DNA of 64,000 nucleotides from Candidatus Eiseniibacteriota bacterium (GTDB lineage Bacteria; Eisenbacteria; RBG-16-71-46; CAIMUX01; VGJL01). The translations under genes were made by a program, and so were the position numbers. The notes beneath the pieces were generated by a model that worked only from the letters and a program-made list of their open reading frames with translations, was not told the DNA's origin and did no database searches. The DNA is taken from NCBI GenBank assembly GCA_963792585.1, contig CAWBWI010000006.1, positions 608,001-672,000 on the forward strand, given 5' to 3'. Positions 1 to 64,000 of this stretch are shown piece after piece. Numbering within the stretch: the first letter of the stretch is position 1; the number at the start of each line of letters is the position of its first letter.

Positions 1-2071
1 GCAGCCGCCACGCCTCGCGGAACATCTGCGTCCACTCGTCGCCTGGCACGATTCCGACCCGAACGCGATCCATGTCGAGCCATCCCGACTCGCGGCCCGG
101 CATATCGCCGTTCTGCTTCTGCTCCACCTTGTAGGTGGACGGGAGGACGCGGACCTTGTTGCCCGAACGGATCGCCAGCACCTTCGTGTCCTGCGAAACG
201 GTGAATCCGTTGATCTTCTCGTGCACCGTCTCGAGCTTCACCGCCTCGAGATCCCAGGCCTCGAGCCGCGCACGGGCGGCCGGCTCTCCCGCCTCGTACC
301 AGGTCGCGTCCAAGGTTCCCTCGATCGGCATGGATGAGAAGAAGACGCGACCGCGGGCGCCGAGGACGCCGAGATAGCGACCCTCGGGCACCGGGAACGC
401 GACGACGCGGTCCTCGATTCCATCGAAGTCGATCTCCACCTTGTACGGCCCCCTTGGGGGCTCCGGCTTCTCTTTTGCGGCGGGATGCAGACCGTTGGTA
501 CCCGGCGCGCGCGCCGGGCGGGTCGCGCTCGGGAAAGGGGAGACGGTGTCGCGGCGCAGGGGCAGCAGGAACGGCTGGGAACCCTTCGGGAAGCCCAGGT
601 CGAAGAACAGGGCATCGTGAACCGGATCGAAGATCCGCGTGGAGATGAAGTAGAGGTACTTGCCCTCCGGATCGAATGCCGGCGCCTCGTCGAAGAAATC
701 GGGGCGCGTGACCGGGGTGACCTTCCCGGTCGTGGCATCGAGGATGTGGATCCGCGAGGCGCGCCGCGCGCACGGGAAGCTGTAGGCGAGCCAGCGTCCG
801 TCGGGCGACCAGGCCAGCCCCTCGATCCGCCGGAAGGGGCTCTTCTCGACCTGGATCCGCTTGCCGGTCTTGAGGTCGACCAGGATCAGCTCCTGGCGCT
901 GGTTGGTGAGCGCGAGGCGCTCGGGACCCGTGGGCGCGATCGCGATCTCGAGGGCGCGACCGAAGTCCCCCTGGATGATCTTCCGCTCCCCCGGGCGTTC
1001 CACGGATAGGATCGCGATCGCTTCCTCCCCCGGCGCGTCGGTGACGGCGACGACCCGCTTGCCGTCCGGCATCCACTGCGCGAGACGGAACCGCGCGCCG
1101 TCCGCTCCCGCGAGTTTCGTTGCCGCCCCCTCCCAGTTGTTCATCGCGAAGACCGCGCCCCGGTGCACGCTCGTGATCGCGTGCCCCTTGGGGTGGAGCG
1201 CGAAGCTCTCGAAGGCGCGGGCGCCGCTCACGAACTTTCGGTTTCGCTGGCTGCGTGTGCTGTGGAAAGCGACCGTGACCTTCGCCGCAACGCCGGTCGC
1301 GGGGTCAAAGGTGTAGAGGTCCGCGCCCGCGTGGTACGCGATCCGCCGGCCGTCGGTGTTCGGATAGCGAACGTAGAAGTCCTCGTGGTCGGTGTGGCGG
1401 CGCAGATCCCGTCCGGTCGGCGTGCAGGAGTAGAGGTTGCCGCAGCCCTCGTGGTCGGAGAGGAAGTAGATGCGCGAGCCGATCCACATCGGGCTGGCCA
1501 GATTGCCGCGGAGCTTGACGAGTTGCGTGAACGACCCATCTCCCGTCCGATCGATCCACAGGGTGCCGGCCGTGCCGCCGCGATAGCGCTTCCAGCGGGC
1601 GGGATCCCCCGAGTTGCGCCCGATCACGACCCCTTTGCCCTCGGGCTCGAGGGTGATCGACTTGGCGGGACCGAAGCGCAGCGCATTCGGCGATCCCCCG
1701 TCGGCGGGGATCGCGTAGAGGTGGCTGTAATTCATGAACGGCTGCCGCCAGTCGCTCGAAAAGAGGACGGCCGTGCCGGCCCTGTTCCATCCCGCGACCT
1801 GGCACATCTGCCCGAGCCAGGTCAGCCTCCGCGGCGCGCCGCCCAGGGAGTCCATCACATAGACCTCGGGCGGCCCGTCGTCGCGACCGGTGAACGCGAT
1901 CTTCGATCCGTCGGGCGAGAAGGAGGGGAACGAGATCGTCCCCGGACTCGCCGTCAATCGACGCGCGACGCCTCCCGCGGCCGGGACGGACCAGAGATCC
2001 TCCTCGCAGACGAAGACGATCGTGTCCCCGTGAATGGTGGGATGGCGGTAGTAACCGGCCTCGCTTGGCAT
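1..2071 (-). CDS. Tricorn protease-like (peptidase S41) protein, N-terminal beta-propeller part; runs off the window
   Basis: Manual translation from CAT 2069-2071 with AAGGAGG RBS gives MPSEAGYYRHPTIHGDTIVFVCEEDLWSV; later WKRYRGGTAG and PD40-like repeats. Absent from the ORF track because its stop lies outside the window. Confidence 0.85.
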   Translation of the reverse strand, partial: MPSEAGYYRHPTIHGDTIVFVCEEDLWSVPAAGGVARRLTASPGTISFPSFSPDGSKIAFTGRDDGPPEVYVMDSLGGAPRRLTWLGQMCQVAGWNRAGTAVLFSSDWRQPFMNYSHLYAIPADGGSPNALRFGPAKSITLEPEGKGVVIGRNSGDPARWKRYRGGTAGTLWIDRTGDGSFTQLVKLRGNLASPMWIGSRIYFLSDHEGCGNLYSCTPTGRDLRRHTDHEDFYVRYPNTDGRRIAYHAGADLYTFDPATGVAAKVTVAFHSTRSQRNRKFVSGARAFESFALHPKGHAITSVHRGAVFAMNNWEGAATKLAGADGARFRLAQWMPDGKRVVAVTDAPGEEAIAILSVERPGERKIIQGDFGRALEIAIAPTGPERLALTNQRQELILVDLKTGKRIQVEKSPFRRIEGLAWSPDGRWLAYSFPCARRASRIHILDATTGKVTPVTRPDFFDEAPAFDPEGKYLYFISTRIFDPVHDALFFDLGFPKGSQPFLLPLRRDTVSPFPSATRPARAPGTNGLHPAAKEKPEPPRGPYKVEIDFDGIEDRVVAFPVPEGRYLGVLGARGRVFFSSMPIEGTLDATWYEAGEPAARARLEAWDLEAVKLETVHEKINGFTVSQDTKVLAIRSGNKVRVLPSTYKVEQKQNGDMPGRESGWLDMDRVRVGIVPGDEWTQMFREAWRL

Positions 2072-2247
2072 GTGTAATCCTCCTTGGTTCACCCCGGGCG
2101 GGCGCCGCGGATCAACGGGATCCCGAATACGCAACGTTTCCGCGGCGCACAGTCGTTGATCCTACTATGGGCGGGGGTTTGGGTTCCAGAGATCGGGGGC
2201 GCCGACGACTGCGATCCCCCGCGCCGCCATCGCCCCGACACGAACGA

Positions 2248-2691
2248 TCATTCCCGTAAGAGCTTACCGATCTTCGCCACCAACTGGTCCCGGAGCGACC
2301 GGAACACTTCGAGACGGACGGCCTCCGGCCCCTCGACGGCCGCGGGGTCCGGGAACCCCCAATCCAGCCGGCGGACGTCCCCCAGGAAGACCGGGCAGAC
2401 CTCCTCCGAGCAGAGCGTGATCACGAGGTCGATCGCATCGTGAGGAATCTGGGATACGGGCTTGGATTGCGCACCCGCGATGTCGATGCCGATCTCGGCG
2501 AGAACCCGGACGGCCAGCGGGTTCACCGCCCGCGGCACGGAGCCGGCCGAGAAGACCCTCACGCCGGACGGAGCCAGGGAACGCGCGATTCCCTCCGCCA
2601 TCTGGCTACGTGCCGAGTTGGCCACGCATAGGAAGAGGATCCCCCGGGGGGGCGACCCAGGGAGTGGCTCGGGCTTGCCCGTCCTGTTCAT
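2248..2691 (-). CDS. arsC: Thioredoxin-dependent arsenate reductase / LMW-PTP family
   Basis: ILFLCVANSARSQMAEG active-site loop and DPA motif. Confidence 0.85.
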   Translation of the reverse strand: MNRTGKPEPLPGSPPRGILFLCVANSARSQMAEGIARSLAPSGVRVFSAGSVPRAVNPLAVRVLAEIGIDIAGAQSKPVSQIPHDAIDLVITLCSEEVCPVFLGDVRRLDWGFPDPAAVEGPEAVRLEVFRSLRDQLVAKIGKLLRE

Positions 2692-2816
2692 GCGGGGATC
2701 TTACCAGCGACGCGGCCGGACACAAGTCGAGTGCGCTCCGGCGCCCCGGAATCTGTGGTAACGTTCCCAACCGCAGGCGGATTCCGCCGACACCCCGAGA
2801 TGCCAAGGAGGCCGAG

Positions 2817-3317
2817 ATGGTTCACTCGATCGATGAGTTCCTGTCGAGCTGGAAATTCGAATCGGACGCGACCCTGAAGATCCTGGACGTGCTGACCGAC
2901 GCCTCCCTCGCCCAGAAGGTGACGCCCGAAGGGCGGTCCCTCGGCAGGCTGGGCTGGCACGTCACCCTCGCCCCCGGCGAGATGCTCCGCCATGCGGGGA
3001 TGGCCTTCGACGGGCCGCCGGATGATGCGCTCGTCCCGAAGACGGCGCGCGAGATCCACGATACGTACAAGCGGTCGTGCGAGACCCTCGTCGCTGCCCT
3101 GCCCAAGGCGTGGACCGATGCGATGCTCTCCGAGAAGATCCCCATGTACGGTCAAGAGTGGCCCCGCGGCATGGTCCTCTCGGTTCTCATGGTGCATCAG
3201 ACCCACCATCGCGGCCAGATGACGGTCCTGATGCGCCAGGCCGGCCTCCGTGTGCCCGGGATCTACGGACCCGCCAAGGAGGACTGGGCCTCGATGAACA
3301 TGCCGCCCCAGGAGTAG
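2817..3317 (+). CDS. DinB family protein
   Basis: AAGGAGG RBS; HQTHHRGQMTVLMRQAG motif. Confidence 0.85.
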   Translation: MVHSIDEFLSSWKFESDATLKILDVLTDASLAQKVTPEGRSLGRLGWHVTLAPGEMLRHAGMAFDGPPDDALVPKTAREIHDTYKRSCETLVAALPKAWTDAMLSEKIPMYGQEWPRGMVLSVLMVHQTHHRGQMTVLMRQAGLRVPGIYGPAKEDWASMNMPPQE

Positions 3318-3368
3318 GGAAACGCCGGGGGAACGATCCGGATGGAGACTCCACGGAAGGAGGTATCG

Positions 3369-3872
3369 ATGAAGCGCCGCACCACCGCACTCGTGATTCT
3401 CTTCGCGCTGGCAGCGATCCTGATCCTGCTGGCGCAAGCGAACATCCATGCCGGCCCCGCGCCCCAGGCGGACGCGCGGGAAGTCCTCATGAAGGCCGAC
3501 GCGGACTTCGACGCCGCGGTCGCCGCGAAGGGGATCGAAGCGTGGGTCGCCAGTTTCGCGGAGGACGGTTTGATGTTCCGGGCCGGCGAGCCCGTTCGTG
3601 GAAGGGCCGCGATCCGCGAGCTGATGGCCCCCGCGTTCGCGACGCCGGGCTTCTCCCTTCGCTGGCAGCCGGTCGCTGCTGACATCGCCGTTTCGGGTGA
3701 CCTGGGTTATACATACGGAACCTACCAGAACAGCTCCCCGGGAGCGGACGGCAAGCCGGAGGTGCGGACCGGAATGTACGTCACGATCTGGAAGAAGCAG
3801 GCGGACGGATCGTGGAAGGCGGTCGTCGATCTGGGGAGCTCGGCGCCCCCGGCGGAGCCGAAGAAAAACTGA
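3369..3872 (+). CDS. Secreted NTF2-like (DUF4440/SnoaL-like) protein
   Basis: Signal peptide; SGDLGYTYG...GMYVTIWKKQADGSWK. Confidence 0.8.
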   Translation: MKRRTTALVILFALAAILILLAQANIHAGPAPQADAREVLMKADADFDAAVAAKGIEAWVASFAEDGLMFRAGEPVRGRAAIRELMAPAFATPGFSLRWQPVAADIAVSGDLGYTYGTYQNSSPGADGKPEVRTGMYVTIWKKQADGSWKAVVDLGSSAPPAEPKKN

Positions 3873-4077
3873 GGGGCGCGGGTGCTCCGGAGCGCCCGGG
3901 AGTGCTCACGAACCTGGGCGGGCGCCTCCGAACGCCCAGACAGTCGCGGACGATGCCGCATTTCGACACGCGTCCCGGTCAACGCAGGAATTCGACTACC
4001 GCGAATACGGCCGCGGTGCGACGTTCATCCCGATAGTGCAGAAAACCACTCAACCGGCCGCGATCGCGAGGTGCTCC

Positions 4078-4509
4078 ATGGGCGTGAATCCCATTCCCGA
4101 TCGATACCACACCGTTACCCCCTATCTCGTCTGCAACGGACTGCCCAAGCTGCTCGACTTCCTCGCGACCGCTTTTGACGCGGTCGAGGTGGAGCGAGCG
4201 CTGGATGGCGACGGCCGCGTGATGCACGCGGAGGCGAAGATCGGTGACTCGATCATCATGATGGGCGAGGCGAGGGAAGAGTACCCGCCGGTCATGACGT
4301 CCCTCTACCTGTACGTCGCGAACACGGACGCGACCTACAAGCGCGCGCTCGATGCCGGCGCGACCTCGATCATGGAACCGGCCGATCAGTTCTACGGAGA
4401 CCGCAACGCCGGCGTGATCGACCCCTCGGGCAATCGCTGGTGGATCGCCACGCACATCGAGGATGTGTCGCCGGAGGAGTTGGCGCGCAGGGCCAGGGAG
4501 CGGAAGTAG
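4078..4509 (+). CDS. VOC/PhnB glyoxalase family protein
   Basis: VTPYL...HAEAKIGDS...DQFYGDR...DPSGNRWWIATH. Confidence 0.85.
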   Translation: MGVNPIPDRYHTVTPYLVCNGLPKLLDFLATAFDAVEVERALDGDGRVMHAEAKIGDSIIMMGEAREEYPPVMTSLYLYVANTDATYKRALDAGATSIMEPADQFYGDRNAGVIDPSGNRWWIATHIEDVSPEELARRARERK

Positions 4510-4549
4510 GCGGAGACTGCGCGGCGGGCGTCACCCGCCGCGCGATCCT

Positions 4550-6610
<2,061 letters not shown>

Positions 6611-6776
6611 CGGGCCTCCTTGGACGGCGGGAACTCCCGCGCCTCCAGTCCAGTGGATGCGAATCGAGCGCACCTACTTAATTGTCGGCGGCCGTCCGCC
6701 TGGCAGTACGCGGCGCGGAACGCGTAATGCTATCACGCTCCGCAGCATCTTCTCGGAAGGAAACGGAAAAAAGGTC

Positions 6777-6806
6777 TTGGCACGTGCTTATGCAGATCTG
6801 TATATT
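6777..6806 (+). promoter_or_regulatory. Candidate sigma70 promoter for the leader/ABC operon
   Basis: TTGGCA-18-TATATT in an AT-rich patch. Confidence 0.4.
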
Positions 6807-6848
6807 TCCCCCAAGTTCGTTCACGAAAGGAAGGTCTGCGACGTGAAG

Positions 6849-6917
6849 ATGAGCATCTGCCTCTATAGGACGCTGGCTCGATTCCCTAAGGGAGTCGTTC
6901 CAAGAGCGGGTGCATAG
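6849..6917 (+). CDS. Putative 22-aa leader peptide MSICLYRTLARFPKGVVPRAGA
   Basis: Short ORF upstream of a terminator; its 3' end contains the anti-terminator-like segment GAGCGGGT. Confidence 0.5.
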   Translation: MSICLYRTLARFPKGVVPRAGA

Positions 6918-6942
6918 CACGCTGACCTAGAGTCACCCTGCA

Positions 6943-6978
6943 AACCCGCTCACCAGCCGCGAGCGGGTTCTTCGTTTC
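6943..6978 (+). terminator. Attenuator-type intrinsic terminator upstream of ABC genes
   Basis: AACCCGCTC-9nt-GAGCGGGTT followed by CTTCGTTTC. Confidence 0.6.
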
Positions 6979-7071
6979 CAGCCCGAAATCGTTTCCGGAA
7001 GACCACCCACTCGTTGCTGAGCACCGACACCGATACTCGTTCGTACCGGGACTTCGCGAAGGAAGGGTGAG

Positions 7072-8904
7072 ATGACCTCGAAATACCGACTGATCTGGCA
7101 TCTGATGGAAGGCCAGCGTCTCCGATACGCCATCGCCATCGGCGCGCTCGTGCTCGGCTCATGCGTCATGTACTTGGTGCCGCTCGTGCCGCAGGTCGTG
7201 ATCGACGGCATCCTTGTCGACTCCGACGGGAAAGCCTCGGAGATGGTTCGGCGCGCCGTAGAGTTGGGCGGCGGCCGAGAATACCTGCGCGCGCACCTCT
7301 GGATCGCCGCCACCGTGCTCGTGGGACTCACAGCGATCGCCGGCGCCCTCACGTACATCCGCACCCGGTGGTCAGCGATGGCGAGCGAGGGGATCGTCGT
7401 GCGGGTCCGCGACCGGCTCTACGACCAGATCCAGCACCTGCCGTGCGCCCACCACGACAAGGCGGCGACGGGCGATCAGGTCCAGCGCTGCACCTCGGAT
7501 GTCGAGACGTTCCGGCAGTTCCTGGCCAACCAGGTGGTCGAGATCGGCCGGGCCGTCATCATGATGATCGTCCCGATCCCGCTCATGCTCGCGCTCGATC
7601 CTCGGATGACGCTCGTATCGGTTCTCGTGATCCCTCCGATCGTCATCTTCTCGATCGTCTTCTTCCGCAGGGTGCGTTCGGCCTTCAAGCAGGTCGACGA
7701 GGCGGAGGGAAAGATGACGAGCACGCTTCAGGAGAACCTGACCGGCATCCGGGTGGTGCGGGCCTTCGCCCGGCAGGACTATGAGAAGGAGAAGTTCGAG
7801 GCGCGCAACGCCGTCCATCGGGACCTCGACTTCCGGCTCTACAAGCTGATGGCCTGGTACTGGTCGACATCGGACCTGATGTGCATGGGACAGAAGGCGC
7901 TCGTCCTCGCGGCAGGCGGCTACTGGCTCGCGACCGGACAGCTCAAGGTCGGGGCGTTCTACTTCTTCCTGGCCGTGGTGAACATGTTCATCTGGCCGGT
8001 GCGGATGATGGGACGGATCTTGACCGAGCTGGGCAAGGCGACCGTGTCGATCGGCCGCATCGGGGAGATTCTCGAGAAGGAACGCGAGACCGACCCGGTC
8101 AAGACGGAGGTCGGAACCGTCGCCGGGCGACGCGGCGAGGTCGTCTTCGAGCGTGTGCTCTTCCACCATGGCGGGGAGAAGCACATTCTGGACGATATAT
8201 CGTTCCGCATAAGCCCGGGGCAGAGCGTGGCGCTGCTGGGTCCGTCCGGAGCGGGCAAATCGACGATCGTGAACCTGCTCCTGCGCTTCTACGATCCGGA
8301 ATCGGGCGTTATCCGGCTCAACGGCCAGGATATTGGCACCATGGAGCGCAAGGCGGTGCGATCCCAGATCGCCGTCGTGATGCAGGAGCCGTTCCTCTAT
8401 TCGAAGACGCTGCGGGAGAACATCCGCCTCGGACGGCAGAGCGCCCCCGAGGAGGAGATCAAGGAGGCCGCATCCATGGCCTGCGTCCACGCATCGATCC
8501 TCGAGTTCGAGAAGGGCTACGACACGCTCGTCGGCGAGCGCGGCGTGACCCTCTCGGGGGGACAGCGGCAGCGGGTCGCAATCGCGCGCGCGCTTCTCGG
8601 AGAGACGCCGATCCTGATCCTCGACGACGCCCTGAGCGCCGTCGACACGGAGACCGAATCGCTTGTCCTCGAGGCGTTGGCGCGCCGGCGCGGGAAGCAC
8701 ACGACGATCGTGATCGCCCACCGCCTGTCGACCCTGATGAGCGCCGACCGGATCCTCGTGCTCGACCATGGGCGCTTGATCCAGGAAGGGACGCACGCGA
8801 GCCTCCTCGGGGAGGACGGTCTCTACCGGCGCCTCTGGGATATACAGAACGAGGTCGAAACGGATCTCGTGAACGAGATAAGAGCCGCGGGAGTGGCGAG
8901 ATGA
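7072..8904 (+). CDS. ABC exporter subunit 1 (TMD+NBD, MdlA/TmrA-like)
   Basis: GPSGAGKST, LSGGQRQR, non-canonical Walker B ILILDD. Confidence 0.9.
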   Translation: MTSKYRLIWHLMEGQRLRYAIAIGALVLGSCVMYLVPLVPQVVIDGILVDSDGKASEMVRRAVELGGGREYLRAHLWIAATVLVGLTAIAGALTYIRTRWSAMASEGIVVRVRDRLYDQIQHLPCAHHDKAATGDQVQRCTSDVETFRQFLANQVVEIGRAVIMMIVPIPLMLALDPRMTLVSVLVIPPIVIFSIVFFRRVRSAFKQVDEAEGKMTSTLQENLTGIRVVRAFARQDYEKEKFEARNAVHRDLDFRLYKLMAWYWSTSDLMCMGQKALVLAAGGYWLATGQLKVGAFYFFLAVVNMFIWPVRMMGRILTELGKATVSIGRIGEILEKERETDPVKTEVGTVAGRRGEVVFERVLFHHGGEKHILDDISFRISPGQSVALLGPSGAGKSTIVNLLLRFYDPESGVIRLNGQDIGTMERKAVRSQIAVVMQEPFLYSKTLRENIRLGRQSAPEEEIKEAASMACVHASILEFEKGYDTLVGERGVTLSGGQRQRVAIARALLGETPILILDDALSAVDTETESLVLEALARRRGKHTTIVIAHRLSTLMSADRILVLDHGRLIQEGTHASLLGEDGLYRRLWDIQNEVETDLVNEIRAAGVAR

Positions 8905-9055
8905 GCCGGGGCTGCCGGCTCGCCGCCGGAGATGAATTGAACGGCAGGGCCCCCGGCTCGCCGTTGAGACGCGTCGAACTGGCTGCACCTGCAGCGTTGT
9001 GGAGACGCGTCGGGCCGGCAACACTCAACGCGTCATTGAATAGGCAGGTCTGTAT

Positions 9056-10915
9056 ATGAGCGACTTTGAATTCCAAGAAGAGGATTACAAGAAGAGGCTC
9101 GACCCCGGTCTCTGGAAGCGGATCCTGGCGCATGCGCGCCCGTATCGCCGCGCGCTGGCCGGGCTCGCCATCGCCGGCGTGGTCGTCGCGGCAGTGGACG
9201 CGCTGCTTCCGATGGTCACCGGCCTGGTGATCGACGAGGCCGTCCAGAACGGCCCCGGCGCGAAACTCTGGGAGTACTGCCTCCAGTATCTCGCGCTCGT
9301 CACGCTGATGGCCGCGATGGTCTGGTTCTTCATCGTCATGGCCGGACGCGCCGCCACCGGGTTCGCGTACGACCTCCGCAAGGCCGGCTTCGCCCGGCTC
9401 CAGGAGCTGTCGTTCTCGTACTACGATCGGAGACCGGTCGGATGGCTGCTCTCGAGGATCACCTCCGACTGCGATCGGGTCTCGGGCATCATCCCGTGGT
9501 TCCTGCTCGACCTCGTCTGGGGAACGTCTCTGATCATCGGCGTCAGCATCATGATGCTGCGGCTCCATCCGGGGCTCGCCCTGCTGGTGATGGCGACCCT
9601 GCCGCCGCTCGTGATCGTCAGCGTGATCTTCCAGAGGAAGCTCTTGCGCAGCCAGCGTGAGATGCGCAAGACGAACTCGAAGATCACGGCCAGCTTCAAC
9701 GAGGAGATGATGGGGGTGAGGACGACCAAGACGCTCGTCCGCGAGGAGGCGAACCTCGGCGAGTTCCGCGCGCTCTCCGGCGAGATGTACCGGCACTCGA
9801 TGCGCAACGCCATGCAGGCCGCGATCTACCTTCCGATCGTGATCACCATCGGGAGCGTCGGCGTGGGCTTATCGCTGTGGCGGGGTGGCGTGGATATCTC
9901 CGCGGGCGCCCTCGGCGCGGCGATTGGCGGGCTCACGGGCGGGAACGGGGCCCCGATGAGCCTCGGCACCCTCGTCGCCTTCATCCAGTACGCCGCGTTC
10001 TTCTACATGCCCGTCCAGGAGCTGTCCGAGCGGTTCACGCAGCTGCAGGCTGCGCAGGCAGCCGCCGAGCGGATTCAGGGGCTCCTCGACACCGTTCCGG
10101 AGATCCGGGACGGAGCGGATGCCGTGGATCCGGGCGAGGAGACGATCGGACAGATCGAATTCCACAATGTCTCCTTCCAGTACAAGGAAGGACAGACCGT
10201 CCTGAGGGATTTCGACCTGCGGGTCCACTCGGGCGAGACGATCGCCCTGGTCGGACCTACGGGCGGCGGGAAGAGCACGATCGTGAGCCTCATGTGCCGC
10301 TTCTACGAACCGACCGCGGGAGAGGTCCGGATCAACGGCGTCGACTATCGAAAGAGGAGCCTGCAGTGGCTGCAGTCCCAGCTCGGCGTGGTCCTGCAAA
10401 CGCCGCACCTCTTCAGCGGGAGCGTGAAGGAGAACATCCGGTACGGACGCCTCGACGCCACCGATGAGGAGGTGCTGGAGGCCGCCCGGCTCGTCAACGC
10501 CGACGGCTTCATCCAGGAGCTCGAGAACAAGTACGAGACCGACGTGGGCGAGGGCGGCAACCGGCTGTCGACCGGGCAGAAGCAGCTCGTCTCGCTCGCC
10601 CGGGCCGTGCTGGCCGATCCACAGATCTTCGTCATGGACGAGGCGACCTCATCGGTGGATACCGAGACCGAACGGCTCATCCAGGGGGCGATCGAGACCG
10701 TCCTCGAGGGCCGGATCAGTTTCGTCATCGCGCATCGGCTCTCGACGATCCGATCGGCGGACCGGATCCTTGTGATCGAAAAGGGACGAATCGTCGAGGA
10801 AGGGAATCATGAGGAACTGATCCGCCGCCGCGGGCATTACTATGGCCTGTACACGAATCAGTTCGCCCGCGAGGGGCAGGAACGGATCCTCGAGGAGGCA
10901 TCGAAGACGGCATAG
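9056..10915 (+). CDS. ABC exporter subunit 2 (TMD+NBD, MdlB-like)
   Basis: GPTGGGKST, degenerate signature LSTGQKQL, FVMDEATS; pattern of a heterodimeric exporter. Confidence 0.9.
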   Translation: MSDFEFQEEDYKKRLDPGLWKRILAHARPYRRALAGLAIAGVVVAAVDALLPMVTGLVIDEAVQNGPGAKLWEYCLQYLALVTLMAAMVWFFIVMAGRAATGFAYDLRKAGFARLQELSFSYYDRRPVGWLLSRITSDCDRVSGIIPWFLLDLVWGTSLIIGVSIMMLRLHPGLALLVMATLPPLVIVSVIFQRKLLRSQREMRKTNSKITASFNEEMMGVRTTKTLVREEANLGEFRALSGEMYRHSMRNAMQAAIYLPIVITIGSVGVGLSLWRGGVDISAGALGAAIGGLTGGNGAPMSLGTLVAFIQYAAFFYMPVQELSERFTQLQAAQAAAERIQGLLDTVPEIRDGADAVDPGEETIGQIEFHNVSFQYKEGQTVLRDFDLRVHSGETIALVGPTGGGKSTIVSLMCRFYEPTAGEVRINGVDYRKRSLQWLQSQLGVVLQTPHLFSGSVKENIRYGRLDATDEEVLEAARLVNADGFIQELENKYETDVGEGGNRLSTGQKQLVSLARAVLADPQIFVMDEATSSVDTETERLIQGAIETVLEGRISFVIAHRLSTIRSADRILVIEKGRIVEEGNHEELIRRRGHYYGLYTNQFAREGQERILEEASKTA

Positions 10916-10950
10916 GTCGCCGGCGTGGCGAGCCGCAGCGTCACGACCAT

Positions 10951-10987
10951 CGGACGGCGGAGGGAAACCTCTGCCGTCCGTTCTTTC
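10951..10987 (+). terminator. Intrinsic terminator after ABC operon
   Basis: CGGACGGCGGAGG-GAAA-CCTCTGCCGTCCG then TTCTTTC. Confidence 0.7.
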
Positions 10988-11015
10988 GGGCACGGCTCTG
11001 GCTCTCAGCTTCCGC

Positions 11016-12026
11016 ATGGAATCGAACCGTCCGCCCGACGACACCAGCGGGGCTCCCGGCGCCCCGAAGCCGAGACTTCTGGATCAGGTCCGCGGGGCGA
11101 TCCGCACCCTTCACTACAGCCGGCGCACGGAGAAGGCGTACATCGGCTGGATCCGCCGCTACATCTTCTTCCACAAGAAACGCCACCCCGCGGAAATGGG
11201 CGAGAAGGAGATCTCGGCCTACCTGACATACCTCGCCACGACCCGCAAGGTAAGCGCCTCGACCCAAACGCAGGCCCTCTCCGCGATCCTGTTCCTCTAC
11301 CGGCGTGTCCTCGAAAAGGATCTCGCGCAGATGAAGGACATCGTGCGGGCGAAGTCCAGTGTCCGGCTCCCCGTCGTGCTCAGCCGCGAGGAGGCCAGGA
11401 TTCTCGTCGGAGAACTGGCCGGAGTCGATCGGCTTCTAGCCATGATTCTCTATGGGACGGGGCTACGCCTGATGGAGTGTATGCGCCTACGGGTCAAGGA
11501 TATCGATTTCGACATGAATCAGATCGTCGTCCGCGCGGGCAAGGGAGGAAAGGACCGCGTCACCCTGCTCCCATCGGTCATAAAGGAGGAACTCCTGGCG
11601 CAGATCTCAAAGGTCGGGCGGCTCCACGCCAAGGATGTCGCCGGCGGCGCGGGTTGGGTGGAACTGCCACTGGCGCTCGACAACAAGTGGCCGACGGCGG
11701 GCCGCGAACTCGGTTGGCAATGGGTCTTCCCCGCGACGCGAACCTACGTCGAACCGCTGACAGGGCACCGGCGGCGACACCACAGGCACGAATCTGTGAT
11801 ACAGAGAGCCGTCAAGGAGGCCGCCCGCCGCGCAAGGATCAAGAAACCTGTGACCTGCCACACGCTTCGTCACTCATTTGCCACACGTCTCCTGGAACTG
11901 GGATACGACCCTCGGACCATCCAAGAACTGCTGGGTCACAGAAGCCTGGAGACAACGATGATCTATACCCACGTCCTGAACCGCGGTCCCCGCGGCGTTC
12001 ACAGCCCCGCGGATGACCTGCTCTGA
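11016..12026 (+). CDS. intI: Integron integrase (tyrosine recombinase)
   Basis: HYSRRTEKAY, VSASTQTQALSA, YGTGLR, GKGGKDR, IntI-specific insert VELPLALDNKWPTAGRELGWQWVFPA, HTLRHSFAT, LLGH...TMIYTHV. Confidence 0.97.
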   Translation: MESNRPPDDTSGAPGAPKPRLLDQVRGAIRTLHYSRRTEKAYIGWIRRYIFFHKKRHPAEMGEKEISAYLTYLATTRKVSASTQTQALSAILFLYRRVLEKDLAQMKDIVRAKSSVRLPVVLSREEARILVGELAGVDRLLAMILYGTGLRLMECMRLRVKDIDFDMNQIVVRAGKGGKDRVTLLPSVIKEELLAQISKVGRLHAKDVAGGAGWVELPLALDNKWPTAGRELGWQWVFPATRTYVEPLTGHRRRHHRHESVIQRAVKEAARRARIKKPVTCHTLRHSFATRLLELGYDPRTIQELLGHRSLETTMIYTHVLNRGPRGVHSPADDLL

Positions 12027-12084
12027 GCGACCCCCCTGGATTCGGCCGGCGGCTCGATGATCGGACAATCGCGCCGGACAAGGC

Positions 12085-12119
12085 TTGATCTCCATGGTGG
12101 TATGATAGATAATCATACC
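12085..12119 (+). promoter_or_regulatory. TA promoter with operator palindrome
   Basis: TTGATC-17-GATAAT overlapped by inverted repeat GGTATGAT-N5-ATCATACC. Confidence 0.6.
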
Positions 12120-12131
12120 GGAGGTCAACGC

Positions 12132-12374
12132 ATGCCGAAGTCGAAGATCGCCATCACATTGGACGGAAACACATTGGCCCGACTCGATTCGCTCGTCGCG
12201 CGCGGGGTCTTCCTGAATCGAAGTCTGGGGATCCAAACCGCCATCGAGGAGAAGCTCGACCGCATCGAAGGAACTCGACTCGCCCGAGAGTGCTCCAAGC
12301 TCGATCCCGTATTCGAACGCTCCCTCGCCGAAGAAGCCCCGCCACCAGATCCGCGCGAATGGCCCGAGTACTGA
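12132..12374 (+). CDS. RHH/CopG-type antitoxin
   Basis: KIAITLD...LDSLV...NRS; overlaps the toxin gene. Confidence 0.8.
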   Translation: MPKSKIAITLDGNTLARLDSLVARGVFLNRSLGIQTAIEEKLDRIEGTRLARECSKLDPVFERSLAEEAPPPDPREWPEY

Positions 12375-12697
12375 GAGGCGAAATCCGCTGGGCGGATTCG
12401 AGCCCAACCCGCGGCCCAGAGCAGTCCGGCCTACGGCCAGTCCTTGTCCTGAGCCACGACATCTTCAATGAGCGCTCCGGGACGGTCATCGTGGCCGCCA
12501 TCACCAGCCAACCCCAACGTGCCGGATTCCCCCTGACCCTTGAATTGCCCCCCAGGGGCCTGCCAAAGAAATCCTGGGTCAAGATCAGCCAAATTCGAAC
12601 ACTGGCCGGGGAGCGACTCGGCAAGCGATTGACCCGGGTTCCCCCTGAAGTCGTCGCGCGAGTGATCGAGGGGCTCAACGAGATCCTGGCCGGCTAG
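12359..12697 (+). CDS. PemK/MazF family toxin
   Basis: RGEIRWAD.SPTRGPEQSGLRPVLVLSHDIFN...SQIRTL. Confidence 0.9.
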   Translation: MARVLRGEIRWADSSPTRGPEQSGLRPVLVLSHDIFNERSGTVIVAAITSQPQRAGFPLTLELPPRGLPKKSWVKISQIRTLAGERLGKRLTRVPPEVVARVIEGLNEILAG

Positions 12698-12726
12698 CAC
12701 CCAGAACCGCCGGACGGCGTTTCTCC

Positions 12727-12755
12727 TTTACGACGGGGCTCGATCTTCTTATCCT
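12727..12755 (+). promoter_or_regulatory. Candidate cassette promoter Pc
   Basis: TTTACG-17-TATCCT upstream of attI. Confidence 0.3.
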
Positions 12756-12833
12756 TAGACCGACGTCAAGAGCTTCTGCGCTCGGGTACGACCTCGCTTA
12801 TCCAGAACGACATACCCTGAGCCACTCCTGGCG

Positions 12834-13016
12834 GTGGTGGTCGCTATGTGGGTTTCCTTATGGTGGATGCGGTCCCCCACGCCCTCCCCAGGACGCACGT
12901 ACCATCGCACCTTCCGCCGCCTATCTGCCTTCTCTCACGCCGATCCCAATCCCTTACCCGAGATCTGTCCACTAAACGTTAGGCGAGTGTTGCGATCGAA
13001 GGAGTCCATCCAATGA
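12834..13016 (+). CDS. Putative attI-spanning leader ORF
   Basis: Crosses attI as AAC-GTT (N-V); its TGA overlaps the ATG of cassette 1. True start uncertain (12834, 12846 or later). Confidence 0.45.
   Translation: MVVAMWVSLWWMRSPTPSPGRTYHRTFRRLSAFSHADPNPLPEICPLNVRRVLRSKESIQ
12960..12984 (+). other. attI site, crossover G12978^TTAGGC
   Basis: GTTAGGCGA is the exact reverse complement of TCGCCTAAC (13503-13511) ending cassette 1; no attC left arm upstream. Confidence 0.8.
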
Positions 13017-13489
13017 CACCACTCATTGCGTTGATTACCAGGGTGTGCGTTCTCGGTGCAGTGGCACTGACCCTCCACAATCCATGGTTTGAGGCAGAGC
13101 TCAGCGGCGCAGACGTCGTTCCGGCCACCGAGTCGCACGGATCAGCCTTCGTGGCTTGGTACTGGACGGAAGAGTCCGAGGTCAGCGACGTCTACATCTC
13201 ATACGGGAACCTCTCAGGCACCGTTACCGGGGCTTACGTGGCGAAGGGGACTGACTCTGAGAATGGGCCTGTCGCACGTACTCTCGCATCGAGTTACTTT
13301 TCTAGCCCCCTTTCCATGACAGTCGAGGCCCTCGCTTCTGACCGCGCTCTCTTGGAGGCGGACTCTGTATACGTGGTCATCACAACCACCGCGTACCCAA
13401 ACGGGGAACTCCGCGGTCGCTTCGTCGAGTCCCACGCCCCCGCAACGCGCGAGGCAACGTGGGGTTCAGTACGTGCCAGCTTCAGATAG
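13013..13489 (+). CDS. Secreted CHRD-domain protein with C-terminal TWG motif
   Basis: AELSGADVVP...YVVITTTAYPNGELRG; ends TWGSVRASFR. Confidence 0.75.
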   Translation: MTPLIALITRVCVLGAVALTLHNPWFEAELSGADVVPATESHGSAFVAWYWTEESEVSDVYISYGNLSGTVTGAYVAKGTDSENGPVARTLASSYFSSPLSMTVEALASDRALLEADSVYVVITTTAYPNGELRGRFVESHAPATREATWGSVRASFR

Positions 13490-13504
13490 GCCCACAACCT
13501 TGTC

Positions 13505-13635
13505 GCCTAACAGACGCATTCACCTGACGCGCTGGCCCGTCACGGCCCTGGCAGACAAGCATAGAAGGCAAGACCATCTCCTCGGGCTGCCAGGGCCGCG
13601 CCGGCCTCAGCCCGCAGGTGATGCGAACGTTAGAC
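13505..13635 (+). repeat. attC type A
   Basis: GCCTAAC...GTTAGAC, 131-bp imperfect palindrome. Confidence 0.9.
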
Positions 13636-13678
13636 ACGGTCTGACCAGACCGTGTGGTTCATCGCCTCTGGAGGGCTT

Positions 13679-14191
13679 ATGAGTGTGCGTGCAAGAAGTG
13701 CTACCTACTTGGTCTTCTTGGCTACGACGTTACTCGCGCCTGGCGTGGCATTTCCGCAGAGGGCCTGTGTATACACCAGCTTCGCCCTGCCGGACAGTGT
13801 TGTCCCTCCGCTGCAAGGCCAGGGTTGGGCGCACATGTTGTTGCTTGATGATCGCGATGACTGCGACTCGGCCGATTCAGTTTGGCTTAGCGTGAATTAT
13901 GGAAGCCTCGAAAGCAATGTCAACGGCGCTAGCATTCACCGTGGTGCTGTGGGCCAGAATGGCGACGAGATTCTCTCCCTATTCACCGAACTGTTCGAGA
14001 CCAACACCCATGTCAGGAAGTATCTTGATCCAGCTGTCTGTCGGGAGATCCTCAATCCAGAGGGTGCATTCTACTTCATCGTGACGACAGTTGATCACCC
14101 TGATGGTGCAGTTCGCGGACAGGTGTGGGTAGATCGCCAGTCCCCCGTATCCCGTTCCACTTGGGGTCGCATAAAATGCTCCTACAGGTAG
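13679..14191 (+). CDS. Secreted CHRD-domain protein with TWG motif
   Basis: ASIHRGAVGQNG...TVDHPDGAVRGQ; ends TWGRIKCSYR. Confidence 0.75.
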   Translation: MSVRARSATYLVFLATTLLAPGVAFPQRACVYTSFALPDSVVPPLQGQGWAHMLLLDDRDDCDSADSVWLSVNYGSLESNVNGASIHRGAVGQNGDEILSLFTELFETNTHVRKYLDPAVCREILNPEGAFYFIVTTVDHPDGAVRGQVWVDRQSPVSRSTWGRIKCSYR

Positions 14192-14198
14192 GAACCGT

Positions 14199-14329
14199 GT
14201 CTAACAGCCGCATTCACCTGACGCGCTGGGCCGTCACGGCCCTGGCAGAGACGCATAGAAGCTCGAACTATTACCGAGCGCTGCCAGGGCCGCGCCGGCC
14301 ACAGCCCGCAGGTGATGCGAACGTTAGAA
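14199..14329 (+). repeat. attC type A
   Basis: GTCTAAC...GTTAGAA. Confidence 0.9.
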
Positions 14330-14796
14330 GGTCTTTCACCAACTCCGAAGAATTCGCGATGTTCTCGGAAGCTCCTACCTGTCGTCAGCATGGAGGTCGG
14401 TGTCGAGCCTTCTCGCGCTGTGATCACACGCCAGATGACTTCGGCTCCCGCATCGCTGTGCCCTTTCCAACTAGGCCAGGGACTTCAAGAGCCGGCGGCG
14501 GCATGCCTGAGTTCTCCGAAGTGCCCTCAGATTCCACAACGGCTCATCCACTCGAGTCCCAGAAGCGTGGAAGAATCGGTTGTGCACGCGGGTTCGCCGG
14601 TGCAATCGCCGCCACCGGTCGCCATCACACGAAACCGGGTGGCCATCATTCAGCGAGTGAGGAAGCCGTTCTAACAGCCGCGTTCACCTGCCGCGCTTGC
14701 CCTGACACGGCTCTGGCGATGTCGCCAAGAACCCAAGAAACTGTCACCCGTGCTCGCCAGAGCCGCGCCAGGTCTGCGCCCGCAGGTGACGCGAAC
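14323..14796 (+). other. Frame-preserving 474-nt cassette without a recognisable gene (family C, copy 1)
   Basis: Three related copies; open in the attC frame from end to end. Confidence 0.7.
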
Positions 14797-14803
14797 GTTA
14801 GGT
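14669..14803 (+). repeat. attC type C
   Basis: TTCTAAC...GTTAGGT, 135 bp. Confidence 0.9.
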
Positions 14804-14865
14804 GTCTCTTGCGTCGGCCGTTATCACTCGCTGTCAGATCCCAGTTGGCACTCTTCCTTGAGGTC

Positions 14866-15252
14866 ATGTGCCTCACGGCCGTCGGGTGCTCATCCAGCAC
14901 AGTGGTTCAGCGAAGTGCACTCCCGACTCTCGCAGGCGATGCGTCCGGAACGAGTCATGCTCGCCTTGGCAAGAACGTCACCTTGCTTCTTGACGACCAT
15001 ACCAAGCTCAAGGGGAAGCTGATCCGAGTCTCCTGCCGCCCGGAGACCACCTTGGTCGTGGAAACAGACAACGCTTCGTCAGTTGACCCGTTCGCCGGGC
15101 GTCCCGATACCGTATCCGTCCCGCTGAGGGACGTCCGACGCATCATGACGCGCTCCACACCTGGCGGTGCTGTTATCGCGGCAGGGTTCTTTGTGGGAAT
15201 CGTGATTGTGGCGGTGGCCGTTGAGCCCAAGCTCTCGTTCCACCCAGATTGA
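14866..15252 (+). CDS. Hypothetical lipoprotein-like protein with C-terminal TM helix, in frame with the upstream attC ORF
   Basis: LTAVGC lipobox-like motif; near-identical copy at 19424. Confidence 0.55.
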   Translation: MCLTAVGCSSSTVVQRSALPTLAGDASGTSHARLGKNVTLLLDDHTKLKGKLIRVSCRPETTLVVETDNASSVDPFAGRPDTVSVPLRDVRRIMTRSTPGGAVIAAGFFVGIVIVAVAVEPKLSFHPD

Positions 15253-15277
15253 GGTCTGCAATGCTTTGTGGTTCGAC

Positions 15278-15408
15278 ACCTAACAGCCGCATTCACCTGA
15301 CGCGCTGGGCCGTCACGGCCCTGGCAGAGAAGCATAGAAGGCAAGATCATCGCCCCGGGCTGCCAGGGCCGCGCCGGCCACAGCTCGCAGGTGATGCGAA
15401 CGTTAGAA
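15278..15408 (+). repeat. attC type A
   Basis: ACCTAAC...GTTAGAA. Confidence 0.9.
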
Positions 15409-15876
15409 GGTCTTTCACCAACGCCGAAGAATTTCGCAATGTTCTCAGATGCTCCTGCCTGTCGTCAGCATTTCGGCCGGTGTCGAGCCTTCTCGCGCTG
15501 CAATCACACCGCCGATGACTTCGGCTGCTGCATCGCTGTGCCCTATCCAACTAGCCCGGGAACTTCAAAAGCCGGCGGCGGCATGCCTGAGCTCTCTGAA
15601 GCGCCCTCAGCATCCATCACGCCACAATTATTCGAGCTCCAGATGCATAGAGCTGCCAATCTTGCAGACGGATCCAATAGTGGAATTGCCGCCACCGGTT
15701 GCCATCCCACTGACTTGGGTGGCCATCATTCACCGCGAGAGGAAGCCATTCTAACAGCCGCGTTCACCTGCCGCGCTTGCCCTGACACGGCTCTGGCGGT
15801 GTCGCCAGGAACCCAGGAATCTGTCACCCGTGCTCGCCAGAGCCGCGCCAGGCCCGCGCCCGCAGGTGACGCGAAC
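15402..15876 (+). other. Family C cassette copy 2 (475 nt, +1 T near 15432)
   Basis: Homologous to 14323-14796. Confidence 0.7.
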
Positions 15877-15883
15877 GTTATGT
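15749..15883 (+). repeat. attC type C
   Basis: TTCTAAC...GTTATGT. Confidence 0.9.
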
Positions 15884-15926
15884 TGCGGTTGCGGCCAACG
15901 AGGCCTCCCATGGCGAGAACACTTTC

Positions 15927-16316
15927 ATGAGCAATCGCGTCCCTGGCATGCTCGTCTTGCTACTCACCTGCTTTGGGTGTGGCGACTCGCATGATCCCCG
16001 CCTCATTGTGGAAACCTCGATCACCATCAGCGGCACCGTCGTGGATAACTCTGATCAGTCACCTGCGGAGAGCGTCCTGGTTGTTCATGAGTTCTTCCAC
16101 AGCACCGACTCTTCTTGGACACCTTTCAACTCCTGCCTAACCAACGCGAACGGTTTCTACATCACCGGTGAGCCACAAACTGGTCGTCCATCTGGTCGGT
16201 TCTTGTTTCAGAAGCCTAGATACGAGCCCCTGATCCTCGGCGCCGAGGAGGCTCGTCAGGATAACAGCGGCTCCTTTGTCCTCGACGCGACCATTCAGCC
16301 AATCAGAGGAAATTGA
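15927..16316 (+). CDS. Lipoprotein, carboxypeptidase-regulatory-like beta domain
   Basis: CFGC lipobox; ISGTVVD...TNANGFY. Confidence 0.6.
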   Translation: MSNRVPGMLVLLLTCFGCGDSHDPRLIVETSITISGTVVDNSDQSPAESVLVVHEFFHSTDSSWTPFNSCLTNANGFYITGEPQTGRPSGRFLFQKPRYEPLILGAEEARQDNSGSFVLDATIQPIRGN

Positions 16317-16376
16317 CATGGGCCGTCACTCATTCGCCAATATCGGAGACCGATCGCCCACTGCTGAGGCCCGCGA

Positions 16377-16507
16377 ACATAACAACCGCATTCACCTGAC
16401 GCGCTGGCCCGTCACGGCCCTGGCAGAGAAGCATGGAAGCCAAGACCACCGCCTTGGGCTGCCAGGGCCGCGCCGGCCCCAGCCCGCAGGTGATGCGAAC
16501 GTTAGAC
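16377..16507 (+). repeat. attC type A
   Basis: ACATAAC...GTTAGAC. Confidence 0.9.
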
Positions 16508-16527
16508 GAGTATTACGCCGCAGAGCT

Positions 16528-17070
16528 ATGGCGTCCGTGTGGTCTGTCGGGACCCTCCTGATGGTCACTTCCTTTGCGATCGCCGCCGGCGAGAAGCCCA
16601 ATGCCGGGTACGGCTGTCGCCTAAGCGCCGATACTTCCCTCGTTGTAGGCTCTTCTTCACGCCGACTCGCGAAATTGGCCCAGTGTCCACCGCCCGTCTA
16701 CCCGGACAGCGCCAGGACCAACTGTATCTGTGGTCGCGTCCTTGCCCGTTGCAGCGTCCGCAGGTACGAGCCCATCCCGATTCGACGCTCCCCACCTCTG
16801 TTAGGTGATGGGGCCACCCGCCATGTCGAGATCATCACTGCTGAACCTCCAGGCATCTTCGAAGCCGCGGTCCGCCATGCACTCTCTCGCGCCCGCTTCT
16901 ACCTGCCGTCAGCTGCAGTAGGTGACACATCCGATGCAACGGCTTTGGTATCCGTTACGTTCGCACTCGATGCCAATGCTCGTTGGCGCGACTGCAAGTG
17001 CCTTCCCGATCACTACGCAGGGGCCACAGACAGCGTCATCGTCTCCGCTGCCATGTTGGTGATCCAGTGA
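16528..17070 (+). CDS. TonB C-terminal-like domain protein
   Basis: PPVYPDSAR...GRV...VEIITAEPPGIFEAAVRHAL. Confidence 0.6.
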   Translation: MASVWSVGTLLMVTSFAIAAGEKPNAGYGCRLSADTSLVVGSSSRRLAKLAQCPPPVYPDSARTNCICGRVLARCSVRRYEPIPIRRSPPLLGDGATRHVEIITAEPPGIFEAAVRHALSRARFYLPSAAVGDTSDATALVSVTFALDANARWRDCKCLPDHYAGATDSVIVSAAMLVIQ

Positions 17071-17077
17071 TGAGATC

Positions 17078-17208
17078 GTCTAACAGCCGCATTCACCTGA
17101 CGCGCTGGGCCGTCACGACCCTGGCAGAATTGCATAGAGGACCAATCTACCACCTCGGGCTGCCAGGGCCATGCCGGCCTCAGCCCGCAGGTGATGCGAA
17201 CGTTAGGC
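17078..17208 (+). repeat. attC type A
   Basis: GTCTAAC...GTTAGGC. Confidence 0.9.
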
Positions 17209-17223
17209 ACATGGGAGGCTGAG

Positions 17224-17802
17224 ATGTCCAAGTGCATGAGGGTGTTGCTTGCCTGTGCTCTTGCGATTGCTGTCCAGGCGGTAGCAGATCCAATCGACCA
17301 GTGTGGCCGCATCATTCCGAGCTGGGATTGCAGCATCTTCTACCCTCTCCAGGGCGGAGGCGCGAGGTACTCGATTGACGCGTCTTCGGTCCCGGACTCC
17401 TCATCGCGAATTGTTTGGCGGGTTGTTGGCGACGTGGTTTCCTGCGACCACGCCTGCAACGACGCTTCAGTCACCGATTGCATCATCAACAGCCATGTTT
17501 CCCCATGTCCATCGACTGACCTCGGATGCGGGGTACTTTCCAGACTCTATTATCCCGACATTGGGTATCTCTGCTTCTTCTGGACATCGCCCGTCTACGG
17601 TTCACTCCTAACACCCTCCCACGGCTTCGTAGCAGGGGACACGATCCACGTCGTAGGCATCGTTGACTACAGGGGTGTAACAGGTCCCTGTGACACTGCC
17701 GAAGGGTACTTGTGGAACGAAGTGCTCACTACTTGTTCAGACTCTGTTTCATCGGCCGAGGAAACGACCTGGGGAAGACTGAAGTTTCTCTTCCGGAGGT
17801 AA
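17224..17802 (+). CDS. Secreted Cys-rich two-repeat protein with TWG motif
   Basis: Signal peptide; CG...GFVAGDTIHVVG; ends TWGRLKFLFRR. Confidence 0.7.
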   Translation: MSKCMRVLLACALAIAVQAVADPIDQCGRIIPSWDCSIFYPLQGGGARYSIDASSVPDSSSRIVWRVVGDVVSCDHACNDASVTDCIINSHVSPCPSTDLGCGVLSRLYYPDIGYLCFFWTSPVYGSLLTPSHGFVAGDTIHVVGIVDYRGVTGPCDTAEGYLWNEVLTTCSDSVSSAEETTWGRLKFLFRR

Positions 17803-17810
17803 GGGCAGGT

Positions 17811-17941
17811 GCCTAACAGCCGCATTCACCTGACGCGCTGGGCCGTCACGGCCCTGGCAGAGACGCATAGAAGCCAAGACCATCGCCTCGGGCTGCCAGG
17901 GCCGCGCCGGCCTCAGCCCGCAGGTGATGCGAACGTTAGAC
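17811..17941 (+). repeat. attC type A
   Basis: GCCTAAC...GTTAGAC. Confidence 0.9.
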
Positions 17942-17945
17942 TGAT

Positions 17946-18344
17946 ATGAAACGACTTGATCACCGGCGGAGCAGGATTCTCATCATCGTACTTTGCCTCG
18001 TTATAGTGGCTGGGAGCGTTGATGGCGGCTTGTATCTGTCGTCGAAGCGCCCAGCGTCATCTCCGTCATCCACTTCGTTCGTGCGCCTGACAGCTCAATC
18101 CGCGATCCATCCTCTTATGGGATTCGCACTGCCGTTCATGTGCGTCGCGCGACAGGGTGGACTGGGTGGCTTCCTTGGAATCCTGGCGGTCCTGACGACG
18201 GCTCTTGTGGTTCTTGCAGCTCGCCACTTCCTGATTCGGGGGACCTGGAAAGCGCTCGGCGGGGTTCTCACCGCTGGGCTCTTCTCATATTGGTTGAGCA
18301 CACGATTGCTCTATGGAGTTCTCTATGGACCCGCTTGGTACTGA
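17946..18344 (+). CDS. Hypothetical membrane protein
   Basis: Several hydrophobic segments; paralog at 32795. Confidence 0.7.
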   Translation: MKRLDHRRSRILIIVLCLVIVAGSVDGGLYLSSKRPASSPSSTSFVRLTAQSAIHPLMGFALPFMCVARQGGLGGFLGILAVLTTALVVLAARHFLIRGTWKALGGVLTAGLFSYWLSTRLLYGVLYGPAWY

Positions 18345-18506
18345 GGCTCTGGCCTCCCTCGCGCTTGTTCGCGAGCGTGCGGTTGGTGCCATGGCGCTCC
18401 CGCACTCGAATACCAGGCTCATCCCAGAACCGCCCGTCCAGAATCGCGTCCGATCGTTCTCTCGCCTTGGAGTTGACCAGACTATTCCGAACCACTTGAG
18501 GCGCCA

Positions 18507-18637
18507 GTCTAACAGCCGCATTCACCTGACGCGCTGGGCCGTCACGGCCCTGGCAGAGAAGCATAGAAGGCAAGACCATCACCCGTGGCTGCCAGGGCCG
18601 CGCCGGCCACAGCCCGCAGGTGATGCGAACGTTAGGC
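18507..18637 (+). repeat. attC type A
   Basis: GTCTAAC...GTTAGGC. Confidence 0.9.
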
Positions 18638-19221
18638 CTCGTGTTGGCGTTCGAGCCTGCGTTGTCGTGCTCTTTCTCATCGTGTCGGCAATTGGGTGGT
18701 CGTTCGCTGATGCTCAGGATCCCCGCGACGCTTTCGACGGCTGCGGCGAGCTCGTCGACTGGAGCGGCTGCAGGTACCTCTACTCATACGACCAAGATGT
18801 CAATCTCCTTCTTGCTGACTTCGGTGGCTATGTCGCTGGAGATACAGTTCACGTCGTCGGCACAGCGAGCATCACTTTCGAGTCCTGCGCGGGAAGCCCC
18901 TTCTACTGGCGCCTCACCCCCAGTTCCATCACTCGGTGTCTTCCGTCCGACCTCGGGTGCGGAGTAATCGTTGGCAGCTTGGCCGCCGGGTGCTCGTACT
19001 GGTCCTCTGAAGCATATGGAAAACTCGACCTGCTTGACCGCCACGGGTTCGCGCCCGGTGACACGGTTCACGTGAGCGGGGTTGTGTGCTGGTGCGGGGG
19101 CCAGACATGTCATCCGTTTGGGGATGGTGAGATACGCAGTGAGAGGCTCAGAGCGTGTAGTGACTCACTTAGCGCAGTCGTACCCCTTACGTGGGGAAGG
19201 GTGCGAATGTTGTTCCGTTAG
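18631..19221 (+). CDS. Cys-rich TWG-motif protein lacking its own ATG; in frame with the upstream attC ORF
   Basis: NVRPRVGVRACVVVLFL... signal-like segment; ends TWGRVRMLFR. Confidence 0.7.
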   Translation, partial: VRPRVGVRACVVVLFLIVSAIGWSFADAQDPRDAFDGCGELVDWSGCRYLYSYDQDVNLLLADFGGYVAGDTVHVVGTASITFESCAGSPFYWRLTPSSITRCLPSDLGCGVIVGSLAAGCSYWSSEAYGKLDLLDRHGFAPGDTVHVSGVVCWCGGQTCHPFGDGEIRSERLRACSDSLSAVVPLTWGRVRMLFR

Positions 19222-19230
19222 GAGGACGAT

Positions 19231-19361
19231 GCCTAACAGCCGCATGCACCTGACGCGCTGGGCCGTCACGGCCCTGGCAGAGAAGCATAGAAGGCAAGAT
19301 CATCGCTCCGGGCTGCCAGGGCCGCGCCGGCCTCAGCTCGCAGGTGATGCGAACGTTAGGT
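19231..19361 (+). repeat. attC type A
   Basis: GCCTAAC...GTTAGGT. Confidence 0.9.
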
Positions 19362-19423
19362 GTCTCTTGCGTCGACCGTTATTACTCGCTGTCAGATCCC
19401 TGTTGGTACGCTTCCTTGAGGTC

Positions 19424-19810
19424 ATGTGCCTCACGGCCGTCGGGTGCTCATCCAGCACAGTGGTCCAGCGAAGTGCACTCCCGACTCTCGCAGGCGATGC
19501 GTCCGGAACGAGTCATGGTCGCCTTGGCAAGAACGTCACCTTGCTTCTTGACGACCATACCAAGCTCAAGGGGAAGCTGATCCGAGTCTCCTGCCAGCCG
19601 GAGACCACCTTGGTCGTGGAAACAGACAACGCTTCGTCAGTTGACCCGTTCGCCGGGCGTCCAGATACCGTATCCGTCCCGCTGAGGGAGGTCCGACGCA
19701 TCATGACGCGCTCCACACCTGGGGGTGCTGTTATCGCGGCAGGGTTCTTCGTGGGAATCGTGATTGTGGCGGTGGCCGCTGAGCCCAAGCTCTCGTTCCA
19801 CCCAGATTGA
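19424..19810 (+). CDS. Duplicate of the 14866 lipoprotein-like cassette
   Basis: Near-identical translation. Confidence 0.55.
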   Translation: MCLTAVGCSSSTVVQRSALPTLAGDASGTSHGRLGKNVTLLLDDHTKLKGKLIRVSCQPETTLVVETDNASSVDPFAGRPDTVSVPLREVRRIMTRSTPGGAVIAAGFFVGIVIVAVAAEPKLSFHPD

Positions 19811-19835
19811 GGTCTGCAATGCTTTGTGGTTCGAC

Positions 19836-19966
19836 ACCTAACAGACGCATTCACCTGACGCGCTGGACCGTCACGGCCCTGGCAGAGAAGCGTAGAACGC
19901 AAGACCATCAGCCGGGGCTGCCAGGGCCGCGCCGGCCTCAGCTCGCAGGTGATGCGAACGTTAGGA
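19836..19966 (+). repeat. attC type A
   Basis: ACCTAAC...GTTAGGA. Confidence 0.9.
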
Positions 19967-20419
19967 GGCACGACAGCTTGAGTAGCAATTTGCTCGAGGA
20001 CGTTTGAAGGGCCGATCCTGTGGGCCTTCGCTCTTGCGGAAGGGTCGGATGCCATCCATCCAGCCGAATCGTTGACTACGCTGAATCCACTGCGGCCGGA
20101 TGGTGCTCCTCCTCCTCCAATGAAAAACCTGCTCTTTGACCCCGACTCAGACGCCTCCAAGCCCTTGTGGCCCAAGCGAATCCACTTCAAACGAAGCCCA
20201 CTTTCAATTTGGTCGTGCCTGGACTCGGTGGTAGGCTTGATGCGCACAGCGGATGCGGAAGATTGAAACGACGGGGAATCGCTGGTGCAGGAATCCGGGG
20301 GCCGCGCGATGAGCAAGGTGCCCATTATCTCTTCCTCGACCTCATCCTCTCCATCCACGAGTGGATCCACACCTTCGTACTTGCCAATCAAGAAGGGCGT
20401 TCAAGGCGTTCCTCCTAAC
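19960..20419 (+). other. Gene-less cassette body, family D copy 1
   Basis: Only short ORFs; copies at 22108 and 50192. Confidence 0.65.
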
Positions 20420-20543
20420 AGCCGCATTCACCTGACGCGCTGGGCCGTCACGGCCCTGGCAGAGAAGCATAGAAAGCAAGACCATCGCCCCGGGCTGCCA
20501 GGGCCGCGCCAGCCACAGCCCGCAGGTGATGCGAACGTTATGT
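20413..20543 (+). repeat. attC type A
   Basis: TCCTAAC...GTTATGT. Confidence 0.9.
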
Positions 20544-20565
20544 TGAGAGTGAGGGGTGGTGCGCG

Positions 20566-21243
20566 ATGAGAATAGGGGTGCTCGCCTGCCTGAGCATCAC
20601 TCTTCTTCTCCCTGCGCGGGCGCAAGGGACCATTGAGGCGCAGCCGAAGCCGTTTCGTGGCGGATTCCAAATTGGGCTCAATGCCGCTCGCTTTGAGTTC
20701 CCCCATCCCGAGTACTTGCCACTTCCCCTCGACCACTACAAGTCCAGCAACTCATTTCGGGCGGGGTTAGTGGGAAATCTGTCGTTCGGAAGAGCCCCTT
20801 ATCTAGAATCCAGCATCCTCCTGAGTGTCAAAGGGATGAAGGCTGAAGACGTCGGTGGTATGGTCGGCGGCATAGGCGGGGAACAACAAGAGATTCGATA
20901 CGAACGTCACCGGCTCTACTACCTCTCACTGCCAATCACCGCGGGCTTCATCCTACCTACGGGGACTATTCGTCCCAGAATCTTCGCTGGCCCCGAGTTC
21001 AGCTACCTTCTGGCGGCCCGTTCCTCCACGAACCTGGGATCCGGCGACGTAAAATCGTTCTACCCGTCATCGGACTTCGGCCTAGTCGCGGGAGTCGGCG
21101 GTCTCGCGCATCTCGCGAACCAGACCATATCGCTCGATCTCGCATACACCTGGGGACTTACTGATCTCAACAACGGGGGCAACAGCGACGTTCATCACAT
21201 CTACAACCGAACGCTTTCCCTCACGATGGGGATCTGGCTATGA
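20566..21243 (+). CDS. Outer-membrane beta-barrel (porin-like) protein
   Basis: Signal peptide; YLSLPI, FAGPEFSYLL, DLAYTWGLTD; terminal aromatic strand. Confidence 0.75.
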   Translation: MRIGVLACLSITLLLPARAQGTIEAQPKPFRGGFQIGLNAARFEFPHPEYLPLPLDHYKSSNSFRAGLVGNLSFGRAPYLESSILLSVKGMKAEDVGGMVGGIGGEQQEIRYERHRLYYLSLPITAGFILPTGTIRPRIFAGPEFSYLLAARSSTNLGSGDVKSFYPSSDFGLVAGVGGLAHLANQTISLDLAYTWGLTDLNNGGNSDVHHIYNRTLSLTMGIWL

Positions 21244-21259
21244 GCCTCTGCGTGCTCCA

Positions 21260-21390
21260 ACATAACAGCCGCATTCACCTGACGCGCTGGGCCGTCACGG
21301 CCCTGGCAGAGAAGCATAGAGGGCAAGACCATCACCCGGGGCTGCCAGGTCCGCGCCGGCCACAGCCCGCAGGTGATGCGAACGTTAGGC
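21260..21390 (+). repeat. attC type A
   Basis: ACATAAC...GTTAGGC. Confidence 0.9.
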
Positions 21391-21974
21391 CTCGTGTTGG
21401 CGTTCGAGCCTGCGTTGTCGTGCTCTTTCTCATCGTGTCGGCAATTGGGTGGTCGTTCGCTGATGCTCAGGATCCCCGCGACGCTTTCGACGGCTGCGGC
21501 GAGCTCGTCGACTGGAGCGGCTGCAGGTACCTCTACTCATACGACCAAGATGTCAATCTCCTTCTTGCTGACTTCGGTGGCTATGTCGCTGGAGATACAG
21601 TTCACGTCGTCGGCACAGCGAGCATCACCTTCGAGTCCTGCGCGGGAAGCCCCTTCTACTGGCGCCTCACCCCCAGCTCCATCACTCGGTGTCTTCCGTC
21701 CGACCTCGGGTGCGGAGTAATCGTTGGCAGCTTGGCCGCCGGGTGCTCGTACTGGTCCTCTGAAGCATATGGAAAACTCGACCTGCTTGACCGCCACGGG
21801 TTCGCGCCCGGTGACACGGTTCACGTGAGCGGGGTTGTGTGCTGGTGCGGGGGCCAGACATGTCATCCGTTTGGGGATGGTGAGATACGCGGTGAGAGGC
21901 TCAGAGCGTGTAGTGACTCGCTTAGCGCAGTCGTACCCCTTACGTGGGGACGGGTGCGAATGTTGTTCCGTTAG
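21384..21974 (+). CDS. Duplicate of the 18631 Cys-rich TWG cassette; in-frame start ATG 21240 lies in the previous cassette
   Basis: Near-identical sequence; ORF 21240-21974 is continuous. Confidence 0.7.
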   Translation, partial: VRPRVGVRACVVVLFLIVSAIGWSFADAQDPRDAFDGCGELVDWSGCRYLYSYDQDVNLLLADFGGYVAGDTVHVVGTASITFESCAGSPFYWRLTPSSITRCLPSDLGCGVIVGSLAAGCSYWSSEAYGKLDLLDRHGFAPGDTVHVSGVVCWCGGQTCHPFGDGEIRGERLRACSDSLSAVVPLTWGRVRMLFR

Positions 21975-21983
21975 GAGGACGAT

Positions 21984-22114
21984 GCCTAACTGCCGCATTC
22001 ACCTGACGCGCTGGGCCGTCACGGCTCTGGCAGAGAAGCATAGAAGGCAAGACCATCACCCGGGGCTGCCAGGGCCGCGCCGGCCTCAGCCCGCAGGTGA
22101 TGCGAACGTTAGGA
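21984..22114 (+). repeat. attC type A
   Basis: GCCTAAC...GTTAGGA. Confidence 0.9.
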
Positions 22115-22567
22115 GGCACGACAGCTTGAGTAGCAATTTGCTCGAGGACGTTTGAAGGGCCGATCCTGTGGGCCTTCGCTCTTGCGGAAGGGTCGGATGC
22201 CATCCATCCAGCCGAATCGTTGACTACGCTGAATCCACTGCGGCCGGATGGTGCTCCTCCCCCTCCAATGAAAAACCTGCTCTTTGACCCCGACTCAGAC
22301 GCCTCCAAGCCCTTGTGGCCCAAGCGAATCCACTTCAAACGAAGCCCACTTTCAATTTGGTCGTGCCTGGACTCGGTGGTAGGCTTGATGCGCACAGCGG
22401 ATGCGGAAGATTGAAACGACGGGGAATCGCTGGTGCAGGAATCCGGGGGCCGCGCGATGAGCAAGGTGCCCATTATCTCTTCCTCGACCTCATCCTCTCC
22501 ATCCACGAGTGGATCCACACCTTCGTACTTGCCAATCAAGAAGGGCGTTCAAGGCGTTCCTCCTAAC
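22108..22567 (+). other. Gene-less cassette body, family D copy 2
   Basis: Near-identical to 19960-20419. Confidence 0.65.
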
Positions 22568-22691
22568 AGCCGCATTCACCTGACGCGCTGGGCCGTCACG
22601 GCCCTGGCAGAGAAGCATAGAAAGCAAGACCATCGCCCCGGGCTGCCAGGGCCGCGCCAGCCACAGCCCGCAGGTGATGCGAACGTTGGGC
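22561..22691 (+). repeat. attC type A
   Basis: TCCTAAC...GTTGGGC. Confidence 0.9.
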
Positions 22692-22764
22692 ATACTGGTT
22701 GCAGCTCTTCCTCACGACGTAAGAACTGGCAACCGTCATGGCCACATGCTGAAGGAGAGGAGCG

Positions 22765-23442
22765 ATGAGCGGTCTTCGGACCCTAGTAGCAACGACCTTC
22801 CCAGCGATTCTCTTGCTTCTGGTCGCAGCCAATCGCTCTATAGCTGATCCCCCACCCGGTGACACCTGTGCGTTCCCGATCTCCGTACCGGCCGGATACT
22901 ACTGGGCGTACTCCGGCGATCTCGCGCTGTTTGCAAACGACTATGATCCTGGTGTTCCAGGTCCAAGCTGCACCGGACTTCCCGCACCTGGGAAGGATGC
23001 TGTCTTCGCCATCGAGATGCACTGCGGCGAGTGGCTCAACGTCTTCCTGGAACCGACCAGATTCGACGGCGCTCTGTATATCGTCACGGACTGCGCCGAC
23101 CCTTCAGGCACTTGCGTATCAGGCTCGGACGAGGAGGGCTCGGGCGCGTCTGAGAACGCGGGGATGGAAGTATTCACAAGTCAGACCTACTACGTCATCG
23201 TCGACGCCCGCGATGCTGGCGCCAGCGGTATGTTTGACATCTCTTTCGACATCGGCTTCTGGGATATCCCGCCCGGCGCGTGCTGTTTTCCGGACGGGCA
23301 TTGCGAGATTATCCACGTTGATTTCTGCTCAGAGGCTGGGGGTATCACACAGGGGCCGTGTGTCCCATGCGATCCCAATCCATGTGATCCTACGCCGGTG
23401 CTAGAGCAGACCTGGGGAGCAATAAGGGCGCGGTACCGGTGA
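22765..23442 (+). CDS. Secreted Cys-rich protein (PPC-like beta domain, GACC tail) with TWG motif
   Basis: GDTC...TYYVIVD...GACCFPDGHC...CDPNPC; ends TWGAIRARYR. Confidence 0.7.
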   Translation: MSGLRTLVATTFPAILLLLVAANRSIADPPPGDTCAFPISVPAGYYWAYSGDLALFANDYDPGVPGPSCTGLPAPGKDAVFAIEMHCGEWLNVFLEPTRFDGALYIVTDCADPSGTCVSGSDEEGSGASENAGMEVFTSQTYYVIVDARDAGASGMFDISFDIGFWDIPPGACCFPDGHCEIIHVDFCSEAGGITQGPCVPCDPNPCDPTPVLEQTWGAIRARYR

Positions 23443-23458
23443 GCGGAGAAGCCAGAAT

Positions 23459-23589
23459 GCCCAACAGCCGCATTCACCTGGCGCGCTGGGCCGTCACGGC
23501 CCTGGCAGAGGAGCATAGAAGGCAAGACTATCGCCCCGGGCTGCCAGGGCCGCGCCGGCCTCAGCCCGCAGGTGATGCGAACGTTAGGC
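23459..23589 (+). repeat. attC type A
   Basis: GCCCAAC...GTTAGGC. Confidence 0.9.
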
Positions 23590-23692
23590 CCACTCTGGAA
23601 GCCGATGTGACTGCCTTGCGGAGCATCCAGATAGCCGGGCCTGGGTCGACTAACTCAGGGGACGCATTCCCAGGAGTCCTTGATCTCCCGGG

Positions 23693-24715
23693 ATGAACGG
23701 AGGCACGCCCATGGGCCGGAGGACTCTGCTGACTCTGGTAGCACTCTCACTGGGGTATGCGATGCCCCCCGATGTCTCGCATTCGCAGCTTCTGGAAAGC
23801 GCTCTCTCGACAACAGCAAGGCCGTTTCAGGGGGAACTCGATTGCGCGAGCGCTCCGCACTTCTGCGAGGGATCCACGGACTTTCTGGAACTTGGAACCT
23901 ACGAGTTCGACGTCCAGCTGGGCGATATGAGTATTCAAGAGGCCCGCTTCAGCCTTAACTGGCCGGGGGACTGGCGCTTGGTCGAGTGGTCGAACTGCTC
24001 CTCGGCACGGGTCGACGGAGACTTGACCACCCCAGGGGGTGGGATCCACATGACTTTCGCTGATTGCGCACCACGAGGCGATACCGTCCTTCGGATCGTA
24101 CTCGAGTGCACCAGCCCAGGTCGATTCGCTTTGGGGGATCACCCAAGCGAAGGTCCAGCGGCCGCTCTCATCTGCCAAGGACCCGATTCGGGTTGGTACA
24201 CGGAGCCGAACTGGTGGCCTCACGTGGAGGTTGGCGACTACTGTGGAAGGGCCCCCGAGATCCCATGTGACGTTTGCGACCCGGGCGGTCTTGTCGGCTA
24301 CTTCGAACCCAACCAGACGAGCTTCGACCTTGAGATTGGTCAATCCACAGTCGACACATTGGACGTCCACGCCACAGCTGAGTGTTTCACTCTGCCTGAG
24401 TGCGGAGGGGGCAGTGTCCCTTGTGGATACTATAGCGGGCTCGATACCGACGTTGCCTGGATCCTCCTCCAACCCGTAGGAGGTGATCAGCGAAGGATGC
24501 AGCGCACAGTAACCGCGGCGGGCCTGGAGCCCGGAATCTACATGGCTCGCATCTGGATCGTGTCGGTCGGATGCTGCGGGTCATCGAATTGCGAAGAGGT
24601 CTCGCTCACCGTCCGACAGCCCCCCCGTGTCGAGGGCACCACCTGGGGGCTATTACGATGGAAGTTCAGGGTCCCCCCCTCCGTGGCGCAACCCGACTCA
24701 TCCACCGCCCGATGA
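23693..24715 (+). CDS. Secreted Cys-rich protein, TWG motif followed by a short extension
   Basis: Signal peptide; TTWGLLRWKFR near the C-terminus. Confidence 0.65.
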   Translation: MNGGTPMGRRTLLTLVALSLGYAMPPDVSHSQLLESALSTTARPFQGELDCASAPHFCEGSTDFLELGTYEFDVQLGDMSIQEARFSLNWPGDWRLVEWSNCSSARVDGDLTTPGGGIHMTFADCAPRGDTVLRIVLECTSPGRFALGDHPSEGPAAALICQGPDSGWYTEPNWWPHVEVGDYCGRAPEIPCDVCDPGGLVGYFEPNQTSFDLEIGQSTVDTLDVHATAECFTLPECGGGSVPCGYYSGLDTDVAWILLQPVGGDQRRMQRTVTAAGLEPGIYMARIWIVSVGCCGSSNCEEVSLTVRQPPRVEGTTWGLLRWKFRVPPSVAQPDSSTAR

Positions 24716-24779
24716 GTTTCGTATCGAATGACCAGCTGACAGGCCCCCGAGGCCCAAGATGAACAAGAGGAGATGAGGT

Positions 24780-24910
24780 GCCTAACTACCGCATTCACCT
24801 GACGCGCTGGGCCGTCACGGCCCTGGCGAGGAAGCCAATGAAGATGAATCACCGCCTGCTGCCGCCAGGTCCGCGCCGGACCTCGCCCGCAGGTGACGCG
24901 AACGTTCTGC
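24780..24910 (+). repeat. attC, A/B chimera
   Basis: Type A left arm; type B loop and right arm. Confidence 0.88.
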
Positions 24911-24932
24911 GGATTGTGGGTCGCCGTGCCTC

Positions 24933-25346
24933 TTACAGCGTGGGAGGACTACGCCTGAGGAGAAGCCAGAGGCCTCTCGGGTCCACGATCCGAACGGGTG
25001 ACTTGGATGCCACCGCGAGCAGGTCGGCATCGCCCGTCACGAGCACATCTACCTGTGCCGCATTTGCACTGGCGAGTACCCATCGATCGTCGGGATCCCT
25101 AACCACGATCTCGGATTGGACCTTCGGTCGAGGCACGACTTCATGCTCCCTCAGGTACTCCTCGATGCTGTCGACCATGGCGGCGGGTAGCTTGAGTTTC
25201 GAGCGAAGCACCTTCCGAAGCTCTCGTAGCACGACCTCACCGAGAACCAATTCGTGCTCGGCAAGGACATGCCGAAGCACGTCGGCACACAGCCCTCGTG
25301 TGGCAAATGCGCTGACGAGAACGTTCGTGTCGAGGAAGATCCTCAC
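24933..25346 (-). CDS. PIN-domain toxin
   Basis: MRIFLDTNVLVSA...RDPDDRWVLASA...VTGDADLL. Confidence 0.9.
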   Translation of the reverse strand: MRIFLDTNVLVSAFATRGLCADVLRHVLAEHELVLGEVVLRELRKVLRSKLKLPAAMVDSIEEYLREHEVVPRPKVQSEIVVRDPDDRWVLASANAAQVDVLVTGDADLLAVASKSPVRIVDPRGLWLLLRRSPPTL

Positions 25347-25561
25347 GAGACCTCTCGGGTTATGTCCTCGTCTGTCAGATACCCCCGTGCCTCTGCAAAC
25401 GGGAGTACTTGCCTCCGGAGTTGCTCGAATCGAAGCAACTTCAGCTGGCGTTGAAGCGCTTCCCGAACGATCTCACTCCGCGTCCGGCCCGTCTGTTCTG
25501 CAAGCCGGTCAAGGAGTTGGCTTAGGCTGGGATCCAGCCGGATGGTGATGGAGTCGCTCAT
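25343..25561 (-). CDS. CopG/RHH antitoxin
   Basis: ITIRLD...LDRLAEQTGRTRSEIVREAL. Confidence 0.85.
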   Translation of the reverse strand: MSDSITIRLDPSLSQLLDRLAEQTGRTRSEIVREALQRQLKLLRFEQLRRQVLPFAEARGYLTDEDITREVS

Positions 25562-25568
25562 GTATGAC

Positions 25569-25597
25569 AGTGTAAGACACCACCCGAGACCTGTCAA
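25569..25597 (-). promoter_or_regulatory. TA cassette promoter
   Basis: TTGACA-17-TACACT on the minus strand, 7 nt before the ATG. Confidence 0.75.
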
Positions 25598-25603
25598 TAG
25601 CCC

Positions 25604-25734
25604 GCAGAACTGCCGCATTCACCTGACGCGCTGGGCCGTCACGGCCCTGGCAGGAAACCATAGAAGGCAAGATCATCGCCCCGGGCCGCCAGGGCCGCGC
25701 CGGCCTCAGCCCGCAGGTGATGCGAACGTAATCT
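25604..25734 (+). repeat. attC type A with mutated core (GTA instead of GTT)
   Basis: GCAGAAC...GTAATCT. Confidence 0.85.
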
Positions 25735-25759
25735 CTTCCCTAGAAGGTCCTCCTTGGAG

Positions 25760-26290
25760 ATGAGTCGATTTCCCCAGAATCTTGGTTCACCCAATGGGCT
25801 CGCCCTTCTGTTGGTGGCTGTCCTTATGCTTGCCTGTGGTGGTGATCACCACGAGAGCGTCTTCAGCCCGGTGCGCGAGCTTCACGGCCAATGCTTCGGG
25901 GGTACTGACTGCTCAATGTCGTCGGTTCGCGCTTGCCTTGATCTCGACACCGGCAATCTGCCAAGCATGAATCAGGGCAGGTCAGCGATCCTTCTCCGAG
26001 GTCGGGCTCCTCATCGAACTGACTGGCGCGACTTCATCCCGCTAGATTTTGATGGGATGCTTCCAGCTGAAGTAGACCCTGGCGCGAAGTTCCAATCCGG
26101 CTGGAAGGTGAGCGTTCGTGGCGCCAGGATCGAGTACTGCCAGACGTGTTATACCAACTCGGGGCTAGCTGAACTCATCAGCCTCCGCGCCCCTCTTGAC
26201 TCACTTCGCTTCATTTACGATCCGGCCGATACAGTACGTCTATTCGTCGAAGTGTTCCAAACGGCTCCGCTGACTGAATTGGAGAGATAA
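25760..26290 (+). CDS. Hypothetical lipoprotein
   Basis: LMLAC lipobox. Confidence 0.6.
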   Translation: MSRFPQNLGSPNGLALLLVAVLMLACGGDHHESVFSPVRELHGQCFGGTDCSMSSVRACLDLDTGNLPSMNQGRSAILLRGRAPHRTDWRDFIPLDFDGMLPAEVDPGAKFQSGWKVSVRGARIEYCQTCYTNSGLAELISLRAPLDSLRFIYDPADTVRLFVEVFQTAPLTELER

Positions 26291-26415
26291 CAGCCGCGTT
26301 CACCTGCCGGGCGGGTCCGTCACGGCCCTGGCGAGGAGGCCAATGAAGATGAATCACCACCCGATGCCGCCAGGTCCGCGCCGGACCTCGCCCGCAGGTG
26401 ACGCGAACGTTAGCT
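26285..26415 (+). repeat. attC type B
   Basis: AGATAAC...GTTAGCT; internal GAGGAGG-CCA-ATG. Confidence 0.9.
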
Positions 26416-27668
26416 TTTCATCGTCAAGCCCTGCAGCCTTACAAACGACCCCGCGACTATCGCCTATGCTTCTCTCGTCCGCACTGGTCATCGGGTTCTT
26501 CGCCGCCTTGTCGTATCTCCTCCAGGCGCGGGTCCCCTTCATCTCCAGCCGCCTCGATGTTTGGCTCGGAACCGATATCGGACGATTCACCTCAATCTGG
26601 ATGCTGGGCGGCCACGCTCGATTCCATCTACATCCACTTCCGTTCGCAATCTACTACCTCTTCGGCGCCATCGTCCGCCTCTTCGGCCTATCCCCGCTCG
26701 ATCTGCCACTACCCATCTTGGCCCTTCCCGTAATTGCAATCGTTACGGCGTGTTTGCAGGTCGGAAGTACCCAGATCGGATCGGCGTACTTGCCACATCG
26801 CCCAATCATGGCTCGAACCCTCGTCGTCGTCGCCTTACTCATTGGTCCTGCCCTTGCATTCCTGCCGGTTCCGGAGAGTCATATGATGGGTGGCGCGTTT
26901 CTGTTTTTCGAAGGGGCCCTTGTCCTGCGGGTCTTGCGATCCGGTATCGATCCGCTCGACAATGGCCGTTCTCGCCACTACATGAGGGCAGCCACTGTTG
27001 TCGCCCTACTAAGTGCCACCTGCACCATCACGAACATCGTGCCCGCGCTTCTGCTCTTGATGCCGGCCGTCGCGGCCGCCGGTCACGTCCGCATCCGAGG
27101 CGGGCGATTCGGTATCGCATTCCTGGGCGTCGCCATTCTCGCGATCTTGCTGTTGATCCGAACTCCTGTCTTGGTGCTTCTGAAACACGAAAGCGGCGCA
27201 ATGACGGTCATCAGCGTGGCGTCCATAGCACGGAGCTTTCTGGGGCTCACCATCCAACAGTTTGGCATTCCGGACTTGCGGACTTACACTGCCGACCATC
27301 TCCGACCCGACCTTGTTCGGATCCTTCCCGTCCGAAGTGCATCCGTCATTTCGGTGCTGGGTTTCTTAGCCTGGATTGCAGCACTCTGCCAGTGGTGGCA
27401 CGTCCGCACTCGTGGCACCGCCGACCGGGCGTTCCTGGTCTGGGCCGGGCTCGCGCTTGGTTCGTTGCTTCTCCTCCACTCCGTCTACGCAAGCCGCGAA
27501 GCTTACCTGTTCTCGGCGCATGCGTGGCCGATCTTCGTTCTTTCGACCCAGATGTTCCTTCTCGACGGGCTCGGGCAAGCTCGGCCGATTCGAATGCTCT
27601 TGCCATGCCTCGTAGTGGTCATGTCCGTCGTTCAGTCCCTTCTCGTCATGACCAGGGTGTTTGCTTAG
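26343..27668 (+). CDS. Polytopic membrane protein; ORF begins at the ATG inside the attC
   Basis: Many TM segments; alternative ATG at 26466. Confidence 0.65.
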   Translation: MKMNHHPMPPGPRRTSPAGDANVSFSSSSPAALQTTPRLSPMLLSSALVIGFFAALSYLLQARVPFISSRLDVWLGTDIGRFTSIWMLGGHARFHLHPLPFAIYYLFGAIVRLFGLSPLDLPLPILALPVIAIVTACLQVGSTQIGSAYLPHRPIMARTLVVVALLIGPALAFLPVPESHMMGGAFLFFEGALVLRVLRSGIDPLDNGRSRHYMRAATVVALLSATCTITNIVPALLLLMPAVAAAGHVRIRGGRFGIAFLGVAILAILLLIRTPVLVLLKHESGAMTVISVASIARSFLGLTIQQFGIPDLRTYTADHLRPDLVRILPVRSASVISVLGFLAWIAALCQWWHVRTRGTADRAFLVWAGLALGSLLLLHSVYASREAYLFSAHAWPIFVLSTQMFLLDGLGQARPIRMLLPCLVVVMSVVQSLLVMTRVFA

Positions 27669-27712
27669 ATTGAGGAGTGGGCCAATGACAGCAGGGAGCA
27701 TCAGAGGATGAA

Positions 27713-27843
27713 AGCTAACAGCCGCGTTCACCTGTCGGGCGGCTCCGTCACGGCCCTGGCGAGGAAGCGAATGAAGATGAATCACCACTTGGTGCCGCCA
27801 GGTCCGCGCCGGACCTCGCCCACAGGTGATGCGAACGTTAGGC
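27713..27843 (+). repeat. attC type B
   Basis: AGCTAAC...GTTAGGC. Confidence 0.9.
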
Positions 27844-28427
27844 TTCGTGTTGGCGTTCGAGCCTCCGTTGTCATGCTCTTTCTAGTCGTCTCGGCAATTG
27901 GGTGGTCGTTCGCTGATGCTCAGGATCCTCGCGATGCATTCGACGGCTGCGGCGAGCTCGTCGAATGGAACGGCTGCAGGTACTTCTACTCATACGACCA
28001 ATTTCCGAATCTCCTTCTTGATAATTTCGGTGGCTATGTCGCTGGAGATACAGTTCATGTCGTCGGCACGGCGAGCATCGCTTTCGAGTCCTGCGCGGGA
28101 ATCCCCTTCTACTGGCGCCTCGCCCCCAGTTCCATCACTCGGTGTCTCCCGTCCGACCTCGGCTGCGGAGTCATCGTTGGCAGCTTGGACGGAGGGTGCA
28201 CCTACTGGTCATCTACAGAACATGGGAAACTCGACTTGCTTGACCGCCACGGGTTCGCGCCCGGTGACACTGTTCACGTGAGCGGGATTGTATGCTGGTG
28301 TGGGGGCCAGACATGTCATCCATTTGGGGATGGGCAGATATTCAGTGAGAGGCTGAGAGCGTGTAGTGACTCACTTAACGCAGTCGTATCCCTGACGTGG
28401 GGAAGGGTGCGAATGTTGTTCCGTTAG
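27837..28427 (+). CDS. Diverged paralog of the 18631 Cys-rich TWG cassette
   Basis: ORF 27708-28427 is continuous through attC. Confidence 0.7.
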   Translation, partial: VRLRVGVRASVVMLFLVVSAIGWSFADAQDPRDAFDGCGELVEWNGCRYFYSYDQFPNLLLDNFGGYVAGDTVHVVGTASIAFESCAGIPFYWRLAPSSITRCLPSDLGCGVIVGSLDGGCTYWSSTEHGKLDLLDRHGFAPGDTVHVSGIVCWCGGQTCHPFGDGQIFSERLRACSDSLNAVVSLTWGRVRMLFR

Positions 28428-28436
28428 GAGGACGAT

Positions 28437-28567
28437 GCCTAACAACCGCATTCACCTGACGCGCTGGGCCGTCACGGCCCTGGCAGAGAAGCATAGAAGG
28501 CTCGACCATCATCCCGGGTTGCCAGGGCCGCGCCGGCCTCAGCTCGCAGGTGATGCGAACGTTAGAC
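28437..28567 (+). repeat. attC type A
   Basis: GCCTAAC...GTTAGAC. Confidence 0.9.
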
Positions 28568-28587
28568 GTCTCTTGAGGGAGGAGCAC

Positions 28588-29097
28588 ATGTCTCGCGGTC
28601 GTCCCAGCAGGTTCGCCCAGTGCGTCACGCTCTTGATCTTGGTCATCATCCCATCGCTTGCCCTCTCGGCTAGCTGGCATGCGTTCATGGTCGGAGACAA
28701 GGTTGTTCCGCCGGTTGACACTTCGTCTGCTGGCGAAGCCGGCGCCACGTTCGCCCCCGACGACACGTGTGGTGACAGTCTCTATGTCTTCGCATCTTTC
28801 TTTCTTCAGGAAGGGGTCCCGGTGGCATGGGAGTTCCACCTTGGTAGTCCCGAGGAGAATACGCCCAGCATGGCACGAACGACCAGCTTCGTGCGGGACG
28901 AGTATGGCGTTTACCAATGTTCCATGCGGGTACCTTTCGATGGGTCATCGACTAAGTGTGACAGTCTCGATCAGGGACTCACGTATGGCATCCTCACGAC
29001 GTCGAGCCATCCTGATGGCGAGATCAGGGGTTACTTTGAGCGCGTGAGCCCTGTGTCTCAAGTGACCTGGGGCAGCATCCGACGGAACTTCCGATGA
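28588..29097 (+). CDS. Secreted CHRD-like protein with TWG motif
   Basis: VVPPVDTSSAGEA...HPDGEIRG; ends TWGSIRRNFR. Confidence 0.7.
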   Translation: MSRGRPSRFAQCVTLLILVIIPSLALSASWHAFMVGDKVVPPVDTSSAGEAGATFAPDDTCGDSLYVFASFFLQEGVPVAWEFHLGSPEENTPSMARTTSFVRDEYGVYQCSMRVPFDGSSTKCDSLDQGLTYGILTTSSHPDGEIRGYFERVSPVSQVTWGSIRRNFR

Positions 29098-29107
29098 CTG
29101 CCCTCAC

Positions 29108-29238
29108 GTCTAACAGCCGCGTTCACCTGCCGGGCGGCTCCGTCACGGCCCTGGCGAGGAAGCCAATGAAGATGAATCACCGCGCCGTGCCGCCAGGTCC
29201 GCGCCGGACCTCGCCCGCAGGTGACGCGAACGTTAGAA
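29108..29238 (+). repeat. attC type B
   Basis: GTCTAAC...GTTAGAA. Confidence 0.9.
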
Positions 29239-29705
29239 GGTCTTTCACCAACGCCGAAGAATTCGCGATGTTCTCAGACGCTCCTGCCTGTCGTCAGCAT
29301 GTCGGCCGGTGTCGAGCCTCCTCGCGCTGCAATCACACCGCCGATGACTTCGGCTGCCGCATCCCAGTGCCCTTTCCAACTAGCCAGGGCATTTCAAAAG
29401 CCGGCGGCGGCATGCCTGAGCTCTCTGAAGCGCCCTCAGCATCCATCACGCCACGTCCAATCGAGCTTCAGATGCATAGAGCTGCCGATCATGCAGACGG
29501 ATCCAATAGTGGAATTGCCGCCACCGGTCGCCATCACACGAAACTGGGTGGCCATCATTCACCGGGTGAGGAAGCCGTTCTAACAGCCGCGTTCACCTGC
29601 CGCGCTTGCCCTGACACGGCTCTGGCGGTGTCGCCAAGAACCCAACAATCAGCCACCCGTGATCGCCAGAGCCGCGCCAGGTCTGCGCCCGCAGGTGACG
29701 CGAAC
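29232..29705 (+). other. Family C cassette copy 3 (474 nt)
   Basis: ORF 29094-29726 passes through two attC sites. Confidence 0.7.
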
Positions 29706-29712
29706 GTTAGAT
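29578..29712 (+). repeat. attC type C
   Basis: TTCTAAC...GTTAGAT. Confidence 0.9.
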
Positions 29713-29727
29713 GCTGGACGGCCTAGC

Positions 29728-30540
29728 ATGAATCATCAAGTCCCAACGTCAGGGTACCTTGGGAAGGAAGGTAGTGACTGGTCCGCCCGAATGCAGCAGC
29801 AGCATTCGCAGCTGTTCGATGTTTGCACGGCCATGAATACTGCAGCTCACTCCGTCGTCCGTGAGTTGCAGCCGCGCCCTTTCGCGCCTCAGGAATCCAT
29901 CGCAGTCGGTCTGTACCTGCGATGCCTCGACCACTTTCAGAGCGTCGTACTGTTGCGCCGTCAAGGCATGCGAGCACCGGCAAAGGCAGCTCTGCGATGC
30001 TTACTAGAGTGCTTGTTCACAATGCGCGCGATTGTTCGTGACAAGAGTACCTTCACGCATTACGTGCGCAGCGATGACCTTCGCAGGCGCAAGCTCCTCG
30101 ACAAATGTCGTCGTACCGTTTCCACGATCTTCTCCGGTCTTCGCGGACCCGAGGCCGCGACACTACGCGATGAACTCCAAGAGGCCATTCGCACGGAAAA
30201 CATCAGGGAACTCACGGTCGCCCAGCTTGCGGAGAAGGCTGATCTACTGGACATGTACCTTGTCGTGTACAGCGTCCTCTGCAGTTCGGTTCATTCCACT
30301 TCCCGGGATCTTGTGGAGACAATCGCTTTCGACCAGACGAACGGGGTCATCGTCCTCAATACGGGTCCGTCTATGCAGGACGCGTACCTCGACCTCTGCA
30401 CTGCATGCCAGTCGATGGCCCTCGCTCTCGGGGAACTAGGGACGCTCCTAGCTCTGGACGTATCTGACACGGTCAAGTCTCACATGACGGCCGCGAGCGA
30501 TATGCTTGCCCGACACTCCGGAGCAGCCAATGGCATCTAA
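29728..30540 (+). CDS. Hypothetical helical protein (DUF5677-like)
   Basis: LRCLLE...LAEKADL...YSVLCSSVH pattern. Confidence 0.55.
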   Translation: MNHQVPTSGYLGKEGSDWSARMQQQHSQLFDVCTAMNTAAHSVVRELQPRPFAPQESIAVGLYLRCLDHFQSVVLLRRQGMRAPAKAALRCLLECLFTMRAIVRDKSTFTHYVRSDDLRRRKLLDKCRRTVSTIFSGLRGPEAATLRDELQEAIRTENIRELTVAQLAEKADLLDMYLVVYSVLCSSVHSTSRDLVETIAFDQTNGVIVLNTGPSMQDAYLDLCTACQSMALALGELGTLLALDVSDTVKSHMTAASDMLARHSGAANGI

Positions 30541-30665
30541 CAGCCGCGTTCACCTGCCGGGCGGCTCCGTCACGGCCCTGGCGAGGAAGCCAATGAAGAT
30601 GAATCACCACCTGGTGTCGCCAGGTCCGCGCCGGACCTCGCCCACAGGTGACGCGAACGTTATGC
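30535..30665 (+). repeat. attC type B
   Basis: ATCTAAC...GTTATGC. Confidence 0.9.
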
Positions 30666-30681
30666 CCAGGAGGATGCCCCG

Positions 30682-31071
30682 ATGTCGGTGATCCGCCGCC
30701 TTCCCCTAACGATCCTCATCGCGCTCGTCGGGCTCGTTCCTGCTTGTATCACTGACGATCAACCGCCTCCGGTGGGTGACATTTTCCGAAGCGTCCGGGG
30801 CACCGTGACCGATGTCAGCACGAGTCTCCCTCTATCCGGCGTCACCTGCTTCTGGTCTGACTCATTGCCCTACTACGAGACTTCCGTAACTGACTCCACG
30901 GGGGCTTACAGTGTTCGCGGCTCTGGATCACCTGTTGGCCTTCCAGCAATAGGCCATCTGACTTTCGCGAAGATTGGCTATGACACCTTGACTACTCCTG
31001 CGGCGGCGCTCTTCCCAGACTTGGACACCCAACGATGCACCTACGATGTCAGGATGGTTCGACACCCATGA
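30682..31071 (+). CDS. Lipoprotein, carboxypeptidase-regulatory-like domain
   Basis: LVPAC; VRGTVTD...PLSGV...TDSTGAY...AKIGY. Confidence 0.65.
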   Translation: MSVIRRLPLTILIALVGLVPACITDDQPPPVGDIFRSVRGTVTDVSTSLPLSGVTCFWSDSLPYYETSVTDSTGAYSVRGSGSPVGLPAIGHLTFAKIGYDTLTTPAAALFPDLDTQRCTYDVRMVRHP

Positions 31072-31135
31072 GCCAGATCGAGGAAATAGTTGCGTGCTTC
31101 CGCGGTGACCTCATCGATGGGATTGTCTGGTCCGG

Positions 31136-31266
31136 GCATAACAGCCGCATTCACCTGACGCGCTGGGCCGTCACGGCCCTGGCAGAAGAGCATAGAAGGC
31201 AAGACCATCACCAGAGGCTGCCAGGGCCGCGCCGGCCTCAGCCCGCAGGTGATGCGAACGTTATGT
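31136..31266 (+). repeat. attC type A
   Basis: GCATAAC...GTTATGT. Confidence 0.9.
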
Positions 31267-31282
31267 TGTTGTGGAGCACTTC

Positions 31283-31978
31283 ATGAGAACCACTTGCGTG
31301 CGAACCTTCATCACGCTCATCGTCTTGGCTCTCTCCATTGTGCCCTTGGACAGCGCCGATGCTTCGGCACGCAGGCTGCGCCCGTCTGCAACCTTGGGTC
31401 TGGTCAGCAGCGGCTTTGCCCCGAACGACGGGGCATTCCACGACTTTCAGCGATCCACGCACTTCACTGCCGGACTGATTCTCGCCCGACATCAGTCACC
31501 CAACTCAGCAATTGAAATGGGTCTCATTCTTGAGCGGCGGGGAACCTCCTGGCGCTCGACCTTTGCCCCCGATGGCGAGTATCGCGAAGCTAAAGGGTTC
31601 ACTCGAAACCTCGATCTCGCGTATCTGGCAGTCCCTCTGCGAATCAGGGCGGGTCTAGCTTCGGGCCGTATTCTACCGTCGCTCCACGCTGGCATGGAGT
31701 TCGGTTGCCTCATGTGGGCTCGCCAGACCACCACCGATCTCCAAAGCGGCATCCGATACGCCGCAGACAACGCCGTTCGCGATGAACTTAGGTCGTGGGA
31801 GGTTGCTGGCTCCATCGGGGGTAGGCTTGCCACCCGGTGGTCGACCCGACTGATCTTCATTGATCTAACGTATGTCCACGGACTCACCTCAGTGGACGAC
31901 GGGGCATTCAAGATCGAAGGTGACATTCCGAGCATTGCGAATCGCGGCATCAGAATGTCCTTGGGCAGCTCGATATGA
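31283..31978 (+). CDS. Outer-membrane beta-barrel protein
   Basis: LAYLAVPL, DLTYVHGLTSV; same family as 20566. Confidence 0.7.
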   Translation: MRTTCVRTFITLIVLALSIVPLDSADASARRLRPSATLGLVSSGFAPNDGAFHDFQRSTHFTAGLILARHQSPNSAIEMGLILERRGTSWRSTFAPDGEYREAKGFTRNLDLAYLAVPLRIRAGLASGRILPSLHAGMEFGCLMWARQTTTDLQSGIRYAADNAVRDELRSWEVAGSIGGRLATRWSTRLIFIDLTYVHGLTSVDDGAFKIEGDIPSIANRGIRMSLGSSI

Positions 31979-31991
31979 CTTTTGTGCTGCA

Positions 31992-32122
31992 ACATAACAG
32001 CCGCATTCACCTGACGCGCTGGGCCGTCACGGCCCTGGCAGAGAAACCTAGAAGTTCGAACCATCACCTCGGGCTGCCAGGGCCGCGCCGGCCTCAGCTC
32101 GCAGGTGATGCGAACGTTAGGC
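31992..32122 (+). repeat. attC type A
   Basis: ACATAAC...GTTAGGC. Confidence 0.9.
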
Positions 32123-32149
32123 GCAGTTGTCTCCTGTGAGGTAATAGCT

Positions 32150-32641
32150 ATGATCTCAATACTGATGATGGCGTTCCTTCTCTCCCCATCAGCAGCCCTT
32201 GCCTCCGCTGCCGACGAGGTTGATTTCGAGGCACATCTCGACGCTGAACAGGTTGTGCCGCCTACGGCATCCCCCGGGTCCGCTGTGGTCGCGATCTCAT
32301 TCCAGGTCGAGGAGTTAAGCGATCCCCAGCCTGGCAACTTCGACATCGTCTGCGCTGATCTTTCGGGTCCGCCGACTGGCGTTTCCATTAGATGGGGCAA
32401 CGCTAGCGAGAATGGTCCGCTTGCACTCACCATTCTCAACCGTTCATTCACTTGCCCAGCCAGTGGGGGCATTAGTGTCCCGTGGAGTGTCCTCAGTCAA
32501 TTCTGGCATTCTGACACGCTCTATGTACTGATTCATACCGACGCGTTTCCCGATGGCGAGCTTCGCGGCCAATTCTCAAACGTGACTCCTCCGGCGGTCC
32601 AGATGGAGTCCTGGGGATATGTCCGTGGCCTATTCCACTGA
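32150..32641 (+). CDS. Secreted CHRD-domain protein with SWG motif
   Basis: FEAHLDAEQVVPP...LYVLIHTDAFPDGELRGQ; ends SWGYVRGLFH. Confidence 0.8.
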   Translation: MISILMMAFLLSPSAALASAADEVDFEAHLDAEQVVPPTASPGSAVVAISFQVEELSDPQPGNFDIVCADLSGPPTGVSIRWGNASENGPLALTILNRSFTCPASGGISVPWSVLSQFWHSDTLYVLIHTDAFPDGELRGQFSNVTPPAVQMESWGYVRGLFH

Positions 32642-32659
32642 CACCATGCCCTACGTCGC

Positions 32660-32790
32660 GCCTAACAGCCGCATGCACCTGACGCGCTGGGCCGTCACGG
32701 CCCTGGCAGAGAAGCATAGAGGGCAAAACCATCACCCCGGGCTGCCAGGGCCGCGCCAGCCTCAGCTCGCAGGTGATGCGAACGTTAGAC
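32660..32790 (+). repeat. attC type A
   Basis: GCCTAAC...GTTAGAC. Confidence 0.9.
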
Positions 32791-32794
32791 TGAT

Positions 32795-33193
32795 ATGAAA
32801 TGGCTTGAGCACCGGCGTACCAGGGTTCTCATCATCGTACTTTGCCTCGTCATAGTGGCAGGGAGCGTTGATGGCGGCTTCTATCTGTCGTCGAAGCACC
32901 CGGCGTCGTCCCCATCATCCGCTTCGTTACTGCGGCTGATGGCTCAATCCGCCATCCATCCTGTCATTGGATTGGCACTACCGTTCATGGGCCTCGTGCG
33001 ACAGGGTGGACTCGGCGGCTTCCTTGGAATCCTGGCGGTCCTCACCACGGCTCTTGTGGTTCTCGCAGCCCGCCATTTTCTGATTCGGGGGACCTGGAGA
33101 GCGCTCGGCGGGGTTCTCACCGCTGGGCTCTTCTCGTATTGGTTGACCACGCGCTTGCTCTATGAGGTTTTCTATGGATCAGCCTGGTACTGA
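32795..33193 (+). CDS. Membrane protein, paralog of 17946
   Basis: High similarity to 17946. Confidence 0.7.
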   Translation: MKWLEHRRTRVLIIVLCLVIVAGSVDGGFYLSSKHPASSPSSASLLRLMAQSAIHPVIGLALPFMGLVRQGGLGGFLGILAVLTTALVVLAARHFLIRGTWRALGGVLTAGLFSYWLTTRLLYEVFYGSAWY

Positions 33194-33355
33194 GGCTCTG
33201 GCCTTCCTCGCGGCTGTTCGCAAGCGTGCGGAGAGCGCAATGGCGCTCACGCCCTCGAGTACCCGGTTCATCCCAGAATCGCCCGTCCAGAATCGCATCC
33301 GGTCGTTCTCCGGCCGTGGAGTCGGCCAAATGATCCCGAACCTCTCGAGGCGCCA

Positions 33356-33486
33356 GTCTAACAGCCGCATTCACCTGACGCGCTGGGCCGTCACGGCCCC
33401 GGCAGAGAAGCATAGAAGGCAAGATCATCGCCCCGGGCTGCCAGGGCCGCGCCGGCCTCAGCCCGCAGGTGATGCGAACGTTAGGC
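33356..33486 (+). repeat. attC type A
   Basis: GTCTAAC...GTTAGGC. Confidence 0.9.
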
Positions 33487-33501
33487 TTCTTTGAGGACCT
33501 C

Positions 33502-34168
33502 ATGAGTTCTTCCGACGAGAGGATTCACCCGTTCTTCCGGGCTACCAATCCGCATGGGAACGTCCGCTTCAACTTCCGATCCGCAGCTCCGGAAGAACTT
33601 GTGGCCTTTGCCATGGGTTACCACAAGGCTGGCCGCGTCCTCGTCAAGAGATTGGCACAGGCACCAGGGTATGCGGACTATGATGGCTATCCCATTCTCT
33701 ATCTCTACCGCCACGCCCTTGAGCTCTACTCTTAAGAGCATCATCTACAGAGGCGGAAAGTACCTCGGGCTCATGTCCGAACACACTCTGAATGCGGAAC
33801 GGTTCTTTGGTTCGCATGACCTCACGCGGCTACTACCTGCCGTGCGAGAGGTCTTTGATCACGTTGGGTGGCGCAGCGATCTTGGCATCCCCGGCCTCCT
33901 CACTTGGGTAGACTTCACGAAACTCGTCGAAGCGATTGACTCAATCGACCATGGTTCATACACCTTCAGGTATCCCATGGACAAGCGTGGGGCATCAGCA
34001 CTCCCCCATCACCTCGTGTTGAACGTTGTTGCCTTCGGCCAGCAAATGGATCCCGTCCTCGAGCTTCTAGATGGTGCCGCAAGTGGCCTCAGCGACAAGT
34101 GGGACAACGCAGCAGAGGCATGTTACTTCCTCCAAGAGATCGCAAAGGAATGGGGCAATGAAGCCTAA
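33502..34168 (+). pseudogene. Frameshifted hypothetical gene (HEPN-like YLYRHALEL...HDL...FRYP)
   Basis: Two ORFs join as ...HALELY/LKSIIY... around 33730. Confidence 0.6.
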
Positions 34169-34293
34169 CAGCCGCATTCACCTGACGCACTGGGCCGTCA
34201 CGGCCCTGGCAGAGACGCATAGAAGGCAAGACCATCACCCGGGACTGCCAGGGCCGCGCCGGCCACAGCCCGCAGGTGATGCGAACGTTAGGC
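34163..34293 (+). repeat. attC type A
   Basis: GCCTAAC...GTTAGGC. Confidence 0.9.
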
Positions 34294-34865
34294 ATCATTT
34301 CGCACTCAATCTTGGCGTCATCCCGATCGCGCTATTCGTCGCTGCATGGTTGTCCGCATCAATCGTGACCGCCGAACCCGTTGATGAATGCGGGCGGTTC
34401 TTCACCTCCACGGGCTGCGTTGAGTTCTACCCCGTACGAGGCCAGGCGATGTACATCACGGATCTCGACAGTCTTCCTCCGGGTGGAACCGAGATACCCT
34501 TCAGACTACGAGGTGATCTCGTTCAGCTCGAGCGGATCTGCGATGGTTGGCTCTTCCACGAATGCATCATCAATGCGGCAGTGCTTCCTTGCGAGCCTGA
34601 GTCTCTCGGGTGTGGAGTTCTTTCGAGAGATAACGAGGATGCGTGCTCGTACTGGACGTCGGCCAAGTACGGCATGTTGGTGACTGCCCTCAATGGTTTC
34701 TCGCCTGGGGATACGGTTCTGGCCGTAGGCATACTGGATTACTCGCTCGGAACTTGGTGCATCGGGATTGGCTTCATCGACAATCCCGTATTCTCCGCTT
34801 GCCCCGACTCGCTTTCGCCTGTCGTTCGCACTACCTGGGGCACTCTCAAGGCGATCTTCAGGTAG
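34287..34865 (+). CDS. Cys-rich TWG protein lacking its own start before the signal segment; in-frame ATG 34158 lies in the previous cassette
   Basis: NVRHHFALNLGVIPIALFV...; ends TWGTLKAIFR. Confidence 0.7.
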   Translation, partial: VRHHFALNLGVIPIALFVAAWLSASIVTAEPVDECGRFFTSTGCVEFYPVRGQAMYITDLDSLPPGGTEIPFRLRGDLVQLERICDGWLFHECIINAAVLPCEPESLGCGVLSRDNEDACSYWTSAKYGMLVTALNGFSPGDTVLAVGILDYSLGTWCIGIGFIDNPVFSACPDSLSPVVRTTWGTLKAIFR

Positions 34866-34875
34866 GAGGTCTGAT

Positions 34876-35006
34876 GCCTAACAGACGCGTTCACCTGCCG
34901 GGCGGCTCCGTCACGGCCCTGGCGAGGAAGCCGATGAAGATGAATCACCACCCGGTGCCGCCAGGTCCGCGCCGGACCTCGCCCGCAGGTGACGCGAACG
35001 TTAGAT
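34876..35006 (+). repeat. attC type B
   Basis: GCCTAAC...GTTAGAT. Confidence 0.9.
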
Positions 35007-35029
35007 GAACTTGAGGTGGAGGTAGCGCC

Positions 35030-35662
35030 ATGCGTGACATAGCCCCAGATGAGGTGCCAGAAGCGCGCGCATCTTGTCAACCAGTGCTTCGACTCTTCTT
35101 ACTCTTCGCCGCCATCCTCCTCGTCGGCCCGGCGCATTCCGGACCGCCCCGATATGCTCCCGAGCGGGGCTACCTAACAACGGGCGTGCTACGTCGGCAA
35201 CCACCCGACACATGTCTCGTCCTCGTGAACCTCATGCAAGTTCCCCCTGCACTGCTCGACACCTATGACGCGTTCGCCGAGGGCGACACAGTAGTCGTTA
35301 CCGGCGATCTCCCGGTCAATCTCCCGAATCTCTTCTGCGGAGTTGAGTTCTGGATTCACCACAACCGAGTGTTTCCGTACAGGGGTGTGATTGACCTTGA
35401 GTGCGGCGTACTTGTTGAAGACGACCCAGGGGACTGCGGGTACTTTGACTCATTCCGATTTGGTAGGTTCCACACTGGCATGGGCCCTCCGTTTTCCGAT
35501 GGCGACTCGGTTCATGTCTGGGGCCGTTTCCGCGAAGACTGGTATTCATGGTGTTCCTCCGACTACCCGGCGACGGAAGTAACCAAGATCATTGCCTGCC
35601 CTGACACGAGTACTGCCGTCCAACCGACAACTTGGGGTCGGCTCCGGGTTCTCTTTCGGTAG
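35030..35662 (+). CDS. Secreted Cys-rich two-repeat protein with TWG motif
   Basis: FAEGDTVVVTG / FSDGDSVHVWG; ends TWGRLRVLFR. Confidence 0.7.
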   Translation: MRDIAPDEVPEARASCQPVLRLFLLFAAILLVGPAHSGPPRYAPERGYLTTGVLRRQPPDTCLVLVNLMQVPPALLDTYDAFAEGDTVVVTGDLPVNLPNLFCGVEFWIHHNRVFPYRGVIDLECGVLVEDDPGDCGYFDSFRFGRFHTGMGPPFSDGDSVHVWGRFREDWYSWCSSDYPATEVTKIIACPDTSTAVQPTTWGRLRVLFR

Positions 35663-35678
35663 GCAATATGTGGGAGTC

Positions 35679-35809
35679 ATCTAACTGCCGCGTTCACCTG
35701 CCGGGCGGGTCCGTCACGGCCCTGGCGAGGAAGCCTATGATGATAAATCACCACCTGGTGGCGCCAGGTCCGCGCCGGACCTCGCCCGCAGGTGACGCGA
35801 ACGTTAGAT
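35679..35809 (+). repeat. attC type B
   Basis: ATCTAAC...GTTAGAT. Confidence 0.9.
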
Positions 35810-35825
35810 GCCTTGGGGGTGCAGC

Positions 35826-36338
35826 ATGGGCGTAGCACCTGGCTTCATGGCAGCTTGCCTCTTGACTACCCTGCTGTATGGAGGAAGCAGTACTGCCCAC
35901 GCTGACCCCTTCGTCATTGGCGGAGTGCCAGTGTCCTATTCATTGGCCGATCTCAAGATTACCTTGTCATATGGCTTGTCCGACGAAGTAGTCCTCGACG
36001 GCTCCACTGGACAGGCCACGAGGACCGTCCGATCGTCGACGGACTCAACGCACGTGGTTACTCGCACTCTTGATGACAGGGAGGTTGTTGACCTTCTCAG
36101 TCGGTTCTACGAGATGCACTTCTTCGAATTCCCAGTGGAGTTCCATTCATTCTCTGGAATGGAGTTCAACCCCGATGGCCGATGGGTCAATACCGTCGCG
36201 GCTTGTACTGATCACTTCGCAACGCTTACTGTCCGCATAGGTTCATTCACGAAGGAAGTACGCATCCGCAAGACGTCTTCCCCACCAGTCCTTCTAGCAA
36301 TGGCCGATAGCCTCCGCACTCTTGCGAGGACGCGATGA
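35826..36338 (+). CDS. Hypothetical secreted protein
   Basis: Signal peptide ending AHA; fills the cassette. Confidence 0.6.
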   Translation: MGVAPGFMAACLLTTLLYGGSSTAHADPFVIGGVPVSYSLADLKITLSYGLSDEVVLDGSTGQATRTVRSSTDSTHVVTRTLDDREVVDLLSRFYEMHFFEFPVEFHSFSGMEFNPDGRWVNTVAACTDHFATLTVRIGSFTKEVRIRKTSSPPVLLAMADSLRTLARTR

Positions 36339-36348
36339 ACCACGAGGC

Positions 36349-36479
36349 ATCTAACTGCCGCATTCACCTGACGCGCTGGGTCGTCACGGCCCTGGCAGAG
36401 AAGCATAGCAGCTCGAACCATCACCCCGGGCTGCCAGGGCCGCGCCGGCCTCAGCCCGCAGGTGATGCGAACGTTAGAT
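36349..36479 (+). repeat. attC type A
   Basis: ATCTAAC...GTTAGAT. Confidence 0.9.
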
Positions 36480-36988
36480 GTGTGAGTTACTCAGCTCCGC
36501 CATTCCCTGACAGGGGGGCGCTGAAGTCAAGACAGGCAACGACAAACCAGAACCACCCTCAGAGAGGTTTGTCCAGCTTCCGCGCCCAATCCGCTCGGCG
36601 AGCAGGCTTTCTCACAGTGTTGCTTGCCTGCGCTAGTTTCGGTGGATGCGGCCTCAGGACCGTCTGCAAAGTCGGCACGGGAGCTCACGTCACGCAAGAA
36701 TGCCTTTCTTTGCGGATCAGGGCCGGGCAGGAAATCTGGGTCGATTCCACCTCGCGGGACCGGCAATCTGGGTATTACCTCGGCGTCCGAGACTTCGACG
36801 GTCAGCCAACCCTTGTCCTCGGACGCTATTCCCCGCTCCAGGCGTCCGGCTTCGACTCCAGCCGCATCCGAACGGACCACATACGACAGGTTCTGCGTCA
36901 TCGCGAGGCACCCTCCTACCTTGCCATCACCGCGATGGGAGGGATCGTCTTGGCGGGCGCGATCCTCATCGCCACTCAGGGGAGTTGA
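36473..36988 (+). CDS. Lipoprotein-like protein lacking its own ATG, fused to the attC ORF from 36335
   Basis: FGGC lipobox-like motif; C-terminal TM helix. Confidence 0.5.
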   Translation, partial: VRCVSYSAPPFPDRGALKSRQATTNQNHPQRGLSSFRAQSARRAGFLTVLLACASFGGCGLRTVCKVGTGAHVTQECLSLRIRAGQEIWVDSTSRDRQSGYYLGVRDFDGQPTLVLGRYSPLQASGFDSSRIRTDHIRQVLRHREAPSYLAITAMGGIVLAGAILIATQGS

Positions 36989-37055
36989 GGCCCATGATGA
37001 TGCATTGGTCTACTCTGTTGTCTCTCTTCCATGAAGGGATCGAGCGTGCCTTCAC

Positions 37056-37186
37056 ATCTAACAGCCGCATTCACCTGACGCGCTGGGCCGTCACGGCCCT
37101 GGCAGAGAAGCATAGAAGCTCGGATCATCGCTTCGGGCTGCCAGGGCCGCGCCGGCCTCAGCTCGCAGGTGATGCGAACGTTAGGC
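37056..37186 (+). repeat. attC type A
   Basis: ATCTAAC...GTTAGGC. Confidence 0.9.
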
Positions 37187-37201
37187 ACGAAGGAGCCTCA
37201 G

Positions 37202-37780
37202 GTGAGAAGTAGCATCTTTCTTGGAGTGACCTGCTTGGCGGTCATCGCAGTAAGCGGACTAGCGGCGCCTTTCGATCGGTGTGGACAGATCAAGAGTACC
37301 CCGTATTGCGACCACTTCGCCCCGCTCTCTCCGACAGGTCCTTGGTACCGCATCGAGTTGCCATCGATGCCGGACACCTCGGCGCTCACCGTGTACCGTG
37401 TGATCGGCGAGACCATTCCTTCCGATGTGGAATGCAACCCTTCTTACAATGACTCGTGCATTGTCAATTGCAGCGTTTCCGTGTGTCCATCGGCGGATCT
37501 CGGATGCGGAGTACTTTCAAGAGTCTATGATCCCCGCATTGGGTACCTCTGCTTCATCTGGACATCGCCCGTCTACGGATCCCTCATAACACTCTCCAAC
37601 GGCTTCGTTCCTGGAGATACGGTCCACGTCGTAGGCATCGCTGACCGCAGAGGTGTAACTGGTCCATGTGACGTTGCCGAAGGGTACATATGGAACGAAG
37701 TGCTCACTGCTTGTTCAGACTCTGTTTCATCGACCGAGGAAACTACATGGGGAAGACTGAAGTTTCTCTTCCGGAGGTAA
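37202..37780 (+). CDS. Cys-rich TWG protein, paralog of 17224
   Basis: AAGGAG RBS, GTG start; C-terminal half near-identical to 17224. Confidence 0.7.
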   Translation: MRSSIFLGVTCLAVIAVSGLAAPFDRCGQIKSTPYCDHFAPLSPTGPWYRIELPSMPDTSALTVYRVIGETIPSDVECNPSYNDSCIVNCSVSVCPSADLGCGVLSRVYDPRIGYLCFIWTSPVYGSLITLSNGFVPGDTVHVVGIADRRGVTGPCDVAEGYIWNEVLTACSDSVSSTEETTWGRLKFLFRR

Positions 37781-37788
37781 TGGCAGGT

Positions 37789-37918
37789 GCGTAACAGCCG
37801 CGTTCACCTGCCGGGCGGATCCGTCACGGCCCTGGCGAGGAAGCAATGAAGATGAATCACCACCTGCTGCCGCCAGGACCGCGCCGGACCTCGCCCGCAG
37901 GTGACGCGAACGTTAGAA
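37789..37918 (+). repeat. attC type B with a 1-nt deletion
   Basis: GCGTAAC...GTTAGAA, 130 bp. Confidence 0.85.
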
Positions 37919-37942
37919 CGTCTTACCTGCACGGAGGAGCAA

Positions 37943-38896
37943 GTGTCCGTCGATAAATGCCCAGTCTGCCACATCGTGCTGGCCCAGCCCGTCTGCGAGC
38001 ACTTCGACAGGGACGCACGAACCTACCCATGCTCTAACTGCGGTGAGTTCACGCTCACACGGCCCTCGGAGATGTTTGTGGCAGAGCTTGGCCGCGACGC
38101 CCCAAGGAAGCTCCTGGTTCTTAGCCACGCCATACGCAAGATGGTAGTCAGGTCTACAAACCCGACTCTGCTTCCTGAACTGATTCGACAGATCGCCGAG
38201 AACACCGACCTACCCAACCCGGATGAGCAACTGACAAATCTGCTTCTCTGGCTTGGCCAGAACCTCGACCACCTCGGAGAGATGATCCAACTCCTACCGG
38301 AGGAGCATGCGGCGGTAATCGGCTCAGCAGGCGATGATAACTTCGTTGCCGTCTGTACCGAACTCAGTGATCGCGGTTGGTTCGTCGGCACAGCGACAAC
38401 CGGGCCAACATTCATAGGCTCTCTCTCCTTCGACGGTTGGCGGGTCTATCAGAAGCTGAGAAGAGGTCTCGCGGAGTCTCGCAAGGCGTTCATGGCGATG
38501 GCGTATGGCGATGGCGTGCTGGATGCTCTCTTCCGGGATTGCCTGAAACCGGCTGTAGCCAAGACAGGTTTTGACCTCCGAAGACTCGACGAAGATCTTC
38601 GGGCCGGGTTGATTGACGACCGGCTTCGCGTCGAGATCCTCACAAGTCGGTTTCTGATTGCGGACCTTACTAACGACAATCGTGGCGCCTACTGGGAAGC
38701 GGGTTATGCAGAGGGTTTGGGTAAGCCTGTCATCTACCTGTGTGAGCGGGCATATTTCGATGAGAGGAAGACTCATTTCGACACGAACCATCAGCACACG
38801 GTTCTCTGGAACTCCTCTCAGCCGACGGCTCTTGCCTCTTCACTGAAGGTAACGATTCGCGCGACCCTACCGGAGGAAGCCGTTCTTGAGGACTAG
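37943..38896 (+). CDS. Zn-ribbon plus nucleoside 2-deoxyribosyltransferase/TIR-like domain protein
   Basis: CPVC..CSNCG; AFMAMAY...IADLTNDNRGAYWEAGYAEGLGKPVIY..HFD. Confidence 0.7.
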   Translation: MSVDKCPVCHIVLAQPVCEHFDRDARTYPCSNCGEFTLTRPSEMFVAELGRDAPRKLLVLSHAIRKMVVRSTNPTLLPELIRQIAENTDLPNPDEQLTNLLLWLGQNLDHLGEMIQLLPEEHAAVIGSAGDDNFVAVCTELSDRGWFVGTATTGPTFIGSLSFDGWRVYQKLRRGLAESRKAFMAMAYGDGVLDALFRDCLKPAVAKTGFDLRRLDEDLRAGLIDDRLRVEILTSRFLIADLTNDNRGAYWEAGYAEGLGKPVIYLCERAYFDERKTHFDTNHQHTVLWNSSQPTALASSLKVTIRATLPEEAVLED

Positions 38897-38912
38897 CCAT
38901 GGTTGCTGCGCT

Positions 38913-39043
38913 TTCTAACTGCTGGATTCCCCTGACGCGCTGGGCCGTCACGGCCCCGGCAGAGAAGCATAGAAAGCTAGACCATCACCCGGGGCTGCCA
39001 GGGCCGCGCCGGCCTCAGCTCGCAGGTGATGCGAACGTTATGG
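38913..39043 (+). repeat. attC type A
   Basis: TTCTAAC...GTTATGG. Confidence 0.88.
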
Positions 39044-39058
39044 GCATGTGATGCGCTC

Positions 39059-39087
39059 TTGCATCATAACTACACTGTAGGTACAAT
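39059..39087 (+). promoter_or_regulatory. BrnTA promoter with operator
   Basis: TTGCAT-17-TACAAT; CTACA-C-TGTAG palindrome in the spacer. Confidence 0.7.
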
Positions 39088-39093
39088 GGCGTT

Positions 39094-39387
39094 ATGGTAG
39101 ATCTTCGCTTTGAGTGGGATAGCCAGAAGGCCGTAGCCAATCTGCGCAAGCATGCCATTTCCTTCGAGGAGGCCGTCAGTGTCTTCTCGGATGAACATGC
39201 ATTGCTACTTACCGACCCCGATCACTCCGAAGCCGAAGACAGGTTCATTCTCCTTGGCCTCAGTGCGGACCTTCGAGCCCTCGTCGTCTGCCACTGCTAC
39301 CGCCAGGAGGAGGTCATTCGCATATTCTCTGCTCGGCGCGCAACCAAGAAGGAGCGGGAGCAGTACAACAGAAGGTGGATGCAATGA
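39094..39387 (+). CDS. brnT: BrnT family toxin
   Basis: FEWDSQKAVANLRKHAISFEEA...DPDHSEAEDRF...IRIFSARRAT. Confidence 0.9.
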   Translation: MVDLRFEWDSQKAVANLRKHAISFEEAVSVFSDEHALLLTDPDHSEAEDRFILLGLSADLRALVVCHCYRQEEVIRIFSARRATKKEREQYNRRWMQ

Positions 39388-39602
39388 GGAAGGAATACGA
39401 CTTCACCAAGGCCAAGCGCAATCCCTATGCAGCACGCCTCAAGCGGCAGGTGACGATCAGGCTCGACGGCGGCACGATCAAGTATTTCAAGGATCTCGCC
39501 GAGGAAACAGGAATCCCTTACCAGACCCTGATCAACCTCTACCTGAGGGAGTGCGCTGCTAATCGCAAGAAGCTCTCCCTAAGCTGGATGGGCACAGCCT
39601 AG
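39384..39602 (+). CDS. brnA: BrnA/CopG antitoxin
   Basis: MRKEYDF..AKRNPY...VTIRLD...YQTLIN. Confidence 0.88.
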   Translation: MRKEYDFTKAKRNPYAARLKRQVTIRLDGGTIKYFKDLAEETGIPYQTLINLYLRECAANRKKLSLSWMGTA

Positions 39603-39610
39603 TCCATGGC

Positions 39611-39741
39611 CCATAACTGCCGCATTCACCTGACGCGCTGGGCCATCACGGCCCTGGCAGAGAAGCATAGAAGGCAAAACCATCACCTCGGGCTGCCAGG
39701 GCCGCGCCAGCCTGTGCCCGCAGGTGATGCGAACGTTGGGC
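39611..39741 (+). repeat. attC type A
   Basis: CCATAAC...GTTGGGC. Confidence 0.9.
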
Positions 39742-39929
39742 GGACCGAAGCACCATCGAATTTCACGGCGCCGCCCGGTGGCCCCGGCCTGCGTGTGAGC
39801 CAGGCCGGCCGGGGCAAGCGGCGCCGCGAGGTCAGCCGTGAGGAGCGATCGCCCACTCGCTGGTGGTTTGCCACGAGGGATCGAGGTCGGGACGAATGAC
39901 CCAGGCGGCCGACCGCCAGATCGACGACT

Positions 39930-40445
39930 TCATCCCTGTCCCAAACTCGCGCCCAGGGTGACGAGAAGCTCGTCCAGTTGCTCGAACGTCTCTCCCATCG
40001 CATCCGCCGCCCCGGTGCCGGCGGCGTCGAGAGCTTCTTTCGAGGGATAGAGCTCGTGCATCACCAGCAACGTCTTGTCGCCTTCTCCCGCGAAGGTCAC
40101 CGTCGTGACGGAACCCTCGTCACTTTCCTCATTGGTCCACACGAGGCGCGAGTGCGGTGTTACTTCCTTGTACGTGCCGAAGAACGCCATCTGTGAGTCC
40201 CCGTGTGCGAACTCCAAACGGTACCTGCCCCCGACACGAACATCCATTTCGCAGGAAAGCAGGGACATTCCCATCGACTTCGGCACCCACCACTGCCTGA
40301 ACAGCTCGGGCTTGGTCCACGCCTCGAACACGAGGCGCGCCGGGCCGTTGAAAGTTCGCCTGACGACGAGCTCACGCTCGGACTTTCGCTCCACCGTCGT
40401 ACGGTTCTTCAGGGGGGCAACCTCACTCTCTCTTCCTGCGTCCAT
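39930..40445 (-). CDS. SRPBCC/AHSA1 family protein
   Basis: RELVVRRTFNGPARLVFEAWTKPEL...CEMDVRVGG. Confidence 0.88.
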   Translation of the reverse strand: MDAGRESEVAPLKNRTTVERKSERELVVRRTFNGPARLVFEAWTKPELFRQWWVPKSMGMSLLSCEMDVRVGGRYRLEFAHGDSQMAFFGTYKEVTPHSRLVWTNEESDEGSVTTVTFAGEGDKTLLVMHELYPSKEALDAAGTGAADAMGETFEQLDELLVTLGASLGQG

Positions 40446-40788
40446 CGGTATTCTCCTTCCGTTTCAGTTCGTTGACAACCTTGTCCAACTCGTCGAATCG
40501 TGCGTCCCAGAGCTGGCGGTACCTCTCGAGCCACGCCGTCTCTTCCTCCAATCGGCGCGGGCCGAGCTTGCAGGTCCGTACGCGCCCGACCTTCTCGGTG
40601 GTCACGAGCCCGGCCTCCACCAAGACGTCGACGTGCTTCATCATGCCCGTGAGGGTCATGTGGAACTTCTCCGCAAGGTCCGAGATCGAAGCGTCGGAAC
40701 GTCCGAGCCGCTCCAGGACGCCGCGTCGGGTGGCATCCGAGAGCGCGGCGAACGAGTCACCGAGGCGGGCTTGCGTATACTGAACCAT
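40423..40788 (-). CDS. ArsR/SmtB family regulator
   Basis: FAALSDATRRGVL...KHVDVLVEAGLVTTEKVGR. Confidence 0.88.
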   Translation of the reverse strand: MVQYTQARLGDSFAALSDATRRGVLERLGRSDASISDLAEKFHMTLTGMMKHVDVLVEAGLVTTEKVGRVRTCKLGPRRLEEETAWLERYRQLWDARFDELDKVVNELKRKENTDGRRKRE

Positions 40789-40802
40789 ACGGTTCAGTAT
40801 AC
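40775..40802. promoter_or_regulatory. ArsR-type operator palindrome over the start codon
   Basis: GTATACTGAACC-N4-GGTTCAGTATAC. Confidence 0.7.
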
Positions 40803-40854
40803 GACACAGGGGGGCCGTATGCAAGGGGAGGCTTTCGACCGCGGCTCGGCCGCC

Positions 40855-40941
40855 GCCCAACAAGGCGTTGCAGCAGACGGGCTTGTCGGTCGCGCTGCGC
40901 GTTCCCTCTGGCGCCCGCTGCTGATCGCCGGTACGTCGGGC
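40855..40941 (+). repeat. Short heterologous attC (core GTC)
   Basis: GCCCAAC...GTCGGGC. Confidence 0.7.
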
Positions 40942-41040
40942 AGACCGTACCGTCGCGCGCCTCCGGTTGGGGCTTATCACCAGCTCGCGGCGGGTATGCA
41001 ATCTTCGGTTACCATCACCCCACAGGGAGGACAAGCTCCG

Positions 41041-41502
41041 ATGACTAAAGTGACACCGTTCCTGATGTTCAACGACCAGCTCGAAGCGGCCATGGAGTTC
41101 TACACCGCCACGTTCCCGGACTCCGAGATCAGGAATGTCGCCCGCACCGGTAAGGACGGCCCCATCACCTCCGCCGAGTTTGTCGTCGGCGGTCAGTTTT
41201 TCATGGGCTACAACGGGGGCCCGTACTTCACCTTCTCCGAAGGCCTCTCGCTCTACGTAGACTGCGAGGACCAGAACGAGGTCGACGAGTATTGGGACAA
41301 GCTCGTCAGGGCCGGCGCGAAGCCTACGCAGTGCGGTTGGATCAAGGACCCGTTCGGCCTCTCCTGGCAGATCGTCCCGAGGCGATTCATCGCGCTCATC
41401 CGCGACAAAGACCCCAGGAGGGTCAAGGCCGTGATGGAAGCTATGATGACGATGGTGAAGCTCGACGTGGCGGCGCTTGAGCGAGCGTACAATGAGGCGT
41501 AG
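41041..41502 (+). CDS. VOC/PhnB-like (3-demethylubiquinone MTase-like) protein
   Basis: VTPFLMF...CEDQNEVDEYWDKL...CGWIKDPFGLSWQIVP. Confidence 0.88.
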   Translation: MTKVTPFLMFNDQLEAAMEFYTATFPDSEIRNVARTGKDGPITSAEFVVGGQFFMGYNGGPYFTFSEGLSLYVDCEDQNEVDEYWDKLVRAGAKPTQCGWIKDPFGLSWQIVPRRFIALIRDKDPRRVKAVMEAMMTMVKLDVAALERAYNEA

Positions 41503-41619
41503 CAGTCCGGCGCCCACGCCTTTCGGTCGATCCGGAACCAACCTGCGGCGCTGTCGCGCTCGCGGAGAACCTGGAGGCGCGGGGTCGTCTCGCCAGACCC
41601 CAAGGCGTCTGGAAGAGCT

Positions 41620-41681
41620 GCCCAACAAGCCGATGCAGCGGACCGGGCTTCGGCCGGCCGCTGGTCGGCAGGGCGTTAGGC
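41620..41681 (+). repeat. Short attC, 62 bp
   Basis: GCCCAAC...GTTAGGC. Confidence 0.8.
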
Positions 41682-41707
41682 AACTAGAGCACCGCTGAGG
41701 AGGCGCG

Positions 41708-42181
41708 TTGGATCTCTCTGGGCATACGGTCAACGATCTCCTCCAGCTGTATGCTGGAGTTCTTCATGAGCTGCGCCGCCGTGGGGTCACCCGCAGCACG
41801 AACAACCCAGTTGCTGACTACACGGAGCACTTGGTATCAAGGCAGCTGGGCCTCGAACTCTGCCGCAACTCGGTATCGGGCTTCGACGCAACGGATGCTG
41901 ACGGCCATCGCTATCAGATCAGAGGCCGCCGGCTCACACCCGAGAATCCATCAACGGAACTCAGCGCGCTTCGCAATCTTCAATCTCGTCCCTTCGATTT
42001 CCTGATCGCCGTCATCCATCGATCCGATATCGCGGTCGACTATGCCGCACAAGTGCCCTACGAGGCGGTGCGCGAGCAGTCGCGGTACTCAAAGCACACA
42101 AACGCCCATAGGTTTCTGATGCGACGGAGCGTGTTGAATGACCCACGAGTCACAGATGCTACGTCCCGGCTTGTTGCCTAA
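41708..42181 (+). CDS. Hypothetical protein, possibly PD-(D/E)XK-like
   Basis: TNNPVADYTE...GFDA...YQI. Confidence 0.55.
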   Translation: MDLSGHTVNDLLQLYAGVLHELRRRGVTRSTNNPVADYTEHLVSRQLGLELCRNSVSGFDATDADGHRYQIRGRRLTPENPSTELSALRNLQSRPFDFLIAVIHRSDIAVDYAAQVPYEAVREQSRYSKHTNAHRFLMRRSVLNDPRVTDATSRLVA

Positions 42182-42306
42182 CAGCCGCGTTCACCTGCCG
42201 GGCGGGTCCGTTACGGCCCTGGCGAGGAAGTCAATGAAGTTCAATCACCACCTGGTGCCGCCAGGTCCGCGCCGGCCTCAGCTCGCATGTGATGCGAACG
42301 TTATCC
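42176..42306 (+). repeat. attC, B/A chimera
   Basis: GCCTAAC...GTTATCC. Confidence 0.88.
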
Positions 42307-42406
42307 GACATGCGAGTCCAACGGATCTAGACATCATCCGGCAGGTCGCTGATCCGCCGAAGGCTGAGATGAGTCAAACCCGAGCATCGAGCAGAAGGAA
42401 CCGACC

Positions 42407-43525
42407 ATGAACCGACCAATTCCAGAAGCCGTGCAAATGGACGATTCATCAGGGAGCTTGCTGGGCAGCAGATTTGTCCTGAGCGTGGCTCTCGTTTGCG
42501 CAATAGTGCTGGTGCGCTGCCAGTCGGGTTCGAGGCAAGCAATTAACGCTTCGAACAAGGAGAACGCCATGCAACTGATCCAAAGGTGGGACAAGACCTT
42601 CCCAACAAGAGATAAGGTGGACCATCAGAAAGTAACTTTCCAAACCCGCTACGGCATCATCATAGCGGCTGACCTATACCAGCCGCAAAGTACCAGCGGC
42701 AAGCTGGCAGCGATTGCCGTTGGTGGCCCCTTTGGCGCGGTGAAGGAGCAGTCGTCGGGCCTTTATGCGCAGACCATGGCGGAACGCGGATTCGTCACGC
42801 TGGCTTTCGATCCGTCCTACACAGGGGAAAGTGGTGGCGAACCGCGTAATGTGGCCTCACCAGATATCAACACAGAGGATTTCAGTGCCGCCGTGGATTT
42901 TCTTGGCCTGCAACCCAATGTTGACCGCGAGCGAATTGGCATCATCGGCATTTGCGGCTGGGGCGGCATGGCATTGAATGCCACCGCCGTGGACAAACGC
43001 GTCAAGGCGGTCGTGGTCAGCACCATGTACGACATGACGCGCGTCATGTCCAAGGGCTACAACGACAGTGTGACCCTCGAACAGCGCACGCAAACACTGG
43101 AGCAACTGGGCCGGCAGCGTTGGCAGGATGCGGAAAAGGGAACTCCGGCGTATGGCCCGGTCTCCAATGAGCTGAAAGGCGGCGAAGCGCAGTTCCTGGT
43201 GGACTATCACGACTACTACAGGACGCCGCGGGGCTTCCATCCGCGGGCGGTGAACTCGAACGGCTCGTGGACGCTCACAACCCCGCTGTCGTTCATGAAC
43301 ATGCCGATCTTGACCTACATCGCGGAGATTTCGCCGCGCCCAGTTCTGTTCATCCACGGCGAAAAGGCCCACTCGCGCTATTTCAGCGAAACCGCCTACG
43401 CGGCTGCGGCGGAGCCGAAGGAACTCATGATCATCCCGGACGCCAACCACACTGATCTATACGACCGTATGGACGTGATTCCGTTCGACAAGATCACAGT
43501 GTTCTTCGGCACGAACCTGAAGTGA
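42407..43525 (+). CDS. Alpha/beta hydrolase (YcjY-like); alternative start 42569
   Basis: GPFGAVKEQ, FDPSYTGESGGEPR, GICGWGG, HTDLYD. Confidence 0.88.
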   Translation: MNRPIPEAVQMDDSSGSLLGSRFVLSVALVCAIVLVRCQSGSRQAINASNKENAMQLIQRWDKTFPTRDKVDHQKVTFQTRYGIIIAADLYQPQSTSGKLAAIAVGGPFGAVKEQSSGLYAQTMAERGFVTLAFDPSYTGESGGEPRNVASPDINTEDFSAAVDFLGLQPNVDRERIGIIGICGWGGMALNATAVDKRVKAVVVSTMYDMTRVMSKGYNDSVTLEQRTQTLEQLGRQRWQDAEKGTPAYGPVSNELKGGEAQFLVDYHDYYRTPRGFHPRAVNSNGSWTLTTPLSFMNMPILTYIAEISPRPVLFIHGEKAHSRYFSETAYAAAAEPKELMIIPDANHTDLYDRMDVIPFDKITVFFGTNLK

Positions 43526-43579
43526 CATCACGGCCGTGAGCAGGGATAACGTTACTCTGGCGAACGCCTCGGGGTTGCC

Positions 43580-43639
43580 GCATAACAACCGGTTGCAGCG
43601 AACGGCGCTTCGCACCGCCGCTGAACCGGAGCGTTAGGC
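43580..43639 (+). repeat. Short attC, 60 bp
   Basis: GCATAAC...GTTAGGC. Confidence 0.8.
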
Positions 43640-43669
43640 GACCCTTATGACTATAGGAGGTCTCACCTA

Positions 43670-44231
<562 letters not shown>

Positions 44232-44263
44232 AGAAAGACCTCGTGGCGACGAAGCTGGGTGCC

Positions 44264-44323
44264 GCCTAACAACGGGTTGCAGCCGACGTTGCTCCGCTGC
44301 GCGGCTGAGCCCGAACGTTAGGC
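44264..44323 (+). repeat. Short attC, 60 bp
   Basis: GCCTAAC...GTTAGGC. Confidence 0.8.
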
Positions 44324-44370
44324 GGCGGAGATCCGTCGCTCACGACCAACGGGAGAGAGTGGGGGTAAGC

Positions 44371-44841
44371 ATGCATATTCTCGAACATCTGTTTCTCGTC
44401 GGCGAGTTCGCGGAGAGAGCGCACCTGCTGTCAGGGCTGACGCTCGAGCAAGTGACTCTCCGGCCGGAGGGCGCGTCGCACTCCATCTACGACGAGCTAT
44501 GGCATCTCGTGGGGTACCAGCAGAGCATCATCGAGCCGGGGGGCGTACCGCCCGGCGACCTGTACCCGACCGCGGCGCCGGAACACGAGGACCAATGGCA
44601 CCAGCTGGTGCAAGTGTTCCTGACCGGGGCTCGCGCTGCGGCAGACTTAGGACAGGCGCCCGCGCGACTGGCCGCGGAGGTCGAGCCGGGTGTGACCTTG
44701 GCCGATGAGTTGAACAGCGTGGCTGTGCATAACGCATATCACTTCGGCAAGATCGTTGCCTTGCGCCAGCGGATTGGCGCGTGGCCGCCCAGAGCAGTCA
44801 GATGCGCCGTGAATAGGCGCACGGTCTCTGGCGCCGCCTAA
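44371..44841 (+). CDS. DinB-like protein
   Basis: HSIYDELWHL...HNAYHFGKI. Confidence 0.75.
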   Translation: MHILEHLFLVGEFAERAHLLSGLTLEQVTLRPEGASHSIYDELWHLVGYQQSIIEPGGVPPGDLYPTAAPEHEDQWHQLVQVFLTGARAAADLGQAPARLAAEVEPGVTLADELNSVAVHNAYHFGKIVALRQRIGAWPPRAVRCAVNRRTVSGAA

Positions 44842-44937
44842 CTACACGCTGCAGCCGACAAGAACGCGGCCCTCAGACTGGCGTAAACTGTTCGGGCAGC
44901 GAGGCCGCGTTTTTGCGGCTGAGCTCTGACGTTCGGC
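44836..44937 (+). repeat. Heterologous attC, 102 bp
   Basis: GCCTAAC...GTTCGGC. Confidence 0.75.
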
Positions 44938-44967
44938 CGACACACATCCGAGGTACAGGAGACCACC

Positions 44968-45474
44968 ATGCCCGCCCGCAAGTCTGACAAGACTTCCAAG
45001 CCCGCAGTCCGCAAACCGGCCAAGCGCGCGGCGGCACAAGGCAAGGCTGCCACGACGCTGCCGGAATCCATGGTGACCGGCAAGGCAAGCCCCGCGAAGG
45101 CTGCGGTCGGCGACAAGCCGGTCTTCGCCTACATCGCCAGCCTGCCGCAGCCGCAGCGCGGCATCGCGGAATGCATCGATGCTCTGGCGGCCAAGACGCT
45201 TCCCGGCCTGCAGCGCTCCGTGAAATGGGGCATGTCGTACTATGGCGTCGGCGACGGCTGGTGCTTCTGTTGCGGCGGCTTCGCCGGCCACGTCAAGCTC
45301 ATGTTCGTGAACGGTGCGGCGCTCGTGCCGGTACCGCCGGTGACGCCGGTGGCGATGGGCAAGTCTACGCGGGGCGTGGAGCTCGAATCCGTGGACGACC
45401 TCGACGAACGCCAGATCGCGGCGTGGATGAAACAAGTCGCGGCCGTGCCCGGTGTCGGGGGGAAGAAGCGGTAG
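44968..45474 (+). CDS. DUF1801 (YdhG-like) protein
   Basis: VFAYIASLP...VKWGMSYYG...HVKLMF. Confidence 0.8.
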   Translation: MPARKSDKTSKPAVRKPAKRAAAQGKAATTLPESMVTGKASPAKAAVGDKPVFAYIASLPQPQRGIAECIDALAAKTLPGLQRSVKWGMSYYGVGDGWCFCCGGFAGHVKLMFVNGAALVPVPPVTPVAMGKSTRGVELESVDDLDERQIAAWMKQVAAVPGVGGKKR

Positions 45475-45544
45475 GGCCGCGAGGTGTTGTTGGGCGCCCG
45501 GGCGTGTCGCGGTCCGCGTGGCTCCAGCGCGGCGGGCGGCAGAG

Positions 45545-45640
45545 GCCGAACCAGGCGCTGCAGCAGCCGGCGGGGCATGATCGGTTTCTGGAAGTTCATG
45601 GCTGAGCGTGCCTCGCCGCTGCTGAGATGGGTATTCAGGC
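45545..45640 (+). repeat. Degenerate heterologous attC
   Basis: GCCGAAC pairs with GTTCGGC at 44931; right core decayed. Confidence 0.55.
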
Positions 45641-45681
45641 GGTAGAGAACTCAATTCACAACCGTGGGGGGATATTTCACA

Positions 45682-46428
45682 ATGGACATTCCAAGGATCT
45701 TCAACATCACCGAAAGTGCTCATCGCATCCACAACCCGTTCACACCCGAAAAACTCGCTACTCTCGGCGCGGCGTTGCGCCTGGAACCGGGGACCCGTGT
45801 CCTCGACCTCGGCAGCGGCTCGGGCGAGATGCTGTGCACCTGGGCACGCGATTACGGAATCCTTGGCACTGGTATCGACATGAGCCAATTGTTCTCCGAT
45901 CAAGCGAAGCGCCGCGCTGAAGAACTCGGTGTTGCCGGCCAAGTCGAGTTCATCCACGGCGACGCTGCCGGCTACGTAGCCGCCGAAAAGGTCGGTGTGG
46001 CAGCCTGTCTCGGCGCCACGTGGATCGGCGGGGGAGTCGTCGGCACCATCGAACTTCTGGCGAAAAGCCTCCGCACGGGAGGGATCATCCTCATCGGCGA
46101 GCCCTATTGGTCGCAGTTACCGCCGACAGAAGACGTTGCCAAGGGTTGCCATGCCGGTTCGATAGCCGACTTTCTCATGCTTCCAGAACTGCTCGCGTCT
46201 TTCGGCAGACTCGACTACGACGTCGTGGAAATGGTTCTGGCAGACCAAGAGGGCTGGGACAGGTACGAGGCAGCCAAGTGGCTCACCATGCGGCGATGGC
46301 TCGAAGCCAATCCCGACGACGAGTTAGCCAAAGATGTTCGAGCCGAACTGACCTCGGAACCCGTGCGCTACGCCACGTACACGCGTGAATACTTGGGCTG
46401 GGGGGTGTTCGCGCTGATGGCGCGGTGA
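45682..46428 (+). CDS. SAM-dependent methyltransferase (YjhP-like)
   Basis: MDIPRIFNITESAHRIHNP; VLDLGSGSG. Confidence 0.88.
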   Translation: MDIPRIFNITESAHRIHNPFTPEKLATLGAALRLEPGTRVLDLGSGSGEMLCTWARDYGILGTGIDMSQLFSDQAKRRAEELGVAGQVEFIHGDAAGYVAAEKVGVAACLGATWIGGGVVGTIELLAKSLRTGGIILIGEPYWSQLPPTEDVAKGCHAGSIADFLMLPELLASFGRLDYDVVEMVLADQEGWDRYEAAKWLTMRRWLEANPDDELAKDVRAELTSEPVRYATYTREYLGWGVFALMAR

Positions 46429-46473
46429 TGAAGAGATTGCCCTACGACTCGGAAAGTGGTGAAAACCAATCAT

Positions 46474-46573
46474 GCCTAACAGACCGATGGAGCAGAAGGA
46501 TCGGCCTTGTCACTTCGCTGGCAGGAGCCAGCGCCGCGCCAAGACCGCGCGCTGCTCAACGCTGACGTTGGGC
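46474..46573 (+). repeat. Heterologous attC, 100 bp
   Basis: GCCTAAC...GTTGGGC. Confidence 0.7.
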
Positions 46574-47013
46574 CGTTTCCATGACGAAGAGGCCTCCACA
46601 TCTGTGACAAGGGCAGATCTTGCTGTGTCAGCGGCGGCAACAATCGCTTGGGCTGCGAGACCCACAACATCTTTCGCGTACGATTACTACCCACTTGCGG
46701 TTGGCTGCCACTGGGGCTACGACAACGCGAGCGGCGGTCTCCACACCATTTCGATCACCGGCGAGCGAATCGTCCTCGGTGCGGTTACCAGGGTGAGACA
46801 CCAACTCGAGGGCGACCAGGAGTACGAGAACTACTGGACGAAGGACACCGCTGGCAACCTATTCATACATGGTGCCTACGATTACGATGGATTCGAGATC
46901 TCCTACCTGCCGCCAATCGCGATGGTTATGGCCCCTCTCTATGTAACGAAGACGTGGGTAACAGAGAACATCTGCCTTTACGACCTCGATGGAACGCCGT
47001 GGGGTGGTGACCC
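46567..47013 (+). pseudogene. Truncated secreted-protein cassette fused into the next attC
   Basis: YYPLAVG.HWGY domain runs directly into IHLTRW. Confidence 0.55.
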
Positions 47014-47132
47014 CATTCACCTGACGCGCTGGGCCGTCACGGTCCTGGCAGAGAAGCATAGCCAACAAAACCATCACCCGGGGCTGCCAGGCCCGCGCCG
47101 GCCTCAGGACGCAGGTGATGCGAACGTTCGGC
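47014..47132 (+). repeat. attC type A lacking its left end
   Basis: Begins at CATTCACCTG, ends GTTCGGC. Confidence 0.8.
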
Positions 47133-47147
47133 GAAAGGTGTAGAGCG

Positions 47148-48092
47148 ATGACGCAGTCCGAGGACATTGCTGAGCGGTTCTGGAGTCTTCCGCAGAAGCC
47201 TGATGAGGAATCGCGGCGAGAGCAGCTCTTTCTGGACGACGTGATTCAGAAGGCGCATCTCGATCGGGAAATCGCATCCCGCCTTGCGGGGGTGGAGACG
47301 GCCCTCGACGTGGGGGCTGGGACGGGGCGGTTCTCCATACCGTTGGCGGCACGCGGCATTGCGGTCACGCATCTCGATATTGCCGGGGGCATGATCGAGA
47401 GAGCCCGCCACGAGGCTAGGCAAGCCGGAGTTCTGGGGCGGCTGACCTTCCGGCAGGGACGGTTCTCCGACCTCGAGGAATATGCTGCTCGGGAATTCGA
47501 CCTCGTCATATGCTCGGATGCCCCCGTGTCTTATGCCTACCCGGACCATGCCGCAGCCATCACGGCCCTGGCGCGTGTTTGCGGCAAGGCGATCGTTCTC
47601 AGTGTTTCCAGCAGGCTGGGATATATGTCGCTGTGCCTGAATCCTCTGCAGAAGGAGCCGTACTTCGCGGATCCCGAAGACGAGGACCCGCTTGTCCGCT
47701 TCTACCTCCACAACGGGCGCGCCCAGCTTGCTTCCTGGGAGCCACCGATTGACACCGCGTGGAACGCCTTCAGGACGGGCCTCCTTTCGGACCCCCAGGA
47801 GACGGATCGTGACTATCGGGCTGGACACGCCCCGTGGCCACACAACTATCTGTTCCAGCCAGCAGAGTTGGAGGGGTTGCTGCGGTCGAATCACGTGGCC
47901 GACATCAAACTCGCGGGTCCGGGCGCGCTATCGCGAGGGCTTCCGAATGTCGTCCTTCGGAAGCTCCTGTTGACAGATGAGCACCGTCAGCGCTTCCTGG
48001 ACTTGTGCTACGAGTTCGATTCCCAGCCCTCGGTTTGTGGCCTCGGGAAGGACAATCTTGTAGCGTCGGGACGCGCGTCCGCCGAGTGGTAG
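47148..48092 (+). CDS. Class I SAM-dependent methyltransferase
   Basis: ALDVGAGTGRF; FDLVIC. Confidence 0.85.
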   Translation: MTQSEDIAERFWSLPQKPDEESRREQLFLDDVIQKAHLDREIASRLAGVETALDVGAGTGRFSIPLAARGIAVTHLDIAGGMIERARHEARQAGVLGRLTFRQGRFSDLEEYAAREFDLVICSDAPVSYAYPDHAAAITALARVCGKAIVLSVSSRLGYMSLCLNPLQKEPYFADPEDEDPLVRFYLHNGRAQLASWEPPIDTAWNAFRTGLLSDPQETDRDYRAGHAPWPHNYLFQPAELEGLLRSNHVADIKLAGPGALSRGLPNVVLRKLLLTDEHRQRFLDLCYEFDSQPSVCGLGKDNLVASGRASAEW

Positions 48093-48097
48093 CAACC

Positions 48098-48196
48098 GCC
48101 GGACAAGCGGCCGAAACCGTCCTGCGGCGCCGGGCGAGCCCAGTCCGTCGGAGGATCGAATCTGGCGCCGCCCGCGGGTTAGCCGCAGCATTATGC
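48098..48196 (+). repeat. Degenerate attC
   Basis: GCCGGAC...ATTATGC; ends match the neighbouring cassette ends imperfectly. Confidence 0.45.
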
Positions 48197-48217
48197 GTCT
48201 ATAGGAAGGAGAGTGTC

Positions 48218-48634
48218 TTGATTGAAGCCCTCATTGGTGTCGCGGTAGGTGGTCTCACGATCGGGTTGGCACGGATCATTCGTGGGCAGCGTTGGTTGTA
48301 TTCATTAGGTCTGCTCACTCTGCCCAGCTTGTACGCATTCTTTGCTCTACAAGCCGGTGAGCAGGCTGTGGGCGTCAAAGAAATGATCTACGGGGTTCCG
48401 TTTGTCGTAGTTGGGCTGGTTTTCGCATTTGTGAGCGTCCGTCGGTCAGCGGTAGTGGTCGGTGCATTCTGGATACTTCACGGGCTGTACGACTTGACGC
48501 ATAGTCAGTTCATTACAAACGCTGGTGTTCCTGGTTGGTATCCCGTCTTCTGTTTCTCGGTTGATGTTGTTATCGGTGCATATCTACTATGGCTGTCGCG
48601 TCGTATCTCCAACGCGAATCTTCGCCAGGCGTAA
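48218..48634 (+). CDS. Small membrane protein
   Basis: AAGGAG RBS, TTG start; HGLYD...VPGWYPVFC. Confidence 0.7.
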   Translation: MIEALIGVAVGGLTIGLARIIRGQRWLYSLGLLTLPSLYAFFALQAGEQAVGVKEMIYGVPFVVVGLVFAFVSVRRSAVVVGAFWILHGLYDLTHSQFITNAGVPGWYPVFCFSVDVVIGAYLLWLSRRISNANLRQA

Positions 48635-48692
48635 GTCGTGGCTTTGCCATTCTCGGAAGGCGGTAGGATCTGTTCAGGTTATTGAAGACGAC

Positions 48693-48764
48693 GCATAGCC
48701 CTTCCGTCAACCGGACAGTCGGCAAGCTGCTCATTTTGACCTCCGGTCATGTCATACGCCATGC
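48693..48764 (+). repeat. Degenerate attC
   Basis: GCATAGC...GCCATGC. Confidence 0.4.
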
Positions 48765-48788
48765 TCACTGTGCTACGGCGGTGATGAC

Positions 48789-49325
48789 ATGAATGACATG
48801 ATGCGCGCGCGCGGTCACCTGGTTGGATGGCTAGTCTACACAAAGGCCGGTCGTGTCCTGCTCCTCTTGAGCGTCCTTATCCCCGTCACCATCCGAGTTT
48901 ATCGATACCTGAATCACGACCGTTGGGTGGTGGATCCGACCACATATGCCCCACCATCTCCATCTGAATCCACCTCGTACGGAGCACCGCAACCGGGACG
49001 CCATGACGCAACGGCGCGTTCTCAGGTTACTTTGCCTTCCACCGGTATTGGTGGAAACTATCTTTCCGCGGCGGGTGACGGATCTGACCCCTTTGTCGCT
49101 GTAGACAAGGACGCATTGGGTGAGCTCACCAAGGCCGCAAGTCGCAAGGACTACTACGGCGTAGCCGACCTTCTTGCGTCTGGCCGTGTCTTCACCGTCA
49201 AGGACGGTCAAACTGGTCCCCGTGTCCTGGACCATGGATTTGTGAAGACGCGTGTTCGAATACTTAATGGCGCAAATGCTGGCCGGTCAGGCTGGGTGCC
49301 TTCCGAATGGGTCCACGACCGATGA
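48789..49325 (+). CDS. Membrane-anchored hypothetical protein (SH3-like tail)
   Basis: N-terminal TM; GRSGWVPSEWV. Confidence 0.6.
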   Translation: MNDMMRARGHLVGWLVYTKAGRVLLLLSVLIPVTIRVYRYLNHDRWVVDPTTYAPPSPSESTSYGAPQPGRHDATARSQVTLPSTGIGGNYLSAAGDGSDPFVAVDKDALGELTKAASRKDYYGVADLLASGRVFTVKDGQTGPRVLDHGFVKTRVRILNGANAGRSGWVPSEWVHDR

Positions 49326-49332
49326 ACTCGGA

Positions 49333-49463
49333 GCATGACCGCCGCGTTCGCCTGCCGGGTGGGTCCGTCACGGCCCTGGCAGAGAAGGATAGAAGGCTAA
49401 ACCATCACCCTGGGCTGCCAGGGCCGCGCCGGCCCCAGCTCGCAGGTGATGCGAACGTTAGGC
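49333..49463 (+). repeat. attC, B/A chimera with GAC core
   Basis: GCATGAC...GTTAGGC. Confidence 0.82.
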
Positions 49464-49491
49464 CGACAACCAAAGTTGTGGGAGGATAATC

Positions 49492-50130
49492 ATGAGCAAG
49501 GTATTCGTGAACATCGGACTTAGCCTTGACGGCTACATGGCACCGGAAGGGATGACCATTGAGAATTGGGAGAAGCCTGAGTACAAGAACTGGGGCGCCA
49601 AGTGGGGTGCGCTGATGGGCTGGATCATTAATCAGCAGTACTTCCGCGAGAACCTCAAGCTCGGACCAGGGGGAGAGACCGGTCCGGTCAATGACATGGT
49701 TCGTAACACCACGGAGCGCATCGGCGCCAACATCATGGGCAAGCGAATGTTCGAGCAAGGCGAGGTCTCATGGCCCGAGGAGGCTCCGTTTCACACTCCA
49801 GTATACGTTCTTACCCACGAGAAGCGCGAACCTTGGGTCCGGCCGGGCGGGACGACATTCTACTTCGTCAACGACGGCCCGGAGAGCGCCCTTGAGCAGG
49901 CTCGGGAGTCTGCGGGCGGTCGCGATATTCGCATCGCGGGCGGCGCGGACGTGATCCAGCAGTACTTGAACCTGGGTGTCATCGATGAGCTGGAAATCGC
50001 CTTGGCGCCGGTGCTGTTCGGCGGTGGGAGACGTCTCTTCGAGAACCTACGCGAGCCGGCGCCGAGGTTTCGAATTGACAAGGTGCTTGATAGTCCAGCT
50101 GCAACACACTTGCGCTATGTGCGTGAGTAA
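49492..50130 (+). CDS. DHFR/RibD C-terminal family protein
   Basis: SLDGY...IMGKRMF...IAGGADVIQQYL. Confidence 0.88.
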   Translation: MSKVFVNIGLSLDGYMAPEGMTIENWEKPEYKNWGAKWGALMGWIINQQYFRENLKLGPGGETGPVNDMVRNTTERIGANIMGKRMFEQGEVSWPEEAPFHTPVYVLTHEKREPWVRPGGTTFYFVNDGPESALEQARESAGGRDIRIAGGADVIQQYLNLGVIDELEIALAPVLFGGGRRLFENLREPAPRFRIDKVLDSPAATHLRYVRE

Positions 50131-50134
50131 GGCG

Positions 50135-50198
50135 GCCTAACAACCGGTTGCAGCGGACGGTCTGCGGCACGGCCCGCCGCTGAACCGGAGCGTTAGGA
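50135..50198 (+). repeat. Short attC, 64 bp
   Basis: GCCTAAC...GTTAGGA. Confidence 0.8.
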
Positions 50199-50651
50199 GG
50201 CACGACACCCTGAGTAGCAATTTGCTCGAGGACGTTTGAAGGGCCAATCCTGTTGGCCCTCGCTCTTGCGGAAGGGTCGAATGCCATCCATCCAGCCGAA
50301 CCGTTGACTACGCTGAATCCACTGCGGCCGGATGGTGCTCCTCCCCCTCCAACGAAGAACCTGCTCTTTGACCCCGACTCAGACGCCTCCAAGCCCTTGT
50401 GGCCCAAGCGAATCCACTTCAAACGAAGCCCACTTTCAATTTGGTCGTGCCTGGACTCGGTGGTAGGCTTGATGCGCACAGCGGATGCGGAAGATTGAAA
50501 CGACGGGGAATCGCTGGTGCAGGAATCCGGGGGCCGCGCGATGAGCAAGGTGCCCACTATCTCTTCCTCGACCTCATCCTCTCCCTCCACGAGTGGATCC
50601 ACACCCTCGTACTTGCCAATCAAGAAGGGCGTTCAAGGCGTTCCTCCTAAC
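50192..50651 (+). other. Gene-less cassette body, family D copy 3
   Basis: Homologous to 19960-20419. Confidence 0.65.
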
Positions 50652-50666
50652 AGCCGCATTCACCTG
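50645..50666 (+). repeat. Truncated attC type A (left 22 nt only)
   Basis: TCCTAACAGCCGCATTCACCTG then unrelated sequence. Confidence 0.75.
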
Positions 50667-50684
50667 CGGGCGGGGTTGAGTGGC

Positions 50685-51137
50685 ATGAAAGCGGGGTGTC
50701 CTTTGAGATTGTTGCTCCTCTACTGCCTCTGTGCCATCGCATTTCCCGGCTTATCGCATGCTCTGCCACTGGATCTCCACGTCTTCCCCGACGATCCTAG
50801 ATGGGGCGACCCAGTGGTAGTCCTTCTCGTCGGAGGCCTCGACCCAAGCTGTTCTCGAGTCGACTCCGTGTTCTGTAGCCAAACTGCTGCGTACCGTCTC
50901 GACATGAACGTCCTGATCGTCAGGACCCAAGAGCGATGCCTCGCCATCTGGGAGGCGTTCGCGGAAAACTGCGTGTTCAATCACCTTCCATTCGGCGATT
51001 ACACCATCGTTGCAAGGGTCTTCTACGATGACCTGTCTGAACCGCCCGCCCTTGTGGATTCGGTGGCGTTTTCAGTGAAGCTACCAACCGCCACGCACGC
51101 GTCGAGCTGGGGTCACGTTCGGGGACTGTTCCGATGA
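50685..51137 (+). CDS. Secreted protein with SWG motif
   Basis: Signal peptide; ends SWGHVRGLFR. Confidence 0.65.
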   Translation: MKAGCPLRLLLLYCLCAIAFPGLSHALPLDLHVFPDDPRWGDPVVVLLVGGLDPSCSRVDSVFCSQTAAYRLDMNVLIVRTQERCLAIWEAFAENCVFNHLPFGDYTIVARVFYDDLSEPPALVDSVAFSVKLPTATHASSWGHVRGLFR

Positions 51138-51150
51138 CACAGTGGCGAGT

Positions 51151-51281
51151 GCATAACAGCCGCTTTCATCTGACGCGCTGGCCCGTCACGGCCCGGGCAG
51201 AGAAGCACAGAAGGCAAGACCATCTCCCGGGGCCGCCACAGCCGCGCCGGCCTCAGCTCGCAGGTGATGCGAACGTTGGTC
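51151..51281 (+). repeat. attC type A
   Basis: GCATAAC...GTTGGTC. Confidence 0.85.
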
Positions 51282-51291
51282 GGGGTGTGCG

Positions 51292-54039
51292 ATGAAACTG
51301 CTGACCTGGAGCTTCGCGATCGGGATCATTCTCGCCGGAGTCGCTCTACCGTGCCTTCCGTGCGTTGCCGTCTCAGAGTGCGTGGACTACCGCGACTACG
51401 AGTGTGCCACCCGCGTCCTGAGCCAAGCATACTGGGTCGAAACCGAGGCGGTACTCGACATTGATATCTCCGGGAACTACGCATATTTGGCAGCGGCCGA
51501 CGGGGAGTTCCTGGTTGTCGATGCAACGGACCCCGTGCATGTCCAGGTCGCGAGCCGAATCAGCACCCCGGGTTCTGCCGTTGCTCTGGCTTTGTCACAG
51601 ACCTACGCGTATGTCGCGACACTTCCGACGGGTCTGCAGGTGGTCGACATCTCCGACCCGGCCCATCCGCGAATCGTCGACAGCGTGGCTACACCCAATT
51701 CAGTCAGTGACGTGATGGTCTTCGGCTCCCACGCGTACCTGGCGGAAGAGTCCTCCGGTCTCAGGATCCTTGACCTGTCCGATCCCGCCCACCCAGTCGA
51801 GATCCCCCAAGGTATTGCGGGTCGGGTGTCTCACCTTGGACTGTCTGACGGAGTTCTCATTTTGACGAACCCGTCGTACGGACTCAGCTTCTTCGATCTC
51901 TCCACCCCGGACAGTCCGAGCCCGCTGTCGACGCTGGCTCTGCCTCACGCATCCCACGTGGCGGTTCTCGGTCTCCATGCGTTCGTGTCATGCGGGACCA
52001 CGGTCACTTCCGTCGACATCGCCGATCCCGCAAACCCCCAGGTTATCGGGAGTGTCACGGTGCCGTCCGTTGCCGGGCGCATCGTGACATTGGAACCCCA
52101 TGCGTTTGTGACCACATCGCAGACCAGCGTGCAAGTCCTGGACGTTTCGGATCCGACGGCTCTGAGAATCGAGCTCTCGTTGGGTCCATCTGAGGGAAAC
52201 AAGGCCATCGCGATTGATGGGGACCGTGTGTGTATTGGCGGCATTTTCGGCTCCTTCACGGTCATCGAGATCGCGAGCTTGGAAACGCCGGCTGTCGCGA
52301 GCGTACAGCTTCCCGAGTGGGCAAGAGTTGTCGCAACCCGTGCGAACTACGCATATGTCGGTTGCGACTTCCGAGGCATCCAGGTCGTGGACTTGACAGA
52401 TCCCCGGAATGCGCAGATCACAGATCAGTTCAGCACCGGCCCCGGCCATGTCGCGATGGCCGCATCCGGGTCTTTCATATATGACCTCAGCACGGACTTT
52501 GGTCTAACGATCCTGGATGTCGGAGATCCCGCCCACCCGGTCCAAGCGTCGGGCTGGGGTGACCTCCGGGACCTCCAGGATCTCGACGCTTCTGGGGGTT
52601 TCGCCTGCTACACGTACACCCATGGACTCGCGGCCCTGGACGTAAGCGATCCGTACCACCCCCGGGGCCTTGGAGAAGTCGAAATCTCGACGGGTGCCCG
52701 CAAGGTGGCAGTGACCGGGACGCACGCTTTCGTCACGGACGGCAGCCGTCGGATCACAACCGTGGATCTGCAGGGCCAGGCGGGTCCTGCCATCGCAGGA
52801 ACCTTCGATATTGAGGCTGGAGGCGTCACGGGGATCGCGGCCTCGGGTTCCTACCTCTACACCGTGGGCGGTCTGGATTTCTGGGCAGTCGATGTAGTGG
52901 ATCCTGCCAACCCTCTACCTATTGGGCATCTCGTCCTTCCAAGCAACGGAGGTGACCTCGTCGTTGATTCCGGTTACGCGCACATCCTTGGCGCCAAGGG
53001 TCTCTTTGTGGTCGATGTGAGGGACCCGGGGCATCCACAGCTGGCGGGGAACGTCTGCTCACCGGGATCACCTCAGAACCTCGCAGTCATGGCGACTCAT
53101 ACGGTTGTCGCCAGTCTGGACTCCGGTCTCCAGGTCCTCCACCGCCATTGTGGGAACCCTTCTGCGCCTGCTCCCTTCACCCTCACCTACCCGGCAGACC
53201 TCGAAAGCCTGACCGTACGGGATCCAACTTTGAGCTGGCGGGCCGCGCAACCGACGTTCCCAGGAGCGACCGTCGAATACGTTGTCATCTGGTCAGAGTC
53301 CCCGACCTTCACCCCCGCAGATTCCGCCTTCGCCGGGCGCGACACGACGTTCACGTTTGGGCCATCGGCCCTCGATCAGACCCGGACCTATTACTGGAAG
53401 GTCCGAGCGTCGAGTACCTCCGGGCGGAGTCGGTGGTCCGATCCAGGCGGGGGGCGCTCGTTCCACACCGGAGTCTTGACACCCGTCGTACTCGCGGCGA
53501 GCGTGCACTCGACCCAGGAGGGAATCCTCCTGACCTGGGACTTGTTGGCCGACCCGCAGATGGTCGCCGTTGCCGTCCTTCGCCGTGACCCACAACATCC
53601 GGAGTGGCTTCCGCTCTTCGTGGACCCTCCCGGCGGAGAGGCGGTGGGCCAATATCTTGATCGCAACGTCGAACCATGGGTTTCGTACGAATACCTCGTG
53701 GAGGTCCGGGACGACCTCGGCATCGTGACCCAAGTTGGTCCGATCGCCGCCCAACGCACTTCCGTGGAACTGGATCTTGCGGTATACCCATCCCCTGGTC
53801 GGGGCGCCGTGAACGTTGCCTTGAACCTGCCGTCACCGGGTGACGCTGTGCTGCGTCTGTTCGACGCGTCCGGACGCGAGGTCGCGCACAGAGATTTCCG
53901 GGGACTCCGGGCGGGCACGCACACCGTTGTTTGGACACCGGACGACGATCGCACCGATCACGTGCCATCGGGATCGTACTGGCTTTGCCTCTACACGGAG
54001 AGCGGGCGGCGGTGCGTCCCCTGGTCGCTGGTTCGGTGA
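51292..54039 (+). CDS. Secreted LVIVD-repeat protein with FN3-like and C-terminal FlgD/T9SS-CTD-like domain
   Basis: Repeated GLQVVDISDP..P units; YYWKVRA; VYPSP...LRLFDASGREV...PSGSY. Confidence 0.8.
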   Translation: MKLLTWSFAIGIILAGVALPCLPCVAVSECVDYRDYECATRVLSQAYWVETEAVLDIDISGNYAYLAAADGEFLVVDATDPVHVQVASRISTPGSAVALALSQTYAYVATLPTGLQVVDISDPAHPRIVDSVATPNSVSDVMVFGSHAYLAEESSGLRILDLSDPAHPVEIPQGIAGRVSHLGLSDGVLILTNPSYGLSFFDLSTPDSPSPLSTLALPHASHVAVLGLHAFVSCGTTVTSVDIADPANPQVIGSVTVPSVAGRIVTLEPHAFVTTSQTSVQVLDVSDPTALRIELSLGPSEGNKAIAIDGDRVCIGGIFGSFTVIEIASLETPAVASVQLPEWARVVATRANYAYVGCDFRGIQVVDLTDPRNAQITDQFSTGPGHVAMAASGSFIYDLSTDFGLTILDVGDPAHPVQASGWGDLRDLQDLDASGGFACYTYTHGLAALDVSDPYHPRGLGEVEISTGARKVAVTGTHAFVTDGSRRITTVDLQGQAGPAIAGTFDIEAGGVTGIAASGSYLYTVGGLDFWAVDVVDPANPLPIGHLVLPSNGGDLVVDSGYAHILGAKGLFVVDVRDPGHPQLAGNVCSPGSPQNLAVMATHTVVASLDSGLQVLHRHCGNPSAPAPFTLTYPADLESLTVRDPTLSWRAAQPTFPGATVEYVVIWSESPTFTPADSAFAGRDTTFTFGPSALDQTRTYYWKVRASSTSGRSRWSDPGGGRSFHTGVLTPVVLAASVHSTQEGILLTWDLLADPQMVAVAVLRRDPQHPEWLPLFVDPPGGEAVGQYLDRNVEPWVSYEYLVEVRDDLGIVTQVGPIAAQRTSVELDLAVYPSPGRGAVNVALNLPSPGDAVLRLFDASGREVAHRDFRGLRAGTHTVVWTPDDDRTDHVPSGSYWLCLYTESGRRCVPWSLVR

Positions 54040-54143
54040 CTTCGGCGAGGGCCACAGAGCCACGCTCTGGCTCGCAGCTAATGGTGACCATTAACGGTCG
54101 CAGACGCGGTACGCTCCAACTTGGCCGCGCTTAGGAGGCTCAA

Positions 54144-54530
54144 ATGAAGAGAGTCACAGGTATCGGAGGAATCTTCTTCAGCGCGAGCGACCCGGTCGCA
54201 CTGCGAGCTTGGTACAAGGAGCACCTGGGCATTGACGTCCAGGGATGGGGAGGCGCCGCGTTCGACTGGACCGACGCAGCGGGCAATCCGACAAAGGGAA
54301 CGACCGCGTGGTTGATCGGTCCCGCCGATGGTAAGCACTTCGCACCAAGCAAGTCGACCTTCATGGTCAACTATCGTGTCGAAGACTTGGCCGCTCTACT
54401 TCAGGCGCTTCGGGACGAAGGATGTAACGTCCTGGAGAAGACGGACGACTCCGAGTACGGAAAGTTCGGTTGGGTCATGGATCCGGAGGGCAACAAGGTT
54501 GAACTTTGGCAGCCACCCCCGGGGCAGTGA
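54144..54530 (+). CDS. VOC glyoxalase family protein
   Basis: MKRVTGIGGIFF...YGKFGWVMDPEGNKVELWQP. Confidence 0.9.
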   Translation: MKRVTGIGGIFFSASDPVALRAWYKEHLGIDVQGWGGAAFDWTDAAGNPTKGTTAWLIGPADGKHFAPSKSTFMVNYRVEDLAALLQALRDEGCNVLEKTDDSEYGKFGWVMDPEGNKVELWQPPPGQ

Positions 54531-54558
54531 GCTCCATGCCTGATAGCCAAATGCCGAC

Positions 54559-54627
54559 GCCTAACCGGTCGTTCGAGCCGACAGCCCCCGGCAAACCTCG
54601 GTCTGCCGCGCAACTTCACCGTTCTGC
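54559..54627 (+). repeat. Short attC
   Basis: GCCTAAC...GTTCTGC. Confidence 0.7.
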
Positions 54628-54837
54628 GGATTGCGTTACGCTCTGCCCGCTATCGGGCGCGAGGGCTCTTGCGTAGCAGGGTCCAGAAGCCCCTTGGGTC
54701 AACGATACGAATGGGTGACTTCGATGCCACGGCGAACAAGCCCGCATCGCCTGTTACCAAACCTCTCGGGCTACGTCCTCAATGGAGTTGCGCATGCCGG
54801 ATACTGTAGGACTTCCCTTCAAGTCAGCCAATTGTCC

Positions 54838-54967
54838 GCAGACCAGCCGCAGTCACCTGACACACTGGGCCGCCTCGGCCCGGCAGAGGTGCGTAGCAAG
54901 CGGGACCAACGCCTCGCGTTACCGGCGCCGCGCCGGCCCCAGCGCGCAGGTGACGCGATCGTCTGGC
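54838..54967 (+). repeat. Decayed attC type A
   Basis: CAGCCGCAGTCACCTGAC...CGCAGGTGACGCGATCGTCTGGC. Confidence 0.7.
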
Positions 54968-54978
54968 GGCGGTGAGGA

Positions 54979-55851
54979 ATGAAAGTACTCGTTACAGGTA
55001 GCCGTGGTCTTGTCGGAATGGCCGTGGTCCGCGAGCTCTCGGCGCGCGGTCACGAGGTTGCAGATTACGACCTGCAGGACGGGGCCGATATCCTCGATTC
55101 GGCCGCACTCGCTTCAGCCATGCGTGGCTGTGAAGCAGTGGTTCACTCTGCGGCGCTGCTTGGTCGAAGTGGCGAGAGGCCCGCTGATATCGCCACCGTG
55201 AACGTTGAAGGCACTCGCAAGGTCCTTGCCGCGAGCCGAACGTGTGGCGTCAGCCGCATCGTCTTCATGAGTAGCGTGGACGTCTTCGGAGTCTTCAAGG
55301 GCGAACGGGAGCCCGACTATCTGCCCCTCGATGACGCGCATCCCTGCTACGGCGCCACCCCGTACGCGATCTCCAAGCGAATTGGCGAGGAGATGTGTCG
55401 CTCTCTCTCGGATGATGGCGGACCGCTCACGGTTTCCCTGCGTCCACCCGGAGTGTGGTGCGACGACACATATCTCTGGATCCAGGCAACGCGATCCAAG
55501 CGGCCCGAGTTCGAGTGGAGCCCGTTCTGGGAGTACGGTGCTTTCATCGATGTGAGAGACCTCGCGCGTGCTTGTCTCCAGGCTCTCACATGTCAGATCG
55601 AATCATCGAGGTGTTTTGCCGTCGCTTCCTCGGACATCACGACGTCTGGTCGCACCAGCCGAGAGTGGGCTTCCTTTGTGCATCCTCGCGTCGAATGGCG
55701 AGGGGGACCCGAATACGATGCCGATCCGTATCGCAGCCTGATCCTCGCCGACGAAGCTCAAAGGGTTCTCGATTGGCGGCCCACGCATACATGGAAGTCC
55801 TTCGTGGCTGAGCATCTCTTGCGTTCTCGCGGTCGCCCAACAAGCGATTGA
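54979..55851 (+). CDS. NAD-dependent epimerase/dehydratase
   Basis: VLVTGSRGLVG; YAISK. Confidence 0.88.
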   Translation: MKVLVTGSRGLVGMAVVRELSARGHEVADYDLQDGADILDSAALASAMRGCEAVVHSAALLGRSGERPADIATVNVEGTRKVLAASRTCGVSRIVFMSSVDVFGVFKGEREPDYLPLDDAHPCYGATPYAISKRIGEEMCRSLSDDGGPLTVSLRPPGVWCDDTYLWIQATRSKRPEFEWSPFWEYGAFIDVRDLARACLQALTCQIESSRCFAVASSDITTSGRTSREWASFVHPRVEWRGGPEYDADPYRSLILADEAQRVLDWRPTHTWKSFVAEHLLRSRGRPTSD

Positions 55852-55931
55852 ACCCGACAGCCCGCGCTCTGGTGCCCAGTCAATTGCAAGCCAGAGTCGG
55901 CACGGGTCGCGGGCTAGCCGCAGCGTAAGGC
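55835..55931 (+). repeat. Degenerate heterologous attC
   Basis: GCCCAAC...GTAAGGC. Confidence 0.6.
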
Positions 55932-56057
55932 ATCGCTCGGGCCACCCGCCCGCATCTGGACGAGCAGCGTTTTCCGAGGCTGCTGACCTGGGATCACGTG
56001 GAGTGATCAGCCCCGGCCTTCAAGTCGCTCCTGTGCCTCGCCTCCGGCAAGCCCCAC

Positions 56058-56504
56058 CTAGGCCGCCCCCGTGCCGGCGTTGCGCAATCTTCGCTTCTTC
56101 GCCGTTCTGGCTAACAACGCCGATCCGACGGCTGAGATTGCGCTCAGTAGAGTCACTGAACCGATCATTACGAGGCAGAGCAACCACAGCGGGAACTTGG
56201 GACTCGGCGTCCCAACAGCAAACGGAAGCACGCCCACCAGCAGACCACTCACCGCCCCCCAGGCGCCGGACCGGAGAAGCGACCACTCATCAAATCTGCG
56301 CTGGCCATCTGCGATCCCACGCACTGCGGAGAAGACCGCGCCGCAAAGAAAGCCCGGGTACCCCCCCACAGCCACCCACATCTCATCCATGGACCCATCG
56401 GGATCCACGATCAACCCTATGAGCACACCAATCGGCGCCCATACTGCGGCCCAGGCCAGGCCCATCAAGACTGCCCCGCGGATGCGTGTCAGCCACTTCT
56501 TCAT
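56058..56504 (-). CDS. Hypothetical membrane protein
   Basis: GAGGT RBS; four TM segments. Confidence 0.65.
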   Translation of the reverse strand: MKKWLTRIRGAVLMGLAWAAVWAPIGVLIGLIVDPDGSMDEMWVAVGGYPGFLCGAVFSAVRGIADGQRRFDEWSLLRSGAWGAVSGLLVGVLPFAVGTPSPKFPLWLLCLVMIGSVTLLSAISAVGSALLARTAKKRRLRNAGTGAA

Positions 56505-56713
56505 TGCTACCTCTCTGTGCAATCGGATCTTCCACCATCACTGCTACCGGTACGCAGAACCTCCTCCACTTGCCCCCAGAACCGACTCGGCATCGAGGGC
56601 CCTCCGGCGAAGAACTGCAGCCGACGGAGAGACATCGACTCTGTAGAATAGAGCATCCTGCATCGGTGCGATGCGCAACTCCCGGGGCGTAAGGATTGAT
56701 CGGTGCGAATGAA

Positions 56714-56828
56714 GCCTAACGAGGAGTTGATGCTGACGGGACTCTATCGCGCAAGCGGCCAGCCGGCACGCTGCGCTCGCGCGCCGCATTACTATTGGTG
56801 CGCTGCGGCTTGACTCCGGCCGCTAGGC
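56714..56828 (+). repeat. Degenerate attC
   Basis: GCCTAAC...GCTAGGC. Confidence 0.45.
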
Positions 56829-57010
56829 GCGACCTGCGCGTAAGTCCAACCGATGTGCTGCCTCTTGGCCTCCACTACCGGCGGCTTGGCCCTCGCGCTC
56901 CGCGCCCGACTCGGCAGCCGAAGCTGGATGCTCGCGCGCCTGGCTCGTTCCGCAGGGGACCGGCCTTCCGGTGGTACAATGGTTGCGCCGGGTTGGAGGG
57001 GGTGCGAATC

Positions 57011-58411
57011 ATGCCGCGGATCACCGACCCCAGAGCTCCCGCAAGGACTGACGGCTTCTTCCTGTCCGTCTTGCTCCTTCTTGCCATCCCCGTGCCTTCC
57101 AGTTCGTCTGGGTATTGGACGAGCGTCCCGCTTCCGTCGCGTGTCGAGTACATCAGCGCACTCACCGCGGGCAATCAGTACCTGTTTGCCGCCATGGTGG
57201 ACAGTTCCGGCGGGAACCTCGGTCTCTTCCGGACGCCACTGCAGGACCCGGCTACGTGGCAACACCTCGGACTCGAGGGTCGGCTCATTCGGGGAATCGT
57301 ACCTTCTGGGGAGGTCGATGCTGAACTCCTGGTCGGAGCAAGTGGGGATCCTCTCGTCCAGTATTCATCCGATGGAGGCTCCCACTGGAGTTCGAGCCTT
57401 CATGGTCGCAATCTCCAGTCATTCAGCACCATGGCTTGGAACGGCAGATATCCCGGCAGGGTCTACGTCTCGGCCAAGACCGCCGGGACATATGACTCCA
57501 TCGGGGTCTTCGTGTCCTCCGACTTTGGAAGAGACTGGGAATATTGGCACCTCTGCTCCGGGTGCGTCACTACCGGTCTACTCCACATTGCGGCGCCGCA
57601 GAATGGAAGCCTCACCGCCTGGGGAACAACATACGGCGGGTACTTCACAACGGGGCTCTTCAAGACGGATGACGGCGGCGCGATCTGGGGCTACGTCGGC
57701 GATCCTGATTGGTGCTACCCCCTTGATCTCCAGGTTTCCCCTCGAGACGAACAGGAGTGTTACTCCCTCGGCACGTGTGCTGTCGTGGTCATCCAAGGCG
57801 ATCAAGTCATAGGCCAGTTCGCGCCTCCATTCGTTGCGCAGCTAGCGATTGAGGCGCCGCCCTGGCACCCAGAAACCATCTATGCTGTCGGCCGTCGCGC
57901 CGATGGTCGTGCCGGCGTCTCATTCGCAACCAGACCGTGGACCACCTGGTCCGCTCTCGACGAAGGACTGCCGACACAGACCCTTCCCGAGAACCCTGAA
58001 TCGGATTGGGACAAGTACCAGTTTGTGGCTGTCCATGGGCAGCCCACGCTCTTTCTCTCCCTTCGTGGCATGGGGCTCTGGAGGTGTGACCTATCCGACG
58101 TCGCGGCCGTCCAACTTGACCACGGTGCCTCGTTTGGTTCCGTTCGACTATCGAATCCCTGTCCGAATCCAATGCGTGGCGTGACCATCATGAGCGTTGA
58201 GACTCCGGATCCGGCCATTCCGTGGTCCATCGACGTCGTCGACATTCGCGGCAGGGTCGTACGCCATCTCGCCGCGGGACGCGGCAGCCGAATCAACGTG
58301 ACCTGGGACGCTGCGCTGGCATCCGGCCACCCCGCCCCGATGGGCGTCTATCACTTCCGGCTCACGACCACGACGGGTGAGGTCGTGAAATCAATTGTCG
58401 TCCTGCACTGA
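57011..58411 (+). CDS. Secreted BNR/beta-propeller protein with FlgD/CTD-like C-terminal domain
   Basis: SSDGGSHW, SSDFGRDW, TDDGGAIW; PNP...DIRGRVVRHL...WD...GVY. Confidence 0.75.
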   Translation: MPRITDPRAPARTDGFFLSVLLLLAIPVPSSSSGYWTSVPLPSRVEYISALTAGNQYLFAAMVDSSGGNLGLFRTPLQDPATWQHLGLEGRLIRGIVPSGEVDAELLVGASGDPLVQYSSDGGSHWSSSLHGRNLQSFSTMAWNGRYPGRVYVSAKTAGTYDSIGVFVSSDFGRDWEYWHLCSGCVTTGLLHIAAPQNGSLTAWGTTYGGYFTTGLFKTDDGGAIWGYVGDPDWCYPLDLQVSPRDEQECYSLGTCAVVVIQGDQVIGQFAPPFVAQLAIEAPPWHPETIYAVGRRADGRAGVSFATRPWTTWSALDEGLPTQTLPENPESDWDKYQFVAVHGQPTLFLSLRGMGLWRCDLSDVAAVQLDHGASFGSVRLSNPCPNPMRGVTIMSVETPDPAIPWSIDVVDIRGRVVRHLAAGRGSRINVTWDAALASGHPAPMGVYHFRLTTTTGEVVKSIVVLH

Positions 58412-58512
58412 GGACTGGGGATGCCCCGCTAACTCCCCCGCCCAGCTGGCGGGTCGCGCCGGCCTCAGTCGGTAGTTGACGCGAAAGCCAGTCCCATCGA
58501 AGGGAGGAAACG

Positions 58513-59166
58513 ATGCGACCTCTGGCAGGAATCTCTGGGTTGCTCCGAATGGTGACTGTAGCCGTCCTGATTCTCAACACGTGGCCGGCGGCCGGCGAGC
58601 CGGTGCTGATCGATTTCGAGGTCTTCGACGCCATGGACTTCTGGAGCGGTCAACCGATACCCGAGGCCGCCCGCTTGTCGGATGGAGTGGCGGCCACCCA
58701 TGGCGTTCTCTTCGTCTCGGGTGCGGAGTATGTTGCTGTGGTCGCTCTCGGAGTGGGGCATGCCACGAGCGGGACCAACGGCATCGGAGGCGCCACTCCG
58801 GACGGAATCCTGACCTACGATCGCCGCTGGCCCATCGTCTTTCGGTTTGTCGATCCCCAGAATCCCGAAGCGCTGGCGGTCACCGACTTCGTTTCCGTTC
58901 GCGGGGACATGGCGGGCACCAGCGGGCAGGAGGTTGTCATCAATGCGTACGATGTAAGCGGGGTCCTCGTTGGCTCCGACCAAGTACTCGATTTCGGTGG
59001 TCAGACCTTGACCGTGGCTGGAGTTGGAATCCACCGTGTAGAGTTTCTCGGAACGCAAGACGACTGCGGCGTCGCGCTTGACGACCTTACATTCAACCCC
59101 GTGACGCCGCTCCCTACCACGACGACATCACATACGTGGGGCAGAGTGAAGGCCATGTATCGTTAG
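58513..59166 (+). CDS. Secreted protein with TWG motif
   Basis: LIDFE...LDDLTF domain; ends TWGRVKAMYR. Confidence 0.75.
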   Translation: MRPLAGISGLLRMVTVAVLILNTWPAAGEPVLIDFEVFDAMDFWSGQPIPEAARLSDGVAATHGVLFVSGAEYVAVVALGVGHATSGTNGIGGATPDGILTYDRRWPIVFRFVDPQNPEALAVTDFVSVRGDMAGTSGQEVVINAYDVSGVLVGSDQVLDFGGQTLTVAGVGIHRVEFLGTQDDCGVALDDLTFNPVTPLPTTTTSHTWGRVKAMYR

Positions 59167-59652
59167 AGGGGCGCCATCGGGGATGAAGCGTTCGTCCGAT
59201 CGGCAACAGATCAGCCAGCGCATCTGGGCAACACCATGCTGCGGGGGCTAGTCGCCCCATTCTTCCGCCGCGCTGAACTTTCGCCGAGGGCGCGGGCGGC
59301 GGCAGTCTGTTTGTGGATCCCGGCGGCCATTCGATGCAGCAGCGTATTCGCGAGCCGTGGGATTCGGGTCACCGGCCCGGGTGCATCGCCTTCCATTCTT
59401 AACGAGGCTCGCCGACTGGCGCTTCAAGGCGGAGAGCAGGTGAACTGGGTTCACGGTGACAGGCCGCATCCGCCGACCGGGATCATCTATCGCACGTTGG
59501 TCCCTTGCGACGCCTTCGGCTCCCTCGATACCGACGAGGAGAACGAGGACGTCATACGGCAAACGGCCGAACTGATATCAGCTGACGCCCAGGTTTCGGA
59601 CGACGCGACGTCGAACTAAGTTCCCTTCGTTGGCGGCCGTCAGGGCGTTCGT

Positions 59653-59783
59653 GCCTGACAGCCGCAGTCCCCTACCGAGATGGGCCGTCACGGCCCTCGC
59701 AGAGGGCCAGAGAAGGCAGTAGAATCACTCGGGGCTGCCATGGCCGCGCCGGCCTCGCGTCGCAGGTGATGCCAACACTCCGC
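59653..59783 (+). repeat. Decayed attC type A
   Basis: GCCTGAC AGCCGC...GGGCCGTCACGGCCC...GCAGGTGATGCCAAC. Confidence 0.7.
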
Positions 59784-59813
59784 GGGTAACCGCCAGGAGG
59801 ACGAAGGTCCCAT

Positions 59814-60296
59814 ATGATTCCTCACGTGCTCTCGACGTTTTCCCTCTTCGGGCTGTCTATGCTATTCGGCGCCACCGTCTACGAGTCCGTTGTTATGGCG
59901 CCAAACTACGAGCGTGACATCCCCGCATCGATCACTCTTGCCAGGCAGTTCTTGAAGCGGACCACGCCAGCCCACTTCTTTCGACTGGTCATGCCACTAA
60001 CGCAACTCTTCCTGCTCGCCAGCGTCGTTGCGTCATGGCACGTCCCAGATGCCCGCTGGCGATTGTTGATTGCCTTCACGGATCTCGTGCTCCTGGATGT
60101 GTTCACCTTCGCTTTCCACTATCCTCGCCTAGCGATCATGTTCAAGGCTCCAATGCCGGACGACCCCACGCGCCTCGGCCGCGCGGCGAGAGAGTGGGCT
60201 GCCGGCAACGTCGGAAGAGCGGCTCTCTTGGTAGTGGCGCTGCTGTCGGCGCTTCAGGCAGTGACGATTCTGGCAATCCGGTCGGCCGCCCAGTAG
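59814..60296 (+). CDS. Membrane protein (DUF1772-like)
   Basis: Four TM segments; W...N..R near the C-terminus. Confidence 0.6.
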   Translation: MIPHVLSTFSLFGLSMLFGATVYESVVMAPNYERDIPASITLARQFLKRTTPAHFFRLVMPLTQLFLLASVVASWHVPDARWRLLIAFTDLVLLDVFTFAFHYPRLAIMFKAPMPDDPTRLGRAAREWAAGNVGRAALLVVALLSALQAVTILAIRSAAQ

Positions 60297-60410
60297 CGGG
60301 CCGAACCCAATACGCCCCATTGAGACACGACAGGCCGCGTTTCGATGGGATGGTGCGGATCGCGGTGGGCGCGACCGTTCGACATCCGAAGCACAATATG
60401 GGAGGCGACA

Positions 60411-60782
60411 ATGGAGTTGGGGGCGTTCTCCGTCAGCTTGGCCGTGAAGGATATCGAGGTGTCGAGAGCCTTCTACGAGAAGCTCGGTTTTGCTGTCTTC
60501 GCAGGCGTTCAGTCGCAGAACTGGCTGATCCTCAAGAACGGCGATCACGTCATCGGGCTGTTTCAGGGAATGTTCGAGAGGAACATCCTCACTTTCAATC
60601 CTGGCTGGGACGGCAACGCGCAGAAAGTGGACGACTTCACGGACATCCGTGAGCTGCAGCGCCGGCTCCGGGCTCAGGGTGTTGAGTTCACGCAGGAGGC
60701 GGACGAGAGCACAACGGGGCCGGCCAGCTTGATCGCCGTCGATCCCGATGGGAATCCGATCCTGCTCGATCAGCACGTGTGA
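60411..60782 (+). CDS. VOC glyoxalase family protein
   Basis: MELGAFSVSLAVKD...DPDGNPILLDQHV. Confidence 0.88.
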   Translation: MELGAFSVSLAVKDIEVSRAFYEKLGFAVFAGVQSQNWLILKNGDHVIGLFQGMFERNILTFNPGWDGNAQKVDDFTDIRELQRRLRAQGVEFTQEADESTTGPASLIAVDPDGNPILLDQHV

Positions 60783-60832
60783 GCGGAAGTTCGTGCCCGC
60801 AGTGGCGAGTGAATAGAACATGGGAGGGCCGT

Positions 60833-61426
60833 ATGCGCCAGCTTGTGATCGTCGTCTTGCTGCTTCTCTCCGCGACCGAGGCTGTGGCACAGAACCAGGA
60901 CAATCGCGAGGAGGCCCGTAGGAGGGGCTATTTCGGCGCCCCTGTCGTCAAGTGGACCATCATCAGAGATCAGGGGGCTTTGATGTTCGGAGGGCGCGGG
61001 GGCTGGAACGTCACCCCTTCCCTACTGCTCGGCGGAAGCTTGCTCGGGACGATGACCGAAATCAATGCCCGGCACGCTGCGGTGCCCGATGCGCCGGGCC
61101 CGTTGGACATCAAGTTCGAGACCTTCGGGTTCGATCTGGAGTATGCCGTCCGTCCCAAGTCGCCGACTCACCTGACGCTCGGCGCGCTCTTGGGCGGTGC
61201 CGCCGTCCACTACGTGCGAAACAAGACCCACGAGCAGCATGGCGAAACCGATTTCATGTTCCATCTGGAACCGTCGGTGGGTGTCGAGCAGAGCATCACC
61301 GATCGCCTTCACCTGAATCTTGCGGGGTCGTACCGGCTCGTCAGCGGGGTCGAGCAGCGGGGCCTGAAGGGCACCGACTGCACCGGCCCGGCCGCCGCCC
61401 TCGCCCTCAAGTTCGGCCGGTTCTGA
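60833..61426 (+). CDS. Outer-membrane beta-barrel-like protein
   Basis: Signal peptide; GYFGAP...GGRGGW; terminal KFGRF. Confidence 0.65.
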   Translation: MRQLVIVVLLLLSATEAVAQNQDNREEARRRGYFGAPVVKWTIIRDQGALMFGGRGGWNVTPSLLLGGSLLGTMTEINARHAAVPDAPGPLDIKFETFGFDLEYAVRPKSPTHLTLGALLGGAAVHYVRNKTHEQHGETDFMFHLEPSVGVEQSITDRLHLNLAGSYRLVSGVEQRGLKGTDCTGPAAALALKFGRF

Positions 61427-61639
61427 GATCGCGTCCAGGAGGACGGGGCGAGAGATCGCCAACGCGGGGCGGGCGGCACTCTGCAGATGTGGTGGTACGG
61501 CGACGCAGCCGTTCTGCGATGGCAGCCACAGGCGTGTGGATTTCAAGTCCAGGGCGGGCCCCGCGACCTGACTGCACTCGGCGAAGAGCGTCGGCATTCA
61601 GGAGCTGCGGGCCATCGCGGTCGAGAATTGAAGAGCGCA

Positions 61640-61880
61640 CATCGGGATTCAGAACCGGCGCATTCACGGCTTCAGAGGCATCCGGCTCCTTCGACGCGCA
61701 TTGGCCTCAGAGGTCGGGTTCGTGACGATCATGTGGTTTGAGACGATGGAGGCGGTCCGCGAGTTCGCCGGAGCGGATCACGAAGTCGCGGTCGTTCCCG
61801 AGAAGGCACGAGCCGCGCCGGCGAGATTCGACGAGCGGTCGCAGCACTATGACGTCCGGGCGGAGAGGAACGGGGATTGA
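61640..61880 (+). pseudogene. 5'-truncated ABM monooxygenase-family remnant
   Basis: Manual translation GFRGIRLLRR...FVTIMWFETMEAVREFAG...FDERSQHYDV; N-terminus missing. Confidence 0.55.
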
Positions 61881-61915
61881 GCGAACGCCAGGATACTACG
61901 CGGAGGGGGCCGGCA

Positions 61916-62470
61916 ATGACCGATGGCATTGTGCTCCTTCGTCTGATGACACCCGCTGATGCCGCGGAGCACCTTGCCGGAGAGGACGAATTAGCGGCCC
62001 GGTTTCTGTCCGGTGGTCGGAGCACTATGGAAACCGTCCTCGCGTCGATCGAACGAAATCGGCTTTCCTGGGCTTCCGCCGGACCGGTGCGCTGTCTTGG
62101 CATCCGCCTAGCTGCCACGGGGGTTCTCATTGGAATGGTGGAGGCCAACCTGGCCGCCCCAGGCTTCCGCCCCCGGGTGGCGAACATTTCCTACGGCCTC
62201 TACCCGGGAGCTCGAGGACAAGGCTACGCGACCCGCGCCGTCGCTCTCATGGTCCGCTATCTTACGGAGGATTCGGTCGCCGATGTGGCCGCGATTCAAG
62301 TGCATCCCGAGAATCACGCGTCGGCTCGCGTGCCCGTCCGAGCCGGCTTCCGCTTCTTGGGCGAGCGCGTCGGGCCGGAAGGTGATCGCATGATGACGTA
62401 CGCCAGGGCCCTTCGATCGTTGGAGGGTGAACTGAGGCTCTCGGATGTATGCGAGCTCCCGCGCGGTTGA
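61916..62470 (+). CDS. GNAT acetyltransferase (RimJ/RimL-like)
   Basis: ISYGLYPGARGQGYATRAV...NHASARV. Confidence 0.85.
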   Translation: MTDGIVLLRLMTPADAAEHLAGEDELAARFLSGGRSTMETVLASIERNRLSWASAGPVRCLGIRLAATGVLIGMVEANLAAPGFRPRVANISYGLYPGARGQGYATRAVALMVRYLTEDSVADVAAIQVHPENHASARVPVRAGFRFLGERVGPEGDRMMTYARALRSLEGELRLSDVCELPRG

Positions 62471-62522
62471 TGGTTCGAAGCACGGACGTCCGCCGGACGT
62501 GAGGAATGGAGGAGGCGACTGA

Positions 62523-62915
62523 ATGGCGATTCGCATAGTGCGGCTGGGAAGCCCGAGAGTACCCGGAGAGGGCCTGCGCCTGGGGACCGTACGCCGCCCT
62601 CCTCGCGGCGTCCCGAAGGCAGAGCACGCATCGCGGGATTTCTACGACGTATGGCTCCCGGACCTTGCGCCTTCGGAGAGCCTGGTGAAGGAAGCGCTCC
62701 AGGCCTCCGATGAGCGGACGTGGCGCGGCTTCGTGAGACGATATCGCGCGGAGATGAAGCGTCCGGAGGCCGCTCGCCTCTTCATGCTCCTGGCCGCTCT
62801 GTCCCGCCAGACCAACTTCTCGGTGGGCTGCTACTGCGCTGAAGAAGCGCGCTGCCACCGCTCCGTGTTGAAAGCGTTGCTTCTGGAATACGGCGCGACG
62901 CTGTTCACCTGCTAG
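62523..62915 (+). CDS. DUF488 family protein
   Basis: RRPPRGV...WLPDLAPS...CHRSVL. Confidence 0.85.
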   Translation: MAIRIVRLGSPRVPGEGLRLGTVRRPPRGVPKAEHASRDFYDVWLPDLAPSESLVKEALQASDERTWRGFVRRYRAEMKRPEAARLFMLLAALSRQTNFSVGCYCAEEARCHRSVLKALLLEYGATLFTC

Positions 62916-63048
62916 ACTCACCCGTCACGGTCCCGGCGGTGAGGTAGGGCAGCGACTCGCGGTTTCCGACACCGTCGGGCCCCGCGGACTTCGTCCCGCG
63001 CCATCGGACGACACATGGCCGTATCACGTCAGGCCTTAGGAGAATGCC

Positions 63049-63861
63049 ATGGATCGCAAGGTCGATCTTTTCGACAGCACATACAGCAACTTCGAGGCGG
63101 AGGTGCTCGCACGCATTCGCCGGAAGACGTTCGGGGAGGACTTCGGTCAGAACAGTTGGACAACGGCAGAGGAATACCGCCGCTGGGCGGACTGGTTCGC
63201 GCTGAAGGATGACTCGCACGTCCTGGAAGTGGCCAGCGGTTCAGGTGGCCCCGCGATCTTCCTAGCGGAGATGAGCGGCGTGCGCGTCACGGGTATCGAC
63301 ATCAATGCCCACGGCGTGGCGGCGGCAACCAAGAGAGCGAAGGCGCTCGGACTCGACGCCCGCGTCAGCTTCAAGGAGGCTGATGCGGGCACGGCCCTCC
63401 CCTTCCCCGATCAAACCTTCGACGCGATTCTCTGCGTCGACTCGGCGAACCACTTCGCCCATCGTCTGGCAGTGCTGAAGGAGTGGCGCCGCGTCCTCAA
63501 GCCCGGAGGCAAAGCCCTCTTCACGGACCCTGTCGTCATCACGGGCCCGGTCTCGAACGAGGAACTCGCAGCAAGGAGCTCGATCGGCTACTTCCTGTTC
63601 GCGCCACCGGGCGTGAATGAGCGTCTGATCGAAGAAGCCGGCCTTGCGCTCGTTGGGAAAGAGGACGTGACCGAGAATGCGGCGGTCGTCTCGAAACGAT
63701 GGCACGACGCGCGGGCCGATGACTACGATGCGATGGTGCGGATGGAGGGCGAGGAGCGTTTCGCGGGGCTCCAGGAATTTTTCTCCGTCGTTCATCGGCT
63801 CACGAGCGAGCGCCGACTTTCCCGGCTCGTGTACTTGGCGGAGAGGCGAGGGGCCGCGTAA
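63049..63861 (+). CDS. Class I SAM-dependent methyltransferase
   Basis: VLEVASGSGG; LPFPDQTFDAI; VLKPGG. Confidence 0.88.
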   Translation: MDRKVDLFDSTYSNFEAEVLARIRRKTFGEDFGQNSWTTAEEYRRWADWFALKDDSHVLEVASGSGGPAIFLAEMSGVRVTGIDINAHGVAAATKRAKALGLDARVSFKEADAGTALPFPDQTFDAILCVDSANHFAHRLAVLKEWRRVLKPGGKALFTDPVVITGPVSNEELAARSSIGYFLFAPPGVNERLIEEAGLALVGKEDVTENAAVVSKRWHDARADDYDAMVRMEGEERFAGLQEFFSVVHRLTSERRLSRLVYLAERRGAA

Positions 63862-64000
63862 CAATTGGTCGCGGCGGACAGTCCATGGTGGCAATCGGCT
63901 TCGGCCGAACCGCCTTCAGGTCGTGCCCCCGGGTGGCCACGCGTGCGCACGGATCGCTTTGTTACACGAGTTCTAGCCGCCCGGTCGACGCTCACCGGCC

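What the first reader, a model, noticed from the sequence alone, without database searches (positions are those of the whole stretch)
12834..51295. attC sites encode a frame-locked translational relay that couples each cassette to the next regardless of order
Seen: in intact type A/B attC sites the AAC of the left core and the AAC before the GTT crossover are 117 nt (39 codons) apart. That frame is stop-free (NSRIHLTRWAVTALAEKHRRQDHHPGLPGPRRPQPAGDANV), whereas the other two frames of the type A consensus have stops. Entry: otherwise unrelated cassettes put an in-frame ATG/GTG right after or overlapping their own stop, e.g. 14197, 15261, 16318, 17070 (TGATG), 17809, 19229 (TAGGAGGACGATG), 21240, 23457, 24778, 27708, 28435, 29094, 30530, 31068, 31975, 32646, 34158, 34874, 35668, 36335, 36994, 38899, 39606, 49322, 51134. 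Exit: the peptide stops in an ATGA overlap with the next gene (13679, 15927, 17946, 20566, 22765, 23693, 25760, 31283, 32795, 42407, 51292), stops close to the next start (17224, 29728, 30682, 35826, 37202, 47148, 49492), or fuses in frame. Established: IntI crosses over at G^TT, attC hairpins can impede downstream cassette expression, and class 1 attI1 carries a small translation-enhancing ORF. Inference: because the crossover lies inside a fixed Val codon, any shuffling keeps the relay. Ribosomes could melt each attC hairpin, limit polarity and re-initiate on the next gene. I do not know of this being described as an array-wide rule.
Basis: partly seen in the sequence, partly recalled or inferred. 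Interest (0 to 1): 0.95.

Follow-up and report, generated by a model that had tools for sequence, protein, structure and literature searches.

The report
Ribosome relay frame across integron attC
In this bacterium's long array of swappable genes, the repeat between genes keeps one reading frame that nearly always starts at the end of one gene and stops at, or runs into, the start of the next, so ribosomes are probably handed on whatever the gene order; the principle is known from clinical integrons, but an array-wide version was not found in print.

Summary
This is a chromosomal integron with 41 long attC sites; 35 intact ones keep 117 nt and an open crossover (GTT) frame. The open frame alone proves little: attC box motifs leave it open in 67 of 106 relatives' sites. 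The real signal lies in the flanks. Upstream ATGs fall 19/5/2 by frame in 30 unrelated cassette ends (p=4e-5) and have Shine-Dalgarno-like sites. The frame ends at, near or fused to the next gene in 29 of 31 cassettes (p=5e-5). Seventeen decayed copies outside the array repeat the entry bias (13/1/1) but not clearly the exit bias (p=0.18). Nine foreign attC in the same array and 12 of 13 relatives show none; one relative shows a weak version. The peptide shows no sequence selection, nonsense avoidance is weak, and translation is not shown. Short ORFs across attC and attI are described for class 1 integrons (PMC8876359). An array-wide phase lock was not found in 8 paper searches, but this scan reported it twice on other genomes. 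Verdict: new variant of a known kind.

The parts
11016..12026 (+). Integron integrase intI, co-oriented with the cassettes
   Evidence: TIGR02249, 432 bits against a cut-off of 265; the only over-cut-off copy in the genome
12132..12697 (+). Toxin-antitoxin-like gene pair (MazF/ChpB-like second gene) between intI and attI, with a sigma70-like site at 12085-12113
   Evidence: the antitoxin role of the first gene is inferred from position only (no family hit)
12834..13016 (+). ORF across attI (GTG 12834, ATG 12846/12867) in the GTT frame, ending in ATGA overlap with the first cassette gene (ATG 13013); crossover GTT at 12978. Frame +2 is also open there, so this is one ambiguous case
13505..51281 (+). 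35 intact 117-nt attC sites (types A and B). Left AAC at 13509, 14203, 15282, 16381, 17082, 17815, 18511, 19235, 19840, 20417, 21264, 21988, 22565, 23463, 24784, 25608, 26289, 27717, 28441, 29112, 30539, 31140, 31996, 32664, 33360, 34167, 34880, 35683, 36353, 37060, 38917, 39615, 42180, 49337, 51155. All are stop-free in the GTT frame
   Evidence: top-strand RNA hairpin median -70 kcal/mol, bottom-strand DNA hairpin z=-7.9
14197..51136 (+). Relay start codons of distinct cassettes: 14197, 15261, 16318, 17070, 17809, 18391, 19229, 20309, 21240, 23439, 24778, 27708, 29094, 30530, 31068, 31975, 32646, 34158, 34874, 35668, 36335, 36994, 38899, 39606, 42156, 49322, 51134
   Evidence: each open through its attC; median anti-SD pairing -6.0 kcal/mol against nulls of -3.1 to -4.2
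14323..14803 (+). Type C unit (also 15402-15883 and 29232-29712): a 352-nt cassette with no clear gene plus a 121-nt attC. An ORF from the ATG at +36/+37 runs through the attC into the GTT frame without its own stop
   Evidence: no codon-position signal (18/22/20) and no Pfam or Rfam hit
19229..19810 (+). Clearest relay example: TAG, AGGAGG, ATG, attC, then in-frame fusion with the next cassette gene
34287..34865 (+). Cassette whose gene is open from the GTT and has no ATG/GTG/TTG before its hydrophobic signal-like segment (first TTG at +63): a candidate headless gene that needs the relay start at 34158
   Evidence: signal-peptide reading by eye (inference)
37789..37918 (+). 116-nt attC with a 1-nt loss in the loop; relay broken (real mutation or assembly error, not resolved)
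40859..54626 (+). Nine short foreign-type attC (left AAC about 40859, 41624, 43584, 44268, 44840, 45549, 46478, 50139, 54563; 46-88 nt) with no relay signal: internal control
47006..47132 (+). Long attC that has lost its left end (truncated cassette)
50541..51137 (+). Relay ORF running through an attC remnant (50648) and fused in frame to the last cassette gene after a deletion
54842..54967 (+).
59657..59780 (+). Decayed 117-nt attC copy with an in-frame stop (counter-example)

Best explanation
The native long attC of this integron carries a translated relay frame whose peptide sequence does not matter. Ribosomes that finish a cassette gene re-initiate at an overlapping or adjacent ATG/GTG that usually has its own SD. 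They read 40 codons through a hairpin of about -70 kcal/mol and unfold it, cross the fixed GTT codon, and then either terminate on or next to the next gene's start and re-initiate, or continue in frame into it. Entry is set by the upstream cassette and exit by the downstream one, so shuffling keeps the chain. Cassettes bred in this array have been filtered for this phase; imported cassettes with short attC have not. SHOWN: spacing, open frame, phase of starts and exits, SD-like pairing, replication of the entry bias in decayed copies, and its absence in controls. INFERRED: co-transcription, actual translation, hairpin melting, re-initiation, and selection as the cause.
For: Entry: ATG at -30..-7 by frame 19/5/2 in 30 distinct ends, p=4e-5, and 14/5/1 (p=9e-4) in the 18 cassettes left after removing 10 that share a C-terminal WG motif. 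The start nearest the gene's stop is in frame 0 in 24 of 24 that have one, of 28 hand-curated cassettes (one is a tie), and 23/1/1 of 31 by an automatic rule. In-phase TGA stops are ATGA in 8 of 12 against a 27.6% genome baseline, p=0.005. SD: 27 relay starts median -6.0 kcal/mol, 26 cassette-gene starts -7.15, nulls -3.1 to -4.2, p<=4e-4. Exit: 29 of 31 coupled against 13 and 18 in the other frames, permutation p=5e-5; strict rule 23 of 31, p=0.008; automatic 23/9/14, p=7e-4. Out of sample: 17 decayed copies with unrelated flanks give ATG 13/1/1, p=3e-5, and their starts keep SD pairing (median -6.4, n=12). Length: non-3n changes in 1 of 31 nearest-neighbour pairs against 8 of 15 in the related attC family of G049 at similar divergence, p=2e-4. 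Controls are flat. Precedent: PMC8876359 section 3.2.
Against: No translation data exist; RNA-library contigs cover the region but cannot show transcription. No codon-position or synonymous bias in the peptide: 21 synonymous and 67 non-synonymous changes against 92 and 261 possible. Nonsense avoidance is weak. Type A copies with a stop are 0 of 27 against 4.2 expected (P about 0.01), but the copies are not independent and only about 1.7 distinct nonsense changes are expected; decayed copies are 3 of 13 against 4.2 (P=0.33). The exit bias is not significant in decayed copies (12/8/10 of 17, p=0.18). The -14..+20 and +/-15 windows and the hand-picked genes were set after seeing the data. Most downstream genes have their own SD, so they may not need a relay. 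In class 1 reporters, deleting attC changed downstream expression in a minority of 10 cassettes (PMC11511950 section 8). The related long attC of G049 has no lock.
Confidence: 0.6

Rival explanations
1. The frame is translated, but its job is to keep the mRNA covered by ribosomes (against RNases or Rho), not to deliver ribosomes to the next start.
For: Entry is much tighter than exit, and only entry replicates in decayed copies. Downstream genes mostly have their own SD. Gene-less type C cassettes are open end to end with no codon signal. Cassette translation governs stability of the polycistronic mRNA in class 1 arrays (PMC11511950 abstract and discussion).
Against: Exits in the main array cluster at the next start more than chance allows, which coverage alone would not require.
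Confidence: 0.17
2. The phase is a footprint of how cassettes are made. The attC is laid in frame a few codons into the gene that follows the captured gene in a natural operon, so the coupled start and SD are inherited rather than selected for relay.
For: Relay starts look like natural operon junctions (ATGA, SD). Seven of 31 genes are in frame with the GTT and some look headless. Each cassette's two ends are complementary a little beyond the R box (3.9 against 2.3 of 10 matches, p=2e-7), which hints at a templated origin.
Against: In-frame insertion predicts that all exits are fusions, but 22 of 31 are overlaps or near stops. The bias persists in copies about 10-35% diverged whose R boxes have decayed. 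No mechanism of phase-specific insertion is known to me (recalled).
Confidence: 0.13
3. The relay is mainly a shared start module: it supplies the SD, ATG and an N-terminal extension to start-less cassette genes, and coupling elsewhere is secondary.
For: The cassette at 34287 has no standard start before its hydrophobic segment, the cassettes at 18631 and 21384 have only a GTG inside it, and 7 of 31 exits are fusions. Synthetic attC can act as translated linkers (PMC7439510).
Against: Applies to a minority; 22 of 31 exits terminate. Signal peptides were judged by eye.
Confidence: 0.05
4. By-product: one ancestral attC was open by chance, box motifs put stops in the other frames, and palindromic pairing or shared cassette ancestry yields the ATGs.
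For: The GTT frame is open in 67 of 106 relatives' sites. All copies share ancestry. No selection on the peptide.
Against: Cannot explain start phase in unrelated flanks. Mirror CAT triplets in the cassettes' own 5' ends are 3/8/5 by frame, and only 6 of 20 in-frame ATGs are mirrored. Positions -6 and nearer were excluded, duplicates and WG-motif cassettes were removed, and decayed-copy flanks are unrelated.
Confidence: 0.05

Closest known systems
Short ORF within attC of class 1 integrons (Jacquier et al. 2009, Mol Microbiol 72:1475; original not held; read through review PMC8876359 section 3.2)
   Same: An ORF starts after the upstream stop, crosses the attC hairpin and is proposed to raise downstream translation by termination-reinitiation.
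   Different: As the review describes it, an occurrence in particular class 1 cassettes and constructs. Here it is a statistical rule over about 30 unrelated cassettes of a chromosomal array, locked to the GTT frame by a constant 117-nt length, with SD-bearing starts and matched exits.
ORF-11, ORF-17 and ORF-18 of attI1 (PMC8876359 section 3.1 passages)
   Same: A short ORF with its own SD and an irrelevant peptide crosses the crossover point and takes its stop from the incoming cassette.
   Different: Those serve the first cassette only, and ORF-11 usually stops at the TAG at positions 3-5 of the core (frame +2 to GTT). Here the relay sits at every native attC, uses the GTT frame itself, and ends 6-110 nt further on at the next gene or fuses with it.
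[quoted passage not shown]
   Same: An attC can be both a recombination site and an in-frame translated linker.
   Different: Engineered; here natural, and fusion is only 7 of 31 exits.
Sedentary chromosomal integron with IntI, attI and homogeneous attC
   Same: Integrase family, attI core, attC boxes and hairpin, toxin-antitoxin and duplicated cassettes.
   Different: intI is co-oriented with the array, no Pc was identified, and the attC carries the phase lock.

Membership tests
Integron (IntI/attI/attC) | Integron integrase over the curated cut-off | tested here: met
   TIGR02249, 432 bits against 265
Integron (IntI/attI/attC) | attC with R''-L''-L'-R' boxes, an extra-helical base and a bottom-strand hairpin | tested here: met
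   (z=-7.9)
Integron (IntI/attI/attC) | Cassettes bounded by matching R' and R'' and found in different orders | tested here: met
   Matching ends; duplicates in different neighbourhoods
Integron (IntI/attI/attC) | Pc promoter driving one transcript through the array | tested here: inconclusive
   Only one + strand sigma70-like site (12085-12113) in 10500-22000, at about chance level overall; contigs cannot show transcripts
attC-spanning coupling ORF (Jacquier type) | Start at or near the upstream stop, frame open through attC | tested here: met
   22 of 31 distinct ends by the automatic rule; 24 of 28 curated have the nearest start in frame
attC-spanning coupling ORF (Jacquier type) | Stop near the downstream start | tested here: met
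   29 of 31 fused, overlapping or within 15 nt; not significant in decayed copies
attC-spanning coupling ORF (Jacquier type) | The ORF is translated and raises downstream expression | not testable with these tools
   Needs ribosome profiling or reporters
ORF-11-type attI ORF | Stop supplied by the TAG at positions 3-5 of the 7-bp core | tested here: not met
   The relay frame is the GTT frame; the TAG-ending frame is closed inside all 39 main attC (open by frame 38/1/0). At attI both frames are open
Protein-coding small gene | Purifying selection on amino-acid sequence or a known domain | tested here: not met
   Changes by codon position 31/28/29, synonymous share as expected by chance; no Pfam hit for 4 ORFs that contain the relay peptide

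The most novel reading that the evidence does not exclude
Some chromosomal integron lineages have a translation grammar. The attC is a phase-locked ribosome track and cassettes are made or filtered to fit it at both ends, so that a 30-40-cassette array acts as one order-independent chain of coupled genes. The chain includes gene-less cassettes that exist as translated spacers and start-less genes that borrow their start from whichever cassette precedes them, and the relay outlives recombination when cassettes settle as operons. It has arisen more than once (weak second case in G019; two earlier scan notes), and the inherited start-plus-SD may record how cassettes are born.
Probability: 0.35. 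Interest if true: 0.85.

Novelty: new variant of a known kind. Interest (0 to 1): 0.66.

Why it matters
How cassettes far from the promoter get expressed in long arrays, and what cassettes are selected for at birth, are open questions; recent work makes upstream translation the main determinant of polarity (PMC11511950). A built-in, order-independent relay would explain how a long array with 117-nt, -70 kcal/mol hairpins avoids polarity. It gives a sequence signature that tells native from imported cassettes and from decayed ones, changes start-site annotation for fused genes, and offers a natural design rule for synthetic shuffling devices. It can be tested with simple reporters.

Tried and rejected
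Open frame as evidence: rejected, because it is the default in other attC families (43 of 70 sites; 67 of 106). 3n length as a general attC rule: rejected; relatives' lengths fall in all three classes. Palindrome mirror as the source of ATGs: rejected. Shared C-terminal module as the source: rejected. Functional peptide: no codon signal and no Pfam hit. ncRNA in gene-less cassettes: no Rfam hit at gathering scores in 12000-60000. Collection scans with a two-arm pattern were too narrow: 1 locus in genomes, 2 in metagenomes, and 0 in viral contigs with a right-arm pattern. L012 and L013 are 117 nt, open and have an in-frame ATG; L011 is 103 nt and closed. An exact right-arm pattern found no relative among 40 genomes. 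Single homologs in relatives are mixed: L035 (117 nt) and L044 (114 nt) are open with an upstream start, L037 (118 nt) is closed. Sequencing runs: all 20 holders had small shares. Four were laid: close relatives' contigs cover intI and several cassettes, also in two RNA libraries, but contigs show neither transcription nor order, and the loose ends and paired indels may be mis-laid repeats, so they were not used as evidence. The G049 pattern failed and was redone. One search stopped on a coordinate slip after printing the palindrome test; the SD part was redone. No Pc was found. No protein-database or structure job was run, since the peptide is not under selection.


Full report
Setting. The window is C6:608001-672000 of a 5.4-Mb, 7-contig genome, 84% complete. 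An integron integrase (11016-12026, TIGR02249 432 bits) is followed on the same strand by a MazF-like toxin-antitoxin pair, an attI core (GTT at 12978) and a cassette array running to about 55 kb. A few more short-site candidates (near 48091, 55839, 56717) were seen by eye and not counted.

Observation check. 35 intact sites have 117 nt between the two AAC and are stop-free in that frame. Three type C sites are 121 nt, two sites are 116 nt and one lacks its left end. Measured from the crossover GTT, 38 of 39 main sites are open, including all type C; the other frames are open in 1 and 0 (the truncated and the decayed site were left out). One site with its flanks folds as RNA at -96 kcal/mol over 201 nt (z=-4.5); the median over 117-nt sites is -70.

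The open frame is not the evidence. In 106 distinct attC from 13 related genomes the GTT frame is open in 67, against 30 and 23 for the other frames, because the conserved L and R boxes put TGA and TAG in the other two frames. The peptide shows no codon signal: distinct changes by codon position are 31/28/29, and 21 of 88 are synonymous against 92 of 360 possible. Copies with a stop: type A 0 of 27 against 4.2 expected (P about 0.01, but copies are related and only about 1.7 distinct nonsense changes are expected); type B 0 of 8 against 0.5; decayed copies 3 of 13 against 4.2 (P=0.33), two of the three at the last codon next to a downstream start. Constant length is more telling: non-3n length changes occur in 1 of 31 nearest-neighbour pairs here against 8 of 15 in the related attC family of G049 at similar divergence (p=2e-4). 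Assembly indels in G049 cannot be excluded.

Entry. I removed 6 duplicate ends, 3 type C, the truncated and the decayed site (30 of 41 kept). ATGs starting at -30..-7 fall 19/5/2 by frame (p=4e-5); positions nearer than -7 were excluded because the R'' consensus favours -6. ATG is the most biased of all trinucleotides seen 6 or more times; -60..-31 and -240..-121 are flat and -120..-61 gives 16/1/11. Among 28 cassettes with a clear + strand gene, 24 have an ATG/GTG within -14..+20 of the stop and the nearest is in frame in all 24. One is a tie, and in one the overlapping start is closed again before the attC, where a second GTG takes over. Four have none: the cassettes ending at 13509, 18511, 26289 and 42180. 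That window was chosen after seeing the data; an automatic longest-ORF rule gives 23/1/1 of 31, 22 running through the attC. In-phase TGA stops are ATGA in 8 of 12 (my tally) against 27.6% genome-wide (p=0.005). Removing 10 cassettes with a shared C-terminal WG motif leaves 14/5/1 in 18 (p=9e-4). Mirror CAT triplets in the cassettes' own 5' ends are 3/8/5, so palindromic pairing does not explain it, although own ends do pair a little beyond the R box. Pairing with the genome's own 16S 3' end, not used to choose the starts, gives a median of -6.0 kcal/mol for 27 relay starts, -7.15 for 26 cassette-gene starts and -3.1 to -4.2 for five nulls (p<=4e-4).

Exit. Of 42 cassette 5' ends I kept 31, dropping 4 duplicates and 7 without a clear + strand gene. 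In the GTT frame 7 fuse, 11 end in a 4-nt ATGA overlap, 11 stop within 15 nt of the start and 2 are far. The other frames give 13 and 18 coupled (permutation p=5e-5; with +/-5 nt, 23 of 31, p=0.008). The automatic rule gives 23/9/14 of 31 (p=7e-4). The two far cases have their own signals: a strong SD at 35000, and a BrnT toxin-antitoxin cassette at 39037. At attI a GTT-frame ORF from 12834/12846 also ends in ATGA at the first gene, but frame +2 is open too.

Independent sets. An HMM found 18 further copies outside the main set, mostly in three clusters on contig C1, with 5-40 substitutions against the consensus and often decayed R boxes. Their flanks are unrelated to each other and, except one at 58%, to the array. 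ATG phase is 14/1/1 in all 18 and 13/1/1 in the 17 with an aligned left arm (p=3e-5), with SD pairing kept (median -6.4, n=12). One copy has a 9-nt deletion, and two with a lost right arm end at a stop just before an ATG. Their exit bias is not significant (12/8/10 of 17, p=0.18), and three copies are broken by a stop or frameshift (59657, 54842, C1:269192). Negative controls: 9 foreign attC in the same array give ATG 1/0/2 and exit 3/6/2. G049, with a related 118-123-nt attC, gives ATG 1/3/5 in 18 ends and no relay running through. All 13 relatives together give ATG 19/16/15, entry 26/19/23 of 96 and exit 47/42/48 of 103. One relative, G019, has 24 of 28 sites of 3n length over six length classes, 27 open, ATG 8/2/2 (p=0.019, uncorrected, 1 of 13) and no exit bias: suggestive only. 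These arrays were sampled in part, in stretches of up to 20 kb around integrase or attC hits.

Order independence. With the crossover at G^TT (established knowledge, recalled), entry and frame belong to the upstream cassette and exit to the downstream one. Duplicated cassettes occur behind different neighbours, for example the family at 18631/21384/27837 and the family at 14797/19355, and fuse in frame each time. Exceptions exist: a 1-nt insertion in the cassette at 15402, and cassettes with reverse-strand genes (24904, PIN domain; 39735). Type C cassettes carry no clear gene, yet their ORF runs through the 121-nt attC into the GTT frame. A deletion at 50648 joins a relay ORF in frame to the last gene, a one-in-three chance on its own.

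Mechanism. Most likely termination-reinitiation on both sides of a translated hairpin (0.6). Rivals are mRNA coverage without hand-over (0.17), a footprint of cassette genesis (0.13), a start-donor role for headless genes (0.05) and a by-product (0.05). Sequence organisation is shown; co-transcription, translation and benefit are inferred. RNA-library contigs from a close relative cover intI and several cassettes but cannot show transcription.

Literature. PMC8876359 (passages and section 3.2 read) describes ORF-11/17/18 at attI1 and says a short ORF within attC can relieve the stem-loop by termination-reinitiation, citing Jacquier 2009, which is not held. PMC11511950 (abstract, sections 8 and 11) finds cassette translation decisive and attC deletion minor in most of 10 cassettes. 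PMC8024014 (passages) notes an attC deletion that may increase coupling. PMC7439510 (passages) shows synthetic attC working as peptide linkers. PMC2945992 (passages) treats transcription, not coupling, in a Vibrio array. Eight searches listed no paper whose title or abstract start describes an array-wide phase lock; most listed papers were seen only as listings, subscription journals are largely missing, and no supplements were read. Two earlier notes of this scan report the same kind of relay in other genomes; a sequence look-up found no look-alike, so they are probably other attC families. I did not test them.

Verdict. A real, statistically strong feature of one integron lineage. It works like the class 1 attC and attI coupling ORFs and extends them to a whole array. 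New variant of a known kind; interest 0.66.

Noticed in passing
window 12085-12697: A MazF/ChpB-like toxin gene with a small upstream partner and a sigma70-like site sits between intI and attI on the same strand; it could be the transcript source for the array.
   Followed up: partly
window 13013-51137, 10 cassette genes: Ten cassette proteins end in a shared [T/S]WG-x5-[F/Y]-R/H-type motif and most begin with a signal-like segment; three carry a CHRD domain. Possibly a C-terminal sorting signal (recalled, not tested).
   Followed up: partly
window 14323-14674, 15402-15754, 29232-29583: Three copies of a 352-nt cassette with two stop-free + frames, no codon signal and no Pfam or Rfam hit; depth in relatives' contigs is high over this region, though attC repeats inflate it.
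   Followed up: partly
window 19960-20418, 22108-22566, 50192-50650; L012: A repeated cassette of unclear coding strand: a 147-codon reverse-strand frame lies in register with the + strand relay ORF; a homolog in L012 differs by a 3-nt deletion in that ORF.
   Followed up: partly
G000:C1:1934600-1941700, C1:267200-269300, C1:1880000-1881500, C3:1030026: Clusters of decayed long attC without an integrase nearby, spaced like cassettes: settled former arrays that now look like operons.
   Followed up: yes
all native cassettes: Each cassette's 5' and 3' ends are complementary for about 2 or more bases beyond the 7-bp R box (3.9 against 2.3 of 10, p=2e-7), up to 13 of 14 bases in one cassette.
   Followed up: partly
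window 24904-25609 and 39037-39616: Toxin-antitoxin cassettes: a reverse-strand PIN-domain gene, and a BrnT/BrnA-like pair with a promoter-like 5' end seen by eye.
   Followed up: no
window 40859-56760: The distal array is a mosaic of imported cassettes with short attC, some decayed, next to ordinary genes (methyltransferase, reductase-like, hydrolase).
   Followed up: partly
L078, L079, L088 (G019:C3): An array whose attC lengths are 45, 48, 54, 84, 99 and 102 nt in 24 of 28 sites, all multiples of three: a candidate second phase-locked array.
   Followed up: partly
L015 and L017: Runs of near-identical, very short gene-less cassettes (about 280-320 nt period) in the G041 and G050 arrays.
   Followed up: no
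window 15430, 33480-34168, 37793, 54842: Single-base frame changes at short homopolymers or unknown positions that may be long-read assembly errors.
   Followed up: no

Follow-up and report, generated by a model that had tools for sequence, protein, structure and literature searches.

A single reading frame crosses every attC junction of a chromosomal integron array and may relay ribosomes, in some cassettes to genes without a start of their own

Short open reading frames (ORFs) in attC sites go back to Jacquier et al. (2009); as recounted in parts of PMC8876359 and PMC11511950, such an ORF begins at the stop of the upstream gene and unfolds the attC hairpin, and termination-reinitiation hands ribosomes on to the next cassette. 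The sections of PMC11511950 that deal with them treat these ORFs as seemingly anecdotal exceptions that apply to few cassettes, report that attC deletion altered downstream expression in just 4 of 10 class 1 cassettes, and state that translation of the upstream cassette sets downstream expression. At attI1, according to passages of PMC8876359, it is the translation of ORF-11, ORF-17 and ORF-18, not their sequence, that helps cassettes lacking a translation-initiation region, and ORF-18 extends beyond the core site into the cassette leader. In a single case from a class 1 integron, GCUF1-OXA-28, portions of PMC3375312 describe in-frame translation through an intact attC and a signal at residues 103-121 that is cleaved in vivo. 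There, output depends on the upstream cassette, the fusion is exported inefficiently, and the OXA-28 gene, which comes with an RBS and an ATG of its own, is silenced by the fusion.

The 64,000-nt stretch of DNA that we analysed (the window) contains a chromosomal integron array of 36 cassettes. It resembles sedentary chromosomal integrons in having IntI, an inferred attI, a long array, species-type attC repeats and toxin-antitoxin cassettes, but intI and the array share a strand (+), and the cassettes have a layout suited to a read-through relay. Throughout, frame 0 denotes the reading frame that has the crossover GTT as a codon.

11016..12026, + strand: integron integrase IntI (Pfam PF00589 and PF13495; TIGR02249 above cut-off)
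12846..13016, + strand: frame-0 ORF over the inferred attI crossover (12978), with ATGs at 12846 and 12867
13505..39741, + strand: 36 attC sites, falling into three related types, with frame 0 open from a start to the crossover at all 36

With 431.9 bits against TIGR02249 (cut-off 265, E 2.5e-129), IntI belongs with the integron-type tyrosine recombinases. The same cassettes are found next to different neighbours, and one was placed after two different attC types (19960, 50192), which is consistent with cassette mobility. The attI crossover at 12978 was inferred from position and from the head/tail complementarity of cassette 1. Two frames are open over this candidate attI, one ending at the core TAG (ATG 12860) and the read-through frame 0 (ATGs 12846, 12867). 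The stop of the 12846..13016 ORF overlaps the ATG of the first cassette gene at 13013 (ATGA), and this ORF appears to be ORF-11-like. A consensus scan of the + strand from 12113 to 12978 found no Pc promoter.

The attC sites, measured from AAC to crossover, are mostly 120 nt long; three measure 124 nt and one measures 119 nt. As expected of attC, the R''/R' boxes flank an imperfect hairpin, with folding z-scores of -5.5 to -8.5; cassette head and tail are complementary over about 7-12 nt in 24/24. Because 120 is a multiple of three and the site has no frame-0 stop, frame 0 passes the crossover GTT and does not end at the core TAG. An ATG or GTG feeds it at 36/36 junctions. We rejected the open attC frame alone as evidence, since shuffling leaves a 40-codon attC open 43% of the time and the sites represent one ancestral event; stop avoidance inside attC could not be demonstrated from the attC sequences. 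A functional attC peptide was also rejected, as we found no amino-acid conservation and no Pfam match.

The starts that feed frame 0 are another matter. A frame-0 ATG or GTG was present in the tails of 22/24 unique cassettes (shuffles: mean 8.1, maximum 15). Counting ATG only and leaving out the codon that the R'' box biases, we still found a tail start in 16/24 (shuffles: 3.2, maximum 10); the signal thus persisted without that codon, which ruled out the G bias of the R'' box as the source of the excess. Where a gene ends in an ATGA overlap, the overlap opens into frame 0 in all six cases (p=0.0014). Several tail starts lack a Shine-Dalgarno (SD) motif, and tail starts were retained despite divergence between paralogues.

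Genes outside frame 0 are coupled to it at the other end. All 16 out-of-frame unique genes begin ≤13 nt from a frame-0 stop, nine of them by ATGA overlap, where shuffles gave 5.2 expected (UTR-only shuffle 9.6, maximum 15); these counts use curated starts chosen after sequence inspection. The same test in frames 1 and 2 gave 2/16 and 5/10. When run blind, it gave 11-12 of 17 here against 10/36 in other integrons (p=0.016 for 11/17), and the blind excess of ATGA among frame-2 genes was not significant (6/9 vs 5-6/15, p=0.2-0.4). The tail ORFs resemble the attC mini-ORFs in that they begin at or near the gene stop (22/24 tails) and, for out-of-frame genes, end near the next start, a comparison that leaves aside the seven unique in-frame cassettes. 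They differ in that one frame is used at all 36 junctions and passes the crossover rather than stopping at the core TAG. ORF-11, ORF-17 and ORF-18 serve the first position only, by coupling, whereas here every cassette tail supplies a start, and some cassettes even lack a canonical start codon.

Frame 0 also continues over cassettes that offer it no sense gene.

14323..14796, + strand: 474-nt cassette with no recognisable gene (also 29232-29705)
24778..25548, + strand: 256-codon frame-0 ORF, antisense over an inverted PIN/RHH toxin-antitoxin cassette

In the first, frame 0 is open end to end and through its 124-nt attC (dN/dS 0.8); a 475-nt copy at 15402 comes back into frame 0 from an internal ATG. 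The stop of the second ORF overlaps starts in frame 0 of the next attC.

From these features, we lean towards the reading that the array is a ribosome relay with one standard frame, and that start-less genes are made as fusions. Each 3' tail, or a B-type attC, carries a frame-0 start, often overlapping or just past the gene stop; in the next cassette, frame 0 either stops on or near the gene start or is the gene's own frame. Ribosomes would re-initiate at the tail start, melt the hairpin of -72 to -80 kcal/mol, and then either re-initiate or make a fusion. Since any neighbour would supply a start, in-frame cassettes could persist without one of their own. It is reasonable to infer that neighbour-dependent expression would extend over nearly the whole array, mostly by stop-start coupling (16/24 unique genes) and not by fusion. 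An array-wide relay would be a concrete answer to the question of how promoter-distal cassettes of long chromosomal integrons are expressed, and operons meant to be both shuffleable and translationally coupled could naturally be designed on this layout.

Such a register could instead be a footprint of cassette making, with ends cut in register with the frames of a donor operon or transcript and no selection for a relay. To our knowledge, how integron cassettes form is not known. A cassette head does look as though an upstream gene ended there, and a tail as though a downstream gene began there, with ATGA at both ends. We nevertheless consider this origin very improbable: 56 cassettes of other integrons show the register weakly, tail starts outlast paralogue divergence, and frame 0 is open over the inverted toxin-antitoxin cassette as well (p=0.0014, one post hoc test).

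The comparison with those 56 cassettes, a small, noisy and mixed set, was made with a blind pipeline, which found read-through starts in 19/24 cassettes here and in 3/56 there (p=4e-11). The TAG-terminated layout, in which the frame ends at the core TAG, occurred in 13/56, and the set gave no support for the relay as a general property of all integrons. Same-family attC sites outside the array were fed in frame 0 in 12/15 (shuffles: 2.2, maximum 8). A second genus with a different attC family has the same layout, with 6/7 sites fed in frame 0 and 4/7 long in-frame genes, one of them without a canonical start before codon 25.

Because the frame passes the crossover, in-frame genes without starts are possible in this array. 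The first-pass annotation had listed ten cassettes (14797, 16501, 18631, 19355, 21384, 26409, 27837, 28561, 34287, 36473) as open from the crossover codon in the frame of the upstream attC, four of them (18631, 21384, 34287, 36473) as having no ATG with an RBS ahead of the signal-like segment, and three upstream starts (18391, 21240, 27708) as feeding the same or a paralogous cassette. We found all ten open from the crossover GTT in the open frame of the upstream attC, no ATG ahead of or within the hydrophobic segment in the four, and the three ATGs present and in frame with the cassettes they feed. Being in frame is not in itself evidence and was rejected as such: 8/24 unique genes are in frame 0, which is chance level (p=1.0), and between crossover and start, frames 1 (5/5) and 2 (9/11) are just as open. 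ATG-less N-termini are commoner among frame-0 genes (4/8 vs 1/16, p=0.028). What is non-random, then, is the frame-0 tail starts, the coupling of out-of-frame genes to a frame-0 stop, and the excess of ATG-less frame-0 N-termini.

34287..34865, + strand: strictly start-less gene of a Cys-rich exported-protein family, 192 codons
34158..34286, + strand: 43-codon leader feeding 34287, its ATG overlapping the last codons of the upstream gene
18631..19221, + strand: cassette gene, 196 codons, whose only early candidate start is an SD-less GTG at codon 13, within the hydrophobic segment
18391..18630, + strand: 80-codon leader feeding 18631, with more in-frame ATGs at 18313 and 18325
21384..21974, + strand: near-identical copy of 18631
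21240..21383, + strand: 48-codon leader feeding 21384, with an ATGA overlap with the stop of the upstream gene
27837..28427, + strand: paralogue of 18631 (87%), with an ATG at codon 13 and no SD
27708..27836, + strand: 43-codon leader feeding 27837, crossing a B-type attC with more in-frame ATGs
36473..36988, + strand: in-frame gene whose lipoprotein-like signal covers roughly codons 46-59; the ATGA-coupled ATG at 36335 feeds it
14797..15252, + strand: in-frame lipoprotein-like gene with its own TTG at codon 5 and a 5-nt SD (copy 19355-19810)
16501..17070, + strand: in-frame TonB_C-like gene that has an SD-less ATG of its own at codon 10
26409..27668, + strand: in-frame membrane-protein gene that has an SD-less ATG of its own at codon 20
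28561..29097, + strand: in-frame CHRD-domain gene, not start-less, with its own ATG and a strong SD

Judged from its codons, only 34287 is strictly start-less, its first ATG, GTG or TTG coming at codon 22, beyond the hydrophobic peak; 18631 and 21384 are probably so. The earlier proposal that cassettes borrow their start from upstream is thus well supported for 34287 and likely for 18631/21384. It is ambiguous for 27837, because of the SD-less ATG at codon 13, and for 36473, which has possible internal starts at codons 4 (GTG), 17 (CTG) and 33 (TTG), and it is unnecessary for 28561, 14797 and 19355, which have starts of their own. In this, 28561 and 14797/19355 are like OXA-28, which keeps its own RBS and start; 34287 and 18631/21384 differ, and fusion appears to be the sole route for some cassettes. 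The paralogous tail at 33240 has kept the ATG seen at 18391. The ATG at 26343 that feeds 26409 lies inside a B-type attC and is preceded by an SD-like run.

The ATG-less cassettes could also initiate by themselves, at the GTT served by AGGTGAT or at internal GTG, TTG, CTG or ATC codons, in which case the relay would be real and would just melt the hairpin. The SD-like AGGTGAT in the attC right arm can pair with the host 16S tail (-7.8 kcal/mol, aligned spacing 10), and with a GTT start the signal peptides would be of normal size, at 28-29 residues. Both this SD and the GTT are, however, paired in the folded attC (unpaired probability ~0.01), and the parts of 10.1101/063800 on E. coli initiation, which do not show GUU separately, give 0.1-1% of AUG for codons outside the seven best and 1-2% for AUC/CUG. 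Internal candidates include the CTG and TTG of 36473 and codon 13, which is ATG in 27837 and GTG in 18631/21384, with no SD in either; from codon 13 of 18631/27837 to the first conserved Cys is about the Met distance in self-starting paralogues. Against codon 13, the homologues P0008 and P0070 have Ala there, and a start at this position would leave a 16-residue signal without a basic residue. Self-initiation therefore seems to us rather unlikely. In two metagenome proteins, P0022 and P0033 (protein sequence only), the first Met, Val or Leu comes at codons 17 and 19, within a lipoprotein-like signal.

Start-less cassettes might otherwise be captures truncated at the 5' end, with hardly any expression or export, so that stop-start coupling alone matters. 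There are just one to three unrelated start-less cassettes, relatives of the Cys-rich family in other genomes mostly have Met and an SD just ahead of the signal, and long leaders lower export in the case described in PMC3375312. Several observations make decay of this kind quite improbable, in our estimation: dN/dS was 0.35 for 18631/27837 (p=3e-4), indicating purifying selection, and 0.08 for 18631/21384; three copies are kept in the array; and the full length of the 34287 cassette is covered by a contig from another study, gap-free and with 40 differences.

If the start-less genes are made as fusions, 34287 and probably 18631/21384 would yield precursors with 43-80 extra residues. Their predicted signals (hydropathy and motif) end at about residues 71-108, an internal signal of the GCUF1-OXA-28 type, and the extra residues would be lost on its cleavage. 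A basic attC-derived N-terminus ahead of the signal helix had been postulated; the leaders are indeed mildly basic (K+R 5-13, D+E 1-6), but the basic residues next to the helix mostly belong to the cassette's own Val-Arg head. Combinatorial fusion precursors, likewise postulated, exist on paper: in the window, and also in five metagenome protein pairs, one cargo stands behind different leaders. It would take a further step to regard the attC leader as a functional module, with shuffling yielding fusion proteins of different properties, although the leader might stay attached in the multi-pass membrane protein 26409. This we hold to be exceedingly unlikely. The attC variants are protein-neutral (22 of 89 synonymous vs 43 of 192 possible), one and the same cargo is served by A- and B-type leaders of unlike sequence, and the leader, itself unconserved, lies ahead of the predicted cleavage site and so should not diversify the mature protein. 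With a neutral attC peptide that is lost with the signal peptide, shuffling should alter the amount made and not the mature product. If the fusion reading is true, some cassettes are not genes complete in themselves, and cassette order tunes expression by way of the neighbour's start in addition to distance.

More speculatively, and with appreciable doubt, we suggest that the integron of this lineage may be a frame-standardised translation bus comprising attI, tails, three attC types, spacers and the inverted toxin-antitoxin cassette, on which obligately dependent start-less cassettes for exported proteins evolved, their level set by the upstream cassette; codon-registered ends may record cassette making.

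The exact attC motif was absent from the 40 relatives, GTDB contigs and viral contigs searched, and gave one, uninformative match in metagenome contigs; a 15-letter pattern search of five genomes was partly at control level. Pfam gave no match for the Cys-rich family, nine metagenome proteins or the G002 gene, and an Atlas search with 34287 gave no usable match. The attC family and several array cassettes were present on contigs from four DNA runs; among the holders listed, none was an RNA data set. Gene callers truncate such genes or fuse attC peptides onto them, and we found 56 such representatives.

From the inferred attI crossover at 12978, 36 cassettes extend to 39734 in the window and are followed by a mixed distal array. 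Their attC sites (family attCs) fall into three related types, mostly 120 nt from the R'' AAC to the crossover, which folded as RNA at –72 to –80 kcal/mol (three folded). Between 11016 and 12978, the intI gene is oriented towards the array, and intI of G002, which belongs to a different genus within the same family, likewise lies on its array's strand. Among the distal cassettes (40850–63000), short attCs of other types are interspersed with family attCs, and DHFR-like and methyltransferase-like genes were recognised by eye.

Integron features and repeated cassettes (window positions)
11016–12026, same strand as the array: integron integrase gene (profile matches)
Between intI and 12978: MazF-like toxin gene preceded by a short ORF
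12978: inferred attI crossover
14323–14796, 15402–15876, 29232–29705: cassette lacking a recognisable gene, three copies, with its own 124-nt attC type
17224, 18631, 21384, 27837, 34287, 35030, 37202: Cys-rich exported family, seven array copies
19960–20536, 22108–22684, 50192–50648: cassette without a clear + strand gene, three copies

The first-pass annotation proposed that start-less cassettes borrow their N-terminus from the cassette upstream. Inspection of the reading frames confirmed that the ten cassettes it named are open from the crossover GTT in the frame that reads GTT as a codon (frame 0), and that the ATGs lying upstream at 18391, 21240 and 27708 share this frame. We then curated the cassettes that carry a single + strand gene, 29 in all (24 once paralogues were collapsed), leaving out seven: three without a recognisable gene, two unclear (19960 and 22108) and two toxin-antitoxin cassettes. 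Frame-0 genes made up 8/24 of the unique cassettes, exactly the chance level, and 7/8 of them were open from the crossover compared to 5/5 and 9/11 in the other two frames. Because the frame-0 state is at chance and the other frames are equally open, we rejected in-frame position as the signal.

The cassette tails gave a different count from shuffled sequence. A frame-0 ATG or GTG lay between gene stop and attC in 22 of the 24 unique cassettes (shuffles 8.1, max 15), and in 16 when only ATG was counted and the R''-biased codon excluded (shuffles 3.2, max 10). All six ATGA overlaps at gene ends lead into frame 0. Across the whole array, 36/36 junctions are fed: each has, within 260 nt, a frame-0 start from which the frame runs open as far as the crossover. 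Of these starts, 34 precede the attC, and two junctions depend on ATGs within attCs of the B-type, one of the three types. In frames 1 and 2, none of the 36 junctions was fed from before the attC. At the head of the array, the attI region contains frame-0 ATGs, and their frame terminates on the first gene's ATG. The B-type attC loop (26289–26408 and others) carries an SD-like run with in-frame ATGs. The lone 119-nt attC (37793) drops the tail's frame, and the new stop overlaps the B-type internal ATG.

For genes outside frame 0, the first frame-0 stop fell within 13 nt of the start in 16/16 cases (shuffles 5.2; UTR-only shuffle 9.6, max 15), a count resting on starts picked post hoc with the sequence already seen. 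The stop-start junction took the ATGA form in 9/16 (shuffles 1.5), and the five weakest-SD genes were all ATGA-coupled or began one base past the stop. Under a blind start rule applied to 24 automatically detected cassettes, 11–12 of 17 heads were coupled, and frame-2 genes showed no significant excess of ATGA.

A blind pipeline run on 58 stretches of 20 phylum genomes and 80 GTDB integrase loci yielded 56 unique cassettes from 19 loci, its detector overlooking sites and misassigning some genes. Starts from which frame 0 stays open across the attC were found in 19/24 cassettes here vs 3/56 in the other integrons (p = 4e-11), of which 13/56 used the core-TAG-terminated frame instead. Among the eight open frame-0 genes of the comparison cassettes, none was ATG-less over 60 codons. 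Elsewhere in the genome, 12/15 family attCs were preceded at 51 nt or less by a frame-0 ATG (shuffles 2.2, max 8), about ten of the 15 having been viewed before the 51-nt test was fixed. Diverged family attCs with an open, fed frame 0 were also seen in small clusters far from the integrase (G000 C1 1880077–1940720, –; C1 267362–268394, +; C3 1030147, +). The attC of G002 differs (~117 nt); there, frame-0 starts occur at 6/7 sites and long in-frame genes at 4/7. In one of these genes, a 217-codon lipoprotein-like ORF with no Pfam match, no canonical start precedes codon 25, which lies three codons ahead of the Cys. The attC peptide was present in 56 representative proteins, a set conditioned on frame-0 gene calls and so uninformative on tail frequency; seven from other sources continue into a hydrophobic segment. 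In the metagenome proteins P0022 and P0033 the first Met, Val or Leu is at codons 17 and 19; in P0076, which is allelic to P0022, there is a Val at position 6.

Start candidates of in-frame genes, each scored against the host's own anti-SD
28561: ATG with strong SD, –9.3 kcal/mol
14797 and 19355: TTG at codon 5 with 5-nt SD, –5.1
16501 and 26409: SD-less ATGs preceding the hydrophobic segment
36473: GTG 4; CTG 17 (purine run, short spacing); TTG 33
18631 and 21384: sole candidate an SD-less GTG, codon 13

Start-codon efficiencies are given in 10.1101/063800. N-termini without ATG were found in 4/8 genes in frame 0 vs 1/16 in other frames (p = 0.028). In 34287 the first ATG, GTG or TTG is codon 22, beyond the hydrophobic peak (residues 9–19). 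Evidence on codon 13 as the start of the 18631 family is split. The codon is ATG in 27837 where 18631 and 21384 carry GTG, and its distance to the first conserved Cys is about that of the Met of self-starting paralogues. The homologues P0008 and P0070 (65–67% identical) have Ala at this position, and a codon-13 start would give a 16-residue signal without a basic residue. Purifying selection acts on the 18631 family (dN/dS 0.35, p = 3e-4).

This layout of tail starts, an open frame, stop-start overlaps and absent canonical starts is real and strongly non-random. We consider it likely that a relay exists, in which translation runs from the tail start through the attC into the next cassette. Ribosomes would re-initiate at cassette tails, their translation would melt the attC hairpin, and the next gene would be reached by coupling or made as a fusion, a precursor that may then be cleaved and exported. 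Given the relay, 34287 probably depends on fusion for its expression; for 18631 and 21384 such dependence is somewhat favoured, and for 27837 and 36473 the chances are near even. The leaders, attC-crossing peptides from the upstream start, are 42–80 residues long and mildly basic, and predicted signals end at residue 71–108 of the fused precursors. Among the proteins carrying the attC peptide, each of five cargoes was seen behind two distinct leaders, and in two cases the cargo follows both attC types. Variation among attCs is neutral in frame 0 (synonymous 22/89 vs 43/192 possible). An SD-like AGGTGAT lies in the attC right arm ten bases (aligned) ahead of GTT, and both are paired in the folded attC.

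PMC8876359 describes ORF-11/17/18, ~20% of cassettes without a canonical initiation region and, after Jacquier 2009, short attC ORFs; PMC11511950 treats attC ORFs as exceptions of a seemingly anecdotal kind and demonstrates that polarity depends on translation; and PMC3375312 reports that a fusion through attC gets processed. Judged from its sequence, the layout appears to work in the same way as ORF-11 and attC mini-ORF coupling, to which the array adds read-through, a twist that would make GCUF1-type fusion routine and permit a few start-less cassettes. The available parts of 10.1101/2020.08.07.237602, PMC9892861 and PMC9410878 contain nothing on start-less cassettes. Literature searches covering few subscription journals, judged from titles and abstract openings, gave no published description of an array-wide read-through frame or of start-codon-less cassettes.

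Several cassettes are unusual in other ways. In the inverted PIN/RHH toxin-antitoxin cassette (24778–25548), 214 codons of frame 0 run without a stop on the strand antisense to the two genes, and the frame ends on starts that share frame 0 with the following attC; this openness and ending recurred in 0.14% of synonymous recodings (one post hoc test). Two copies of the 14323/15402/29232 cassette are 474 nt long and transmit frame 0, its substitutions look neutral, and it has a metagenome homologue (P0014); such cassettes could be spacers or promoter carriers. The long minus-strand frame of the 19960/22108/50192 cassette had no Pfam match. In 33480–34168 a frameshift splits the cassette gene (33502–33735, then a second frame to 34168), and a contig of another run has a gap across this cassette. 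The Cys-rich exported family, without a Pfam match, repeats its motif internally and has matches in 10/206 phylum genomes, the present one included. Unrelated exported proteins between 13013 and 37780 (CHRD-domain, Cys-rich family and others) share a Thr-Trp-Gly...basic-aromatic-Arg C-terminus, which looks like a putative C-terminal sorting signal and is also present in relatives.
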